A program made the position numbers and the translations under genes. Of a stretch of 64,000 nt of DNA, positions 1 through 64,000 are shown in pieces. The stretch spans positions 1 to 64,000 of the forward strand of contig OX337228.1 of the NCBI GenBank assembly GCA_946965045.2, read 5' to 3'. Positions within the stretch are counted from its first letter, which is position 1, and each line of letters opens with the position of its first letter. Source of the stretch: Epithemia pelagica (lineage: Eukaryota > Protista > Bacillariophyta). Under the pieces are notes generated by a model. It worked only from the letters and a program-made list of their open reading frames with translations, had not been told where the DNA came from and did no database searches.

Positions 1-510
1 CCCTAACCCTAACCCTAACCCTAACCCTAACCCTAACCCTAACCCTAACCCTAACCCTAACCCTAACCCTAACCCTAACCCTAACCCTAACCCTAACCCT
101 AACCCTAACCCTAACCCTAACCCTAACCCTAACCCTAACCCTAACCCTAACCCTAACCCTAACCCTAACCCTAACCCTAACCCTAACCCTAACCCTAACC
201 CTAACCCTAACCCTAACCCTAACCCTAACCCTAACCCTAACCCTAACCCTAACCCTAACCCTAACCCTAACCCTAACCCTAACCCTAACCCTAACCCTAA
301 CCTAACCCTAACCCTAACCCTAACCCTAACCCTAACCCTAACCCTAACCCTAACCCTAACCCTAACCCTAACCCTAACCCTAACCCTAACCCTAACCCTA
401 ACCCTAACCCTAACCCTAACCCTAACCCTAACCCTAACCCTAACCCTAACCCTAACCCTAACCCTAACCCTAACCCTAACCCTAACCCTAACCCTAACCC
501 TAACCCTAAC
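1..510. repeat. Telomere, (CCCTAA)n / (TTAGGG)n, about 85 units
   Basis: Perfect CCCTAA hexamers from base 1, with one CCTAA variant at 301; abrupt end at 510. Confidence 0.99.
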
Positions 511-572
511 GTTTTCAGGTGAAGATGTTGGGCCAATTGAGGTTTTCAGGTGAAGATGTTGGGCGCGAAGGG
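511..572. repeat. 31-bp tandem duplication (GGGCCAA[A/T]TGAGGTTTTCAGGTGAAGATGTT) upstream of paralogue-2 genes; the telomere is attached inside it
   Basis: Intact form at 2037-2098; the first unit is cut at 510/511 here. Confidence 0.9.
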
Positions 573-869
573 GCACGCAGGCGAGCTTTTTGCGCCAAAG
601 AATGGGGGAACAACTAAGAGTGCGGTAATGGTTGGTAATGAGTGAAATTAAGGACTCATATTGAATATGAGTGCTTAGAAATTAGACTTGAGCGGGGCAT
701 AGACATTCTGTGCTCATCTGCACAAGGGGCAGTGCTCTTTTGCAACAAAAGGCATATATATCAGTGCTCATATGCACAGATACTATAGCCCCTTGTGCTC
801 ATATGCACACGTTCAAATCCTACGGTGTCTAGAACTAAAGACACCCAAAAAAGGCAAATATCCTTAGGG

Positions 870-1042
870 CTGTTCTAGTGGGCTGTTCTGCAGTGGGACA
901 GCAGGCTGTTCTGCAGTGGGACAGGGCACTTCTGCAGTGGGACAGAGGGCGGTTCTGCAGTGGGACAAGTGGGATGGGGGCTGTTCTGCAGTGGGACGCT
1001 AGAGTCTACGTAGGCCCACGGACAGGCACTTTCTCCTTAGGG
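870..1042 (+). repeat. End type M3 fragment: (GGGCTGTTCTGCAGTGGGACA)-like minisatellite, then TCTACGTAG, then CCTTAGGG
   Basis: Near-identical to 21276-21455 downstream of the helicase; also at 6266-6438, 11662-11834 and 17057-17229. Confidence 0.9.
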
Positions 1043-1227
1043 CACAGGTAAATTCCTGGCTCAATCGCAACGGGGGTTATGATAAATTGCAGCTCATCTG
1101 CAAAATGAGCATAACAAATTTGCTCATATGCAACAAAGCACTGTAGGATATACTGCTCATATGCACACGTTCAAATCCTACGGTCTCTAGTACTAAAACA
1201 TGCCAAAAAAAGGAAAAATACTTAGGG
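1043..1227 (+). repeat. End type M1c fragment (TGCTCATATGCA repeats, ends ACTTAGGG)
   Basis: Aligns by eye with the M1b end at 5090-5256 and the M1a end at about 2230-2407; one copy per array unit. Confidence 0.85.
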
Positions 1228-1398
1228 ATGAGGGGCTGTGCAAAGGTGGGATGAGGGGCTGTGCGAAGGTGGGATGAGGGGCTGTGCGAAGGCGGGATGA
1301 GGGCTGTGCGAAGGCGGGATGAAGGGGAATAGTAGGAGGGGAGGGTGGGAAGCCAGGATCTACATAGCTCTACGTAGAGACCTAGTTTATCCTTAGGG
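1228..1398 (+). repeat. End type M2 fragment: 22-23-bp GTGGGATGAGGGGCTGTGCGAAG minisatellite, then TCTACGTAG, then CCTTAGGG
   Basis: Near-identical to 24119-24340 and similar to 23419-23523; one copy per array unit. Confidence 0.9.
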
Positions 1399-1915
1399 TG
1401 ACCGCTCTCTTTGTTTTCAAGATTGGATCCTCTTGGGAATATTTCATACTGACAGCAGTCATAGATACCAGCCTCCCACAAGAAGTGACCTGCAATTGTT
1501 CCCTCTCAGGCCCAATGGCTCCACAGGAGTTAGGTGAGGAGAGATGACGCATAACATTGCTGAGTCTTGTCCAGCCAACAAGACACCTGCAGGAATATTC
1601 AAGAACAGACCTCCCCGTGAAGAAGTTTTTTGCAGTACGAGGGTCTTCTTGCAAAATTTGCTCAAGGGACTGTTTATTTGCAACAAGGAGTCGGTTGTCA
1701 GTTGCTGAGACACAGACTCCATGTTGATTTAGATGCCGCTGCATGGACCAAAGACTTTCACTAAATGATTTCTTGCATATGCCGCATCCCATACCAAAGG
1801 GTGTCACAATTGTAGCATCTAAACATGACAAGCCAATGCCCTGATCGGAACGGATCTTCTTCACAGGCCGTCTCCGGGATGGAGATGGCGTTCCAGGCCC
1901 ATTGTTGGTAGCCAT
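1382..1915 (-). pseudogene. 3'-truncated Zn-finger N-terminal fragment, paralogue 2a
   Basis: MATNNGPGTPSP... with CGICKK..SMQRHLNQH and CRC..RHL; homologous to the N-terminus of the 768-aa ORF; cut at the CCTTAGGG junction 1391-1398. Confidence 0.8.
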
Positions 1916-2074
1916 TGCTGGTTTCTTCGTGTGCATGGAACAGAGGAAGAGACATAACCAGCCGACTCTCAAGCAAAAGCAAGGATGGGCCTCTTTGCAA
2001 GAGTCATAATTCATGAAACAACAATGATCTTTTGTTGGGCCAAATGAGGTTTTCAGGTGAAGATGTTGGGCCAA

Positions 2075-2407
2075 TTGAGGTTTTCAGGTGAAGATGTTGG
2101 GCGCGAAGGGGCACGCAGGCGAGCTTTTTGCGCCAAAGAATGGGGGAACAACTAAGAGTGCGGTAATGGTTGGTAATGAGTGAAATTAAGGACTCATATT
2201 GAATATGAGTGCTTAGAAATTAGACTTGAGCGGGGCATAGACATTCTGTGCTCATCTGCACAAGGGGCAGTGCTCTTTTGCAACAAAAGGCATATATATC
2301 AGTGCTCATATGCACAGATACTATAGCCCCTTGTGCTCATATGCACACGTTCAAATCCTACGGTGTCTAGTACTAAAGACACCCAAAAAAGGCAAATATC
2401 CTTAGGG
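2075..2407 (+). other. 5' flank and end type M1a of the paralogue-2 cassette
   Basis: ACTCATATT-G-AATATGAGT palindrome, four GTGCTC..TGCA motifs, terminal AAATATCCTTAGGG; the same end occurs at 511-869 and in each P2a/P2b cassette. Confidence 0.85.
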
Positions 2408-4605
2408 AAGTCTTCCTTGCGTTGGTAATCAGTTGGGAAACACTTGATTTCTCGAGGGTTGGCGAGAGTCATCTTTTGTTTTCCATCTTCGTTCTTGAAA
2501 ACAGAAAACCTTACGACGTATACATTTTTAATGCCTTCGGCCCAAGAATTGTCTGGCTTTTCAAGATCTGACGGGTGGAAAACAAAAGCCGGGTACAAAA
2601 CTTCAATTGATTCTCGTTCGGCATCGTCGATATCCATGGAAACGTCCGTCTGGTAGAGTTCAATGTTTTGAGAACCGGTTGAGTGCTCAATGGGAGAATA
2701 GCTATGATTCGGGAGAGGTGGGTGACAATCGAGCTTGTTGAGAGGAAAGAGAGGAAGATAAAGAACGTAGAATGCCCAATTATTTCTCACAGGAACAAGG
2801 CAACCAAGAGATTCATGGCGAAGTTCACATAGCACTCGAAAGACCATGTATGCTCGACTCAAGGTCATGCAAAGTTTGTGCTCAATCAAATTTTTACCTT
2901 TGTGGTGAACACTGAACGCTTTTTCACTGTGTGAGTAGTAATACACACAGCCTCCATGCCACCGAACGTCAGAAAACAGGCTACGAGAAATTTCAGTGTA
3001 TCGCATGGACCCCAAACCTGTTCCATGAAATGCCAATTCCAAATAGGAGGCAAGGACATCAATGTCGCAGAGATCATAGTCGTCCTGAAGAACAATATCC
3101 TCTTGGGAGTAATTATTGTGACCCGATGCCAAAGTCATTGTTGTCTTGCCCATAGAACTCCAACACACAAACAGTGGATATCGTCGATTCAGTAGATTCA
3201 CCCAACGATTACCCTTGATCACCTTGCAAAGTGAAGCAACCAACTTGTCAAAGATGATCGGAATGACGTTCGACCATTTCTGAAACTTGAACATAAAACC
3301 ATCAACAAGTATATCGTAGTTGTCTTGAATGGACACTTTCCGTGAAGACGGTGTGAGCGACTCTCTCCACCGCATACGCCGAATCGTACTTGCCAAAAAA
3401 TTGACTGTGATGGAGTTTTGAACATTTTCCACCAGCCGAGAAGCTTTCTCATGGTAGCCCCGTCCCATGAAGTATATCATTGAGCAAATACTGGCCCGAA
3501 GCATGGCCAAAATGGCTGACAGCATTGTCGCAATGTAGGAGGGACTCCAAACAGAAAGTGTCTCTGAACCTTCTTGCCCCCGGACAACTCTCCCCGCGCA
3601 GTAGGTCATGACTGTGGTATGATGCTGAACAGAATCCACTGTTTCTAAACACAGCTTTGCCAGTAAAGAGGGAATATCTCTAGTGAGTGGCAGAAGTTTG
3701 TGGTTGCTTTGACACAGGAACGAGAGCAATTTCTTGAACTCGGGGAGAAGTCTTTTGGGGTACGCAGTGAAGGTGAAAGTAGAAATCGCATTGGGACTTC
3801 TTGCTCCATCAAAGACCAACAGCCTTGATCGGTAATTTGCTGGAACCATCTGGACATGGAGGGCAGCCTGTGCTGTGAGCCAGTTTTCTCCTTGATGGTA
3901 CAACAAATCAAAGAGTGGTTGATTGTCGATGATGTGTTTCAAGTTGATGGAGTCATATAAGAAATGCACTCGTTCCTTGAATGACCTTCCCTTGGGCCTG
4001 GATGGGTAAGGTTCGTCTTGGGCCAAGGGATGGAAAAGGGGTACGAAACACCCCATCATATCGGGGAGTACATGAAGAGTTGCTTGTAGTTGTGTGCTTG
4101 TTTTGAGTGAAGGGGCTTCTTGACAGGAATACTTGATCTGTAATGCCTTGAGGGAAATCATACGGCCACAGGTACTGATTTGTAGCTCCTCTTCTGTAGG
4201 GGAGGGAGCACCGCAGGTACGACCCGAGGACAAATGTCTGTACACATTTTGAAGTTTCAAGCTCCCAACAAGACAATGACATGAATAGCCCTTGACCTTT
4301 TCCCCCGTCATATATTCAGAGACACTTGAAATGTCTTGCATAACACTTTGAAGGAGGGTCATTTGATGTTCTATCAGTGACTGGCTTTCAGAACGTGAGA
4401 CAGACACACCATGGCCATTAAGGTGCCTTTGCATGGACCATAGACTGGTTCCAAACGGTTTCCCACATAGGCGACACCCCATACCAAAGGGGGTCACTAG
4501 CGTGACATCGACAGCCTGTAGTTTGTTCTCTTCCTTTTTTTTCTTCGTTGGTCTCCTCCTTGATGGAGAAGGAGTCCCTGGCCCATTATTAGAGGGGGAA
4601 GCCAT
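2299..4605 (-). CDS. 768-aa chimeric ORF: Zn-finger plus tyrosine-recombinase-like N-terminal part of a TLH-type protein (paralogue 1), fused in frame to a G2 fragment
   Basis: CRLCGKP..SMQRHLNGH and CHC..RHL; LELAFHGTGLGSMRYTEI...VYYYSHSEK. Bases 2408-2767 match the G2 ORF at 18595-18954; the last ~36 codons read through the M1a end. Confidence 0.7.
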   Translation of the reverse strand: MASPSNNGPGTPSPSRRRPTKKKKEENKLQAVDVTLVTPFGMGCRLCGKPFGTSLWSMQRHLNGHGVSVSRSESQSLIEHQMTLLQSVMQDISSVSEYMTGEKVKGYSCHCLVGSLKLQNVYRHLSSGRTCGAPSPTEEELQISTCGRMISLKALQIKYSCQEAPSLKTSTQLQATLHVLPDMMGCFVPLFHPLAQDEPYPSRPKGRSFKERVHFLYDSINLKHIIDNQPLFDLLYHQGENWLTAQAALHVQMVPANYRSRLLVFDGARSPNAISTFTFTAYPKRLLPEFKKLLSFLCQSNHKLLPLTRDIPSLLAKLCLETVDSVQHHTTVMTYCAGRVVRGQEGSETLSVWSPSYIATMLSAILAMLRASICSMIYFMGRGYHEKASRLVENVQNSITVNFLASTIRRMRWRESLTPSSRKVSIQDNYDILVDGFMFKFQKWSNVIPIIFDKLVASLCKVIKGNRWVNLLNRRYPLFVCWSSMGKTTMTLASGHNNYSQEDIVLQDDYDLCDIDVLASYLELAFHGTGLGSMRYTEISRSLFSDVRWHGGCVYYYSHSEKAFSVHHKGKNLIEHKLCMTLSRAYMVFRVLCELRHESLGCLVPVRNNWAFYVLYLPLFPLNKLDCHPPLPNHSYSPIEHSTGSQNIELYQTDVSMDIDDAERESIEVLYPAFVFHPSDLEKPDNSWAEGIKNVYVVRFSVFKNEDGKQKMTLANPREIKCFPTDYQRKEDFPKDICLFWVSLVLDTVGFERVHMSTRGYSICAYEH

Positions 4606-5089
4606 TGTCGATAGAGGTTTTGCTGAGAGTGTTCAAGAGACATCTTTCATCGTTCATCAAAGAAAGGGAGTGATGACCCTTTGCAGAATTGCATTGGGCC
4701 CAATTTACTGAACGAATGATGGGTAGGTACAAAGACCTAGAGGCATAAACTAGAAATGGTCAAAATGGGATTTTGATGAGAACTAGTGATGGGTGGAATG
4801 AGATTTTTCTGTGAAATGCCAGCGTCATTTGGCGGGAAAAAAGATTGTACAAAAAAGTTAGTTGGTCATTTGTGTACAAATATATGTCACTCGTACACAC
4901 ATATTAGCTGGTTTGTTGTAACAAGGAAATTTTGTACAGCAAACCAAAGGAAATTCAATCTTACGTTGATTCTTGTATGTAGAGTAGGGCAAGACAAAAA
5001 CCTAACTGGCAGAGCTCTGAAAAGTATTTGGCCAGTATAGAGCATATTGAATATGACGGCTTTTCGGGAGTGGTCAAAGGGGCATAGAC

Positions 5090-5256
5090 AAGGCCACTGC
5101 TCAATCGCAACAAAAGCATAACAAATTGCAGCTCATCCGCAACAAATCCTTGCTCATATGCAACAGGCACTATAGGATTTTGTGCTCATATGCACACGTT
5201 CAAATTCTACGGTCTCTAGTACTAAAAGCTCCCAAAAAAGTGAAATATCCTTAGGG
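5090..5256 (+). other. End type M1b, upstream of the paralogue-1 gene
   Basis: TGCTCATATGCA repeats, CAAATTCTACGGTCTCTAGTACTAAAA, terminal AAATATCCTTAGGG; last 67 bp identical to 19450-19516. Confidence 0.85.
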
Positions 5257-5773
5257 TGACCGCTCTCTTTGTTTTCAAGATTGGATCCTCTTGGGAATAT
5301 TTCATACTGACAGCAGTCATAGATACCAGCCTCCCACAAGAAGTGACCTGTAATTGTTCCCTCTCAGGCCCAATGGCTCCACAGGAGTTAGGTGAGGAGA
5401 GATGACGCATAACATTGCTGAGTCTTGTCCAACCAACAAGACACCTGCAGGAATATCCAAGAACAGACCTCCCCGTGAAGAAGCTTTTTGCGGTATGAGG
5501 GTTTTCTTGCAAAATTTGCTCAAGGGACTGTTTATTTGCAACAAGGAGTCGGTTGTCAGTTGCTGAGACACAGACTCCATGTTGATTTAGATGCCGCTGC
5601 ATGGACCAAAGACTTTCACCAAATGATTTCTTGCATATGCCACATCCCATACCAAAGGGTGTCACAATTGTAGCATCTAAACATGACAAGCCAATGCCCT
5701 GATCGGAACGGATCTTCTTCACAGGCCGTCTCCGGGATGGAGATGGCGTTCCAGGCCCATTGTTGGTAGCCAT
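5222..5773 (-). pseudogene. 3'-truncated Zn-finger fragment, paralogue 2b
   Basis: A few percent diverged from 2a (e.g. QENPHTAKSF vs QEDPRTAKNF); cut at the same internal site, junction 5249-5256. Confidence 0.8.
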
Positions 5774-6777
5774 TGCTGGTTTCCTCGTGTGCATGGAACA
5801 GAGGAAGAGACATAACCAGCCGACTCTCAAGCAAAAGCAAGGATGGGCCTCTTTGCAAGAGTCATAATTCATGAAACAACAATGATCTTTTGTTGGGCCA
5901 AATGAGGTTTTCAGGTGAAGATGTTGGGCCAATTGAGGTTTTCAGGTGAAGATGTTGGGCGCGAAGGGGCACGCAGGCGAGCTTTTTGCGCCAAAGAATG
6001 GGGGAACAACTAAGAGTGCGGTAATGGTTGGTAATGAGTGAAATTAAGGACTCATATTGAATATGAGTGCTTAGAAATTAGACTTGAGCGGGGCATAGAC
6101 ATTCTGTGCTCATCTGCACAAGGGGCAGTGCTCTTTTGCAACAAAAGGCATATATATCAGTGCTCATATGCACAGATACTATAGCCCCTTGTGCTCATAT
6201 GCACACGTTCAAATCCTACGGTGTCTAGAACTAAAGACACCCAAAAAAGGCAAATATCCTTAGGGCTGTTCTAGTGGGCTGTTCTGCAGTGGGACAGCAG
6301 GCTGTTCTGCAGTGGGACAGGGCACTTCTGCAGTGGGACAGAGGGCGGTTCTGCAGTGGGACAAGTGGGATGGGGGCTGTTCTGCAGTGGGACGCTAGAG
6401 TCTACGTAGGCCCACGGACAGGCACTTTCTCCTTAGGGCACAGGTAAATTCCTGGCTCAATCGCAACGGGGGTTATGATAAATTGCAGCTCATCTGCAAA
6501 ATGAGCATAACAAATTTGCTCATATGCAACAAAGCACTGTAGGATATACTGCTCATATGCACACGTTCAAATCCTACGGTCTCTAGTACTAAAACATGCC
6601 AAAAAAAGGAAAAATACTTAGGGATGAGGGGCTGTGCAAAGGTGGGATGAGGGGCTGTGCGAAGGTGGGATGAGGGGCTGTGCGAAGGCGGGATGAGGGC
6701 TGTGCGAAGGCGGGATGAAGGGGAATAGTAGGAGGGGAGGGTGGGAAGCCAGGATCTACATAGCTCTACGTAGAGAC

Positions 6778-7311
6778 CTAGTTTATCCTTAGGGTGACCG
6801 CTCTCTTTGTTTTCAAGATTGGATCCTCTTGGGAATATTTCATACTGACAGCAGTCATAGATACCAGCCTCCCACAAGAAGTGACCTGCAATTGTTCCCT
6901 CTCAGGCCCAATGGCTCCACAGGAGTTAGGTGAGGAGAGATGACGCATAACATTGCTGAGTCTTGTCCAGCCAACAAGACACCTGCAGGAATATTCAAGA
7001 ACAGACCTCCCCGTGAAGAAGTTTTTTGCGGTACGAGGGTCTTCTTGCAAAATTTGCTCAAGGGACTGTTTATTTGCAACAAGGAGTCGGTTGTCAGTTG
7101 CTGAGACACAGACTCCATGTTGATTTAGATGCCGCTGCATGGACCAAAGACTTTCACTAAATGATTTCTTGCATATGCCGCATCCCATACCAAAGGGTGT
7201 CACAATTGTAGCATCTAAACATGACAAGCCAATGCCCTGATCGGAACGGATCTTCTTCACAGGCCGTCTCCGGGATGGAGATGGCGTTCCAGGCCCATTG
7301 TTGGTAGCCAT
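6778..7311 (-). pseudogene. Paralogue 2a fragment, copy 2
   Basis: Array copy of 1382-1915. Confidence 0.8.
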
Positions 7312-7694
7312 TGCTGGTTTCTTCGTGTGCATGGAACAGAGGAAGAGACATAACCATCCGACTCTCAAGCAAAAGCAAGGATGGGCCTCTTTGCAAGAGT
7401 CATAATTCATGAAACAACAATGATCTTTTGTTGGGCCAAATGAGGTTTTCAGGTGAAGATGTTGGGCCAATTGAGGTTTTCAGGTGAAGATGTTGGGCGC
7501 GAAGGGGCACGCAGGCGAGCTTTTTGCGCCAAAGAATGGGGGAACAACTAAGAGTGCGGTAATGGTTGGTAATGAGTGAAATTAAGGACTCATATTGAAT
7601 ATGAGTGCTTAGAAATTAGACTTGAGCGGGGCATAGACATTCTGTGCTCATCTGCACAAGGGGCAGTGCTCTTTTGCAACAAAAGGCATATATA

Positions 7695-10001
7695 TCAGTG
7701 CTCATATGCACAGATACTATAGCCCCTTGTGCTCATATGCACACGTTCAAATCCTACGGTGTCTAGTACTAAAGACACCCAAAAAAGGCAAATATCCTTA
7801 GGGAAGTCTTCCTTGCGTTGGTAATCAGTTGGGAAACACTTGATTTCTCGAGGGTTGGCGAGAGTCATCTTTTGTTTTCCATCTTCGTTCTTGAAAACAG
7901 AAAACCGTACGACGTATACATTTTTAATGCCTTCGGCCCAAGAATTGTCTGGCTTTTCAAGATCTGACGGGTGGAAAACAAAAGCCGGGTACAAAACTTC
8001 AATTGATTCTCGTTCGGCATCGTCGATATCCATGGAAACGTCCGTCTGGTAGAGTTCAATGTTTTGAGAACCGGTTGAGTGCTCAATGGGAGAATAGCTA
8101 TGATTCGGGAGAGGTGGGTGACAATCGAGCTTGTTGAGAGGAAAGAGAGGAAGATAAAGAACGTAGAATGCCCAATTATTTCTCACAGGAACAAGGCAAC
8201 CAAGAGATTCATGGCGAAGTTCACATAGCACTCGAAAGACCATGTATGCTCGACTCAAGGTCATGCAAAGTTTGTGCTCAATCAAATTTTTACCTTTGTG
8301 GTGAACACTGAACGCTTTTTCACTGTGTGAGTAGTAATACACACAGCCTCCATGCCACCGAACGTCAGAAAACAGGCTACGAGAAATTTCAGTGTATCGC
8401 ATGGACCCCAAACCTGTTCCATGAAATGCCAATTCCAAATAGGAGGCAAGGACATCAATGTCGCAGAGATCATAGTCGTCCTGAAGAACAATATCCTCTT
8501 GGGAGTAATTATTGTGACCCGATGCCAAAGTCATTGTTGTCTTGCCCATAGAACTCCAACACACAAACAGTGGATATCGTCGATTCAGTAGATTCACCCA
8601 ACGATTACCCTTGATCACCTTGCAAAGTGAAGCAACCAACTTGTCAAAGATGATCGGAATGACGTTCGACCATTTCTGAAACTTGAACATAAAACCATCA
8701 ACAAGTATATCGTAGTTGTCTTGAATGGACACTTTCCGTGAAGACGGTGTGAGCGACTCTCTCCACCGCATACGCCGAATCGTACTTGCCAAAAAATTGA
8801 CTGTGATGGAGTTTTGAACATTTTCCACCAGCCGAGAAGCTTTCTCATGGTAGCCCCGTCCCATGAAGTATATCATTGAGCAAATACTGGCCCGAAGCAT
8901 GGCCAAAATGGCTGACAGCATCGTCGCAATGTAGGAGGGACTCCAAACAGAAAGTGTCTCTGAACCTTCTTGCCCCCGGACAACTCTCCCCGCGCAGTAG
9001 GTCATGACTGTGGTATGATGCTGAACAGAATCCACTGTTTCTAAACACAGCTTTGCCAGTAAAGAGGGAATATCTCTAGTGAGTGGCAGAAGTTTGTGGT
9101 TGCTTTGACACAGGAACGAGAGCAATTTCTTGAACTCGGGGAGAAGTCTTTTGGGGTACGCAGTGAAGGTGAAAGTAGAAATCGCATTGGGACTTCTTGC
9201 TCCATCAAAGACCAACAGCCTTGATCGGTAATTTGCTGGAACCATCTGGACATGGAGGGCAGCCTGTGCTGTGAGCCAGTTTTCTCCTTGATGGTACAAC
9301 AAATCAAAGAGTGGTTGATTGTCGATGATGTGTTTCAAGTTGATGGAGTCATATAAGAAATGCACTCGTTCCTTGAATGACCTTCCCTTGGGCCTGGATG
9401 GGTAAGGTTCGTCTTGGGCCAAGGGATGGAAAAGGGGTACGAAACACCCCATCATATCGGGGAGTACATGAAGAGTTGCTTGTAGTTGTGTGCTTGTTTT
9501 GAGTGAAGGGGCTTCTTGACAGGAATACTTGATCTGTAATGCCTTGAGGGAAATCATACGGCCACAGGTACTGATTTGTAGCTCCTCTTCTGTAGGGGAG
9601 GGAGCACCGCAGGTACGACCCGAGGACAAATGTCTGTACACATTTTGAAGTTTCAAGCTCCCAACAAGACAATGACATGAATAGCCCTTGACCTTTTCCC
9701 CCGTCATATATTCAGAGACACTTGAAATGTCTTGCATAACACTTTGAAGGAGGGTCATTTGATGTTCTATCAGTGACTGGCTTTCAGAACGTGAGACAGA
9801 CACACCATGGCCATTAAGGTGCCTTTGCATGGACCATAGACTGGTTCCAAACGGTTTCCCACATAGGCGACACCCCATACCAAAGGGGGTCACTAGCGTG
9901 ACATCGACAGCCTGTAGTTTGTTCTCTTCCTTTTTTTTCTTCGTTGGTCTCCTCCTTGATGGAGAAGGAGTCCCTGGCCCATTATTAGAGGGGGAAGCCA
10001 T
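7695..10001 (-). CDS. 768-aa chimeric ORF, copy 2
   Basis: Translation identical to 2299-4605. Confidence 0.7.
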   Translation of the reverse strand: MASPSNNGPGTPSPSRRRPTKKKKEENKLQAVDVTLVTPFGMGCRLCGKPFGTSLWSMQRHLNGHGVSVSRSESQSLIEHQMTLLQSVMQDISSVSEYMTGEKVKGYSCHCLVGSLKLQNVYRHLSSGRTCGAPSPTEEELQISTCGRMISLKALQIKYSCQEAPSLKTSTQLQATLHVLPDMMGCFVPLFHPLAQDEPYPSRPKGRSFKERVHFLYDSINLKHIIDNQPLFDLLYHQGENWLTAQAALHVQMVPANYRSRLLVFDGARSPNAISTFTFTAYPKRLLPEFKKLLSFLCQSNHKLLPLTRDIPSLLAKLCLETVDSVQHHTTVMTYCAGRVVRGQEGSETLSVWSPSYIATMLSAILAMLRASICSMIYFMGRGYHEKASRLVENVQNSITVNFLASTIRRMRWRESLTPSSRKVSIQDNYDILVDGFMFKFQKWSNVIPIIFDKLVASLCKVIKGNRWVNLLNRRYPLFVCWSSMGKTTMTLASGHNNYSQEDIVLQDDYDLCDIDVLASYLELAFHGTGLGSMRYTEISRSLFSDVRWHGGCVYYYSHSEKAFSVHHKGKNLIEHKLCMTLSRAYMVFRVLCELRHESLGCLVPVRNNWAFYVLYLPLFPLNKLDCHPPLPNHSYSPIEHSTGSQNIELYQTDVSMDIDDAERESIEVLYPAFVFHPSDLEKPDNSWAEGIKNVYVVRFSVFKNEDGKQKMTLANPREIKCFPTDYQRKEDFPKDICLFWVSLVLDTVGFERVHMSTRGYSICAYEH

Positions 10002-10617
10002 TGTCGATAGAGGTTTTGCTGAGAGTGTTCAAGAGACATCTTTCATCGTTCATCAAAGAAAGGGAGTGATGACCCTTTGCAGAATTGCATTGGGCCCAAT
10101 TTACTGAACGAATGATGGGTAGGTACAAAGACCTAGAGGCATAAACTAGAAATGGTCAAAATGGGATTTTGATGAGAACTAGTGATGGGTGGAATGAGAT
10201 TTTTCTGTGAAATGCCAGCGTCATTTGGCGGGAAAAAAGATTGTACAAAAAAGTTAGTTGGTCATTTGTGTACAAATATATGTCACTCGTACACACATAT
10301 TAGCTGGTTTGTTGTAACAAGGAAATTTTGTACAGCAAACCAAAGGAAATTCAATCTTACGTTGATTCTTGTATGTAGAGTAGGGCAAGACAAAAACCTA
10401 ACTGGCAGAGCTCTGAAAAGTATTTGGCCAGTATAGAGCATATTGAATATGACGGCTTTTCGGGAGTGGTCAAAGGGGCATAGACAAGGCCACTGCTCAA
10501 TCGCAACAAAAGCATAACAAATTGCAGCTCATCCGCAACAAATCCTTGCTCATATGCAACAGGCACTATAGGATTTTGTGCTCATATGCACACGTTCAAA
10601 TTCTACGGTCTCTAGTA

Positions 10618-11169
10618 CTAAAAGCTCCCAAAAAAGTGAAATATCCTTAGGGTGACCGCTCTCTTTGTTTTCAAGATTGGATCCTCTTGGGAATATTTCA
10701 TACTGACAGCAGTCATAGATACCAGCCTCCCACAAGAAGTGACCTGTAATTGTTCCCTCTCAGGCCCAATGGCTCCACAGGAGTTAGGTGAGGAGAGATG
10801 ACGCATAACATTGCTGAGTCTTGTCCAACCAACAAGACACCTGCAGGAATATCCAAGAACAGACCTCCCCGTGAAGAAGCTTTTTGCGGTATGAGGGTTT
10901 TCTTGCAAAATTTGCTCAAGGGACTGTTTATTTGCAACAAGGAGTCGGTTGTCAGTTGCTGAGACACAGACTCCATGTTGATTTAGATGCCGCTGCATGG
11001 ACCAAAGACTTTCACCAAATGATTTCTTGCATATGCCGCATCCCATACCAAAGGGTGTCACAATTGTAGCATCTAAACATGACAAGCCAATGCCCTGATC
11101 GGAACGGATCTTCTTCACAGGCCGTCTCCGGGATGGAGATGGCGTTCCAGGCCCATTGTTGGTAGCCAT
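10618..11169 (-). pseudogene. Paralogue 2b fragment, copy 2
   Basis: Array copy of 5222-5773. Confidence 0.8.
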
Positions 11170-12173
11170 TGCTGGTTTCCTCGTGTGCATGGAACAGAGG
11201 AAGAGACATAACCAGCCGACTCTCAAGCAAAAGCAAGGATGGGCCTCTTTGCAAGAGTCATAATTCATGAAACAACAATGATCTTTTGTTGGGCCAAATG
11301 AGGTTTTCAGGTGAAGATGTTGGGCCAATTGAGGTTTTCAGGTGAAGATGTTGGGCGCGAAGGGGCACGCAGGCGAGCTTTTTGCGCCAAAGAATGGGGG
11401 AACAACTAAGAGTGCGGTAATGGTTGGTAATGAGTGAAATTAAGGACTCATATTGAATATGAGTGCTTAGAAATTAGACTTGAGCGGGGCATAGACATTC
11501 TGTGCTCATCTGCACAAGGGGCAGTGCTCTTTTGCAACAAAAGGCATATATATCAGTGCTCATATGCACAGATACTATAGCCCCTTGTGCTCATATGCAC
11601 ACGTTCAAATCCTACGGTGTCTAGTACTAAAGACACCCAAAAAAGGCAAATATCCTTAGGGCTGTTCTAGTGGGCTGTTCTGCAGTGGGACAGCAGGCTG
11701 TTCTGCAGTGGGACAGGGCACTTCTGCAGTGGGACAGAGGGCGGTTCTGCAGTGGGACAAGTGGGATGGGGGCTGTTCTGCAGTGGGACGCTAGAGTCTA
11801 CGTAGGCCCACGGACAGGCACTTTCTCCTTAGGGCACAGGTAAATTCCTGGCTCAATCGCAACGGGGGTTATGATAAATTGCAGCTCATCTGCAAAATGA
11901 GCATAACAAATTTGCTCATATGCAACAAAGCACTGTAGGATATACTGCTCATATGCACACGTTCAAATCCTACGGTCTCTAGTACTAAAACATGCCAAAA
12001 AAAGGAAAAATACTTAGGGATGAGGGGCTGTGCAAAGGTGGGATGAGGGGCTGTGCGAAGGTGGGATGAGGGGCTGTGCGAAGGCGGGATGAGGGCTGTG
12101 CGAAGGCGGGATGAAGGGGAATAGTAGGAGGGGAGGGTGGGAAGCCAGGATCTACATAGCTCTACGTAGAGAC

Positions 12174-12707
12174 CTAGTTTATCCTTAGGGTGACCGCTCT
12201 CTTTGTTTTCAAGATTGGATCCTCTTGGGAATATTTCATACTGACAGCAGTCATAGATACCAGCCTCCCACAAGAAGTGACCTGCAATTGTTCCCTCTCA
12301 GGCCCAATGGCTCCACAGGAGTTAAGTGAGGAGAGATGACGCATAACATTGCTGAGTCTTGTCCAGCCAACAAGACACCTGCAGGAATATTCAAGAACAG
12401 ACCTCCCCGTGAAGAAGTTTTTTGCGGTACGAGGGTCTTCTTGCAAAATTTGCTCAAGGGACTGTTTATTTGCAACAAGGAGTCGGTTGTCAGTTGCTGA
12501 GACACAGACTCCATGTTGATTTAGATGCCGCTGCATGGACCAAAGACTTTCACTAAATGATTTCTTGCATATGCCGCATCCCATACCAAAGGGTGTCACA
12601 ATTGTAGCATCTAAACATGACAAGCCAATGCCCTGATCGGAACGGATCTTCTTCACAGGCCGTCTCCGGGATGGAGATGGCGTTCCAGGCCCATTGTTGG
12701 TAGCCAT
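12174..12707 (-). pseudogene. Paralogue 2a fragment, copy 3
   Basis: Array copy (one P to L change). Confidence 0.8.
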
Positions 12708-13090
12708 TGCTGGTTTCTTCGTGTGCATGGAACAGAGGAAGAGACATAACCAGCCGACTCTCAAGCAAAAGCAAGGATGGGCCTCTTTGCAAGAGTCATA
12801 ATTCATGAAACAACAATGATCTTTTGTTGGGCCAAATGAGGTTTTCAGGTGAAGATGTTGGGCCAATTGAGGTTTTCAGGTGAAGATGTTGGGCGCGAAG
12901 GGGCACGCAGGCGAGCTTTTTGCGCCAAAGAATGGGGGAACAACTAAGAGTGCGGTAATGGTTGGTAATGAGTGAAATTAAGGACTCATATTGAATATGA
13001 GTGCTTAGAAATTAGACTTGAGCGGGGCATAGACATTCTGTGCTCATCTGCACAAGGGGCAGTGCTCTTTTGCAACAAAAGGCATATATA

Positions 13091-15396
13091 TCAGTGCTCA
13101 TATGCACAGATACTATAGCCCCTTGTGCTCATATGCACACGTTCAAATCCTACGGTGTCTAGTACTAAAGACACCCAAAAAAGGCAAATATCCTTAGGGA
13201 AGTCTTCCTTGCGTTGGTAATCAGTTGGGAAACACTTGATTTCTCGAGGGTTGGCGAGAGTCATCTTTTGTTTTCCATCTTCGTTCTTGAAAACAGAAAA
13301 CCGTACGACGTATACATTTTTAATGCCTTCGGCCCAAGAATTGTCTGGCTTTTCAAGATCTGACGGGTGGAAAACAAAAGCCGGGTACAAAACTTCAATT
13401 GATTCTCGTTCGGCATCGTCGATATCCATGGAAACGTCCGTCTGGTAGAGTTCAATGTTTTGAGAACCGGTTGAGTGCTCAATGGGAGAATAGCTATGAT
13501 TCGGGAGAGGTGGGTGACAATCGAGCTTGTTGAGAGGAAAGAGAGGAAGATAAAGAACGTTGAATGCCCAATTATTTCTCACAGGAACAAGGCAACCAAG
13601 AGATTCATGGCGAAGTTCACATAGCACTCGAAAGACCATGTATGCTCGACTCAAGGTCATGCAAAGTTTGTGCTCAATCAAATTTTTACCTTTGTGGTGA
13701 ACACTGAACGCTTTTTCACTGTGTGAGTAGTAATACACACAGCCTCCATGCCACCGAACGTCAGAAAACAGGCTACGAGAAATTTCAGTGTATCGCATGG
13801 ACCCCAAACCTGTTCCATGAAATGCCAATTCCAAATAGGAGGCAAGGACATCAATGTCGCAGAGATCATAGTCGTCCTGAAGAACAATATCCTCTTGGGA
13901 GTAATTATTGTGACCCGATGCCAAAGTCATTGTTGTCTTGCCCATAGAACTCCAACACACGAACAGTGGATATCGTCGATTCAGTAGATTCACCCAACGA
14001 TTACCCTTGATCACCTTGCAAAGTGAAGCAACCAACTTGTCAAAGATGATCGGAATGACGTTCGACCATTTCTGAAACTTGAACATAAAACCATCAACAA
14101 GTATATCGTAGTTGTCTTGAATGGACACTTTCCGTGAAGACGGTGTGAGCGACTCTCTCCACCGCATACGCCGAATCGTACTTGCCAAAAAATTGACTGT
14201 GATGGAGTTTTGAACATTTTCCACCAGCCGAGAAGCTTTCTCATGGTAGCCCCGTCCCATGAAGTATATCATTGAGCAAATACTGGCCCGAAGCATGGCC
14301 AAAATGGCTGACAGCATTGTCGCAATGTAGGAGGGACTCCAAACAGAAAGTGTCTCTGAACCTTCTTGCCCCCGGACAACTCTCCCCGCGCAGTAGGTCA
14401 TGACTGTGGTATGATGCTGAACAGAATCCACTGTTTCTAAACACAGCTTTGCCAGTAAAGAGGGAATATCTCTAGTGAGTGGCAGAAGTTTGTGGTTGCT
14501 TTGACACAGGAACGAGAGCAATTTCTTGAACTCGGGGAGAAGTCTTTTGGGGTACGCAGTGAAGGTGAAAGTAGAAATCGCATTGGGACTTCTTGCTCCA
14601 TCAAAGACCAACAGCCTTGATCGGTAATTTGCTGGAACCATCTGGACATGGAGGGCAGCCTGTGCTGTGAGCCAGTTTTCTCCTTGATGGTACAACAAAT
14701 CAAAGAGTGGTTGATTGTCGATGATGTGTTTCAAGTTGATGGAGTCATATAAGAAATGCACTCGTTCCTTGAATGACCTTCCCTTGGGCCTGGATGGGTA
14801 AGGTTCGTCTTGGGCCAAGGGATGGAAAAGGGGTACGAAACACCCCATCATATCGGGGAGTACATGAAGAGTTGCTTGTAGTTGTGTGCTTGTTTTGAGT
14901 GAAGGGGCTTCTTGACAGGAATACTTGATCTGTAATGCCTTGAGGGAAATCATACGGCCACAGGTACTGATTTGTAGCTCCTCTTCTGTAGGGGAGGGAG
15001 CACCGCAGGTACGACCCGAGGACAAATGTCTGTACACATTTTGAAGTTTCAAGCTCCCAACAAGACAATGACATGAATAGCCCTTGACCTTTTCCCCCGT
15101 CATATATTCAGAGACACTTGAAATGTCTTGCATAACACTTTGAAGGAGGGTCATTTGATGTTCTATCAGTGACTGGCTTTCAGAACGTGAGACAGACACA
15201 CCATGGCCATTAAGGTGCCTTTGCATGGACCATAGACTGGTTCCAAACGGTTTCCCACATAGGCGACACCCCATACCAAAGGGGGTCACTAGCGTGACAT
15301 CGACAGCCTGTAGTTTGTTCTCTTCCTTTTTTTCTTCGTTGGTCTCCTCCTTGATGGAGAAGGAGTCCCTGGCCCATTATTAGAGGGGGAAGCCAT
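13091..15396 (-). pseudogene. Chimeric ORF, copy 3, frameshifted near the start
   Basis: T7 at 15327-15333 versus T8 at 4535-4542; could be a real mutation or a homopolymer error. Confidence 0.7.
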
Positions 15397-16012
15397 TGTC
15401 GATAGAGGTTTTGCTGAGAGTGTTCAAGAGACATCTTTCATCGTTCATCAAAGAAAGGGAGTGATGACCCTTTGCAGAATTGCATTGGGCCCAATTTACT
15501 GAACGAATGATGGGTAGGTACAAAGACCTAGAGGCATAAACTAGAAATGGTCAAAATGGGATTTTGATGAGAACTAGTGATGGGTGGAATGAGATTTTTC
15601 TGTGAAATGCCAGCGTCATTTGGCGGGAAAAAAGATTGTACAAAAAAGTTAGTTGGTCATTTGTGTACAAATATATGTCACTCGTACACACATATTAGCT
15701 GGTTTGTTGTAACAAGGAAATTTTGTACAGCAAACCAAAGGAAATTCAATCTTACGTTGATTCTTGTATGTAGAGTAGGGCAAGACAAAAACCTAACTGG
15801 CAGAGCTCTGAAAAGTATTTGGCCAGTATAGAGCATATTGAATATGACGGCTTTTCGGGAGTGGTCAAAGGGGCATAGACAAGGCCACTGCTCAATCGCA
15901 ACAAAAGCATAACAAATTGCAGCTCATCCGCAACAAATCCTTGCTCATATGCAACAGGCACTATAGGATTTTGTGCTCATATGCACACGTTCAAATTCTA
16001 CGGTCTCTAGTA

Positions 16013-16564
16013 CTAAAAGCTCCCAAAAAAGTGAAATATCCTTAGGGTGACCGCTCTCTTTGTTTTCAAGATTGGATCCTCTTGGGAATATTTCATACTG
16101 ACAGCAGTCATAGATACCAGCCTCCCACAAGAAGTGACCTGTAATTGTTCCCTCTCAGGCCCAATGGCTCCACAGGAGTTAGGTGAGGAGAGATGACGCA
16201 TAACATTGCTGAGTCTTGTCCAACCAACAAGACACCTGCAGGAATATCCAAGAACAGACCTCCCCGTGAAGAAGCTTTTTGCGGTATGAGGGTTTTCTTG
16301 CAAAATTTGCTCAAGGGACTGTTTATTTGCAACAAGGAGTCGGTTGTCAGTTGCTGAGACACAGACTCCATGTTGATTTAGATGCCGCTGCATGGACCAA
16401 AGACTTTCACCAAATGATTTCTTGCATATGCCACATCCCATACCAAAGGGTGTCACAATTGTAGCATCTAAACATGACAAGCCAATGCCCTGATCGGAAC
16501 GGATCTTCTTCACAGGCCGTCTCCGGGATGGAGATGGCGTTCCAGGCCCATTGTTGGTAGCCAT
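16013..16564 (-). pseudogene. Paralogue 2b fragment, copy 3
   Basis: Array copy of 5222-5773. Confidence 0.8.
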
Positions 16565-17568
16565 TGCTGGTTTCCTCGTGTGCATGGAACAGAGGAAGAG
16601 ACATAACCAGCCGACTCTCAAGCAAAAGCAAGGATGGGCCTCTTTGCAAGAGTCATAATTCATGAAACAACAATGATCTTTTGTTGGGCCAAATGAGGTT
16701 TTCAGGTGAAGATGTTGGGCCAATTGAGGTTTTCAGGTGAAGATGTTGGGCGCGAAGGGGCACGCAGGCGAGCTTTTTGCGCCAAAGAATGGGGGAACAA
16801 CTAAGAGTGCGGTAATGGTTGGTAATGAGTGAAATTAAGGACTCATATTGAATATGAGTGCTTAGAAATTAGACTTGAGCGGGGCATAGACATTCTGTGC
16901 TCATCTGCACAAGGGGCAGTGCTCTTTTGCAACAAAAGGCATATATATCAGTGCTCATATGCACAGATACTATAGCCCCTTGTGCTCATATGCACACGTT
17001 CAAATCCTACGGTGTCTAGAACTAAAGACACCCAAAAAAGGCAAATATCCTTAGGGCTGTTCTAGTGGGCTGTTCTGCAGTGGGACAGCAGGCTGTTCTG
17101 CAGTGGGACAGGGCACTTCTGCAGTGGGACAGAGGGCGGTTCTGCAGTGGGACAAGTGGGATGGGGGCTGTTCTGCAGTGGGACGCTAGAGTCTACGTAG
17201 GCCCACGGACAGGCACTTTCTCCTTAGGGCACAGGTAAATTCCTGGCTCAATCGCAACGGGGGTTATGATAAATTGCAGCTCATCTGCAAAATGAGCATA
17301 ACAAATTTGCTCATATGCAACAAAGCACTGTAGGATATACTGCTCATATGCACACGTTCAAATCCTACGGTCTCTAGTACTAAAACATGCCAAAAAAAGG
17401 AAAAATACTTAGGGATGAGGGGCTGTGCAAAGGTGGGATGAGGGGCTGTGCGAAGGTGGGATGAGGGGCTGTGCGAAGGCGGGATGAGGGCTGTGCGAAG
17501 GCGGGATGAAGGGGAATAGTAGGAGGGGAGGGTGGGAAGCCAGGATCTACATAGCTCTACGTAGAGAC

Positions 17569-18102
17569 CTAGTTTATCCTTAGGGTGACCGCTCTCTTTG
17601 TTTTCAAGATTGGATCCTCTTGGGAATATTTCATACTGACAGCAGTCATAGATACCAGCCTCCCACAAGAAGTGACCTGCAATTGTTCCCTCTCAGGCCC
17701 AATGGCTCCACAGGAGTTAGGTGAGGAGAGATGACGCATAACATTGCTGAGTCTTGTCCAGCCAACAAGACACCTGCAGGAATATTCAAGAACAGACCTC
17801 CCCGTGAAGAAGTTTTTTGCGGTACGAGGGTCTTCTTGCAAAATTTGCTCAAGGGACTGTTTATTTGCAACAAGGAGTCGGTTGTCAGTTGCTGAGACAC
17901 AGACTCCATGTTGATTTAGATGCCGCTGCATGGACCAAAGACTTTCACTAAATGATTTCTTGCATATGCCGCATCCCATACCAAAGGGTGTCACAATTGT
18001 AGCATCTAAACATGACAAGCCAATGCCCTGATCGGAACGGATCTTCTTCACAGGCCGTCTCCGGGATGGAGATGGCGTTCCAGGCCCATTGTTGGTAGCC
18101 AT
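17569..18102 (-). pseudogene. Paralogue 2a fragment, copy 4
   Basis: Array copy of 1382-1915. Confidence 0.8.
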
Positions 18103-18485
18103 TGCTGGTTTCTTCGTGTGCATGGAACAGAGGAAGAGACATAACCAGCCGACTCTCAAGCAAAAGCAAGGATGGGCCTCTTTGCAAGAGTCATAATTCA
18201 TGAAACAACAATGATCTTTTGTTGGGCCAAATGAGGTTTTCAGGTGAAGATGTTGGGCCAATTGAGGTTTTCAGGTGAAGATGTTGGGCGCGAAGGGGCA
18301 CGCAGGCGAGCTTTTTGCGCCAAAGAATGGGGGAACAACTAAGAGTGCGGTAATGGTTGGTAATGAGTGAAATTAAGGACTCATATTGAATATGAGTGCT
18401 TAGAAATTAGACTTGAGCGGGGCATAGACATTCTGTGCTCATCTGCACAAGGGGCAGTGCTCTTTTGCAACAAAAGGCATATATA

Positions 18486-19154
18486 TCAGTGCTCATATGC
18501 ACAGATACTATAGCCCCTTGTGCTCATATGCACACGTTCAAATCCTACGGTGTCTAGTACTAAAGACACCCAAAAAAGGCAAATATCCTTAGGGAAGTCT
18601 TCCTTGCGTTGGTAATCAGTTGGGAAACACTTGATTTCTCGAGGGTTGGCGAGAGTCATCTTTTGTTTTCCATCTTCGTTCTTGAAAACAGAAAACCGTA
18701 CGACGTATACATTTTTAATGCCTTCGGCCCAAGAATTGTCTGGCTTTTCAAGATCTGACGGGTGGAAAACAAAAGCCGGGTACAAAACTTCAATTGATTC
18801 TCGTTCGGCATCGTCGATATCCATGGAAACGTCCGTCTGGTAGAGTTCAATGTTTTGAGAACCGGTTGAGTGCTCAATGGGAGAATAGCTATGATTCGGG
18901 AGAGGTGGGTGACAATCGAGCTTCTTGAGAGGAAAGAGAGGAAGATAAAGAACGATGGATTGCTTGCTTCCTTGTCGGTGAATCAACCTGCCGATGGTCG
19001 TCGTACCATCGTCTTGATTGGGAATTCGGGCATGGACAAAAGTTCCGAGACGAAAGTAATCGTCAAGTTGCTCGACGTAGATGGCGCCACGGGCAGAAGT
19101 CATGATGGTGTCGGAAATCAATTCGGGAGATGAATGTGGGGTTTGTTGGGACAA
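18486..19154 (-). pseudogene. G2: 3'-truncated gene of unknown function, possibly BAH-like
   Basis: Open from ATG 19154 and cut at CCTTAGGG 18587-18594; YFRLGTFVHAR..TIGRLI and ELYQTD..PAFVFHP pattern. Confidence 0.55.
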
Positions 19155-19516
19155 CAGAACGACTAGAGATTATTGGAACGATCAAGGGCGTCCATTGTTA
19201 TCAAGAATCGGTCCGATTGGCATTAGGAGTTGCCTCCGAGTTGGTCAGTACCGGTGGAGAAAAAATGAGGGAAAACGACAATTCTGCGTCAAAATGCTTT
19301 AAGTAAGATATGTCGTGGATTTTTTCTAATTATTGGTATTTTCCGTTGAAAATAGCGCGCGAGTACGGTTTTGTAAGCGCGGGCCGTGATTTTTGGTCTT
19401 AGGGGGAGCGTGAATGTGAGCAAAATTGGTATGGAAAGGCTCCTAATGTATGCACACGTTCAAATTCTACGGTCTCTAGTACTAAAAGCTCCCAAAAAAG
19501 TGAAATATCCTTAGGG

Positions 19517-21052
19517 AGGAAATTTTCCAGATGTGATGTTCTGTACGGTGGACTCGATCGGGAGTCTTTTCAAATTTCACTGTCTCTTTGTGCATGAACT
19601 GTCATCAAAACACAAAATTGCCCGATTTTATCTCGATGAAGTGCATACACTATTCAGTGAACAGTTCAGAATGGCATATGACAACATACGGAACATCGGG
19701 CAATTTGGGGTGCCCCTCACCGCACTCTCTGGAACTCTTCCCGGGCCTCTGGTAGAAAGTCTTTATGAATACTTGGGTCTTCGTCTCGATCGATTGATTA
19801 CGGGGAGAACTCTATTGGGAAACTTCCCTAAGGGTTTCCAAATTGAGACAGTCCAATCATCACAACTAGTCCATGACACAGTGATCTGCACCAAAGGCAA
19901 AGTAACCACAGAGTCATCAACCTGTGTACATGTGATTGTGGCAACTAAACAGCAGTGTACCGACATTGCACAGTGCCTCAAGCAATCAACCAACCTTTCT
20001 GTTGACAAGCAATCAACCAACCTTTCTGTTGAAGCTCTGTCATCGGATGAGCCTTCAAGTAGACAAGAAGCAGTTGCCCAGCAGTGGAGATCTGGGGACA
20101 TCCGAATCTTGGTCTCAACAAAATGTGCACTATGTGGTAATGAGAATCACAATTGTCGACATGTGATTGTATGCGGCATGATATACAGTCTAATGAACAT
20201 CGTCCAAGCTGTGGGACGCCTACGGCCAAGTCAGAGAAAGCCTGATGGGAGTGTCACATTGTTGTATAGCACAGGACACATGGCAAGGGATCTCCAAGAA
20301 GACCAGACATTGAGGCTACTTGAAGACAAAGGATTACTGACTGGATCTGAATCAAGAGCTCACCTTGAGTTGGTGTTTGGCTCAAGTTCAATAGCAAAGT
20401 GGCTGGCCGAAAGATCATGCCGAGTACAAGGTCTGTCAAGACAATTCGGATTGGAGGTGGATTGCTGTGGTGTGTGTGATTGGTGTGTTGAACAATCAAA
20501 TCAAAGTGGACACTCCAGAGTCAGGGAGAGGGTCAGGAATGAAGACATTGATGCGGAAAGGCTGAATCCTATCTGGCAAGGCTTACAAGAGAATGCATTG
20601 TGTGCAAGGAGGCAGGATGCAATGGTGAAAGCTGTCTGCCCTATGGAGCATGCTTCAACTGTGGTCAGCCAGGTCACCAGAGAGGACAGTGCCGAGTCAA
20701 TTTCCAAACAGTCTTGAGCAACAAGGCCTGCTTTTACTGCTTTGATGTGTTCAGCAGGCGCGGCTACAAGCAACACCATCCCAGTACATGTCCTTTACAA
20801 CGAAGATTGAAGCGGCTGATGATCGATGTATATGAGTCAAGGAAGACCAATGGACAATCCAGAGCAATGACTGATTTCATGTCCAAAGTAACATGCGACA
20901 GCCATTCGTTTCATGCTTTTCTGTGTCAGAGTGTTGAACAACGGATGGGCATGACAGTGACACAGACACCTCATGCAACCACAGCAGCCAGACCATCTGT
21001 GGCACGACCAGCTCTACCAAGGAATCCATATGCAAAGAAAGCATTCAAGTAG
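19517..21052 (+). pseudogene. 5'-truncated RecQ-like (SF2) telomere-linked-type helicase with Zn-binding region and CCHC knuckle
   Basis: LDEVH (motif II), ALSGT (III), ILVST..G (V), QAVGRLR (VI), CR..CCGVCDWC, CFNCGQPGHQRGQC. Walker A is missing (cut at junction 19509-19516). One-base frameshift near 20557; 27-bp in-frame duplication (KQSTNLSV x2). Confidence 0.88.
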
Positions 21053-21275
21053 ATAGTATTAAGTTAGTAGTTACAATGTGTCGGGGTAAAGACCATCATC
21101 AAAAGGCCCATAGAAGAGTCATCTCACAAAAAATCTAATCACGTCCCACAAAAAATATTAGGCCCAAAGAATGGTCATTTCACACAAAAATCTGACCCAG
21201 TCACACTTGTAGTGACGGGAAATGAAACTAGTCGAGCTACGACTAACTAATAAGCATGGGCATAGGTATGACTAG

Positions 21276-21455
21276 AATAGGGCTGTTCTAGTGGGCTGTT
21301 CTGCAGTGGGACAGCAGGCTGTTCTGCAGTGGGACAGGGCACTTCTGCAGTGGGACAGAGGGCGATTCTGCAGTGGGACAAGTGGGATGGGGGCTGTTCT
21401 GCAGTGGGACGCTAGAGTCTACGTAGGCCTACGGACAGGCACTTTCTCCTTAGGG
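21276..21455 (+). other. End type M3 in longer context, 3' of the helicase gene
   Basis: Follows the helicase 3' flank; G-rich minisatellite, TCTACGTAG, terminal CTCCTTAGGG. Confidence 0.85.
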
Positions 21456-23418
21456 TTTCTCACCAAGCAAGGCAGATCCTGACATTTGGATGAGAAAAGC
21501 ACCTGGGGAGGATTGCTACGAATACATCGCCGTATATGTGGATGACTTAGCCATCATAGCTACTGACCCTGGAAACATTTGCAAAGGCTTCAAGGAAAAG
21601 TACAACTTCAAGCTTAAGGGAGATGGACCTATTGACTATCACCTGGGATGCCGGTACATCAAGGACCCTGACGGAACCCTAGTCTCTGATCCACGCCGAT
21701 ACATTAGCAAAATGATGGACACCTTCGAACGTATCTTCAAAGAGAAACCCAAGAAGGCTAAGACCCCTCTCATTGCTTGTGATCACCCGGAATTGGACGA
21801 CACCGAACTCCTTGATGAAGAAGGTACACAGCACTTCCAGACCTTGATTGGACAGCTTCAGTGGGTGATTACAATTGGTCGCTTTGATGTTTTTACTGCT
21901 ACGATGACCCTTTCCAGGTTCCGCGCAGCTCCAAGACAGGGACATCTCAACAGAGCTAAACGCATCTATGGATACCTTTTCAATCTTTCTGATGGTGCAA
22001 TCAGATTCCAAATCGGAGAGCCCGATTTCTCAAGCATTCCAAGTCAAGACTTTGATTGGAGTCGTACGGTCTATTCAGATGCCAAGGAATACATCCCTCA
22101 TGATTGCCCAGAACCACTTGGACGATATGTGACGACAACGCACTATGTTGATGCTAACCTTATGCACGACATGATCACAGGAAAGTCTGTAACAAACATC
22201 TCTCGAATGGGACACCAATTGATTGGTACAGCAAACGACAGAGCACTGTGGAAACGGCAACATATGGATCAGAATTTGTGGCAGCAAGGACAGCAGTCGA
22301 CCAAATCACTGAATTACGGCATTCACTTCGTTACCTTGGAGTACCAATCAGGAATCGCAGTTATCTGTTTGGAGACAATCGATCTGTGGTTGTTAACGCA
22401 ACAATGCCTCATTCTATCTTGTCCAAGAGACATCATCTCCTTTCATATCACCGGGTACGAGAAGCAATAGCAGTGCAATACGTTGCATTCTATTGGAAGG
22501 ATGGGAAGACCAACCCTGCCGACATCCTCAGCAAGCATTGGGAGTTTGCAACTATTTGGCCTCTACTCAAGCCCCAATTGTTTTGGAGAGGAGAAGTTCA
22601 AGATCTCTACGAATCCAGCGATGACAAGGCTGAACCAACGAGCTGTGGGGAGTAGTAGAACTCTCACCAAAAATCATCGGTTAGGTTCGGCACGTCATCG
22701 GTTAGTCGAGTCCCGTGGCTTCAAACATCACCTTCATCACCTACATCCACACTACATACCTAGCTTCGCGCTAGCTCAACATATATTTCGGTCGCATATA
22801 CCAAAAAGTGAGAACAGATTGACAAACGTGCTATCAAGAATCAACTTTGGTCTTGATATCCCATCAACGGACGATCATCCGTTGAACATCCGAGCCTGAC
22901 CTATGCCCTAAGCGTGCGCGCCCAAATTCGTTAAGACGCGCGCAAGAACTATCCGAGCGTGGCGACCATGTATCCGACCCAACGGTCTAAGTACACAAGG
23001 CACGAATCACGATCACGCGAGACCATATCATCGTTCCCACTATTTCAAGATTACAAACAAGGACGCGCCAACAAAACTACATATACCAACTTTAGCCAAG
23101 AATCGTTGAGGATGTATATGATATACAAGCACATATACATGTTATATACCTCACATACATCAACTCCAACCATTCCAGTCCTATCACCGCCAAGAACCTA
23201 TTTCACACGATTGACAACAAGAATGGAAACCTCACACACCAAACCTAGTAGTAAGCTCACAATCATTAACATTACCATATCATCACGTCTTCAGTGTCCT
23301 GACTATCCCTACGATAGAGCCCTTGGGTTTCCTTTGTTCTCTGACCCGTGGAGAACCTTGGTATCAGTTGGTAATCGATTGTGGCTCTTCTAGAGCGTGT
23401 ACTGACGGAATTCTACTA
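21456..23418 (+). mobile_element. 5'-truncated Ty1/copia (CoDi-like) LTR retrotransposon: RT C-terminal part, RNase H, PPT and 3' LTR
   Basis: ADPDIWMRK..YIAVYVDDL, YVDANLMHD, ETATYGSEFVAAR, NPADILSKHW; frameshift near 22195; PPT GGGGAG at 22647-22652. Confidence 0.93.
22653..23418 (+). repeat. Putative copia 3' LTR, 766 bp, ends TAGTAGAA...TTCTACTA
   Basis: Starts immediately after the PPT; 8-bp terminal inverted repeat; M2 minisatellite resumes right after 23418. Confidence 0.75.
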
Positions 23419-23523
23419 GGATGAGGGCTGTGCGAAGGTGGGATGACGGGGCATAGTAGGAGGGGAGGGTGGGAAGCCAGGATCTACAGAGCTCTACGTA
23501 GCAAACCTAGTTTATCCTTAGGG

Positions 23524-23954
23524 GTATCACTTGTTTCCACTCCAGGGATCAACCTGCAACAGACTGTTGTCACACAAGAAGTTCTTGTTGCACTTGAACC
23601 ATTGCACACTCCTCCACTATGGCGACAGTGATCTGCAAGTGCTCTTTGTGTCTTGAAAATTTCTCCACAAACGCAGCAATGACCCATCACAGTCTCCAGG
23701 ATACTTGATGACCTGGTTTCTGTAGTGTTTAATTGTTGCATGTGGCTCTTACACTGTGCCAACATGTCTTTTAAGGAAACCCTGGTCACCCACTGCCGGT
23801 GTTTCTTCAAATGCCTTTGCAAGGACGATGTTGAAAAACCAATTGGAACTTTACAAACCAAACAAAAAATACCAAAATGAGACACCCTGATGCCATGGTG
23901 ATTGTCAAAGGCATACCCGGTCAATGGGTCAAACAACGGGGAAGAATCTGACAT
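23524..23954 (-). pseudogene. 3'-truncated Zn-finger fragment, divergent paralogue 3
   Basis: FGIFCLVCKVPIGFSTSSLQRHLKKH and CCVCGEIF..ADHCRH are co-linear with paralogues 1 and 2; cut at junction 23516-23523. Confidence 0.75.
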
Positions 23955-24118
23955 GGTCAATGGAGGAACTGTGCAAGGTACCAATGACAGCGAGACGAGA
24001 GATAGATAGATGGGGTGGAGTGAGGTCATTTGGCCCATACAAATTCATATGGGCCAAATGACCTTGGCAGTCCAAGGGAAAAGGCAACAATAATTACTAT
24101 AGGTTTTGATTGTACCTT

Positions 24119-24340
24119 GTGGGATGAGGGGCTGTGCGAAGGTGGGATGAGGGGCTGTGCAAAGGTGGGATGAGGGGCTGTGCGAAGGTGGGATGAGGGG
24201 CTGTGCGAAGGTGGGATGAGGGGCTGTGCGAAGGCGGGATGAGGGCTGTGCGAAGGCGGGATGAAGGGGAATAGTAGGAGGGGAGGGTGGGAAGCCAGGA
24301 TCTACATAGCTCCACGTAGAGACCTAGTTTATCCTTAGGG
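24119..24340 (+). repeat. End type M2 in longer context: about 6-7 units of a 23-bp G-rich minisatellite, then terminal TATCCTTAGGG
   Basis: Units start at 24119, 24142, 24165, 24188, 24211 and 24234; lies upstream of the paralogue-3 start. Confidence 0.9.
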
Positions 24341-24871
24341 TATAGAATGGCACTGTGAGGTTCGGCCAGGGATGGTGTTGTGTGGTCTTGGTATCATGTA
24401 CAACTACCTAATACGACGATTAAAATTTTGTGAGAAAACAAGAGCTGCGAGCTGTATTTACACGACCAAGATCAAGATGAATGGCTCGCGTGATCCATAT
24501 CCGCGGCTGACGCATAATATTTTAGTATAAGCAAGATTTTAGCTTACCTGCTAAATTGTAAAGCTAGAGGTAAGTAGACTTCTGTCCTGTTTTGTGGGTC
24601 TTGGGTATTGGGGTAAGTCACGGGTTGTTCTGACTGCTGACGCGTCTATGGGGGAAAAGTATCTGACGTGGATAATTTCTAGCGTGATTGGTCTGCGTAG
24701 TCCCGTGGCCTTTACTATCGATCCTATACAGGTACTTAAATATCAATAGTTACTCTTTGGCACTCCTAAGCCCTTGTTGAGCGCCAATGAAAAGAGGCTC
24801 TTTTCATTGGCCCGCCCCTCCTCGGCGGAAGTAATGCGTGGAGAGTCGAGAAAATGGCAAGTGTTCCACTA

Positions 24872-25422
24872 GATTGTCACAAACGCCTCGCACCTCAAGG
24901 TCACAAACAACGAGCAACAGGAGAAACAGCAGCAGGAACAACACAACAATCAAACACTCACTTACAAAAAGATGAGTGCGGAAGAAACGAATCATCGAGC
25001 GACAAGAGGAGATGGGAGCCATGGAGGAACGACGAGAAAAGGATGATTCTCCTGACATCGAAAAAAAGAAGAAGCCCACTACTTGCCTTTGTTCATGATT
25101 CCGGACAGCAGAGACAACGAAACTTCCAATGAGTTGGGAGAAGTGAACTATGTTTCTTCCCACTCATCGGAGGGTTCCTTGTCTCTGCTGTCTGGCATGA
25201 TGAACATAGGCAAATAGGGGGCTTCTTCTTCTTTTTCGATGTCAGGAGAGTCATTCTTTTCTCGTCGTTCCTCCATGGTTTCGATCTCGGCTTGTCGCTA
25301 GATGAGACATTGTTTCGTCTCTTCCGTTCTCATCTTTTTGTGAGTGAGTGTTTGATTGTTGTGTTGTTCCTGCTGCTGTTTGACCTTGAGGTGCGAGGCA
25401 GCGGGGCCGGTTTGTGACAATC
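24872..25422. repeat. Diverged fold-back palindrome, about 550 bp, centre near 25147
   Basis: Left arm GATTGTCACAAAC..GCCTCGCACCTCAAGGTCA..AAACAGCAGCAGGAACAACACAACAATCAAACACTCAC..GGACAGCAGAGACAA pairs with the right arm to within about 10 nt of the centre. Confidence 0.88.
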
Positions 25423-25794
25423 AACCGTTGGGTGTCGTGTGGCCGACGACGGGAGCCAAACGAGACACCCCTTGTTTCCAACACAAAACTTCCAAACGTC
25501 AGAACATGGCCATTCTCCGTGAATCTGGAACCCGATCAAGCCTTGCAAGAATCGAATCCCTCCTACAATTGATTGGCCGGCCCCATTTTTGCGCATCTTC
25601 AGCCTCAAAAGCTTGCTAACGTAAACCGCGAGAACAGTCGGCTCGAACAAGCGATTTGCGAGCGAGAGGACGAGGAGAATCCGACTGCTGGCCAGGAACT
25701 TTATCTAGATAGCGACTGCCTAATTTATAGACTATCATATGCATGTGACATACCAATGTATTTACTCGGAACTGGTGGAACCCATTGGTTCTGC

Positions 25795-27702
25795 AGAATC
25801 TCGATACCTCTGCTGTCCTTGTTGTTGCAGTCGGCATTCTTGTTTTCGCTGCCATGCTCGCTACAGCGACTGTGAAAGAGCTTTGGTGGCATCCATTTTC
25901 GCAGTTGATTCCATAACAGCTGAGCTTCACCGCCAACCAAGCCGCAATAGACCTGACATGATGAGGACCTTGACACTTGTTGCCGAATCATGTCATTGGC
26001 ATTGGTAGACGAATTGGTTGCTGACGATGAGCGCACAGAAGAATGGGGTGGCCGGTTGCCGTGCAAGTATTTTTATGTGTGGTTGTGTGGTGGAATATGT
26101 ACTACTGGAATTGTTGCTCTCCCAGAAATATCCGTCTTTGTTTTCTTCATCGTCATGTTCCAAGTCCTGTACATTAAGCATCACGCTCGGCGTGGATGGT
26201 ACGGTAGGCTTCCGGCATGAGGTCAACATTGCTGCCTGTGAGATTCGATGAGGAAGGATTACTTTCCAGAAAGCCATCTGCCCCGTTGCTTCGATTGGGT
26301 GGTTCACTTTCTGGATCTGTAGCTAGGCGCGGTTGCCATTGCGATGGATGTTGCAGAGTCCAGTGAAAGAAGCCACCACTGGCCACTAGCATTAAAAGTC
26401 TCGTGACTGTCCCTGTCGCTCACTTGCCTCCCACAAGAGCCGACAAAAAGCATAGCCACGACCAAAGGGATGAATTTGTCGTGGCAATGGTTGCCAATGC
26501 ACCCAACACGGCTCATCTGCAAAGAAACAAGACAATGGTTTGGACCATGTGTATGGACCTTATGTGTATGGACCATGACGATCGCCGACAAAACTCGTAG
26601 AAAAGACGCTCGGCGCAAGGATTGACTGAGCAAATCCAAGGCCGTGTTGGCCAACACTTGAAAGTACGTCATATCCGCGTTGTGGGAGTCGGTGACACCA
26701 CCGGCAGTCGGCAGTGACGTCGCATGGACCCGTCGTTCTACAAATGCAAGCGTCCACGAAAGGATTGTCGAGCATGGCGCATCCACCAAACGACATGATG
26801 CAAGGCAAACCAAAGTGGCAACAAAACAGCCACACGAGCATGAGAGGCAAGCACACCCACATCGTAATGTGGCACCCACCAAAACTTGCGTGAGAGCATG
26901 CCGTGCTTAGCAAAACGTAGTGACCGTTCCCCATCATAATGCATGCATTGTCGCTGTACTCAGCGGTGGATGACAATGAACCAAGGCCACCCATGAAGAT
27001 GGTGAGAAAATGGGGCTGTACTGAACTAGCTCCATCCAAATGGGCCACAAGAGTGACAACGGAACAAACATGCAAAAGGCCACGGCCAACGATACGTCAG
27101 GAGCCATCGAGGACGTTGTTTGCAGACAGAGCCAATCGTAGTATCTCCATGGGTCTATTGGGGAGTTGTGGTGGATTGTGTCGGACCCCTGTAACGCCAC
27201 CCGTGATGCGCTTCAATTCCAGTGCCGGTACTGCATGCTAGGAATCTGAATCATCCATGTCGACGTCATCTACCATTTCGTGGGAGATTTGCTCCTTCCA
27301 TCATGAGTTTCTCATCACCAGTCAACAATAATGCGTGTTCCGATTTGGTTGGTTCCAGTCCTTGCAGGCCTTGCTCGTCTCATGGAAATGGAGCTGAGCA
27401 CATCCCCATGGTGAGAGAAGAGGAGGAAGAATGGTTTGCGGAGGTGGAAAGTGTAGCGACTTATTGGTCTCATTGCTTCGATCCATCTGATTCCTTTCAT
27501 TTCTTGTTGCGTTCTGGAATGATTTCGGTTCGACTCTTGCGTGTCATGTTGTTGTTTTTGGAAGGAGGAACCACACCGCCATGGTCATCTCGTCGATTCT
27601 CCCCAGCGTCGCTGCGGGTGCACCGATGATTTGGGGTCTTCTAGTAGGTCTGACCGCCCGTACGTCAAACTCACGGGTTTTGTGGGGGAGTGGATGACAT
27701 CA
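25795..27702 (+). repeat. Dispersed repeat copy A (inverted relative to 61122-62818)
   Basis: Co-linear reverse-complement match, with shared ORF translations such as CRRHLPFRGRFAPSIMSFSSPV and AELHRQ.SRNRPDMMRTL. Confidence 0.92.
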
Positions 27703-28875
27703 CATCTTATAGTCGCACATCAAATTTCATGCCACAAGATGGAAGGAATCGGAAGACAGTTCGACCATGGTATGAACCTCCACCCCACGCCCAATAACTT
27801 CCTGAATATACAGAATTAATTGAGACAAACCTAGGATACTCTTTGTAGATGCCTTATGGACCTGAGGTTCAGTTTGTCTCAATTAACTCCCAAAAATGAG
27901 CATACTACGGCCATTTTTGGAAGGCCTTTGCTGCTTGAAGGAATATCTTACGAACGCTACAATCAAACACATTGAAACTTCGCCCAACCCTCAGTTGTGA
28001 GATGATGGATCTTCTACTTTGCGTAGAAGAACCACAACCAACTGAAGGTTGGATGAAGACAGGTACCATCATGGTGCAAGTGATCTACACGAATCACGAA
28101 ACGGGACCCACAAAAGAACCTAAACGACAGAGGAGTAAGTAAGTAGAAATCATGGAGTCGATTGCTTGTTTATACGTTTATACTGTATGGGGACGATCAA
28201 GGGGTAAAGAATAGTCATAAAAGCGAACATGGATTGGAATGGTACTTATTGTGTGTGTGGTTTGAATTCTCAGAAGTGTGTATGCGTGTATTCGTGGTTG
28301 TGGTTGATGGAGAAGGTGGAACCTGGCAATCATCATCATGGGTTGTTTGTCGAACGGAAGAACGTCGACCATGTCAATGTTGAATGGCATTGATACGGCA
28401 TGGCGTGTCGCTGTCGTAGAAAAGAGTCACAACCGACTCGTATAGAAAGGGAGGAGAAAAAACAATGTGATGACAGAGACACTCCATCCCAAAGCGGAAC
28501 GTGGACCTAGGCTCCGACTGGAACCTTCCCACCAACCCGAACGGAAGGTAAACCGGATCGCCAGTCAGATTGAGTACAACAGCCAGATACAGCATCTTTG
28601 GATGGAAACCCATGGAGCTGGAGTTCCCATGTCGTCAAGAAAGACTTCAGATTTCCTGTGACTTGACGGTCTTCCAGATCGACATGCTCTTCCGTGACTT
28701 GACGATCTTCTAGATCGGCATGCTCCATCGGTCTCTTCCGGTGGCTTCCTCAAGGCACATCCGTCGGTCCGAGAAGCACACGATCGGTTCGGTCGTTCTT
28801 GCCTTGGTTGCTCTCGTGTCCTCTTCATCGTCGTTGCTGTATCCTTGTCAAGAGCCTATGCTGCACTCGCTTTCT

Positions 28876-31800
28876 TTAATTGTCCGTGCAGGTTTCAAAG
28901 GGCAATTCCAACACAATGGCTTGTGCCAAGAAACCGGCATAAAAGAGGAGCATGAGCATGGCCAGCGTTTTGGTCAACTTCCATCCTTGACAATGAATGG
29001 CGGCAATCACAAAGACCAACATGCCCAACAAGACAATAATGGAAATCCAAATATTTTCCGATTCAATTTCCACAATGCTGGGTTTGCTCGGCCACGCCGT
29101 AAACAGGAGCCAGGGAATGGGCAACCCGACCAAAATATCAAAAATGTTACTCCCAATCGAACTGCTGACGGCCATGTCTCCTGATCCACGACGAGCGACA
29201 ATGACACTGGACAACAAGTCGGGCACCGAAGTTCCAGCCGCCAAGACGGTCAATCCCATTATCACCGATGGAATGCCCAAGGTATTTCCAATAATCTCAG
29301 TCCACGAAACCATGAGATAGGAAAAGGCACCAATCCAGGCAATGGACAAGAAAAAGGACAGATAACACCATCGGCCGCCCCATCCGGGTCGTCGAACATC
29401 GGGCACGGTGACGGCCAAACAAAAGACGAGCGGAAAGACCACAAGGTATTGGACCCACGCCAAACACGTCGAGACGGCCGAGTCGTCCGGATCGCGCGTG
29501 GGTGGTTTCAAGCTTTCCCAGACCCCCTCCTTGTCTTCTTCGACCGCCTTTTTCTGCCGTTCGTACAAGATACTCTTTTGGTACCATTCGGAAAATTCTT
29601 CAAAGGTAATTTCCTCGCGACTTCCTTCCTTATACATGGCCGACAAGGCATTGGTCACATCTTGATCGGTAATGGTGGGATCCAATTCGACCAGGAGCGC
29701 TCGAATTTCATGCTTGTCCAAGGTTCCACTCCGGTTCGTGTCCAAGGTATCAAAGACGGAATGGACTTGCGCTCGAATCAATTCTTGCGAATTGGTATAC
29801 CAGGTATTGAATTCGGCTCGACTGATTTTGCCATCGCCATCTTGATCCAATTGGTTAAAGACATCGTCCAATTCTTGTTCCGTCATGGTATTGTGGACAT
29901 CCAATGCGGTAAAGAGTCGACGCAATTCTTCCTTGTCAATATGGCCATCGCCATTTTTATCAATGCGATCAAAGACGTAATCGGCGTCGCCGGAAATCTT
30001 GGCGACAATGCCCATTCCACCAATGTGGACCCAGGATTCGGGATCGCGCAACAACTTGAGAATTCCGGCCCGAAAGGTTCCTTGCCATCGCAAATGCGTA
30101 TTGGTCGTTCCGCTGGTACAATTGGATCCCGATTGACTCAATTTGCTCAAACTGGCGGCTCCTCCTTGACGAGAATGCTGGGACGAATTGGACAACATAC
30201 TGGCAGCATGCGGCGAAGGTACTACGGCCTTGAGGGTATCCTTGTCTTGAGGGTCCTGCTGCTCGTCATTGTTTACGTCCTGGTGATCATTCAAGTGTCC
30301 ATTCGTCGTCGTTGTGATGGTGGGTGGCGAACGTTGTTCCGCAGGATCGTATTCGGATTCAAATCGTGTTCCACTGCGATCGGAGTTGGGATCCAATTCG
30401 GAATCTTCATCCACCACCCGTCGTTGGGAGTTGCGTTGTGGTTGCTGCTGCAAACTTTTTTGACTGTCACTTCGAGCCGCTTGGGCGACAACCATCAACT
30501 GCGGATCATTGTGATCATCATCGCCATCTTGCGAATGGGTCAAATCTTCATCGTCCATGGAAACGGCCGGACCATGAATGGAATCTTGGCGTTGTTCTTG
30601 GAGAAGCATCTTGGAAGAGTCGCCATTGGGAACTACCACGACGGTTGTGGCAGCCGCTAGTGTGGCAGCCTCGACGGCCTCCGGAGGTCGCCGACTCTTT
30701 GGGGAGGATCGTACCGTTCCTCGAACAGCCGCCGCCACTTCTTGCTCCAAATCATCGTCGTCATATCGGCCATGACGCGGGGGGTGTCGAGGTGCCAAGA
30801 ATTCATCGTCCGAATCATTGTCGTCGTCGTCCTCGTCATCTTCGGGATAGACCAATTCTTGTCCGGTAATAGCTTGATACAAATTGGCATTTTGCCACAT
30901 GATGAAAATGTAGACAAAGTACAATATAAACAAGACGACGGCTTCCCACAATTCAATTTCTTCGGGAGACACGACCCCGACAAAGAGACTCAGGACAATC
31001 AAACCAATGGCATAACAGGAGGAATCGCGAAAGAGGGGCCACCAGGTCAAGGTCAAGATTTGTTTGCTAAACAAGGCACACATGGCAATGACAAACAAGA
31101 CATTGAAAACGGCCGATCCAATAATGGTACCAAAGCCAATTTCGGATTCCGAAAAGGTTCCAAACAAACTGGAAAACAATTCGGGTGCGGATCCACCGGC
31201 CGCCATGAGAGTGGCACCGGCCACATCCATGCTCAAATTCAATTGTCGACCACTCGCCATTTCTTCCAGCGCCGGAACAAAGAGTTCGTCACAGACAATG
31301 GCCAAGGCCAAAAACATGTACAAGACACCAATCGCATAAAAGGTGGCTGTCCAGCCCGGATCAGCCTCGTCCAAATCGTCACACGAAGTTTCCAAGAACC
31401 GAACCGTTGAACCGAACGAATCAGAAGAAGACGAAGCAGGAGTGGTAGTTCCATAATCCAGCGGCTCAATCTTGGAAGACGCAATGTTAGGAACGTTCAT
31501 GGAGAGTAGTTTGGCCAAGGGATGATGAGGGCCATCCAGGTTGGTGCTATTGGTCATGGTGGTAGTGTTTTTCATGATCCGTGAGAAAAAGGCTTCCAGA
31601 GCACTTATTCTTTGCAGTGAGTCATTTGTCGGCACTGGAGTTACAGTCGTTGTAGTTGTAGCTTTGCTGCTTGTACTGGTTATTCTGCTTGTTGTTCCTG
31701 TTCCTCCTCCTATCGACGACAAGGACGGAAGGTTTTGATAGGTGTAGGTTCCCAGTAAGAGTGCGACCAACAAGATGGATTGACAGAGTGCCTTGAAATG

Positions 31801-31914
31801 ATAGGGTCGTCGACGGAAACGTTGTTCGTGTTGTTCCGCAAAGGACCAAACGGTCGACGACGACCACAAGGACGACGACTGCCCAGATGAGGATGATGAT
31901 GAAGAAGAGCTCAT
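28876..31914 (-). CDS. K+-dependent Na+/Ca2+ exchanger (NCKX/SLC24-like) with EF-hands in the central loop, 1012 aa
   Basis: Alpha-1 GATLMAAGGSAPELF and alpha-2 GLTVLAAGTSVPD..AVSSSIGSNIFDIL; EF loops DKNGDGHIDKEE, DQDGDGKISRAE and DTNRSGTLDKHE. Confidence 0.95.
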   Translation of the reverse strand: MSSSSSSSSSGQSSSLWSSSTVWSFAEQHEQRFRRRPYHFKALCQSILLVALLLGTYTYQNLPSLSSIGGGTGTTSRITSTSSKATTTTTVTPVPTNDSLQRISALEAFFSRIMKNTTTMTNSTNLDGPHHPLAKLLSMNVPNIASSKIEPLDYGTTTPASSSSDSFGSTVRFLETSCDDLDEADPGWTATFYAIGVLYMFLALAIVCDELFVPALEEMASGRQLNLSMDVAGATLMAAGGSAPELFSSLFGTFSESEIGFGTIIGSAVFNVLFVIAMCALFSKQILTLTWWPLFRDSSCYAIGLIVLSLFVGVVSPEEIELWEAVVLFILYFVYIFIMWQNANLYQAITGQELVYPEDDEDDDDNDSDDEFLAPRHPPRHGRYDDDDLEQEVAAAVRGTVRSSPKSRRPPEAVEAATLAAATTVVVVPNGDSSKMLLQEQRQDSIHGPAVSMDDEDLTHSQDGDDDHNDPQLMVVAQAARSDSQKSLQQQPQRNSQRRVVDEDSELDPNSDRSGTRFESEYDPAEQRSPPTITTTTNGHLNDHQDVNNDEQQDPQDKDTLKAVVPSPHAASMLSNSSQHSRQGGAASLSKLSQSGSNCTSGTTNTHLRWQGTFRAGILKLLRDPESWVHIGGMGIVAKISGDADYVFDRIDKNGDGHIDKEELRRLFTALDVHNTMTEQELDDVFNQLDQDGDGKISRAEFNTWYTNSQELIRAQVHSVFDTLDTNRSGTLDKHEIRALLVELDPTITDQDVTNALSAMYKEGSREEITFEEFSEWYQKSILYERQKKAVEEDKEGVWESLKPPTRDPDDSAVSTCLAWVQYLVVFPLVFCLAVTVPDVRRPGWGGRWCYLSFFLSIAWIGAFSYLMVSWTEIIGNTLGIPSVIMGLTVLAAGTSVPDLLSSVIVARRGSGDMAVSSSIGSNIFDILVGLPIPWLLFTAWPSKPSIVEIESENIWISIIVLLGMLVFVIAAIHCQGWKLTKTLAMLMLLFYAGFLAQAIVLELPFETCTDN

Positions 31915-33641
31915 GGTGTGTGATTTCGACAGGGATCGATTGGAGCAAGTCGCAACAGAGGTGTGTCAAAGGAAGCGCACGAGTTGGTTCGTTTTCTCGC
32001 GCCAAAACAGAGAGAGAGAGTGAGGAGTAGAGCTGTGTGTAAGTGTGCGATGCCAACAACACAACCGCAACAACAGCCGCAACAAGCGGAAGTGTCCTTT
32101 TGGTTCGTGGGTACTGTAGCGAATGATCCCGATTCGATTCGAGTTACTTGAGAGGTTGGTTGTTACTCCAAACAAGAAGAAGCAGAAGAGACTTTCTCCA
32201 AACCGTCCAAACACGACAACCACAATGGACAATGTTCGTCTTATTCGTCGCGCTCTTTCTCTCACGCAATACTTCTTGGGGGTCACTTCGTTTCTTGGTT
32301 GCTATACTGCGTGAGTGGCCCAAGTACGCTTGGGCGTGTTTTCCAAACACAAAAGGGGGCAGCGACCATCATACTACTAGGACTACTAGCTAGAACCACT
32401 CGTGCTTGTGTGCGGTCTTGGTTGGTTTTTTTGTTCCGGCCAAATAATTACGAAGGGCGAGAGAGTGCGACAATGGAGGAAAACGGTTGTCTCCTAGACT
32501 CCTAAAATCCCAAACTTTTTGGACGATCGAAGCCTGATCCAAGAAAAAGCAGTCGATCATCGTAAAAAATAGTACTTACCATGCTACACTAAAGACATAA
32601 TTTGTCTGAACGTCATACGATTTGGTGATTTCTGATCGGTTAACAAAAAGGATTTTGGGATTTTGGGATTAACCGTTTTCCTCCAATGACTCTCTCTTTC
32701 CGCTCAACGGTCTCTCGATATCGAAATGACTGTACTACGTAGTAGACGTAGATAGCTGGTCCTGTGCGGCACTGGACAAAGGTATTGAGAAAGGACCACG
32801 TCACACTCGTGGTCGCCGTGCGTCTGTTGGGCCAGGGTGTTAAAGTTCCATTTTACTGCATAAAACTTTTTAACCATAATTGCCAACCTTTAATTTTTCA
32901 TCAAAGTCAAGTCAATTTCCTCCCCTGTCAAAATCCCTTGACTTTTCTTACCGAAATCAAGTTAGAGAGCACCCATGAGTAACTTCATCACATTTCAGTT
33001 CAATTGACAACTTTCATTTTTAACTTTGAATTAACTTTTTTATGAAATCAAGTTCTGAACTCCGACCATCAACCGCCACCGTGGGTTGCGACTTCGATCC
33101 TCATCGTGTAAGTCAATAGCTTAGCTTCTGACTTTAAGTTGACTTTTCCTTCTGAACAAGTCAAGTTTGTGGCATTTGAAATGTGACTTTTCAAGAATTT
33201 GATTTTGTGTGTTCCAAGAACTGACTTCAAACTTAAAGTCTGAATTGCCTTCATTGAGTTAAGTTGCATGTCCATCAAAATTCAAGCTTTTAGTCAGAAG
33301 CTAACTCTCACCGCAAATCGGTCGTGCCGTCTGTCCAACCATCTCTCTACGTGCGACTGCGTGTGGTCTCGGATGACAGTCGCCACGTCACAAAATGTCC
33401 AAGCGGAGCCATGGCCAGACCGAGTGACACCCACAATGGACGAGAGTGCCGTCGTCTCGTTGGAGCGAAACAAACAAGAACGTGCCCTTTTTTTGCAACG
33501 TTTGGTGGTAGATCATCTCTCTTTTTTTGGAATCCAAGGAGGAATCCCCCGTGTGGAAGAATTCTCTTGCTGAAAGTGCTGTGAGGGAGATCCTTCTTTT
33601 GGTGTTTGCCGTGACAGTCTCATTGTTCCTCCTTGGTCATA

Positions 33642-33926
33642 ATGTTTTCGTGGGCGACGCAACAATTGGAAAAGTTGTCCTTGCAAGTGGCACCTCCTCC
33701 CACGGATGTGGCAGGTCGATTGGTCTATGCCTGTCAACGCCACGACGAAGCCACGGCCTTGCAAATTGTGCAAACCGAAGCCTTGCCGGCCATTTTGGTG
33801 GAAGCCAAACAACAATCTGCCTTGCATGTCGCCTGTTTGTATGGATGCTTGTCCGTTGTCCAACACCTACTGCCTCCCATTCAACCACAGCAACAAGGAC
33901 AACCAGAAAACGATGCTCATGCTCAA

Positions 33927-33957
<31 letters not shown>

Positions 33958-36119
33958 AGTATTGGTTGGAATTGCCCGATGCCGATGGTCATACGGCCTT
34001 GCACTGTGCCTGTTTGTCCAATAGTCTGGCTGTCGTGCAATACTTGGTACAAACGGGACGTGCCTCGGTCCGAGTTCGGAACCATCAAGGACAAACGCCG
34101 TACGATGTGGCGACGCAATCGGCTGTCCGACAATACTTGTTGCCCCTCCAATTGCAACAAGAAACAGCCGAAGCCTTGGCCAATGGAGGACAGGGATTAA
34201 TTCCCGGCATGGATATGGGAGGATTGACCATTGCGCAATACTCGCAACATCAGCAGCAATCACAACCACCAACGACGGGTGGAGCGGCTCCACCCACAAC
34301 ACCAACCACACAAGCACCACCTGTCATGCCTCCCTATTCCAGTGGAGGAGCACCACCATCTGCTACCATCTCTGCGACGTCATCTTCACCCTATGCCGCG
34401 CAGTCTCAGTCCTCTCCACCGGCCGCTCCGCATTCGGCTCCTGTCTTGTCGTTGTCGTCGTCGTATGCGCGGGTCGGAGGTTCCTCGGCGGCCATTTTTA
34501 GCAAATATCAAGCCGATGGGTTTCATTCCTCCGCCTCGGACAAGTCCTTGCAACAAAAATATGGACATGCTGCAGCAGATGCAAATCGATTGGCTGCCTT
34601 GCCACCTCCCCCCACGAGTGGCAATGGTGCAACCATTGGCACTAATACTACAACAAACCCCTATGCGAGTGGGACAAACCCCTATGCCGGTGGAGCTGCG
34701 ACACGAAGTCGCAGTTTTGGCCATGCTTCTCGCTATGTCACCTACAATCCTCACGGAGGAGTAGTACAACCAGCCACAACACCGGCCATGCCCACCCAAC
34801 AATCCTTTTCCCACAGTCAGTCCACCGGTGGAGCTCCAACCTATCACTACTTTGTGCCAGGACAACAACAACAACCAGCACAACAACACGGACAGTACCA
34901 GCAACCTCAGCAACAAGCACAACACTATCATCAACAACAACAACCAGGACAATACCATCAAGAGCAACCCTCGTATCCATCCAGTACGACAACAACAGCA
35001 ACAAGTGGATATGCACAGCCCTCCACTCCCGCAACGGCACCCTATTCCGGGGGAGGAGTCCCATCCTATTCGACAAGCAGTCCAATGAGTTCCTCGGCCT
35101 TGCCTCCTCCACCCTATTCGTCCACCTTGGCGTCAGCCACACTCACCACACCCGTGGAAGCTCCTACCCTGAATAGCAGTCCACCTGGTGCAGTTCTATC
35201 CTCACCCTCACCTCCAACTTCCCCCCTGGATGCGGCTGCTACCTTTGCGTCTCCCCCATCGGGTGGCATTCCATCGGGTAGCCTGCCAACAACAACCACA
35301 ACAACCACTGCGGCTGGCATTTTTGCCTCTCCTCCGTCCGGAGGCGCACCAGAACGACGACAAGACCCAGCAACCATCACTTCGAATACTACTACTAGTA
35401 GTAGTACCACGATGGATGCTCTCACCACCTTTGCGTCCCCACCATCGGGAGGTGTCCCATTGACAACAACAACAAAGACAAATCTCACAACCACCAATGC
35501 CAATGCTGCTGGCACCTTTGCCTCTCCACTATCGAGAGGAGGAGCAGGTGTACCATCCTCCTCCCAAGCCCTGGCAACAGGAGGAGCAACCAACACCGCC
35601 CCTCCAACCACGACTAGTACAGGCATGACATCTCCTCCTCCTGCTCCTAATGCCCATGCTCTGTTTGCGACACCGTCCCCCTCACAACCTTTGAGTAGTA
35701 CTAGTGAGGCAACTGCTGCCAACGTGTTTGGTACTACTAGTACTACGAGTACCACCGAGGCTGTTGCCATTGCGAGTGCGACAGTCGCCGAATCGAAGAC
35801 CGTTTCGCAGGATCCCACCAAAGTCATGACCGCATCGGCGCTCTTTGCAGCCGGGGCGGAACCAGCACCAACGACCAGTTCCGAAACGACGCCAACGCTT
35901 ACCGAACCAACCACCAGTACCGGGACGACGGACGTTGTCGACGACCACGACGCTGGGGATGGTATCCTAGAAGATATTTCCTTAACCACGTCCACTCCAA
36001 CAACGACGACGACCCAAGCACAACCTGCTACTACGACCACCACCACAGGCACGGATTTGTATTCGTCCATTGGTATGCCACCGCCACCGTTTTCATCGTC
36101 AGCTCCATCCGAATCATGA
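33642..36119 (+). CDS. Ankyrin-repeat protein with a long P/S/T/Q-rich tail
   Basis: SALHVACLYG, DGHTALHCAC and QGQTPYDVA motifs; ATG at 33642. Confidence 0.88.
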
Positions 36120-36719
36120 AGGATTCTCGGCTCTCGGGAGTCGGTTTAGATCTTGGATACACTGTCGTGATGCGGAGCAAGTTCCCAAACTTGACACACC
36201 ACGACAAGAACACCGCATGCTAGAACACGTTTTCTCTCTCATTCTATAAGAATAATATTGATAATATGAGGTATTAGAACAAACCAAACCATTGGAGCAA
36301 CACTCTGTATAGTTTGGTTTGTGCCATGACCCGTTACTCCTTTGTGTGTCGTTGGACATGGGGCTGATTGTCGTGCAAACAAGGAGATCACGAACCAACA
36401 CTCTAACTCATCTATATATATACTCAGAACGGACCCGAGGATATTGTGGACTATGTTTACGCCTAATACAGAGAGACAACCCTGGAGAGTAGGTATAATG
36501 GAGAGAGATATTGCCGAGTTATAATTATTACAAAAGGATCTTCGCAGCATGCAGTTTTGGAGTATGAGACGCGATGGAGAGATACAAATAGTGTAAAGAT
36601 AGGCCAGGATCTTGCTTGCGGGGAGACACAGGAACCACCACAGTATTCACATAGCGCTGTGACACTTGGTAGCACGCACCCTATTTCCCTTCCTGCTCTG
36701 TTGTCGCGAACGATACCTA

Positions 36720-39700
36720 CTAGTCCGCACATCGTTGTGCTTGGAGTGGAGTCATGACACCACCCACGGGGAGAAAACACATTTCTCCATCGGGAGCAAA
36801 GGCTGATACCCGAAGACCACCCTCCTCTTCCAAGATTTCCATCAAATCATCGCTTTGATCCGCCACAGCCGGATTCTTGGCTTCCGACGGCGGATAAATT
36901 TGCCAGAACTTGTCCTTTTCCGTTTCCCAATTGGCCAAAATCCCGTCCGCCCGTGCACTTTCGGTCAAGGCCGAGTGTCGTTCAATCATGTGACGCAACT
37001 GTCGAAATCCCATTTCGGTTTGCACTCGTTGACTCTTGACAATCTCTGGATTCAATTTGTCATGAAAGCTTCCGTCCGCATCGTAAAAATATCCGAGACC
37101 ACCAGTCATGCCAGCTCCCACATTGCGTCCCACACTACCCAACATGACCACGACACCACCCGTCATGTATTCGCAGCAATGATCTCCTGCCCCCTCGGCC
37201 ACAGCAAAGGCACCACTGTTGCGGACGCCAAATCGCTCACCGGCACGTCCATGTGCATGAAAGTCTCCACCCGTCGCTCCATACAAACAGGCATTGCCCA
37301 CAATGCTGGACTCTTCCGGGACAAATCCGCGTTTCCCTGGCGGCACCACCACGATTTCTCCTCCATGCATACCCTTGCCCACATAATCATTGGCTTCTCC
37401 CGTCAACCGAACAGCAAGACCTGGTAGAACAAAGGCACCAAAGGATTGACCGGCACTACCAGTAAATTCCACCATAATCCGTCCATCGAATCCGACATTG
37501 CCATGGGCACGAGCAATCTCACCCGAAAGCATGGCGCACGTGCTTCGATCCGTATTCTTGATGGGGAATCTCAATATAGCTTCTCCGGCATTCTCGGCAA
37601 TCACCTTTTGAACGTCTGGGTGACGAGCGAGATCGCGATCTAGATCTGAGCTAAATCCATTAACATGAATGTTTTCTTCCTTCATGACTTGTTGGCCACC
37701 GTCAATGGTGGCACGCAAAAAGGATCGATCTTGAGCCGTGTTGGGAGCCGAGGAAAAGAAGTTGTCCAAATCAATCTTTTCCGTCTTGGAGACACGGCTC
37801 ATTTGACCTTCACTTTTGGTTAACAAGTCCACACGGCCAATCAAATCTTCCAACTTGGTGTAACCAAGATGGGAGAGTAACTGCCGTATTTCTTCAGCGA
37901 CAAAGTAAAAGAAATTGACGACATGGTCTGGTGTTCCAGGGAATTTCTTTCGTAGTTCTTCCTTTTGACTCGTCACTCCCACGGGACATGTGTTGAGATG
38001 GCATACACGGGCCATGACACAACCTTCTGATATCATGGCAATGGTTCCAAATCCAAATTCCTCGGCTCCCAACATGGCTGCCACGACAACGTCACGACCG
38101 GTACGGATTCCTCCGTCCACACGAAGGACGACGCGGTCACGAAGGCCATTTTGGTACAAGGCAGAATGTGCTTCAGTGAGACCTAGTTCCCATGGACACC
38201 CAGCGTGTTTGATGGAAGAGAGCGGTGAGGCACCTGTTCCACCATCATTGCCCGAAATTTGAATCACATCGGCATCGGCCTTGGCCACACCGCAGGCAAC
38301 GGTGCCAATACCAATGGACGACACCAGTTTGACCGAGACACCCGCCTTTTCGTTAACGGCGTGCAGGTCATGAATCAATTGAGCCAAATCCTCAATACTG
38401 TAAATGTCGTGATGAGGTGGCGGCGAAATCAGGGTGACACCGGGCTTACTGGCTCGCAATCCGGCAATATATTCCGATACCTTGGCTCCTGGAAGCTGTC
38501 CACCTTCGCCTGGCTTGGCACCCTGAGCCATTTTGATTTCCAACTGTTTGGCCGTGACCAAGAATTCCGGTGTGACACCAAAACGACCACTCGCCACTTG
38601 GTGCACAAAGGAGTTGGCCGAATCACCATTCTTCAAGCCGGCCAAATGAGGAAAGGTTGGACTCCGTCCGGTCGCTTCATCGACATCATTAATCACCGAA
38701 CCTCTCAAGACATCTTCACCTCCTTCGCCCGAGTTGGATTTCCCTCCAATTCGGTTGACGGCAATGGCCAAGGTTTCATGGGCTTCTCGACTCAGAGCAC
38801 CCAACGACATGGCTCCCGTACAAAAGCGTTGCATAATGCTCGAGGCGGATTCCACCTCTTCCATGGGAATGCTTTCCCGATCCGAATCAAAGTCAAACAA
38901 GTCTCGAATGTTTGCGAGCGGTGCCGAAGCGAGACTCTCCTTGAAAATTTCGTAATTGGCCGCATTGGATGTGGGGACAATGCCGTCTTGGCCGAGTTTT
39001 TGTCGGTTTTCCACCGTCACCTTCTTGTCCAATCCAATGGCATTGTGCAAGAGCTTGGCCAAATCGGCCGAGTTGACATGATATTCGCCCAACTTGGGGA
39101 CCGGTTTGTAAAAGCCATAATTCAAGAGCTTGCGTTTCATGTCGGCCACTTCGGGTCGCATCATGACAGTTTCTTGGGCAATGTCTTTAAAGGTCATACC
39201 ACCAATACGACTGGTCGTTCCACGGAAACAGGTGTCAATGACTTCCGGGCCCATTCCCAAGGCTTCAAAAATTTGGGCGCCGTGGTAGGATGTCAAGAGG
39301 GAAATGCCCATTTTGGACAAGATTTTGAGCAATCCATTTTCCACCGCCTTGCGGTAATTGGCTTGGGCTTCCTCGACCGTATACGACTTGAGTTTGCCCG
39401 CTCTCATCATGTTTTGCGTCTTGGACAAACCGTGCCATTGTTTTACCGTTTCCAACGCCATGTAGGGATGTACCGCATTGGCACCGTATCCCACCAAACA
39501 GGCAATATGATGCGTCGACCAGGCTCCTCCCGTTTCGACCACAATGCCCGTATCCATACGGCGGCCTTGTTGAATCAAGCAATGGTGTACCGCACCCACT
39601 GCGACCAAGGGCGGAATGTAGGTCGTATCTTCCAATGTGGCACTGTCGAGAGCCTTGTCGCTCAGAATCAACACTTCGACCTTTTGCGTTTGTACCATAT

Positions 39701-42103
39701 CAATGGCTTGTGCGCAGAGAGCATCCAAGGCCACCTTGAGTCCCTGAGGTCCATCGGCCAAGGGATATCGGGTGGACAAGGTGGCTTGGACAAAGCCATC
39801 TTCGCGATGGGGTGGTGCCAATTGCGCCAAGGCATTGAGTTCGGCTTGATTGAGAATGGGCGATTTCAAATGAATGAGGCGAGCTCCCTTTTCCGACACT
39901 TTGTAAATACTTTGTTTCTTGCCCAATGTCATGGCCAGGGACATGACGACCCCTTCTCGTAGGGGATCAATGGGTGGATTGGTCACTTGGGCAAAGCGTT
40001 GTTTGAAGTAATTGTAAATCGGATGGGGATATTGGGACAAGACCGAGAGGGGTGCATCGTCTCCCATGGAATAGGTGGTTTCCTTGGCCGATCCCGCCAT
40101 GTCGGCAATTTGCATGCCAATATCTTCCAAACTCCATCCAAACATGGCTTGGGCCATGGTGACAGTGGCCTCGTCGTCATACAAGCGATTGGAATCAAAG
40201 GCCATGCGATCCAAATCCACACGTTGACGAGCCAACCATTCACCATAGGGATGACCTGTTGTAATACATACAATGCACGAGAGCAACACCAACCACAACC
40301 GACGACCAAGAGTTGCGCGCAACACACAAAAACAAACACGTGTGAGAGTCGATACCACACAAGCCAGCAAGCCAGCAACCACACAGACTGCATCCGACAC
40401 ACGACACACGAGACACACGTACGTTTGGCAATTTCTTGTTTGATTTGCAAATCGTCCTTGAATTCTCCCGTGGTCAAATCGACATTGATCATTTGTCCCG
40501 GTCCCAATCGTCCCTTTTGCACAATGGATTCATCCGACAAATTGGGAATGACACCCGTTTCGGACATGACATACACCGTGCCTTGATCATCGATACTGTA
40601 GCGCGCCGGTCGTAACCCATTGCGATCCAAACTGGCCCCAATCGATTTGCCATCGGAAAAGACCAAGAGGGCCGGTCCATCCCAGGCTTCCAACAAGCCG
40701 CCATGAAATTGATAAAAATCGGCCACGGTCGTATTGACATAGTCGGGATGATCTTGATGATAGGCGGCCGGCACGAGGGCCATGAGGGCACAGGGGGCGC
40801 GATGGCGGGACATGGTCATTAATTCAAAAACGGCATCGAGATTGGCCGAATCGGACCGGGTCGAGACACTGACGAGGGGTTCCAAAATGGCCGGCAAATC
40901 TTGGGTATTGCACAATTCGACAATGTTGGTGGTGGATTGGGCATCGACCAAATCCACCACATCACTGGTTCTGCGGGACTTGGCCTTTTCACGAGCCCGA
41001 ATCCAATTGACATTGCCCAAGAGGGTATTGATTTCGCCATTGTGACCCACCACGCGCATGGGTTGGGCCAAGGGCCATTGAGGATTGGTATTGGTGGAAA
41101 AGCGCCGATGGTACAAGACAAATTGGGTCGTGTAGAGCGGATTTTGCAAATCAAGGTAAAATTGACTCAACACGGCGGCTTGCACCATGCCCTTGTAGAC
41201 AATGGTGCGCGAACTAAACGAGGCAATGTAGGTATTGACATCGCCTTGTTCTTCCTTTTCTGCCAGTGTCAATTCCAATCCACGTTGTTGCAATTCGACA
41301 ATAAACCGTCGCCGCACCAAATACAAGGTTCGTTCAAAATCATCGCCGGTATCGTCCACTTGTTCCACGGGATGTTGTCGAGCGGGCGGTTGGACAATCA
41401 ATTGCCAAATGCTCGGCACGGCTTGTCGGGCCAAGGGACCCAAGACGTCTGGATTGACGGGCACTTCGCGCCAAGCGACAAAGTCCAATTCATTGGCCGC
41501 ACACACTTCTTCCAAGACGGCTTGGACGGCCGCACGACGCTCGGCATTGCGCGGCAAAAAGACCATTCCAACGCCCCGAACGACATTGGTAGCACCATTG
41601 GCAGCATCTCCATTGACTTGTGGTGGTTGTTCGCCATTGGTAGTGCTTGCGCCATGGGCATTTCCATTGGTCATTCCATAATAGTCGGCCAAAAGGGGTT
41701 GAGGAATTTGCGTCATGATACCCGCACCATCGCCCGATTCACCATCGCCTCCACAGGCCCCTCGATGTTCCATGCAATTCAAAGCCGACAAGCCTTGTTG
41801 CAACAAGGAATGCGAGGCGGGGAGTTGTGGATTGGCAATAAATCCAACCCCACAAGCATCGCGTTCTGTCGTCAAGGCACGTTCCACTTCTTCTTCTTGG
41901 AGACGACGAGTGGTTTGGTCCGGTGTCGTCCATGCCATGGTTCTAGTGGTGAGAATAGGATGGAACTGGCGCAAGGATGGCGTAGTTTGTGGGAGCACAA
42001 AGGCCATGGTTGTGACAGCATGGTGAGACGATACCACCACAACAGCCACCCAAAACCATCCAGCAAGGAACCGTCCTTGGTTTGTCAAGCAATGAAGATT
42101 CAT
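36720..42103 (-). CDS. glsF: Plastid ferredoxin-dependent glutamate synthase (2 exons; intron 40256-40422)
   Basis: ERDACGVGF N-terminal Cys, HRRFSTNT, HNGEINT, QVASGRFGV, IKMAQGAKPGEGGQL, CHLNTCPVG. GT-AG intron restores KRHPYGEW. Signal peptide plus AF motif; no fused GltD domain. Confidence 0.97.
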
Positions 42104-43219
42104 CCTGGTGACTGTACTACACAACGAAACGAAGACTTCTGATTTGGGTGGAAGGGGTGCAGATTCCCCACCGACAAACGATGCTTGTTCGTTCCAAGAG
42201 AGAGACGACGCTTTTCTTTTGAATGTGGAAGGAGCAGGCTCAGATTCTCTTCTCTTTTTCTTTGTGGCAGAGATTCAATCGAATGTTTGTGTACGTTTCA
42301 ACAAGCCGTTCCAGAAGAAGAACAAGAAGGCAGAGCCGCCGAACAATACATTAGAAAGGGAGGCATCAAAAATAAAAGGATCCAGTGCACATCAACCATC
42401 AACGGTGGAGAGATGCTTCCGTTCTTTTCTCGGTGGGTGTGTGGTCGCGCACAAGTGCAAGTACAAGTACGTGTTGTCGGCATCCCCCCACCAGTGCCAG
42501 TTCCACTATGGGGGAAATCTGTACCGAGAAAGAATTCTCAAGGAAAGTACGACGAAAGTGCAACGGGCCAAAGCTATCATGCCTATGGTATTGTCTAGCT
42601 ATGTAGCTGCACACCCTGCAAACTATCGTCTGGCCGTCCTTTCGCATCGGGTGCGCCCGGCGCGGATCGGCAGTCGTGTATTGTAGCGCGCGCGTCGAGC
42701 ACAGCATTCACTCCCGAAATCTTTCATGGACACGCCGCATCCCATAATCTCGAAACGAAAGTGGACCATCGTGACGGTCTTCCATGAGTACGTCGACAAG
42801 AAGCATCCACACTCTAGCTTGTCTTGTTGCGGCAATTCGTTCTACTACCGAGGAGGAAGAGGCGGAACGTGGAGATCTTCCCACAGTCAGTCACAATTAG
42901 CAGCGTAGAACAATCAAAGCTTACGACTGTTTTCAATTTTCGCCAATGACGGATGGCCACGGATTGGAACATGAGATGTATAGAGAAGAGAGAGAAAAAC
43001 CATGTCTACTATTACTACTATCTCGAGATATCTTTCTAGAGTGTTCGAGCTGTAGAATTCTGCTTACCCAAACTACAACGATTCATGATAGTCTTGCACA
43101 CAGCAATGTCACAAATAGGATTTTATTATAGAATTGTTGTAGGATACAACGAGATCGAATTGTACCTTTAGTAGTGGCAAGGATATGCTTGTGCCATGTA
43201 TGTGTTCCATGTCACCCTC

Positions 43220-46200
43220 TTAATCCCATCGTTCCCATCCCGTCGTTCGCTGCGTTGGCAATATGGGATTTTCATTGGCGGGTACTTTACCCGTTCCGGC
43301 CAATGTTTGCAACCACAATCCAATCGTCGCCAAGGCCTCACTGGATCGCAGCCGGACATGGGATTTGGATTGGGGGTTGTGTGCCAAATGGACCAACGTG
43401 GCAACGGCATTTTTTGTATTTGTAATGGCCACCACCGCGCCCGGTTCCGTCGTTAAATTGTACAGGGTCGACACAGCGGCTTCCTTTTCCTCGTCTTGGA
43501 CACGCATGGCGCAGGCCGTGATGAACACCAAGACCCGTTCCGTGGCGAGCTTTAACTTACTCTTGGGGTCGGTGGAAAGATTTTGCAAACATCGAAGCGC
43601 CGCGAAACGATCTTGTGGGATTTGGGAAGCCTCGCCGAGCTCCATGAGACTGGGAACCAATCCCTGAAAGTCGGCCAAAATGGTATTGTTGGCAGGAAAT
43701 CGAGAAAAGTTCAACACAATCTCCAGACATTTGGTATGAATTGGATTCGTCCTTTCATTCGCGACCATCAACACATTATGCAACACAAAGTTGTTGGCAC
43801 AGAGACGGTCCTGTATAGTTACATCAACAACGAAACGAGACAAGAACACACATGAGATACGCTGATATATACGAGGCACCAAGCAACATCGATCCAATCT
43901 GACTTACCGCTGTGGGGCAATGCTTGGAGAGATGTAAAAAGACAGCACATGAATTGGAACGTGCTCGTTCATAGAATTCGTGGCTTTTCTCCTTGCTGAT
44001 TTTCCGTAACGATGGATCTGCTTTGCCACGGGACTTTGACTTGGTCGACTTGACAGATTTACTCATGTCATCATCTTCGTCATCGTACGAGTTACTCCTA
44101 CTGTAATCTTCCAAGTGGTCATCATCATCTTCTTCTTCGTCGTCGTCATAATCCTCATAGGAGTTGGGCTGATCTTCATAGGCGGAATCGTCATCTAGGC
44201 TATGGCCGTCACTGGGATAATTTGTAGTACTCGCGGACACACTCAATGTGTTGGTCTCTTCCACATCAGGACGTCGTTGATTCTTTTCTTGTTCCAAAGC
44301 ATTCGGAGTAGGGGTTCGTTTGCCCTTGTTCTTTCCACCCTTTGCTCCAGCCACCGACGCATCCACCTCGGTCGCATCTTCCTTGAGCTGTTGTTTCTTT
44401 TGGGAGTCATGTTGGCCACCCAAAACTTGTGCCAAGAGGATGATTAACCGTTCTTCCTCTGCGAGGGCTTCTCGGCATTCCATCGACTTGGCAATCAAGG
44501 CACAGGCTCCACATGCTAGTACTCGTGCTTCACCATCATCCTGATCAATCACCTTGGTCAGGCAATCTACCATTCCAGGATACATGAGGACTGCTGCTCG
44601 ATTCTCCTTGGGTTCACAGACCGCGTTGAGACAAGCAACGGCACGGGTACGTGCATCCAACGCCGTTTCTCGATCCAGATTGTTGGGAATCGACTGTGTG
44701 GCGGCAAAGATCAAACACGCCAAAAACGAATCGGTGCGAACCATGGTCAATTGATTCTTTTTACTCCCCTGCAACAAGACTTTGAGTGCCCCACAAGCAT
44801 TGCTCCGGCGCTGCAGTGAGGATCCCATGGCAGCTACAATCAATTGCTTCAAATCAGACTTGGGTTTGATCCAACGAATAGGCTCGGTAGGAACACCGGT
44901 CCAATGATCCGAAATGATATCCTTTCGATCACGAGTGGGAATCGGTGGTTTAAGCACAGGAAAGGGATCTCGGAATCGAAGTCGCCGTGACCCATTCTTG
45001 CCGGACGACTTGTGGGCTGTCTTGGTTTTTCGAACGGGAGAGTTCCTCTTGTCACGCATCGTAGACGGCGAGGGCGAGGATGATCCTCTTCGAAGCAGAT
45101 TGGAGGTGGAGCGTAGACGACTCGATGCTGAAACACCTGCGGAAATCGCATTGATCCGATCGCTGCGGGAGAGAGAATTCGTGGGTGAGCTTGGTTCCTG
45201 CAACGTCGTTGGACCTTGTGATAAATCGGCTCCCGAGTTTTCAATCATGGCGGATCGCGAAGGAATACTAGTCTTTTGTGGAGAAACAGGAGACTTGAAG
45301 GATGATGGATTTTGGTTCGTATCCTTACCGCTGAGGTTCCCGGCGTTCGCCGTCACCACCGAGGAATTGGGCGACACTGCGTCCTTGTTGTTGTTGTCCG
45401 TTGCCATGGGTGGAGCCGAGGTCGTATTGCGACGCAAGGGTGTGGCAGATTTGGGAGAGTCCACCATGAAGCTGGCTGGACTTGGAGGGGGTGCCGCTGG
45501 TGGTTCGGGAGGCTCCTTGCGGTTTCGGTTCAAGGCTCGGTTCGGGTTCTTATTGTTGTTGGTGTTGTTGGTAGTGTTGCCGCTCTTGGTGGGATATTCA
45601 TCCTCCTTTTTCTCATCTTTGGGAACAGAAGAATCTTCCATACCGTCACGCCGCATCTTGTTGTCCTCTTGGTCCGACGGTGCATTGGTCTTTTCCCGAG
45701 GAAGAACGTTGGACAAATCCAGGCTTCCACTCTTGGTGGTAGGAGTCGCAACGACCTGGGGTTGTGGCAATCGCGCCTTTGGTGATGGTGGACCCTCGGA
45801 CCGTGATCCAATCGGGGTCGAAAATTCTTCGGGTTCGGAATCCGTGTCGCTCAAGGTCAAGGGGGACGACGTCCGTCCCGCCTGTGATTGACGGGGAGTC
45901 GTCGTTTCGGGACGAGACAACGAAGAAGGCGTCACGGGCGTCACTCCAATAGTCGTCGTGGGCCCTGCCGTTGGGGGTGAACTTCGAGGCGAAGGAACCG
46001 TCGAGGGTCGCTTCTTATTGTGTTGGGGGGACAGGGTGGCCGAATCCACGGCCAAAGTACCAGCACGAGTTGCACGGTGCGTCAGTGGAGACAGAGTATC
46101 GTTATGAATACTTCGAGGACTGCTTCGAGATCGAGGAAAGGGCGCCTGTCTGGTGGTTTCCGATCGACTCGTAGTGCTGCTGGTGGACGGCAGTTTGTTC

Positions 46201-48044
46201 ATGGAGGGTGGCGACAAGGGATGTTGTTGTTGTGGTTGTTGGGGCGTGAGACGAGCACGAGGACTGCTACTGGACCGTAAGGATGCCACAGTTGCGACTC
46301 GTCGACCCTCAATTGAGGATGCGGCCGAGGCGGCTGACAGTAAATGATCGGCTTCCAGTTTGCGTTGTCGTGTCCGGGCTCGCAATTCCGCCATGGCCGT
46401 ACTGGTCGTGGTCGAAGTCATGAGATTGCTATTATTCGTATTGGGTGGTGACGCCCGCATCCTGGTCGTGGACGATGTGCGCAAGGAACTGGTGGTCAAT
46501 GAGGACGCGTTGCTGCTCGCAATGGGAGTGGAGGGTAAGGAGGTCGCAGTTGCTGCGGCCGGAGAAGAGGCAGAATGCGTGGGAGTGTTGGGAGCAGCAG
46601 TCATGAGTCCTCCTCCACTACTACTTTTGCTGCGTTGCAATCGAATGGCAGCGGCCATGCGCAATCGTCGTTCTCGCGAGTGCGGCGAATTGCCCACCAC
46701 ATTCCACGACGGCGATGTGGGACTTGTGGCCGTACCGGGTGGAGGAGCCGACGAGGGTGGGGACAAGGGTGTCGTCGTCGCATGGGTGCGATTCGAGGGT
46801 GGCGATGCCACAATTCCCAGACTATGATGACTCGTGTTGTGGTTGTGGTCCAGAGGACCTCCCGGCGATGTGGGAGGCCGTGCGGAAAGGGACGGATTGT
46901 TGTTGTTGTTGCGCGACAACAATTGATGCGTGAGATTGGCCGCCACGACCGTCGTGGCAGCCGTAGATGTCGCAGCAACTGAGGAGGCAGCCGCGGCATC
47001 GTCCGTGACACCATCCCAAATATTATCCTCATCATCTTCGTCGTCATGGCCCTGATCCAGTCCATGGAGGTGCTGTGTCGTTGGCGTTTTGGGTCCCACG
47101 GGCGATCCCAGGAACGAAGAAGGTGCAAAGGACGACGAGGGTGCAAAGGAGGACGAAATGGAGGGCGTGCCAATACTGCTATTGGCACCCAGGGGAGATT
47201 TGGTGGTGGTATCGTCCGCAAAGTCTCCCCCTCGCGGGGATGGTGGTGGTGGACCGCGTCCCCGCGAACGTGACCGTAGAGGAGACGAACGAGCGTCATT
47301 GTTGTCATTGCGAGGTGTCGTGTGGACATTCCATTGTGGTTTTTCCGGACTCAGACCAGGTCCCGGTACATCGTGAATTTCTTCCCAGTTCATGCCCCGA
47401 TCCTTGGGATTGGTCGATTCATGTTGATTTTGTTGTTGTTGTTGTTGAGTGTGTTGTGGAGACGGCATGGCAAATTCGTGTTCCAATTCTCCCAAGGCTC
47501 GTTCAAAGGACATGTCCATGGTCGGACCCTTGGAAGAAGACATTGCTGGACTCTTGTTGGCCAAGGTGGTGGGGAGTGGAGCCGTGGTTCGGTTGCTGCT
47601 ACTCATACTTGTACTATAGGGATGATTTCGTTCGTCATCGGGTTCCGTTTCCGAGTCATTGTCATTGTGTGAAATACTACTGGTACTCGGCAAGAGACGG
47701 CCTCCACCACTTGCAGTGGTTGTGGTGGTTGGACTGAGCGGAGCAGCCGATCGCGGACTACTCGTACTTTGATGCACGGCATGCCGCGCGGCGGCAATTT
47801 CTTGTTCGACTCGTTTCATGATGGAATCGGCACTGGGATCGGACGATAAGTGATCGGGCAAGCGCAATCGGCCGTCTTCCTCTTCCTCACTGCTAATATC
47901 ATCGATACTGGTATTTCGAGGGACCATCATCATTCCGCTACTACTGGAAGATCTTCCGCGAGATCTGGGTCGACTCGGAGTGCGACTCGTCGTAGGATTC
48001 GTACCTGCACTTGCAGTAGAAGTAGTGGGGAAGGAGGACGACAT
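43220..48044 (-). CDS. Large protein with disordered N-terminus and C-terminal ARM-like repeats (intron 43811-43907)
   Basis: Long ORF; helical repeats (SNACGALKVL, ARVLACGACAL, RFAALRCLQNL, EAAVSTLYNL); GTAAGT..CAG intron in phase. Confidence 0.85.
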
Positions 48045-48295
48045 GATGATGATGATGATGATTCCTCCAAAGGTGGTGATGCTGGTGGTCAACGCACAAG
48101 TGTCTCAATGGCGTTTTTGGGCCCACACTGAGAGTGCAATGTGTTGTGTTGTGGAACAAAGGTTTCAATTCCTTCGTCGTCTTGCTCCTTTTCCAACTGT
48201 CGGCACTTCGAATATCCAAGCATCATGATTATAATAGTCAACCCAAAAACCATTCCAGGAGTCCACGAAAAACCGCATTCATGGAGTACAAAGAG

Positions 48296-48337
<42 letters not shown>

Positions 48338-49930
48338 AAGCAATAAGAGCCACAACAGGGATTCGAGCAAGCAAGCAAAACAAAAAAGACAAGCAGCAGC
48401 AAGACAATGTCACACAATCAATCACAACAAGACAGTGAGAAGGAGAGGCGAACCAGCTGCTGGTTGGTTCCAACCAGCAGCACGAATCTACAAAATCAAC
48501 ACACACCTGTCTGGTTTCACCACAAGTTGTGATTGCTGTTGCGTCGGGGACGCAGTCCAACCTCGATCTGAGAATAGCAACTATTTCGAGAGGTCCAGCC
48601 CAGAGTGTGTGTCGATAGTCCAGGAGATTCGACCAAGAGAGAGAGAAATGGAACGACTCGAGTACACGAGATGCTCCGAGTGTTTCTTTCTGCAGAGGTG
48701 CGGATGCTTGGCAAACGTTCCTTCCCACTGACGCGCTATGGTTGGTCCGTCGTCGCTGTGTCTACGTTGTTGATGTGATTGTGGAGGATAGTGTTCTGGA
48801 ATGCAACGTTTTCCCCCGTGTTGGTTGCAACCCAAAAAGGCCACCGTTCTTCCTTCCTCTTGTCTTTGGTGGTGACACAAAAAGACGAGCTCGTCGTCGT
48901 CACTCAATCAAAGTACCGATTGTGTGGTCCACTCTATTTGGCCTCCCTCTCCTCTGGTTGGAAACTTTCCAGCCTGGATGAAAAAAGAGGCTTGATAGAC
49001 AACTACAACGACGACAATGGAGATGGTTGCGTCTTGTTCCTCTTGCTGTCGTCTGGATGTTGTTGTTGGATGGAAGCTTTCTCTCTTGTGTATATTTGGC
49101 CGTATTTTTGGTGCATCGGGTCTAAGTATTTCTGGAACCGCCAAGCGCGCCCTCTCTAAGTGAGTTTGGTTTGGTCGTGTCGATTGGCGAGAGGAGGGCG
49201 CGCATCCTCGGACTCCCTCCATCCGCACCAACCACGAACGAGGGGAGCGCGACTCCAAAAAAGAAGCGAGCGTCTACAAATCAGGCGTGCGTGCGATCCG
49301 GACGAGGTTTTGCGCAACAATCTATCCAACAGGCTCTCACAAAATCGTCACACACTCCGACACGACGACACACAGCACGACGAAAAAGTCGAAACTCGAC
49401 TATCATGGTGGTGAGTGAATGGTTGCTGTCCTGTGGAGACTCCTTTCCGCGTCCGTGCCGTTGCTTTGCGAATTCTATTCGACACGTACGGACTGGGGCT
49501 GTACGGTTCCTTGGTGATCCGTGTTGTTGTACTAATAATATAGGTGGTTATATTCTTTGGTGCTTGGTTCGTTCGTGTCTTGTGTATGTGTGGTTCTCTT
49601 CGTTTGGCTGGATATATATTCTTGGGGGATTCTTTGGTGTTGGGTGCATCAGGACAGTGTCGTCTCTGCAAGAAAGGCATCATGGCATGGGGATCTTGTG
49701 GTTGTGGTTGTGATTGTGGATGATTTGGACCGTGTGTGGGGTGGCATGGCTTCTGTTAGTCGTGGTGGTGGTAGTGAATGTATGTATAGGCATGTAGAAT
49801 ACTGGGTTCTTCCGGGTACGGTGTTCTTCTTCTTCTTCTTCTTCTCGTGGTGCTGGTATCCGGTGCTTTCTTGGAGAGACTGTACGGGTGCTCATCATCG
49901 TCTTGTCGTTCTTCTTCATTGTCTTGTCAG

Positions 49931-50718
49931 TTAGGTCGACACGCGTGCATTGATGCGTTCGTCAAAGGCTCGTCCGGGAGGATTGACGGTAAAGTACTTG
50001 TCATATTGTTTAAAGAGCTTCTTGTCATTGGCCGTCAATCCGGGAATCTTGTAAATGTCACTCACCACCTCGTAGGGGCCATTGGACGCAATCTTGCCGG
50101 CCGCATGGGGGAACATGCCCCGAAAATACTTGTAGTCGCCCTGTATATGTCAGAGAAATGTGTGCAAGTGTGTGTGGAACCAAACACACGACCAACCATG
50201 CGACACGATTGTGGTGTGGTTCGCATTCCACCCCAACCAAAAAGAGCGGGAGAGAGAAAGAGAACGAGACCACACACCAGGAAACACCAGCAGAGACCCA
50301 GCAACCGACCAACAAAGACGCAACCAAAAAGAGTGTGTGTGTGTGAGAAACAATCTCTCTGGATCGATACACGGGACGACAACGGCAACGACACGAGCCG
50401 ACAATGACTCTTCGACTCCTCGCTAGAGACACGTACCACAAAGGCGGAATTGAGATCAATCTTATCTCCTGTGGGCATTTGCGCCGGTTCTCGGACTGTT
50501 TCAATGGTTTCATCAAAGAAAAAGGTGGATCCCTTGGCGTGTGCCGGTTCCACGACTTGATTCAACAGGAGGCCCAGCGTGGCGACTTGGGCCAAGACGT
50601 GACGACGATCGACCATGTCGAGTTGCGTCGTCGTTGTCGTCGGTTGGGGAACGCGAAGGGGACAAAAGGCATGCGACGTTGTCATCCAAAGGGCAAAGAG
50701 CAAGGCAAAGCGCATCAT
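49931..50718 (-). CDS. psbU: PsbU-like photosystem II extrinsic protein (intron 50141-50436)
   Basis: Signal peptide..HAF, RR lumen-targeting segment ending AHA, KIDLNSAFV|GDYKYFRGMFP..AGKI..GPY..IPGL. Confidence 0.85.
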
Positions 50719-52154
50719 GATGACAAATGTTGTTGTTGTTGTGAGGATGGTCAATTCCAAAAATCTGGTTGGTATCGTGTGGTTGGAGTGTTTGGGTTCC
50801 AGAACCGCAAATGGATTTTTTATGAGACAACAACGACGACAAGGGTTTGGATCACACACACGAGAAGAATCGACCATGATGGGAGGGTTCGATTCGCCTT
50901 TTTTCTCCTTTCATGGCTGGCACTTACCAATCACGACCGATACACACTCAATCGCCTGGTCGTGTCGTTGCTTGGTAAAGACAACAAAAAACGCGAAGCA
51001 AAGCTTGCACCACAAGGCTCTTGATGACACACAATCTGCTGCTTCTTGACAACACACCCAAAACACGGGACGAAGGGAGGTTCCGTCTTTTGTGTTGTCT
51101 GGTGATATGCGACAAGGATTCTTCTTTCCAAAGATACCCTTCCTCAACGAGACATCAACCCTTGCTGTTTCTCGTACGTGTTTTTCTTGACAGTCTCAGA
51201 TTCGCTTCGCAAAAAAGATCCAATGGATGGAAGCGACTGAGAGTCACGCATTCTATTCGCGATCGAGGTGGTCGCTTGAATGTACTATAGACAGTGGTGT
51301 ACCCTCGGCACGCGTTTCGATCTTAAGTACGCGAGTCACTCGATCACGCATTTTCCTTGGTCTTGTTTGGATGTGTATTGCCTTTGTTCCGTTGGGCTCC
51401 GGGGGACTCCGCCGGCCAAACAATGGGCTGTGGGTACATTCACAATGACACACACGCAAACACAACCCACACAGAGAATGATATCTCTCTACACGACAAA
51501 GAAAGCACACGCTCGATCCGTTGCCCCTTGCTATTGCAAACGGCAAATGGTCCAAATCAAAAAGAATATATGGCATGAAAGAGAGAGAGCAAACCATACA
51601 CAGTTTCTCACATACACGACCGGACACACACACTCCAACAAGAACCACAAGAAAGGACGACATCTTCCTCTCAACGGCAAGACATTGAGTCGCTGCTGCT
51701 CTCTTGTGTTTGTCACTGCAAAAATATATAGTCGTCGCTCGAGCCGCAGCAACACAACACACATCTCCTCTCGTCCTCGGTTGTGGTTTCTTCACAAGCG
51801 ATTGTGTCAAACGACACCCAAAATTGGAACCGGTCGAGGTGAGTGTTTCGAAGGGTTGGTTGTTGTTGATGTTGTTGTTGTCGTTGTTGTTGTCGTGGCG
51901 ACAGATTCGAGGAGGATCGTTGTGTAAGGTCTCTTTCTCTGACGTAATCTGGTTGTGGTCCTCTCTCTCTCTCTCTTGTTTTGTTTCTTGTTTGGATGGT
52001 GTTTGTTGGCAGTGTGCCAGTCGGTCTTGCTTGCTTGTTAGAGTCGGAACCAACACGTTGCACGTTGCGGCCATTCCACGATTGAGCAAGTGGAACAACC
52101 ACATCCACAACAACCACAACCGCAATCCCAAGCACCGCACGGTCCCTTTTCACA

Positions 52155-55100
52155 ATGTCCACCTCGGACCAAAAGGACGACCTTGTTGCTGTTGCAACAA
52201 CAGAAGCAGAAGAAGCAGAGCTAGAGCCAGAACCGGCAATCGAGTCCACGCCCTTGGACGACGAACAAGGCAGAGACGTCCACCATGTTCACAACAACCA
52301 ACACAACGTCGACGACCCAGAGGAGGAGGAAGAACCACCGCATGTATTGGGGAGTTTGATTGTGGAGAATGACGACGACGAGGAGGAGGATGCAGCTCAA
52401 ATGTGGGAACCACGACGGCCCGTACTAGAAATTGAATTTGTACCTGAACTACAACCACAAGCGTCGCATTCGTCGTCATCGTTGCAGCTGCAAAGTAGTA
52501 CCTTGGAGGATAGTCACGACGACAATGACAAGGATGAGGATGATCTTAGTTTGACGGACGATGTGTTGGAAGTGGCCGCACAATCCACCATGGCCGCTTC
52601 GGTTCGACGCCACAAGGATGACGACGACCATGACGACGACGACCATTCCTACGATGCCGACCATGACAATCGACTCACCGATGACAATCCCTGGACCGAT
52701 GACGACGACAATGACAATCCTCCCTTGGACGAACCTACCACGCCCCTTGTTACTAATTTGGCATCCTCCACAGTATCATCATCCTCTCCATTGGGACAAA
52801 CCAATTTGTTCTTGCCCACATTGCCACCACAGCCAGAACGACAGCCACCACAGCAACACACTGCTGCCACGGCAGCAGGAGCCGCACGGCCCAGTTATTC
52901 CTCGGCGGCCTTGTCCGCCTCCCATCGTGCCATGAAATCTTCGTCCTCGCCCAAAACAACACATCATCATCATCATCGTCCACATGCCTTGAAACGAGGC
53001 AGTTCGTCGGCCGAACCTCGCAATACCAATGTGCGACGACGACAACAATTTATGAAACACTTGAATCGACCCTTACGGGCCACGGCCAATGTCGTCAATT
53101 GGCCCGCCTTGCAACCCCAAGGATCGGCGGACGACGACCATGACCAGGAAACTGAAAATGACGGAACCTATCCAACCACCCCCACGCAGGTGCGATCGTC
53201 GTCGACTCAACAAGCCACCAAACTGGAATTTCCCGAGGAGAACAAAGAAGAAGAAGGAGAGGAAGAAGAAGAACAACATTACGACGAAGAAAATCCTCCT
53301 GCCGCCATACAACAAGGAGAGGACCCAGAGACTCTGGACCACCCGCAAAAGGATGACAATGACGACCCAAAGAACAAGGATGTGGAAGCTCAACCCACGC
53401 ATAGCAGTACTACGATTTTGCGCAACAACCACCGTCATGCATCCTTCACCAGCGATGGACCGTCCTCATCACCGGTCCAACACAGTCGTCAAGACAAGGA
53501 CAAGGACAACGACGACATGGCTGTTAAGGAGGATAGTGTCCGATTGCCGCAATTGCGACAACGCGTGACGCAATACAATTTGACCAAACGTGATCGTCAT
53601 CGTCATCATCAACGTCGGAATTCCTCGTGTGGATTGGGATGGTGTGGGTTTGGTCGATCCTCGTCGTCCTCGCAAGGGCGGCGTCCTCGTCGACCCGGTA
53701 CCATTCGCAAGAAAATGTCATCCTTATCGTCACTCTCGCACAGTCCGACGGATTTGCATTATGGCGGAGGTGCTTGTTCGTGGTTGGGCATTACCTTGCA
53801 TTCCTGGGTCGTTCATTATTTGCATTGGTCCTTTCGGTCCAGTTTTGCCGCCGTCTTTTTGAGTGCCGCCGTTGGATTCTTGGTCTTGACGTTATTGTTT
53901 GCCGCCGTCTTGTACGGATTGGGACATCATCATCCCAAGTGTTTGGGTGGCGTGGACTTTTATGAAGCCGATTACTTTACCGATGCCTTTGTGTTGAGTT
54001 GGACCACCTTTAGTACGGTACGTTCACACACACACACATGACACAAGACACACTGTGGCCATTTGGCAGGAGGTGGTTGTCATGGTTGTGTTGTATCCAT
54101 GAGTCAGGTGTTTTTCTCACACTATCGTTGTACACACATATGTTTGCTGCTGTTGGATTGTTGGTATCTCTATTACTAATAGGTGGGATATGGGTTGATT
54201 TACAGTGGGATTAGTGCCGATGAACCCGATATTCGCAAATGTACAGGCATGACCATTGTCGTGACCTTGGAGGCCTTTGTTGGTGTCTTGTATGCCGCCT
54301 TTTGCGGTGCCGTCGTCTTTGCCAAGGTTACACGAACCCAATCCGTGGCCCAAGTAGCCTTTAGTACACCCATTGTCATTCGATATGGATCGGGAGTGTC
54401 GATTGAAACCACCAATCAAAATAATCAAAACCCCAGTTCGGGATCGACCAGTGGCAGTAGTCGACGCTTTCTCGGCAATTCCCTCTCCAGTACGGCGGTT
54501 GTGCCACCCTCGTCGTCCAACAATCTTGGTGCTGGCGGCAAGGAAGAAACGGTGGACGATACACGGGCGCAACAACAACAAGTGGGTGGTCGAACTCGCA
54601 CACGACGTGTCAAACAAGTGTCGGATAACAGTGTGACGGATATGCTGTTCTTGCAAGATACACAACGATTGCCGTGTCCGATTTTGGAATTTCGCATTGC
54701 CAATCGATTGTGCAGTGTCGAGGGGGGAGAATTGTTGGATGCGGCCGTGAACATTGTGGCCAGCATTGATGCCTCGCAGGCCTGTCATACCGTCCATGCT
54801 CAACTGCAGCAACAGAAACGACGGAGACGACGGAAAAAGAACCGTGGACACCGATCCAACGATGTCATGTCCGCGAAAGCATGCATGGCCATGCAGCAAG
54901 AGTTGGAAAAGGAACAAGAAAAACAACCCCATTGGATGGATCGAGAAGAGTACTTGTCACATGCCAGTGAGCTCTTGTCCAACTTTAGTTCCTCTCGACC
55001 ACGATCCTCCCAGTACAACGGGAGAGCGAGTCATCATCATGGTAGAATGAGTCATCATGGTGGTAGAGCGAGTCATTACGGTTCGTCTTGGAGAGACAAT

Positions 55101-55823
55101 GGACCCATGTCGTCCCTGTCGTCGTCGTACCAGTATCATCAGGGCATGAGCTCTAGCTTGACAGATTCGCAAGCTTTATCGCCCACGACGCCGACAGGAA
55201 CAGCAGCATCACAGCAAAAGAAGCAAAGTTCGACGCACCAAGCCTTTGAAGAGGACCCGACGGGTCACTTGGTCCCTCGTCGTATTTTTTCCAAACTCGA
55301 AGTGGATACCTTTGAACATCCCTTTTTTGAACATGTCTGGACTGTTCGACACGTTTTGGACGACCGATCGCCACTGTTGCGGACGGCGGCCCGTGAGATG
55401 GTCCAAGCCAATGGAGGCTTTTGGCCTGTGGAACTCAACAGTGCCCAAGGAGTCCGGAGTGCCGTTCATTTTGATCAAATTCTCGTCAGTTTGAGCGGCA
55501 CCTCCAACGCGGATGCCAATGCCGTGTATGCCCAAAACGTCTATGAATGGGTCGACCTGATTGTCGGCTACCGATTTGCCAACATGATGTATCGCATTGG
55601 TCCTTCCAAACAAGGCAAGAAGAAGAAGGATCCAAAGAAGGACGGTGACGCGGCCAATGACAGCAGTAGTGATAGTTCTGACGTGGAGGACGAGGAAGAA
55701 TGGCGGGTTGATCTACGATTGATCAATGATGTCTCGGAACAAGCCGGTGGAGGAGGGGAAGCCTTTAATGGAGCCGTACAAGAAACCTTTGGAGATCATT
55801 TGGCAGATATGCTCATTCTGTAA
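52155..55823 (+). CDS. Inward-rectifier K+ channel-like protein (intron 54018-54182)
   Basis: Splicing gives the pore SWTTFSTVGYG; TM2 LEAFVGVLYAAFCGAVVFAKV; cytoplasmic FSTPIV and PILEFRIAN. Confidence 0.9.
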
Positions 55824-56388
55824 CATATTGTCATGAAACACATACATCTGGCAACAAGTAGCTACGCTAGTTTCTCGTGATTGTAACTCATGAAACCAAC
55901 ACAGAACAAATGATTTGTGTATTCCTTAGCGTTATTTCACTTGCCTACAGAGTAGAACAATATAAACAGCAAAGATGATACAACAACCAATGCAGCAGTG
56001 ATCAAAAAGCTGTGAATAAGTACGGGGTTTCCCGTTGTTGTGGAAAGAAACAGCAATCAAGGTTCTTCACGCAAAGCTTGTAATGAAGGGGAATGGACAG
56101 AAATCAATAATGATACAATCAAAGAGGGACTGCAGTCGTCTTCAGATTAGCAGTATACGGCATTGGTGGACTGCAGCCCCATCAGTCTCGAAAATCTTTA
56201 GAATGGCAACACAAGGTTTCATCATTGGAGTGTCAATGGAAAGGAATATAGCATAGCAGTTGGTATATCGAAGACTGGGATCTTGAGGGAAATTGAGACA
56301 TGGGATACGTATTGAGACATGTAGTAGTATAAAGACAGGAAAGGTGTGAATGTACAAGAGAGGGACGCCGTATCATGAGGCGAAAAAA

Positions 56389-57902
56389 TCATGCGCTTCT
56401 CGTAGAGGAGAGTTCTTGCTCCATGGCCAACGCCAAGAGATCAAGTTTCCCACGATCATGGCGTTGTTCTGCTGAAGGAGGAGCCACTGTCGATGACAAG
56501 GGAGCCTCCTGGAGCACACTTGTGGGCGAACTCGGAGAATTTGAGGACTGGACGGATGAAGATGTCGACGACGATGATGAGGAGGAGGAGGACATGAGCC
56601 TTGGTAGGAGCCTTGTCGATGATGCTATCGTCGTGGAGGTTTGGGGACTTCCAATAATCAAAGGTGGAAGAGTGGGAATGTTGTTCAACTTGTTGTTGTT
56701 CATGGCAGCGGATGTAGGACTCGCGCCATTGCTACTCCATAAACTGGGAGACACGGTATTGGTGCTCATGGTTCCAACGCTCGGGGCCGATTCTCCATCG
56801 TGAGACGAAACGGGCGAAATAGCTCGTGTGGTTGTCGTCGCACGACAGGGAGGAGGTACCACCGATGTCATGGGGGGAGTCATTGTGGCTTGCTGCTGGT
56901 GATGCTTTTGAAGAATCATGCTCGCCAAGGAATGGGCGTCCAAGTCTTTGGTAGCAGCAGCAGCAGCAAAGGGATTGGCAGTTGCAGCCGCAGAGGCCAT
57001 GAGGACCGCTGCGGCAGCGGCTGCCGCGGCCATGGCTTGTTGTGCCGTATGAGCCGCACTCTCTTGAACTGTCAATGGTGTGGGAGGAGAAGTCGTGACA
57101 GGAGGGACTCCCAACAAGCTTGAAGGAGCCGGAGTAGCTGAAGTCGGCTGAGTTCTTCTGGAATGGTGATTGGTCCTGGCTGCTGCAACAGCACTGGGAG
57201 GAATCACAAGAGGAGAAGATGTTGTTGTCGGCAGGGCATGTTGAGGCGAATGTGGGGTATGACTGGTAACGGCCTTGCGGAGTTGAATCAACAGTTCGGG
57301 TGCTCCACGGCGAAACGAGGGGTGGGCATACATGTTGACCTCAGGACCTCGCCGAAGTTTCGCAAAGCCATACTGGAAGAAACAACAATGGTTATAACAG
57401 AGAGAAGACAAGTGTAAGTAACGACAATTTCTAAAGTTTCGCGAGCAGAACAAGACGAGCAATCGTCCACAACAAGACACTTACCAGGTTGAGATTTCGT
57501 TGAAACGAACTAAACTTCTTGGTCCGAAAGTACTTTGGGAGAATGGTATTGGCAAACTCGGTAATGTTGCGAATGTGAAATGCCTTGCCAGACTCCGACC
57601 AAGCAATGACACCCGAACGGTGCTTCGATTCCGCTTGGCTTTCCTTGTCCAACATTTCGTACAAACGTCGAGGAAACTAAAAACGATGGAACAACCAAGA
57701 GAGGTCAGTGCATGATCAATCTTTAGAAAGACAGGATGAATGTTGTGGATGCATTGGCATTCGACAGAACACTTACTTGTTGTGGAACACCTCGTTTGCC
57801 TGTGCGAGGAAAGCTCACAGAAGCCAAAGGGTTGGGAGACACCATGGATGCTGTCTCCGTGGGTTCATTCATCAAGGAGGAAGAATCGTACATGCCCATC
57901 AT
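56389..57902 (-). CDS. HSF: Heat-shock-factor-type transcription factor (introns 57677-57776 and 57373-57484)
   Basis: FPRRLYEML..IAWSESGKAF..LPKYF..FSSFQRNLNL|YGFAK..YAHPSFRRG; C-terminal LDLLALA motif; start codon uncertain. Confidence 0.93.
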
Positions 57903-59231
57903 AGTCTCGAATTGTTGTTGATCTACGTTTTTGGAAGAGGAAGGGAGGTCGCAAGGAGAAGTCAATAATGGCAGAGATAGTCGTTGGTTCTTGTGGACTT
58001 GAGAACCAGACAGAGTATGCTGTGATGTCGTTGTTGTTGATGGTTGAAAGGAATGGATTGTGAGATTGTTTTGTACGTACAAGCACATCCGAAACACCCT
58101 CCATCCATTCGCTCACATTCCAACTCTCTTTTGTGGTAAAAGAGGAAAAAAAGCGTTCGGCTTGATTTCGAAAACGTGTGTGCGATTGATGGAGAGGGTA
58201 CAGAGTTTGGTTCCATTTCAGGTAGTAGTGTGGTTTCAGAAAGTGTCAACAGGAATGTCAAGTCTCGCAGTGTTGTGTTGTTTCGATTTAAAGGTGATAG
58301 TGTCACACACCCCAGAAAGAATCCTTATCCAAAATGCATCAGCTATCAGCTAACGACTCCTTTGCACCGGGTTGATGGTGGATTGGGTTGATGGTGGATG
58401 CCCGAGGAGGAGCAAACTCGCATACGCACGAGCGACACTCGACCACCTTACCTCGTGGAGTGATGTCGGTTGATGTCATACCCTTCCAAATTGATTCCAT
58501 CCACTATGTAGGTCAGAAAGAGTTCGGAAAATGTGTCAAGGATTCGATTGCAGAATTTCGATCGCGGTACCAAAACCGAACTAGGTAGAGCAACGAATGC
58601 CTTCCATGTCGCAAATGATTGGATGCGTTTGGTGAGGTAAACTTACAAGACTCCGAGATGCACATAGTTGCTTCACGAGTCAAATCGAGTTCAGTGAGAA
58701 AGTCTGCGCAAAGGGGAAACTGAGAACAAAGAATCACAGGGTCGGTCGACGGAAAGACGTTCTAAGATCTTATTAGACTCAATCAATGCCAGTCTTTTCG
58801 GAATGATAGGTCCTGGAGGAGGGTGTCAAAGCATGGACCCTGTTGGAATTGCGTCATTCCTACCATCACTCACGTCATTGTTCCTATTCTTCGGTGGCCT
58901 TCTTTGGTTTCGATCCTGCGCATCGGACGCGGAACAATCGCGCGTAATGGACGGAGAAATTGCTATGTGCCCGGCGACAAGGCTATGCGTCGAAGCCTAT
59001 CTACCAGATGGATCTTGCTCTATGCTCATAGACTTCCATGTTTGGAACGGTAATTTGCAAAGTTGTTCATCTTTTGGTTTTATTCTTCCTTCTCCTATTA
59101 CTATGTGATGATTTTCCTATGTTTGTGATGGAAGAGTATGGTATCTCAATGTGATTTTCCTGTTCTCTTGTGTTCTCGTCATGCCTCTTGCGTGTTTTTT
59201 CCGTGTGGTTGGTTCCGATTCTCCCTATTAG

Positions 59232-60554
59232 TTACCCAGCCGCATTGACTTTGAAGAGTTCCACTTCAAATTGCAAGGTGGCTCCGGGTGGAATGACATC
59301 GCCGGATCCGGCTTCGCCATAGGCCAAGTCGGGCGGACAAATCAAGGTGGCCTTGCCCCCTTCTTTCATAAGCTGCAAGCCTTCTTGCCATCCTTTAATG
59401 ACCCCGCCCAGGGGGAAGGAAATGGTCTGTCCCCGATCCACACTGGAATCAAAGACGGTCCCATCCGTCAAGGTGCCATGATAATGGACTTCCACCGTAC
59501 TGTCCACCGCCGGCGACGCACCCGTGCCCTCGCGTGTGGGCAAGTAGACCAAACCGCTAAAATGAACAAGGCGTGTGTAAATATTGGAGTATTGCGTCAT
59601 GGTCATGTACGCATCATCCCCGGTGCAATGGTAGAAACGTCGCCACAACATGTGAATGCCACCAGTGCAAGGATAGGAAGCGCACAGCACACGAGAAAAA
59701 GTCGATAGTGGAAAGAAGGAGAAAAAAGACACATCATGATGCATGCATTCATGGATTCCCCAGCCACAGGAATCGAAAAAATGGTCCAACCGACAACAAT
59801 GGAACACCACAGGGTCGTCGTCGTCGTCATTGCCGGAGTGAACCGTCCGTTTGTCCGCGTCCGAGGCACCATATTCCACAGGATCATACCAGAAACACAA
59901 TGAAATCAAAACAAAATCATCTTGTTAGGAATAAAGCATGATAGAGTACACAATTGTCCCATCCCTGTCGTTTCCAGTTTCCGGATCACGACCCAAACAC
60001 ACAAGAATCTCCAAGCACTTGCAACGTCCAAGTAAAAGAACCTACCTAGCGGTTTGTGTGGCTTGCGGATGGGTATTGAGAAACTGCTGCAAAAAGGCTT
60101 GTCCTTCTTGTTGGACGCGTTGCATGAGTTGCGCCGATCGATCTTGCAAAATCTCATTGAGGGCCGGTCCATAGGATTGCAAGACGGCTCGTTCGTTGCG
60201 CGCGGCACCGGTGCCCCGCAAATTGTCACAAAATCCCGCCAAAACCAATTCCAATTCATCGGCATTCAACAAGGTTTTGATATTGCCCTGTCCGCCCACT
60301 TGCATGGCCAAATTGACACCCAAGGCGTAATATGGCATTTTCGAATCGTCGTACGGCATGTCACCGCCTCCTCCATTGGACGTGGACATGGCACGAACCA
60401 ATCGACTTGTTGTTGTTGTTGATGGTGTAGCACGACGGGTCACCACCGAAAAGGCGTGCACCGACAGGGACGACGGCGAACCGAAAGAACGAAACAAGGT
60501 CATGGTGGTGGCAACAACAACAAGGAGCAAACCGGTTGGAGACGTGTGGGTCAT
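59232..60554 (-). CDS. FKBP-type peptidyl-prolyl isomerase (FkpA/Mip-like), organelle-targeted (intron 59557-60045)
   Basis: YALGVN N-domain; spliced SGLVY..VEVHYHGTL.DGTVFDSS..VIKGWQEGL..LAYG..IPPGATLQFEVEL; N-terminal signal plus AF motif. Confidence 0.93.
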
Positions 60555-60939
60555 TGCGACAACTCTTGCAATCGAGTCTGGAATACGAAGGGGGATGCAA
60601 TTACGATTCTAGGATCACTGTAGAAAGCACAAACCAATAATACAGAGACGGTCTCGTCCACTTGTGTTGTTGTTGTTGTTGTTGTTGTTGTGGTTGCTTT
60701 GGATTTGGTTTGGTTGTCATCCACGATGGCACACGCAGCCGGCAGACAGGATCGGCGGTCAAAAGATTTGGGCAAATCTTTCAACCGTAGGACAGACAGA
60801 CGTGGATAAGGTGCGGATAGTGGGGGTTTCTGTCCGTGCGTCGTACGTTTCGCATCGCGACGCATACAATAATATACGCTTTTCCCTACGACTCATTCAT
60901 TCAGGACTGATTCACACGCCAGCAACGCGCGCGCGGGGA

Positions 60940-61110
60940 GAATCGACGACGAGACGACCATGGCGTTGTGGTTCCTCCTTCCAACAACACAAGTCGAACC
61001 ATTCCACAAGACCTTCCAAATTCGAAACCATCCCAAAACGAAAAGAACGAAACAAATCCGATGGATCGAAACAATGAGAACAGCAAATCGCAACCAGAAA
61101 GCAGTTCCAA
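60940..61110 (+). repeat. Diverged local duplicate of about 61200-61370
   Basis: Shared GAATCGACGACGAGA..GACCATGGCG.TGTGGTTCCTCCTTCCAA..AATCCGATGGATCGAA.CAATGAGAACAG. Confidence 0.8.
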
Positions 61111-61121
61111 CTCGGCCAACG

Positions 61122-62818
61122 TGATGACATCCACTCCCCCACAAAACCCGTGAGTTTGACGTACGGGCGGTCAGACCTAGAAGACACCAAATCGGCGACG
61201 AATCGACGACGAGATACGAGATGACCATGGCGGTGTGGTTCCTCCTTCCAAAAACAACAACATGACACACAAGAGTCGAACCGAAATCATTCCAGAACGC
61301 AACAAGAAACGAAAGGAATCCGATGGATCGAAGCAATGAGAACAGTAAGTCGCTACACTTTCCAACTCCGCAAACCATTCTTCCTTCTCTTCTCTCACCG
61401 TGGGGATGTGCTCAGCTCCATTTCCATAAGACGAGCAAGGCTTGCAGGGACTGGAACCAACCAAATCGGAACACGCATTATTTTTGACTGGTGAAGAGAA
61501 ACTCATGATGGAAGGAGCAAATCTCCCACGAAATGGTAGATGACGTCGACATGCATGATGCATGATTCAGATGCCTAGCATGCAGTACCGGCACTGGAAT
61601 TGAAGCGCATCACGGGTGGCGTTACAGGGGGTCTGACACAATCTACCACAACTCCCCAATAGACCCATGGAGATACTACGATTGACTCTTTCCCCAAACA
61701 ACGTCCTCGGTGGCTCCTGACGTATCGTTGGCCGTCGCCTTTTGCATGTTTGTTCCGTTGTCACTCTTGTGGCCCTTTTGGATGGAGCTAGTTCAGTACA
61801 GCCCCGTTTTCTCACCATCTTCATGGGTGGCCTTGGTTCATTGTCATCCACCGCTGAGTACAGCGACAATGCATGCATTATGATGGGGAACGGTCACTAC
61901 GTTTTGCTAAGCACGGCATGCTCTCACGCAAGTTTTGGTGGGTGCCACATTACGATGTGGGTGTGCTTGCCTCATGCTCGTGTGGCTGTTTTGTTGCCAC
62001 TTTGGTTTGGCTTGCATCATGTCGTTTGGTGGATGCGCCATGCTCGACAATCCTTTCGTGGACGCTTGTTCTTTGTAGAACGACGGGTCCATGCGACGTC
62101 ACTGCCGACTGCCGGTGGTGTCACCGACTCCCACAATGCGGACATGACGTACTTTTAAGCGTTGGCCAACACGGCCTTGGATTTGCTCAGTCCATCCTTG
62201 CGCCGAGCGCCTTTTCTACGAGTTTTGTCGGCGATCGTCATGGTCCATACACATGGTCCAAACTATGGTCTTGTTTCTTTGCAGATGGGCCGTGTTGGGT
62301 GCATTGGCAACCTTTGCCACGAAAAATTCATCCCTATGGTCGTCGTGGCTATGCTTTTTGTCGGCTCTTGTGGGAGGCAAGTGAGCGACAGGGACAGTCA
62401 CGAGACTATGAACGCTCGTAGCCAGTGGTGGCTTCTTTCACTGCGCTCTGCGTACAGACCCAGATAGTGAACCACCCAATCGAAGCAACGGGGCAGATGG
62501 TTTGCTGGAAAGCAATCCTTCCTCATCGAATCTCACAGGCAGCAATGTTGACATCATGGCCACCCCATTTCTCTGTGCGCTCATCGCCAGGAACCAATTC
62601 GTCTAGCAATGCCAATGACATGATTCGGCAACAAGGGCCAAGGTCCTCATCATGTCAGGTCTATTGCGACTTGATTGGCGGTGTAGCTCAGCTGTTATGG
62701 AATCAGCTGCGAAAAATGGATGCCACCAAAGCTCTTTCACAGTCGCTGTAGCAAGCATGGCAGTGAAAACAAGAATACCGACTGCAACAACAAGGACAGA
62801 AGAGGTCTCGAGATTCTC
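61122..62818 (-). repeat. Dispersed repeat copy B (inverted copy of 25795-27702, with internal deletions)
   Basis: Reverse-complement match; lacks roughly 170-bp and 80-bp segments present in copy A. Confidence 0.92.
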
Positions 62819-63140
62819 GGAATGAAGAAAACGTGAATGCTGGGAGTTTGGATTCAAGAAGTGTGGACAAGTTGTGGGCTCAGACGTTGGCCGGGGGGGG
62901 GGGGGGGGGGGGGGGCTAACTCTGTCTGTAAAAGCCATGAGAGACTCGAACGGTGTGTGATCAAGAAGGGCAAGCTTCCAGGCAAGCTTCCAGGACACTT
63001 GCCCTTCTTGATCACATACCGTTCGAGTCTCCCATGGCTTTTACAGAAAGAGTTAGGCCCCCCGGTCAACGTCTGAGCCCACAACTCGTCCACACTTCTT
63101 GAATCCAAACCCCCAGCATTCATGTTTTCTTCGTTCCGAG
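62816..63140. repeat. Fold-back palindrome, about 325 bp, with a G23 run in one arm
   Basis: Inner 49-bp stem (62926-62974 / 62998-63046) with 2 mismatches; outer arms continue to pair. Confidence 0.92.
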
Positions 63141-64000
63141 GCTCGTACGACGAAGTGTCATCGTCGTCGTCATCGTCATCCTCGGCTCGCGATTCCTCTT
63201 CGTCTAAACTAGGAGGGGCATCTCTTGGAGGGGTTCGTTCTTGTTCGGCCAAATTTATCCCGCGATCGGCAGTTTCGTCATCACGGGGCGTCCAAACCGG
63301 TACGAGATCTCCAAAAGAAACCAGAAGGAAATGCCACTACAACGTACTCCTCCTGGGCCGAACCATCACAACGAAACACCAAGAACGACGAGAAGGATCA
63401 AGAGCTCAGCATCATGTCGCCTGTTTTTGGTACTTGGCCTCTCAACACCACACGGGCCTTTTCTCTCATCCTTCCACCAATTCAAGTAGCTCGAGTGGTG
63501 CCGATTGGTCCTTGTCCTTGGTGTCGGTCACCTTGTGTTCGCATGCACCACACTCGAATGACATGGCAGCCTTGCATCGCCGTTTGCCCTTGACCATTGT
63601 CAAACTACACGCCTTGTTGGCACGACACTATGCGTTGGAAGTCGATCGACAAGAATTGCGCTTGGCCATGCCAACGACGACGTGTCGTAGTAGTACCAGG
63701 AGTGCATCACAACTACGTGAGGATGAGAGAGAGAGACGAAGAGTGTGTTTGCCAACCACAACCAACCACAACCAACCACACATCAATCCACAGACTGTAC
63801 TAATAGAGAGAGTGGGTTCGTCCAGAGAGAGATGGACGACACTTGAATGGACCACAACTACAACAAGAAACACCACAGAGGTCTTCTGTGCCTACGGTGA
63901 CTTGACCAACCAACAATCTCATTGTTTGATATGGAATGGCTCAAATGAACAACATTCGAGATAAAACAGGTTTAGGATGAGGATTACAAGAACCAGTTCC

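Follow-up and report, generated by a model that had tools for sequence, protein, structure and literature searches.

How does a diatom chromosome end come to carry, directly beneath its telomere, a series of partial genes for zinc-finger and helicase proteins, all shortened on the same side? We analysed the first 64,000 nucleotides of contig OX337228.1 of Epithemia pelagica (GCA_946965045.2; hereafter the window), and we think it rather probable that this chromosome end grew as members of a DNA element family were attached to it again and again, each by one end. A preliminary description had proposed a candidate mobile element spanning 511-24340. A motif end does lie at 24340, whereas 511 is the point where the telomere meets a truncated unit and is not an element end.

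Exact matches to CCTTAGGG numbered 24 in the window, against 1.10 expected (sd 1.0; none of 100 shuffles reached 24), and 23 of them were on the + strand. The sole match on the - strand, at 19826, falls within the helicase ORF. The motif closes the 5' flanks of zinc-finger ORFs on the - strand (e.g., 2400-2407, 5249-5256 and 24333-24340); for the helicase/CCHC gene, which lies on the + strand, it closes the 3' flank (21448-21455). The inverted 8-mer thereby bounds the gene on its 5' side (end types T1, T1v and T3) and on its 3' side (type T2), as the preliminary description had noticed. In the window, the 50 nt to the left of the motif are conserved and fall into three end types, and to the right the sequence changes from join to join. 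Nine independent joins were counted (24340, 23523, 21455, 19516, 18594, 17585, 17229, 17056 and 16047); the remaining occurrences are copies within a 5,396-bp tandem array and were left out of this count. In all nine, the conserved element side is distal and the variable side proximal; the element ends all face the centromere and every piece is shortened on the telomere side. At three further contig ends in this assembly (L001, L003 and L004), 17 of 17 exact CCCTAAGG motifs showed the identical polarity, all pointing toward the contig end or telomere. Elements were joined by the 5' end or, less often, by the 3' end. Joins via the 3' terminus made up about a fifth, and type T2 pieces with the antisense 3' part of the helicase gene occurred at 21455, 17229, L003:11925, L004:7167 and L004:12259. 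The word depth of the T2 terminus was roughly 60-80 times that of the Y fragment described below.

The terminal telomere, (CCCTAA)85 on the + strand with one irregular unit near 300-311, occupies positions 1-510. At 510/511 its repeats abut the 2049-equivalent position of a truncated unit with an overlap of 0-1 nt, which indicates de novo telomere addition; telomerase healing at a non-terminal site was also found at position 19866. Directly under the telomere lies the tandem array (511-18954, - strand), with 3.42 units of 5,396 bp that are more than 99.8% identical and contain five joins each. At the unit boundary, about 1 nt of microhomology links position 2490 of element D to the final 360 nt of the Y fragment, and the array is a secondary, later amplification of part of the stack. 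The proximal copy of element D (13559-16047, - strand) consists of a type T1v 5' end, with CCCTAAGG at 16047-16040 on the - strand, and 2,489 nt of paralogue 1, and is 99.4% identical to L001:9350-11839. It is followed by element C' (16048-17056, - strand), a type T1 5' end with 1,009 nt of the zinc-finger ORF paralogue G2 at a CCCA cut site; by element A (17057-17229, + strand), 173 nt from the 3' terminus (type T2) of a helicase element, joined 3'-end first at a CCCTA cut site; by element B (17230-17585, - strand), 356 nt of a type T3 5' end with subterminal 23-nt tandem repeats and a CCCT cut site; and by element C (17586-18594, - strand), again a type T1 5' end with 1,009 nt of G2 and a CCCA cut site identical to that of C'. 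Recombination between copies could replace two independent joins in the case of C and C'.

Adjoining element C, the Y fragment (18595-19448, - strand) comes from outside the element family: it derives from a host gene family, of which an intact relative, P0007, sits at an internal locus. The fragment meets, without a motif, a type T1v 5' end reduced to 68 nt (19449-19516, - strand), for which the parent of the target reads TGGG. The next piece (19517-21455, + strand) is the 3' part of a helicase element, joined 3'-end first, which codes for the second RecA lobe, the Zn-binding region and CCHC knuckles; its 3' UTR contains 23-nt repeats, and its type T2 end occupies 21448-21455. In this copy one nucleotide is missing after 20556 and 27 nt are duplicated at 19979. 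A high-copy copia-type retrotransposon fragment (RVT_2 to its 3' end; 21456-23418, + strand), marked by its depth and by loose ends at 21453 and 23418/23419, had inserted into the T3 element; a later cut at a TGGG within the fragment received the T2 end. A 105-nt type T3 5' end (23419-23523, - strand) separates it from the oldest element of the stack, 817 nt of another type T3 5' end (23524-24340, - strand), whose zinc-finger ORF (23484-24038) reads across the next join. Unique chromosome sequence extends from 24341 onward. As had been stated before, there is no complete copy in the window. All its copies are truncated and unable to encode an active enzyme. Any activity would have to be supplied by intact copies at other places in the genome.

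The representative 768-aa ORF of element D, paralogue 1 (2299-4605, - strand) encodes two C2H2 fingers and the core-binding domain of the recombinase, followed by half of the catalytic domain, the first, with Arg I and Lys. It agrees up to residue 613 with P0002, a 1,264-aa ORF at another contig end of the same assembly that is 99% identical to the window ORF (BLASTP); beyond that residue it carries foreign sequence, and it lacks R634, H668, Y677 and the entire helicase. P0002 continues into DEAD, Helicase_C and CCHC knuckles, and the zinc-finger ORF and the helicase are thus parts of one gene, a link that the preliminary description had proposed. The same architecture was found in all six long members scanned (among 201 cluster representatives), and in other genomic copies an extra base after 20556 joins the helicase and knuckle ORFs into one. 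An AlphaFold2 model of the putative recombinase (mean pLDDT 83) had Cre and XerH as its best PDB matches (Foldseek probability 0.98; VIA-align Z 9.3, both domains), with type IB topoisomerases, Flp and TelK next. Across 18 family members, R535, K562, R634 and H668 were invariant and Y677 nearly so, and the classical recombinase His II was not conserved. The motif GHSxxTHxxxY has the H-x8-Y spacing of XerD. By predicted fold and motifs, the middle part is probably a tyrosine recombinase, in agreement with its earlier labelling as recombinase-like. The helicase, earlier labelled RecQ, is RecQ-like by profile: its family profile matched RECQL5 at 9e-19, then BLM, RecQ, RECQ1 and WRN. For the N-terminal 700 aa, the best Swiss-Prot fold matches were Y'-Help1 (E 4e-6, probability 1.0) and S. 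pombe Tlh2, and the Atlas feature neighbours were Ascomycota proteins with OrsD, some also with DEAD.

For 16 joins a parent sequence could be recovered, and in 15 of them it has, at the join, CCC with A or T as the next base. Parents within the fetched loci have CCC at the join in 12 of 13 cases, with 3-5 nt shared, and for three more joins in the window, with parents from other genomic contigs, all three read TGGG. The base adjoining the triplet is A or T in 15 of 15 CCC-reading parents. The rule is not absolute, because one parent reads CCT and two joins read GCCTAAGG and ACCTAAGG. An overlap of 3-5 nt is what microhomology-mediated end joining by the host would equally give.

Loci of relatives behave alike. 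L010 reads ...GCTAT-CCC-TAAGGATAAA and three other contigs read ...GCTAT-CCC-ACGAATTG; one join is polymorphic among metagenome contigs of a relative. In L020, L022 and L024 the conserved sequence starts at CC(C)TAAG with different sequence upstream in each, and in L044 the motif cuts the helicase gene. Element starts keep the motif in relatives whose proteins are about 30% identical. Given an exact element side, a changing partner, a CCCW target and one join that is polymorphic in a relative, the ends behave as mobile-unit termini and not as passive duplications. With P0002 at hand and the L010 join polymorphic, the contrary case considered in the preliminary description, in which no locus links the zinc-finger and recombinase-like ORF to the helicase and the ends are passive and without insertion polymorphism, does not hold. 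An intact CCCTAAGG...CCTTAGGG copy was found neither at four chromosome ends nor in 42 loci of relatives. In the E. pelagica genome, neither an element end running into (TTAGGG)n nor a linear or circular extrachromosomal form was seen, and no head-to-head, circle, hairpin or palindromic junction was present in the window-aligned contigs or any locus, contigs being prone to drop rare forms. Of the earlier reading, then, the single gene, the recombinase, the RecQ-like helicase and the mobile termini stand, whereas the intact unit, the telomere-capped end and the extrachromosomal form were not seen; a linear telomere-seeded element is for these reasons something that we infer.

The full element would be about 5 kb long with one ORF of about 1,350 aa, encoding in order two C2H2 fingers, a tyrosine recombinase (core-binding and catalytic domains), a RecQ-like helicase with a Zn-binding region, and CCHC knuckles. 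Its layout would be a 5' CCCTAAGG, family-specific subterminal sequence, the ORF, a 3' UTR containing short tandem repeats, and ...CCTTAGGG as the 3' terminus. The two termini would then make up an inverted repeat of 8 bp, one telomere unit with two further bases. The 5' end (T1v, paralogue 1) and 3' end (T2) analysed here belong to subfamilies with helicases only 30% identical. In the joins, one precise terminus is attached to a site in the outermost sequence, namely CCC then A or T on the strand running endward, and the sequence distal to the site is lost. The new element points outward and is shortened in its turn by the next join, breakage or erosion, which produces a polar stack. On this reading, the window records at least nine joins, interrupted once by a copia insertion and once by the capture of ordinary gene DNA, afterwards the tandem amplification of a 5.4-kb piece of the stack, and finally the healing of the end by telomerase within a truncated element. 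The join may be the work of the element's own putative recombinase, which would cut at the terminus, stay covalently bound to the ...TTAGGG 3' end and pass this end on to chromosomal DNA via the 3-nt GGG/CCC overlap, while the helicase would unwind the chromosome end; the outer terminus ...TTAGGG-3' could seed a new telomere.

The join might instead be made by the host, with a real mobile element present as a free linear copy (...TTAGGG-3' on both strands). Such a copy would be taken up where a chromosome end is uncapped and resected, through microhomology-mediated end joining or break-induced replication at GGG/CCC, and the recombinase would only release or resolve it. The short and variable overlaps (2-5 nt), the use of either terminus, the capture of the non-element Y fragment without a motif and telomerase healing at non-terminal sites all fit this route. 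However, microhomology alone needs no A or T after CCC, yet all 15 CCC parents have one; it does not demand the untrimmed terminus found in nearly all joins, and no free form was seen. We regard this route as rather unlikely. Exchange of chromosome ends without any free element, by a crossover between a CCCTAAGG boundary and CCCW through the recombinase or homologous repair, would carry the element together with all distal DNA, telomere included. A single site at the proximal boundary would suffice, Cryptons are reported to mediate rearrangements between the element terminus and distant target sites (PMC9977147), and tandem and segmental duplications are frequent at ends. We nevertheless consider such exchange improbable, as joins by the 3' terminus (an inverted element, about one in five) would yield dicentric and acentric products and the four ends examined share no run of consecutive joins.

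Passive subtelomeric mosaicism, in which duplicated segments are shuffled by ectopic recombination or by the fusion of ends whose telomeres are very short, and the motif is an interstitial telomere relic, would account for a single telomere unit inverted against the true telomere, as in end-to-end fusion. The head-to-head (TTAGGG)n-TTAA-CCCTAAC palindrome at L005 in another species and the 5.4-kb array as a passive duplication are also in its favour. It is very improbable, however, given exactly one unit every time, whose flanking bases are fixed and which has 40-70 nt of family-specific sequence conserved on just one of its sides, a set of at least 25 partners with strict polarity at four ends, the CCCW rule, a polymorphic junction in a relative and a motif kept at element starts in such divergent relatives. 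Telomere-specific retrotransposons of the HeT-A/TART or terminal Penelope-like kind, attached by target-primed reverse transcription, are an extremely improbable source, even though the polar, head-to-tail arrangement, the exact end toward the centromere, the variable truncation of the distal end and the telomere-like motif at the junction resemble theirs. Reverse transcriptase was absent from every family member scanned, the 5' end of the gene faces the centromere in most joins, opposite to target-primed reverse transcription, and the lone reverse-transcriptase sequence in the window, the copia fragment, is unrelated and itself a join target.

Among known systems, Drosophila HeT-A/TART/TAHRE and the terminal Penelope-like elements Athena and Coprina form polar head-to-tail arrays at chromosome ends, in which the end toward the centromere is precise and the distal end is truncated to a varying extent. 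The diatom stack shares this form; however, those are retroelements that use reverse transcription and have the 3' end toward the centromere, whereas the diatom elements have no reverse transcriptase and usually the 5' end there. Crypton DNA transposons also encode a tyrosine recombinase, and it alone, and are reported to mediate the terminus-to-target rearrangements mentioned above (PMC9977147); the diatom terminus starts CCCTA and its target is CCCW. Cryptons insert whole and internally and excise, but the diatom elements were seen only one-ended at chromosome ends, and they differ in the fused RecQ-like helicase, the C2H2 fingers, the CCHC knuckles and termini formed by an 8-bp inverted repeat that is a telomere unit. 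The recombinase model shares its catalytic fold with type IB topoisomerases (Z 6.4-7.8), TelK (Z 4.6) and TelA (Z 3.8), although its best matches are Cre/Xer-type recombinases and not resolvases. In protelomerases or telomere resolvases (TelK, TelA, ResT) and type IB topoisomerases, a 3'-phosphotyrosyl intermediate is resolved by a 5'-OH, and by analogy such chemistry would permit joining of the element 3' end to a DNA end. Two termini head to head would make the 16-bp palindrome CCTTAGGGCCCTAAGG, and no such junction was observed.

There is also a likeness to the telomere-linked helicase elements of fungi (S. cerevisiae Y'/Y'-Help1, S. pombe tlh1/tlh2, Magnaporthe TLH1 and Ustilago UTASa), which are also multi-copy and telomere-adjacent. 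Common to both are a single long ORF, a diverged RecQ-like helicase behind a long N-terminal extension, short tandem repeats and frequent truncation at chromosome ends; the likeness of the diatom N-terminal 700 aa to Y'-Help1 and Tlh2 is one of predicted fold. Y' units are separated by telomere tracts oriented like the telomere, whereas the diatom stacks have one inverted unit at CCCW sites and truncated units of several subfamilies. In the searchable literature, the fungal elements are subtelomeric repeats or genes and not recombinase-encoding mobile elements, and we found there no pairing of a telomere-linked helicase with a tyrosine recombinase. One study reported none outside fungi, and in Magnaporthe the TLH region has its proximal boundary at a repeat unit starting with the inverted telomere-like CCTAACC (PMC1635262). 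A stack joined via a fixed inverted telomere unit may explain how telomere-linked helicase elements of the yeast Y' type spread.

The sequence opens with 85 units of CCCTAA (1-510) and is thus a chromosome end in which coordinates increase from the tip toward the interior. This telomere array was perfect except for one irregular unit at 300-311, where the spacing was 11 instead of 12 and a TTAGGT variant occurred. Behind it lay 3.42 tandem units of 5,396 bp (511-18954; mutual identity >99.8%), followed by unique pieces that reached to 24340 and included a helicase fragment, a copia reverse-transcriptase fragment and a further zinc-finger ORF. Ordinary sequence began at 24341. The telomere-like 8-mer CCTTAGGG occurred 24 times in the window, compared with 1.1 copies expected, and 23 of these were on the + strand; the sole copy on the - strand sat within the helicase ORF. 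Three conserved types, T1 (and its variant T1v), T2 and T3, were distinguished by the 50 bases to the left of the motif, and the bases to its right varied from join to join. Read on the - strand, 5' to 3' toward the tip, every piece opened with the inverse motif CCCTAAGG and a conserved leader, and stopped where the next piece opened. Once the tandem copies were removed, nine independent joins between an element terminus and older proximal sequence remained, at 24340, 23523, 21455, 19516, 18594, 17585, 17229, 17056 and 16047.

Because T1, T1v and T3 were followed by a zinc-finger ORF in the sense direction, they are 5' termini of different subfamilies; two further 5' types, T4 and T5, were present on other contig ends. 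Behind T2, and behind one variant of it, lay the 3' part of the helicase gene in antisense orientation, which makes T2 a 3' terminus. Both ends of the unit thus carry the 8-mer, in inverted orientation, which agrees with the preliminary description, and no inverted repeat longer than the 8-mer was found between element ends. Either end was used for joining, the 3' terminus in about one join in five. At the ends of three other contigs of the assembly (L001, L003 and L004), all 17 exact CCCTAAGG motifs had the same polarity, with each element starting on the centromere side and the stack building toward the contig end. The stacks on these three ends and in the window, which itself opens with a telomere, all pointed outward. 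At three starts on those other contig ends the motif was shortened or altered (GCCTAAGG, ACCTAAGG and the older, diverged CCCCTAAGT). Among 25 unique joins on the four ends, the interrupted sequence never resumed beyond the incoming element, and no run of consecutive joins was common to different ends. Subterminal 23-nt tandem repeats, with 4 to 6.6 copies and a common GGGCTGT core, were observed in T2 and T3 termini at 880-967, 1225-1327, 21293-21380 and 24119-24269; they may be protein-binding sites and are comparable to the helicase-associated repeats of Magnaporthe.

The sequence that an element had joined could be compared with a longer, uninterrupted copy, or parent, for 13 joins from the loci examined and for three more joins of the window from contigs of public runs of the organism. 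In 12 of the first 13 joins the parent read CCC exactly at the start of the incoming CCCTAAGG, with 3-5 bases common to both; the remaining parent read CCT. The + strand read TGGG in each of the three parents from the public runs (copia at 21453, helicase at 19514 and a T3 element at 23521). The base beside the triplet was A or T in all 15 parents with CCC, so that CCC + A/T (CCCW) held for 15 of the 16 parents overall. As a random site would start with CCC only about 1-2% of the time, this represents a strong site preference. A precise terminus, a variable partner and the CCCW target are the behavior of a mobile unit, as had been suggested earlier.

The repeat unit carries a 768-aa ORF (2299-4605, - strand) that had no Pfam match. 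In the ORFs of the window Pfam recognized Helicase_C, together with a weak CCHC and an RVT_2 below threshold (22.8 bits compared with a cut-off of 31.6), and nothing else, so that the zinc-finger ORFs were without matches; NCBIfam returned far sub-threshold matches only. The nature of the gene was revealed by P0002, a protein of 1,264 aa whose gene lies at a contig end elsewhere in the assembly. It was 99% identical to the ORF of the window by BLASTP, or 94.7% by a position-by-position count over the first 640 residues, and it ran on into DEAD, Helicase_C and CCHC knuckles. The window copy tracked P0002 to residue 613 and then passed into foreign DNA. The gene for P0002 is contiguous from the zinc-finger N-terminus to the helicase, a link that the preliminary description had proposed to look for. 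An exhaustive HMMER search yielded 201 cluster representatives, many of them 1,300-1,850 aa long, and the domain order was identical in all six long members scanned. The domain evidence indicates a protein composed of zinc fingers, a tyrosine recombinase, a RecQ-like helicase and zinc knuckles. P0002 together with the fold and profile evidence agrees with the domain content first described, and the earlier reading of the unit's coding content and of its mobile behavior with the 8-mer at both ends was largely right.

The recombinase could be detected solely by its fold and by its motifs; a profile of the first 700 residues searched against PDB sequences found two C2H2 fingers only. The best PDB matches of an AlphaFold2 model (mean pLDDT 83) were Cre and XerH, with a Foldseek probability of 0.98 for Cre. 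VIA-align superposed model residues 245-649 on residues 24-307 of Cre (Z 9.3), which gave a two-domain Cre/Xer-like fold. Type IB topoisomerases, Flp and protelomerases followed Cre and Xer in this ranking, and ranks 1-30, 32 and 34 were all recombinases, type IB topoisomerases or protelomerases. In an alignment of 18 members, R535, K562, R634 and H668 were invariant and Y677 nearly so. They lay in the conserved motifs GxGGGSxRxxEL (R535), SxK (K562), QVRxFWTS (R634) and SGHSxxTHxxxY (H668 and Y677), and the H-x8-Y spacing between H668 and Y677 is that of XerD. His II of the catalytic set was not conserved among the 18 members. On the basis of the model and these residues, the tyrosine recombinase is apparently intact in full-length relatives.

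The helicase domains DEAD and Helicase_C were found by Pfam, and their RecQ affinity became visible by profile. Single-sequence searches of PDB sequences gave generic SF2 matches only, and a profile of the C-terminal halves matched RECQL5 (9e-19), with an alignment that spanned the two lobes and the Zn-binding region, followed by BLM, RecQ, RECQ1 and WRN. The helicase fragment of the window (19517-21455, + strand) comes from the 3' part of a gene whose subfamily shares only 30% identity with P0002. Its helicase and knuckle ORFs were in different frames; other genomic copies had one extra base after 20556, which makes helicase and knuckles one ORF. A 27-nt duplication at 19979 of the window copy was also absent from the other genomic copies. 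Judging from their sequences, the copies in the window are all unable to encode a functional recombinase or helicase.

A single copy bearing both termini around the full gene, as envisaged in the preliminary description, was absent from the window, the three other ends and 42 loci of relatives. The longest copy (L001:9350-13789) ended about 85 codons short of the expected stop because the next element began there. Neither a terminus followed by (TTAGGG)n, which had also been proposed as a check, nor a free linear or circular form was seen in the Logan contigs of three runs, which drop rare forms, or at any locus of the genome that was examined. A head-to-head junction of two element termini would read CCTTAGGGCCCTAAGG, and no strand-switching joint was present among the loose ends listed for these contigs.

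Relatives in other organisms provided further joins. Four metagenome contigs encoded one identical family member of 1,356 aa; one of them, L010, read ...GCTAT-CCC-TAAGGATAAA and the other three ...GCTAT-CCC-ACGAATTG. As far as the contig sequences tell, this difference is a present/absent join that obeys the CCC rule. In three related freshwater contigs the common sequence started at CC(C)TAAG and the sequence upstream differed in each, and in another contig the helicase gene was cut by the motif. The motif was present six times in the 42 loci of relatives, always on the sense strand of the gene. Metagenome contigs of 5-7 kb were inspected as possible complete elements. L002 was rejected because its ends lay inside the tandem repeats that flanked its single ORF (1-1000 and 5400-6156; about 120 nt at the 5' side and about 190 nt at the 3' side), and L007-L011 because the telomere motif was absent from their ends except for the join in L010. 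In L005, from another species, the family gene was internal in a 99.5-kb contig and its 3' flank carried about 50 bp of degenerate TTAGGG repeats; with this telomere tract present and the 5' boundary unrecognizable, it was also rejected as a complete element. [quoted passage not shown]

Not all of the stack consists of element DNA. The copia-type fragment (21456-23418) belongs to a family of very high copy number, with a word depth of up to 36,000-91,000 compared with about 100-250 for low-copy neighbors, and its 3' end at 23418 abuts a 105-nt stump of a T3 element. The Y fragment (18595-19448) is a piece of an unannotated host gene family that was joined into the stack without the motif. This family had no Pfam match and many homologs of 300-600 aa. 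We rejected its ORF as a second element gene because an intact relative, P0007, 77% identical to the Y fragment, is encoded internally on another contig, where its gene is flanked by Snf7 and HSF genes. The 5,396-bp array is secondary: at its boundary, position 2490 of element D, the piece with the T1v end that carries the 768-aa ORF, was fused to the last 360 nt of the Y fragment with an overlap of about 1 nt, a non-homologous junction. In L004 a chimeric unit had been duplicated in tandem in a similar way (941 bp), and secondary amplification therefore seems common at these ends. The telomere was attached inside a truncated piece with an overlap of 0-1 base, which indicates that telomerase healed a broken end there. 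In one contig of run X3, (CCCTAA)n was joined directly at 19866, inside the helicase sequence, so that telomerase has also healed a different chromosome end, or the end in a different cell lineage, inside an element of this kind. Two further features were observed, an imperfect 458-bp palindrome just inside the stack (24924-25381) and an inverted duplication of about 1.9 kb (25795-27703 and 61121-62817; 93% identical) with arms about 34 kb apart.

The order of the pieces gives the history of this chromosome end. A T3 element first joined unique DNA at 24340 and a second T3 element came after it at 23523, into which copia inserted 105 nt from the terminus. The end then receded into copia, and a helicase element was added by its 3' terminus at TGGG (21455). 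After loss back into the helicase, a T1v element was added at 19516 and was cut to 68 nt before the piece of the ordinary host gene family was attached. T1, T3, T2, T1 and T1v elements came next, from 18594 to 16047, and a 5.4-kb stretch of the stack then underwent tandem amplification. The youngest event was a break inside a T1 element with healing by telomerase.

The joins had a precise terminus, a variable partner, a strict polarity and a CCCW target, and used either terminus; we infer that the recombinase makes them. In tyrosine recombinases and type IB topoisomerases the enzyme stays attached to the 3' end of the cleaved strand, and a 5'-OH completes the reaction. While strands are swapped, classical recombinases also check roughly three bases for homology. 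This chemistry and the three-base test fit a ...TTAGGG 3' end joined at GGG. We tentatively suggest, with more doubt than confidence, that autonomous DNA elements re-cap chromosome ends: the ...TTAGGG 3' end, held covalently by the recombinase, would be ligated to an uncapped end at GGG, the free outer terminus would seed a telomere, and the fungal Y'/TLH elements would go back to one ancient eukaryotic element shared with the diatom family. If true, this would be a mode of one-ended transposition of which we know no description for any element, and the origin and spread of the fungal Y'/TLH elements would be explained.

The same joins could result if the host captured a free linear copy by microhomology-mediated end joining, and we rate this second to joining by the recombinase. 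We consider end exchange between chromosomes less probable, since dicentric products would arise from joins by the 3' terminus. Retrotransposition fails on several counts, since a reverse-transcriptase domain was absent from every family member scanned and the 5' end faced the centromere in most joins, and so does passive mosaicism.

Telomere-linked helicase genes, such as yeast Y', fission-yeast tlh and Magnaporthe TLH, have been known for decades. We know of no accepted account of why they occupy chromosome ends or how they spread. A putative non-fungal relative with an apparently intact recombinase domain in its N-terminal extension, precise termini that each consist of one inverted telomere unit and a CCCW rule turn a 'subtelomeric repeat' into a testable mobile-element mechanism, for which the recombinase domain, the catalytic tyrosine and the 8-bp terminus offer handles to biochemistry and genetics. 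The findings suggest a DNA-based repair of uncapped chromosome ends, parallel to telomerase and to the retrotransposon solution of Drosophila.

The closest fold matches in Swiss-Prot to the N-terminal 700 residues were Y'-Help1 of S. cerevisiae (E 4e-6) and Tlh2 of S. pombe; bacterial Xer proteins ranked below these two, whose TM scores were low because the model is multi-domain. Feature neighbors in the ESM Atlas were Ascomycota proteins with OrsD, some of them also with DEAD. Like the diatom element, TLH and Y'-type elements carry a RecQ-like superfamily 2 helicase, are telomere-adjacent and occur on several chromosome ends. The literature that we found, with incomplete coverage of subscription journals, held no report that pairs TLH or Y' elements with a tyrosine recombinase. 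In Magnaporthe the TLH gene is flanked by tandem repeats and is frequently truncated, and no TLH genes were found outside fungi (Rehmeyer et al. 2006, PMC1635262). Its proximal boundary lies at a repeat unit that starts with the inverted telomere-like CCTAACC (PMC1635262), which parallels the diatom joins. The diatom element differs from HeT-A/TART and from terminal Penelope-like elements in that reverse transcriptase was absent from the family members scanned and in that the 5' end mostly lies toward the centromere. Cryptons insert whole and internally, whereas the diatom joins never show the target continuing beyond the element. Nevertheless, they are the nearest mechanistic precedent: in the Crypton model, which is backed by Crypton activity in Chlamydomonas, a short donor motif at one terminus recombines with a near-identical target (PMC9977147), and the diatom terminus starts with CCCTA and its target is CCC + A/T.

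Follow-up and report, generated by a model that had tools for sequence, protein, structure and literature searches.

Outward stacking of truncated telomere-linked elements, probably recombinase-driven, at a chromosome end of Epithemia pelagica

How single telomere units came to lie inside a chromosome arm, inverted relative to the telomere at its end, is the question raised by this locus. The window, that is, the whole stretch of 64,000 nucleotides analyzed here, contains 30 CTTAGGG motifs against 3.9 expected (both strands counted). The + strand carries 28 of the 30, all confined to positions 863-24340. TTAGGG itself was counted 28 times on this strand over the whole window, between 864 and 24340, and none was found in the remaining 40 kb (24341-64000). 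The real telomere reads CCCTAA on the + strand, and beyond it only two CCCTAA were found on that strand, at 19826 and 22906. The original prediction had listed 27 junctions of one polarity and a possible 28th, and all these sites are present with the coordinates and polarity given. However, only ten joints are independent (869, 1042, 1227, 1398, 2407, 5256, 19516, 21455, 23523 and 24340), because 17 are copies from a recent 5396-bp tandem amplification; the resulting array holds 23 of the 28 TTAGGG sites, as copies of six joints. The 28th site (19399) is doubtful and may be a chance occurrence. Its left flank has no second copy in any sequence compared.

Truncated copies (stumps) of telomere-linked elements make up a polar stack that spans 511-24340 (Table 1). 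Each stump starts at the left with an internal cut and ends at the right with a natural element tip and one TTAGGG. Over the last 24 kb of the chromosome the stumps are piled in one direction, with the tip CTTA/GGG joined to (T/A)GGG in the previous stump (in motifs, a slash marks the joint or cut). No intact element copy was found in the window. As had been predicted, the left flanks of the joints are conserved, forming three tip families (M, D and B), and the right flanks are internally cut. Uninterrupted sources are known for at least seven window joints, in the window itself, in L001-L003 and in contigs of other runs. Since these longer source copies exist, the right flanks are cuts, which removes the concern that they might be natural termini. 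The comparison of aaTAGGG/ctgttc at 21276 with ccTTAGGG/ctgttc at 862 also holds.

Table 1. Positions of the features in the window.
Position	Strand	Feature	Details
1-510	+	terminal telomere array, (CCCTAA)85	one slipped unit near 300
510-511		join of the telomere array to an internal array point	in a 31-bp repeat of an M-type stump; no element tip
511-18954	+	tandem array	period 5396 bp; about 3.4 units as assembled; 99.9% identity
711-807	+	sub-terminal direct repeats	TGCTCATMTGCA
870-1042	+	stump B, 173 bp	23-bp repeats and B-type tip; uninterrupted source 21278-21455 (99%)
1043-1227	-	stump C, 185 bp	M-type variant tip ending ACTTAGGG; L003 source agAGGG/cacagg
1228-1398	-	stump D, 171 bp	23-bp repeats and D-type tip; source 24167-24341 (99%), cut gtGGG/atgagg
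1399-2407	-	stump E, 1009 bp	M-type tip; uninterrupted gene in L001 and L002
2299-4605	-	768-codon ORF of the array unit	
5257-6265	-	stump E', 1009 bp	M-type tip; cut at TTTGGG/tgaccgc; copies 10653-11661 and 16048-17056; copy 511-869 cut by the telomere
13560-16047	-	G2 element stump	M-type tip, 650-bp leader, first ~612 codons (zinc finger and part of the recombinase-like domain); further copies 2768-5256 and 8164-10652; 99.4% identity to a long copy in L001
18595-19516	-	stump P1, 922 bp	M-type tip 19449-19516; orphan ORF 18597-19154; doubtful CTTAGGG 19398-19404; unexplained homology break 19448/19449
19517-21455	+	stump of a second, diverged family	3' half of the helicase gene, 3' tail, 23-bp repeats, B-type tip; gene directed towards the tip; helicase part frameshifted, 30% identical to P0002 residues 837-1205; source copy in run X3 ...gtGGG/aggaaat
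21456-23523	+	stump with D-type tip (23419-23523) and inserted copia-type retrotransposon (21456-23418)	cut inside the copia reverse-transcriptase gene; source copy ...atatGGG/tttctc
23524-24340	-	oldest stump, 817 bp, third family	D-type tip; N-terminal zinc-finger region, 29% identity to P0002 residues 37-150 (E 6e-10); abuts chromosome-unique DNA at 24340/24341

The true boundary of the array unit lies at 2767/2768, 8163/8164 and 13559/13560, and the right edge of the array at 18954/18955. The unit boundary shows a 1-nt microhomology and is not a TTAGGG joint. At this boundary the 768-codon ORF, a chimera, departs from the P0002 protein frame (past about residue 612). Three residues of the catalytic set (the second Arg, the His and the Tyr) are missing from the ORF, as is the helicase, so it does not represent a functional gene. 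Stumps E and E' have an identical cut site and different joining partners. At the distal edge of the array, ...ccctaac/gttttcagg (510/511) was compared with its source, ...aaatgag/gttttcagg, at 2048/2049 and 5906/5907. This join can be read as a break that was healed when a new telomere was added, with no more than 1 nt of homology.

Full-length gene copies were found outside the window. Each element possesses one large gene, encoding a C2H2-like zinc finger, a tyrosine-recombinase/topoisomerase-IB-like domain, an SF2 helicase and a Cys-rich tail. We estimate the element at about 5 kb, with a leader of about 650 bp, a gene of about 4 kb and a tail of about 400 bp. The M tip lies 650 bp upstream of the gene start, the D tip upstream of a zinc-finger N-terminus, and the B tip downstream of the helicase gene. 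The 5'-side tips (M and D) and the 3'-side tip (B) share an outward-pointing (C/A)CTTAGGG end. Thus, a full element would read CCCTAAGG...CCTTAGGG and would resemble a miniature chromosome with one telomere unit per end. This picture is assembled from different families; in the sequence compared, neither a full-length element with both tips in one piece nor a far tip running directly into telomere was found. Each M-type tip also carries two or three copies of TGCTCATMTGCA at fixed distances from its end. These repeats, of which the window has 38 copies against 0.02 expected, all on the + strand and all within M tips, are candidate protein-binding sites.

The joints were then compared as a set of 28 robust independent cases from the window and three other chromosome ends of the same organism. 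At most one telomere repeat, and never two, was present in 28/28. GGG stands directly at the cut in all 13 uninterrupted sources and is always preceded by T (ten sources) or A (three). The probability of GGG at the cut by chance is about 2e-21 when an imperfect paralogue source with GG is included (13 of 14 sources), and that of A or T before it is about 0.003, for a preference spotted after viewing the data. The shared sequence is three bases long, and four to five in three cases. GG-only products were observed at two joints, L002 13281 (CCTAAGG) and L002 9510; the acceptor source of the former, at window 20135-20138, is an uninterrupted tGGt. These joints suggest that the G's derive from the acceptor and that the exchange point lies directly after TTA.

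Of the two routes offered in the original prediction, site-specific joining is favoured by these results, since both the crossover position (W/GGG, 13/13) and the single repeat are fixed, whereas variable repeat numbers and variable microhomology had been the mark of the other route. The targets had been called TAGGG-like. The GGG is indeed constant, but W/GGG fits better, and the excess of T over A argues against simple microhomology extension. In the other route, eroded telomeres invaded TAGGG-like microhomologies and copied to the ends, and the patchwork was later inverted or captured onto an arm. Short overlaps such as TAGGG at 21276 versus 862 are in its favour, and in yeast, Y' elements, which are subtelomeric helicase elements, amplify by recombination upon telomere failure. 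However, it predicts variable residual repeat numbers, which were seen in none of the 28 joints, and A as the preferred base before GGG, where T dominates. It also predicts the polarity of the arm's telomere and therefore needs the extra capture or inversion step, whereas the polarity is inverted at all four ends examined. This route is already largely refuted, and we consider it very unlikely.

The tip sits on the chromosome-body side both in the window and at the three further contig ends. Since the inverted polarity is found at every end examined, it belongs to the process and not to a one-off rearrangement. New copies would have been added on the outward side. Breakage-fusion-bridge cycles, in which a broken end would fuse head-on with the very short telomere of another chromosome and the resulting dicentric would break close to the fusion, again and again until telomerase heals the end, would yield this polarity without a special enzyme, and a final healing is visible at 510/511. 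However, ten successive breaks 0.17-2.9 kb from the fusion point would be needed, the partner telomeres would always have to be eroded to exactly one repeat, GGG would be required at every crossover, and the use of 5'-side and 3'-side tips of one element class as partners would be left unexplained. We regard such cycles as improbable. Polar head-to-tail stacks of truncated copies with telomere units between them are also typical of telomere-specific retrotransposons, so that tip-ending transcripts might have been reverse-transcribed onto the chromosome end. Against this, the elements lack a reverse transcriptase (the sole one is in the passenger copia fragment), the stumps keep either the 5'-side or the 3'-side tip, unlike the uniform 5' truncation of retroelements, and priming on the G-overhang would give the reverse of the observed repeat polarity. 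RNA-mediated stacking is therefore most improbable.

A repeat-rich chromosome end also invites an assembly artefact, and the link between telomere and array, as well as the array copy number, is given as it stands in the assemblies. However, all ten joint types are present in a second, contig-level assembly, in which contig ctg1325l is colinear with window 7910-25226 (99.977%). The two assemblies give different array copy numbers for the sole reason that the second contig begins inside the array. The joints at 2407/2408 and 1227/1228 were found in contigs of runs X1 and X2, and that at 1398/1399 in X2 alone; other ends follow the same rule with different breakpoints. An artefact is scarcely credible.

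The recombinase-like domain was analyzed in sequence and structure. The motifs GxGxGSxRxxE, YYxxxSxK, QxRHxWTS and AExSGHSxxTHxxxY are retained in 34 relatives at 23-49% identity. In the AlphaFold model of the domain (mean pLDDT 84.8), the best 25 Foldseek matches were Cre/Tre or XerH (24) and one bacterial topoisomerase IB, and VIA-align gave Z values of 10.5 for XerH and 10.3 for Cre, with the catalytic domain aligned over 157-175 residues (rmsd 3.3-4.2). Sequence searches against Pfam and PDB assigned the domain to none of the known recombinase families, Pfam yielded no integrase match, and the classical HxxR box lacks its first His. The modelled fold and the motifs point to a recombinase role.

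We hold, with moderate confidence, that the stack is best explained by recombinase-type joining of element tips to W/GGG sites. The chromosome end would grow outward. The far tip of an incoming element would carry or acquire telomere, and its near tip would join a W/GGG site in whatever occupies the end, whether an older element, a copia insertion or unique DNA, so that all DNA distal to that site would be replaced. The near and far tips are inverted twins of each other, and a single inverted telomere unit would therefore be left at each internal joint. The joining would be catalyzed by the element's own recombinase-like domain, which is proposed to cleave after CCTTA and after W and to test the next three bases (GGG), as tyrosine recombinases do in strand swapping. 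As the stumps in the window are all dead, the activity would have to be supplied in trans by active copies elsewhere. Furthermore, conservative recombinase exchange alone gives no gain in copy number, so a replicative or free-element step must be assumed. Later, the block of six stumps was amplified in tandem, after which the array appears to have broken and been healed by direct telomere addition.

The joining enzyme may be this domain or may belong to host repair. Host repair could have joined free linear copies, or other ends finishing exactly ...CCTTAGGG-3', to resected broken ends, through microhomology-mediated end joining or template switching primed on the terminal GGG; the recombinase-like domain would then serve another purpose, such as element release or replication. 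The short shared sequence fits microhomology-mediated joining, the stack lies at a chromosome end that was demonstrably broken and healed, and the 1-nt homology at the tandem duplication boundary shows that non-homologous repair is active here. In contrast, no nibbled tips or extra repeats occur in the 28 joints, T exceeds A before GGG though T adds no homology, the GG-only joints keep two G's where annealing at the extreme 3' end would retain three, and a molecule with an exact ...TTAGGG end would still be required. We judge host repair a serious but rather unlikely explanation.

Recombinase-type joining of this kind looks like an undescribed route by which DNA re-caps chromosome ends; the structure is not described in the literature searched. 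Matching bases beside the cut are a known homology test in tyrosine-recombinase strand swapping. Here the three cut-adjacent bases must likewise match, and the tip has CCTT beside the exchange point. The Arg-Lys-Arg-His-Tyr set of poxvirus-type topoisomerase IB is conserved too, with the Tyr nine residues past the His, and the variola and bacterial enzymes match the fold at Z 8-9 (about 10 for Cre and XerH). However, the exchange occurs after CCTTA, not CCCTT, and the enzyme is fused to a helicase, has no sequence-level family membership and is known here from sequence and models.

Fungal telomere-linked helicase (TLH) genes and Y' of S. cerevisiae are likewise multi-copy helicase units that adjoin telomeres at many ends, sometimes in tandem. 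As a lead only, uncharacterised Ascomycota proteins, some with DEAD/Helicase_C, came closest to the N-terminal domain in a protein-language search. Neither a recombinase domain nor a precise joint is described for TLH genes or Y' in the literature searched. Y' units spread by homologous recombination, and the telomere tracts between them vary in length and run in the same polarity as the telomere, whereas here a single inverted unit, a fixed W/GGG crossover and one-ended stumps are found. Crypton DNA transposons (fungi, stramenopiles and animals) depend on a tyrosine recombinase, as is proposed here, and have in common with the present elements the lack of long terminal repeats and very short shared joining sequences. 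Cryptons are not known to carry a fused helicase, are dispersed in the genome and retain both ends at every insertion; in the present elements each copy has one tip, and copies are confined to chromosome ends. Finally, MoTeR/FoTeR, Penelope-like Athena/Terminons and HeT-A/TART also form polar truncated stacks at ends with telomere units between copies, and such retroelements can replace or destabilise telomeres. They depend on reverse transcriptase, lose sequence from the 5' end only, and their repeats follow the polarity of the telomere. In contrast, the elements described here have no reverse transcriptase, contribute tips from both sides of the gene and leave a single, inverted repeat.

The motif CTTAGGG occurs 30 times in the window against 3.9 expected. 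Twenty-eight of the 30 are on the forward strand, every one within 863-24340. TTAGGG is absent from the forward strand in the other 40 kb of the window, and CCCTAA appears on this strand outside the telomere only as two stray copies. At these sites the natural tip of a cut-short element copy (a stump), with one TTAGGG, is joined to an internal acceptor sequence. The original prediction counted 27 such joints of one polarity, and its coordinates are exact. All 27 are present with the same polarity; however, because 511-18954 is a tandem array, only 10 of them are independent (six per array unit and those at 19516, 21455, 23523 and 24340), and the rest are array copies. The 28th CTTAGGG, at 19399, may be a chance occurrence; its left flank occurs only once in all the sequence that could be reached.

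Three other contig ends of the same organism (L001, L002 and L003) added 5, 4 and 9 joints to the 10 in the window, giving 28 robust independent joints. This set omits the doubtful window 19399 site and one candidate, at L001 1220, that lacked confirmation. A second telomere repeat was present in none of the 28, and the tip was on the chromosome-body side at every joint in all the contig ends. The right flanks were also confirmed to be internal cuts, since uninterrupted source copies were found in the window, in L001-L003 and in contigs of other sequencing runs. GGG directly precedes the retained sequence in 13 of 13 sources. The probability of GGG at the cut by chance is approximately 2e-21, computed for 13 of 14 sources, as one imperfect paralogue source has GG. 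The base preceding GGG is A or T (W) in all 13 (P approximately 0.003), and T in 10 of them. Two joints have a GG-only product. In the fully documented case, the joint at L002 13281, the product is CCTAAGG and the source, at window 20135-20138, is tGGt. Thus, the acceptor supplies the G's, and the exchange point directly follows TTA in the tip and W in the target.

A fixed crossover with a single TTAGGG was the pattern proposed to mark site-specific joining of element ends, and its detection supports this route. The other proposed route, in which eroded telomeres invade microhomologies, predicted variable numbers of repeats and variable microhomology, and these are absent. The capture of a chromosome arm, which had been added to that route, is not needed for the inverted polarity if copies are added outward via one of two inverted tips; at every internal joint, the telomere unit then necessarily runs opposite to the telomere of the arm. 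The main rival to site-specific joining is that the host joins, by microhomology, a molecule with the exact end ...TTAGGG-3'. This rival is made less likely by the tips, which are never eroded, by T outnumbering A before GGG, and by the two joints with only GG in the product.

The assembly was compared with other sequence sources. Contig ctg1325l of a second, contig-level assembly (ENA ERZ21939226) matches window 7910-25226 at 99.977%. This match shows the same organism, and the reading of the ENA assembly as another strain was rejected. Thus, L001-L003 are other chromosome ends and not independent genomes. Since ctg1325l begins within the repeat array, the chromosome end is on the left regardless of the telomere repeats; the repeats at the window start lead to the same assignment. 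The joints at 2407/2408 and 1227/1228 are present in contigs of two further runs (X1 and X2), and that at 1398/1399 in X2 alone. X1 and X2 are short-read contigs from the same organism, though the strain or data set differs slightly, and they cannot test long-range structure; those with joints all break at tips, as repeats do.

Locations of the telomere, the array, the uninterrupted source copies of stumps and neighbouring features
Feature	Location	Remark
Telomere	window 1-510	85 CCCTAA units
Tandem array	window 511-18954	period 5396 bp
31-bp repeats near M tips, and matching N-type repeats	window 2033-2102 and copies; L001 3335-3372 and 6753-6795	
ORF behind M-type tip	window 18597-19154	reverse strand
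Copia-type fragment	window 21456-23418	RVT_2 match
Near-perfect palindrome	window 24919-25386	centre near 25148
Uninterrupted source, stump B	window 21278	
Uninterrupted source, stump D	window 24144	
Uninterrupted source, stump E	L001 and L002	
Uninterrupted source, stump C	L003	
Uninterrupted sources, helicase cut and copia cut	contigs of other runs	
TTAGGG-like tract, another organism	L009 15343-15391	internal in 99.5-kb contig (ENA ERZ25039600)

The left flanks of the joints sort into three tip families (M, B and D). Each M tip possesses two or three direct TGCTCATMTGCA 12-mers (38 copies versus 0.02 expected), and the B and D tips possess a 23-bp minisatellite, then the palindrome CTACGTAG, then tCCTTAGGG. 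The M tip is located 650 bp upstream of a large gene, which reads away from it, and the D tip is upstream of a diverged copy of the zinc-finger N-terminus of this gene. The B tip is downstream of the helicase half in another diverged copy, with the gene reading towards the tip. Since M and D are on the 5' side and B on the 3' side, the same outward-pointing 8-mer flanks both sides of the gene class. As a composite across copies, a whole element would read CCCTAAGG...CCTTAGGG; an uninterrupted copy with both tips was not found in the sequence searched.

The tRNA-like M tip (GTTCAAATCC) was also considered as a structured RNA, and this reading was rejected because no tRNA or Rfam family was found in window 500-26000. 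The 31-bp repeats, approximately 300 bp from the M tips, contain GTTGGGCC, and the matching repeats of an N-type tip family (L001 and L002) have GTTAGGGCC, which is oriented the other way with respect to the tip. Both are telomere-like internal motifs. At window 19448/19449, the homology to other M tips ends abruptly 68 bp from the end and no telomere unit is present; this is a second kind of breakpoint inside a tip. The ORF of approximately 186 codons behind an M-type tip matched no Pfam family and had no relative besides its own copy among 5.8 billion proteins. It may be what is left of a leader after decay, or a non-helicase passenger.

The longest copy of the protein obtained (P0002, from L001) has 1264 amino acids. 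The next joint interrupts its frame and also provides its stop codon, the TAA of the CCCTAA unit there. The protein consists of a C2H2-like finger, a region of approximately 500 residues without family assignment, DEAD and Helicase_C domains, and a Cys-rich tail. The helicase belongs to SF2; the label "RecQ-like" comes only from one relative, P0021, which matched the RecQ-specific model weakly (E 4e-9, far below the cut-off).

An exhaustive profile-free search with the N-terminal 720 residues gave 218 relatives. GxGxGSxRxxE, YYxxxSxK, QxRHxWTS and AExSGHSxxTHxxxY are conserved in 34 relatives (23-49% identity), and these motifs contain the Arg, Lys, Arg, His and Tyr set of tyrosine recombinases and type IB topoisomerases. 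In these 34, R535, K562 and R634 (P0002 numbering) are invariant, and H668 and Y677, the Tyr being nine residues after the His, are at least 90% conserved. Conservation does not extend to the first His of HxxR, so that the residue set resembles the topoisomerase-IB pentad. With the AlphaFold model (mean pLDDT 84.8), 24 of the best 25 Foldseek matches were Cre/Tre or XerH and one was a bacterial topoisomerase IB; Cre, Tre, XerH, XerA and the poxvirus and bacterial topoisomerases IB rank above all other fold matches. The VIA-align Z scores were 10.5 for XerH, 10.3 for Cre and 9.0 for the bacterial topoisomerase IB, with the catalytic domain aligned over 157-175 residues (rmsd 3.3-4.2). No match was detected for residues 1-750 in Pfam at E up to 1, for the profile of the 34 relatives among PDB chains at E up to 10, or for the N-terminal domain in NCBIfam. 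The predicted placement with the recombinases and topoisomerases IB is one by fold and motifs only.

Relatives in other organisms are also found in metagenomes. Three of them (L006-L008), single 6-kb contigs ending in repeats, had no recognisable tips. The metagenome contigs in the clusters of three relatives (P0007, P0011 and P0019) are mostly approximately 3-7 kb long, which fits assemblies that break where a repeat unit of approximately 5-6 kb ends. In L009, the short TTAGGG-like tract lies approximately 740 bp after a homologous 1533-aa gene and ends in a perfect palindrome, TTAGGGTTAACCCTAA, a putative head-to-head telomere joint.

We infer that the element enzyme may form the joints, by covalent 3'-phosphotyrosine cleavage and strand transfer. 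It would cleave the tip after CCTTA and the target after W, and the tip would then be joined to the 5'-OH GGG end of the target, with the three matching bases acting as a homology check. Tyrosine recombinases make a homology check during strand swapping. The far tip would be a telomere unit in the right polarity that either brings the new telomere or seeds it.

The array adjoining the telomere has 3.4 copies as assembled, with 99.9% identity. The unit boundary (2767/2768 = 8163/8164 = 13559/13560, edge 18954/18955) fuses an orphan-gene stump (P1) to another stump (G2), with 1 nt shared and no telomere unit. The 5396-bp amplification is a non-homologous duplication and not an element joint. A 768-codon chimeric frame stays open across the boundary, by chance or otherwise; it departs from the protein frame there, and of the catalytic residues it lacks the His, the Tyr and the second Arg. 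The helicase stump carries a frameshift, and there is no intact gene copy within the window. As assembled, the telomere meets the array at 510/511, within one of the 31-bp repeats of a stump; no tip lies at this junction, and the two sides share 1 nt of homology at most. This seems to be a break healed directly by telomere addition.

From proximal to distal, the history of this end would begin with a D stump on unique DNA (24340), followed by a D stump bearing the copia insertion, the helicase stump, the P1 stump, stumps E, D, C, B and E', and the G2 stump. The 5396-bp block would then have been amplified in tandem, a break would have occurred within an E'-type copy, and the telomere would have been added at 510/511 without a tip. 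A marine sediment metagenome run (X4) contains contigs nearly identical to the copia-type fragment, which lies within a D-type stump; thus, environmental data include either the transposon or the species. Ordinary genes start past approximately 24.3 kb, and one of them encodes an EF-hand Na/Ca exchanger, for which diatoms provide the closest protein clusters. Just within the first chromosome-unique DNA is the near-perfect palindrome, with arms of approximately 230 bp that are 84-91% complementary.

To our knowledge, the position and spread of helicase genes beside telomeres, known for decades in yeasts and fungi, are unexplained. We tentatively propose, as a possibility that we hold with less than even confidence, that telomere-linked helicase genes, here and by extension those of the fungal TLH/Y' type, are cargo of a class of self-mobilising DNA elements, in which a tyrosine-recombinase/topoisomerase-IB-like enzyme and the helicase fused to it attach the element, together with its telomere seed, to W|GGG sites of chromosome ends and so replace the old tip. 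If true, this would be a DNA-based, enzyme-driven replacement of chromosome ends, distinct from telomerase, retrotransposition and homologous recombination, and would add a new mobile-DNA class as well as a new means by which broken chromosome ends are re-capped. The joint is precise, polar and one-ended, and the helicase protein itself has a conserved domain of the cutting-and-rejoining kind; together these offer a testable mechanism for telomere-linked helicases. Moreover, single inverted telomere units in subtelomeres would not necessarily be relics of fusion or inversion.

In the full-text literature searched, neither a link of telomere-linked helicases with a recombinase nor a description of subtelomere stacks in diatoms was found; a paper on Magnaporthe chromosome ends mentions only telomere-like motifs in upstream repeats. 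The N-terminal domain shares fold and catalytic residues with the tyrosine recombinase/topoisomerase IB superfamily, although a match to a curated sequence model is absent. Telomere resolvases (protelomerases) score far lower than Cre/Xer as fold matches (Z 5.5 for TelA and 3.8 for ResT); two joined tips would give the palindrome CCTTAGGGCCCTAAGG, and no such site or hairpin was seen. Telomere-targeted retrotransposons possess their own reverse transcriptase and are uniformly truncated at the 5' side, whereas here the sole reverse transcriptase is that of the copia passenger, and stumps keep either the 5'-side (M, D) or the 3'-side (B) tip. Cryptons are recombinase-only, dispersed, and have both ends in each insertion. 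In contrast, the elements here have a helicase fused to the recombinase-like domain, and one tip per copy, in a single polarity, at chromosome ends. As in telomere-linked helicase and Y' units, a helicase ORF lies in a repeated unit beside telomeres, in the window and at the three other contig ends; however, Y' units carry telomere tracts of variable length in the telomere's own polarity, whereas each joint here carries one inverted unit.
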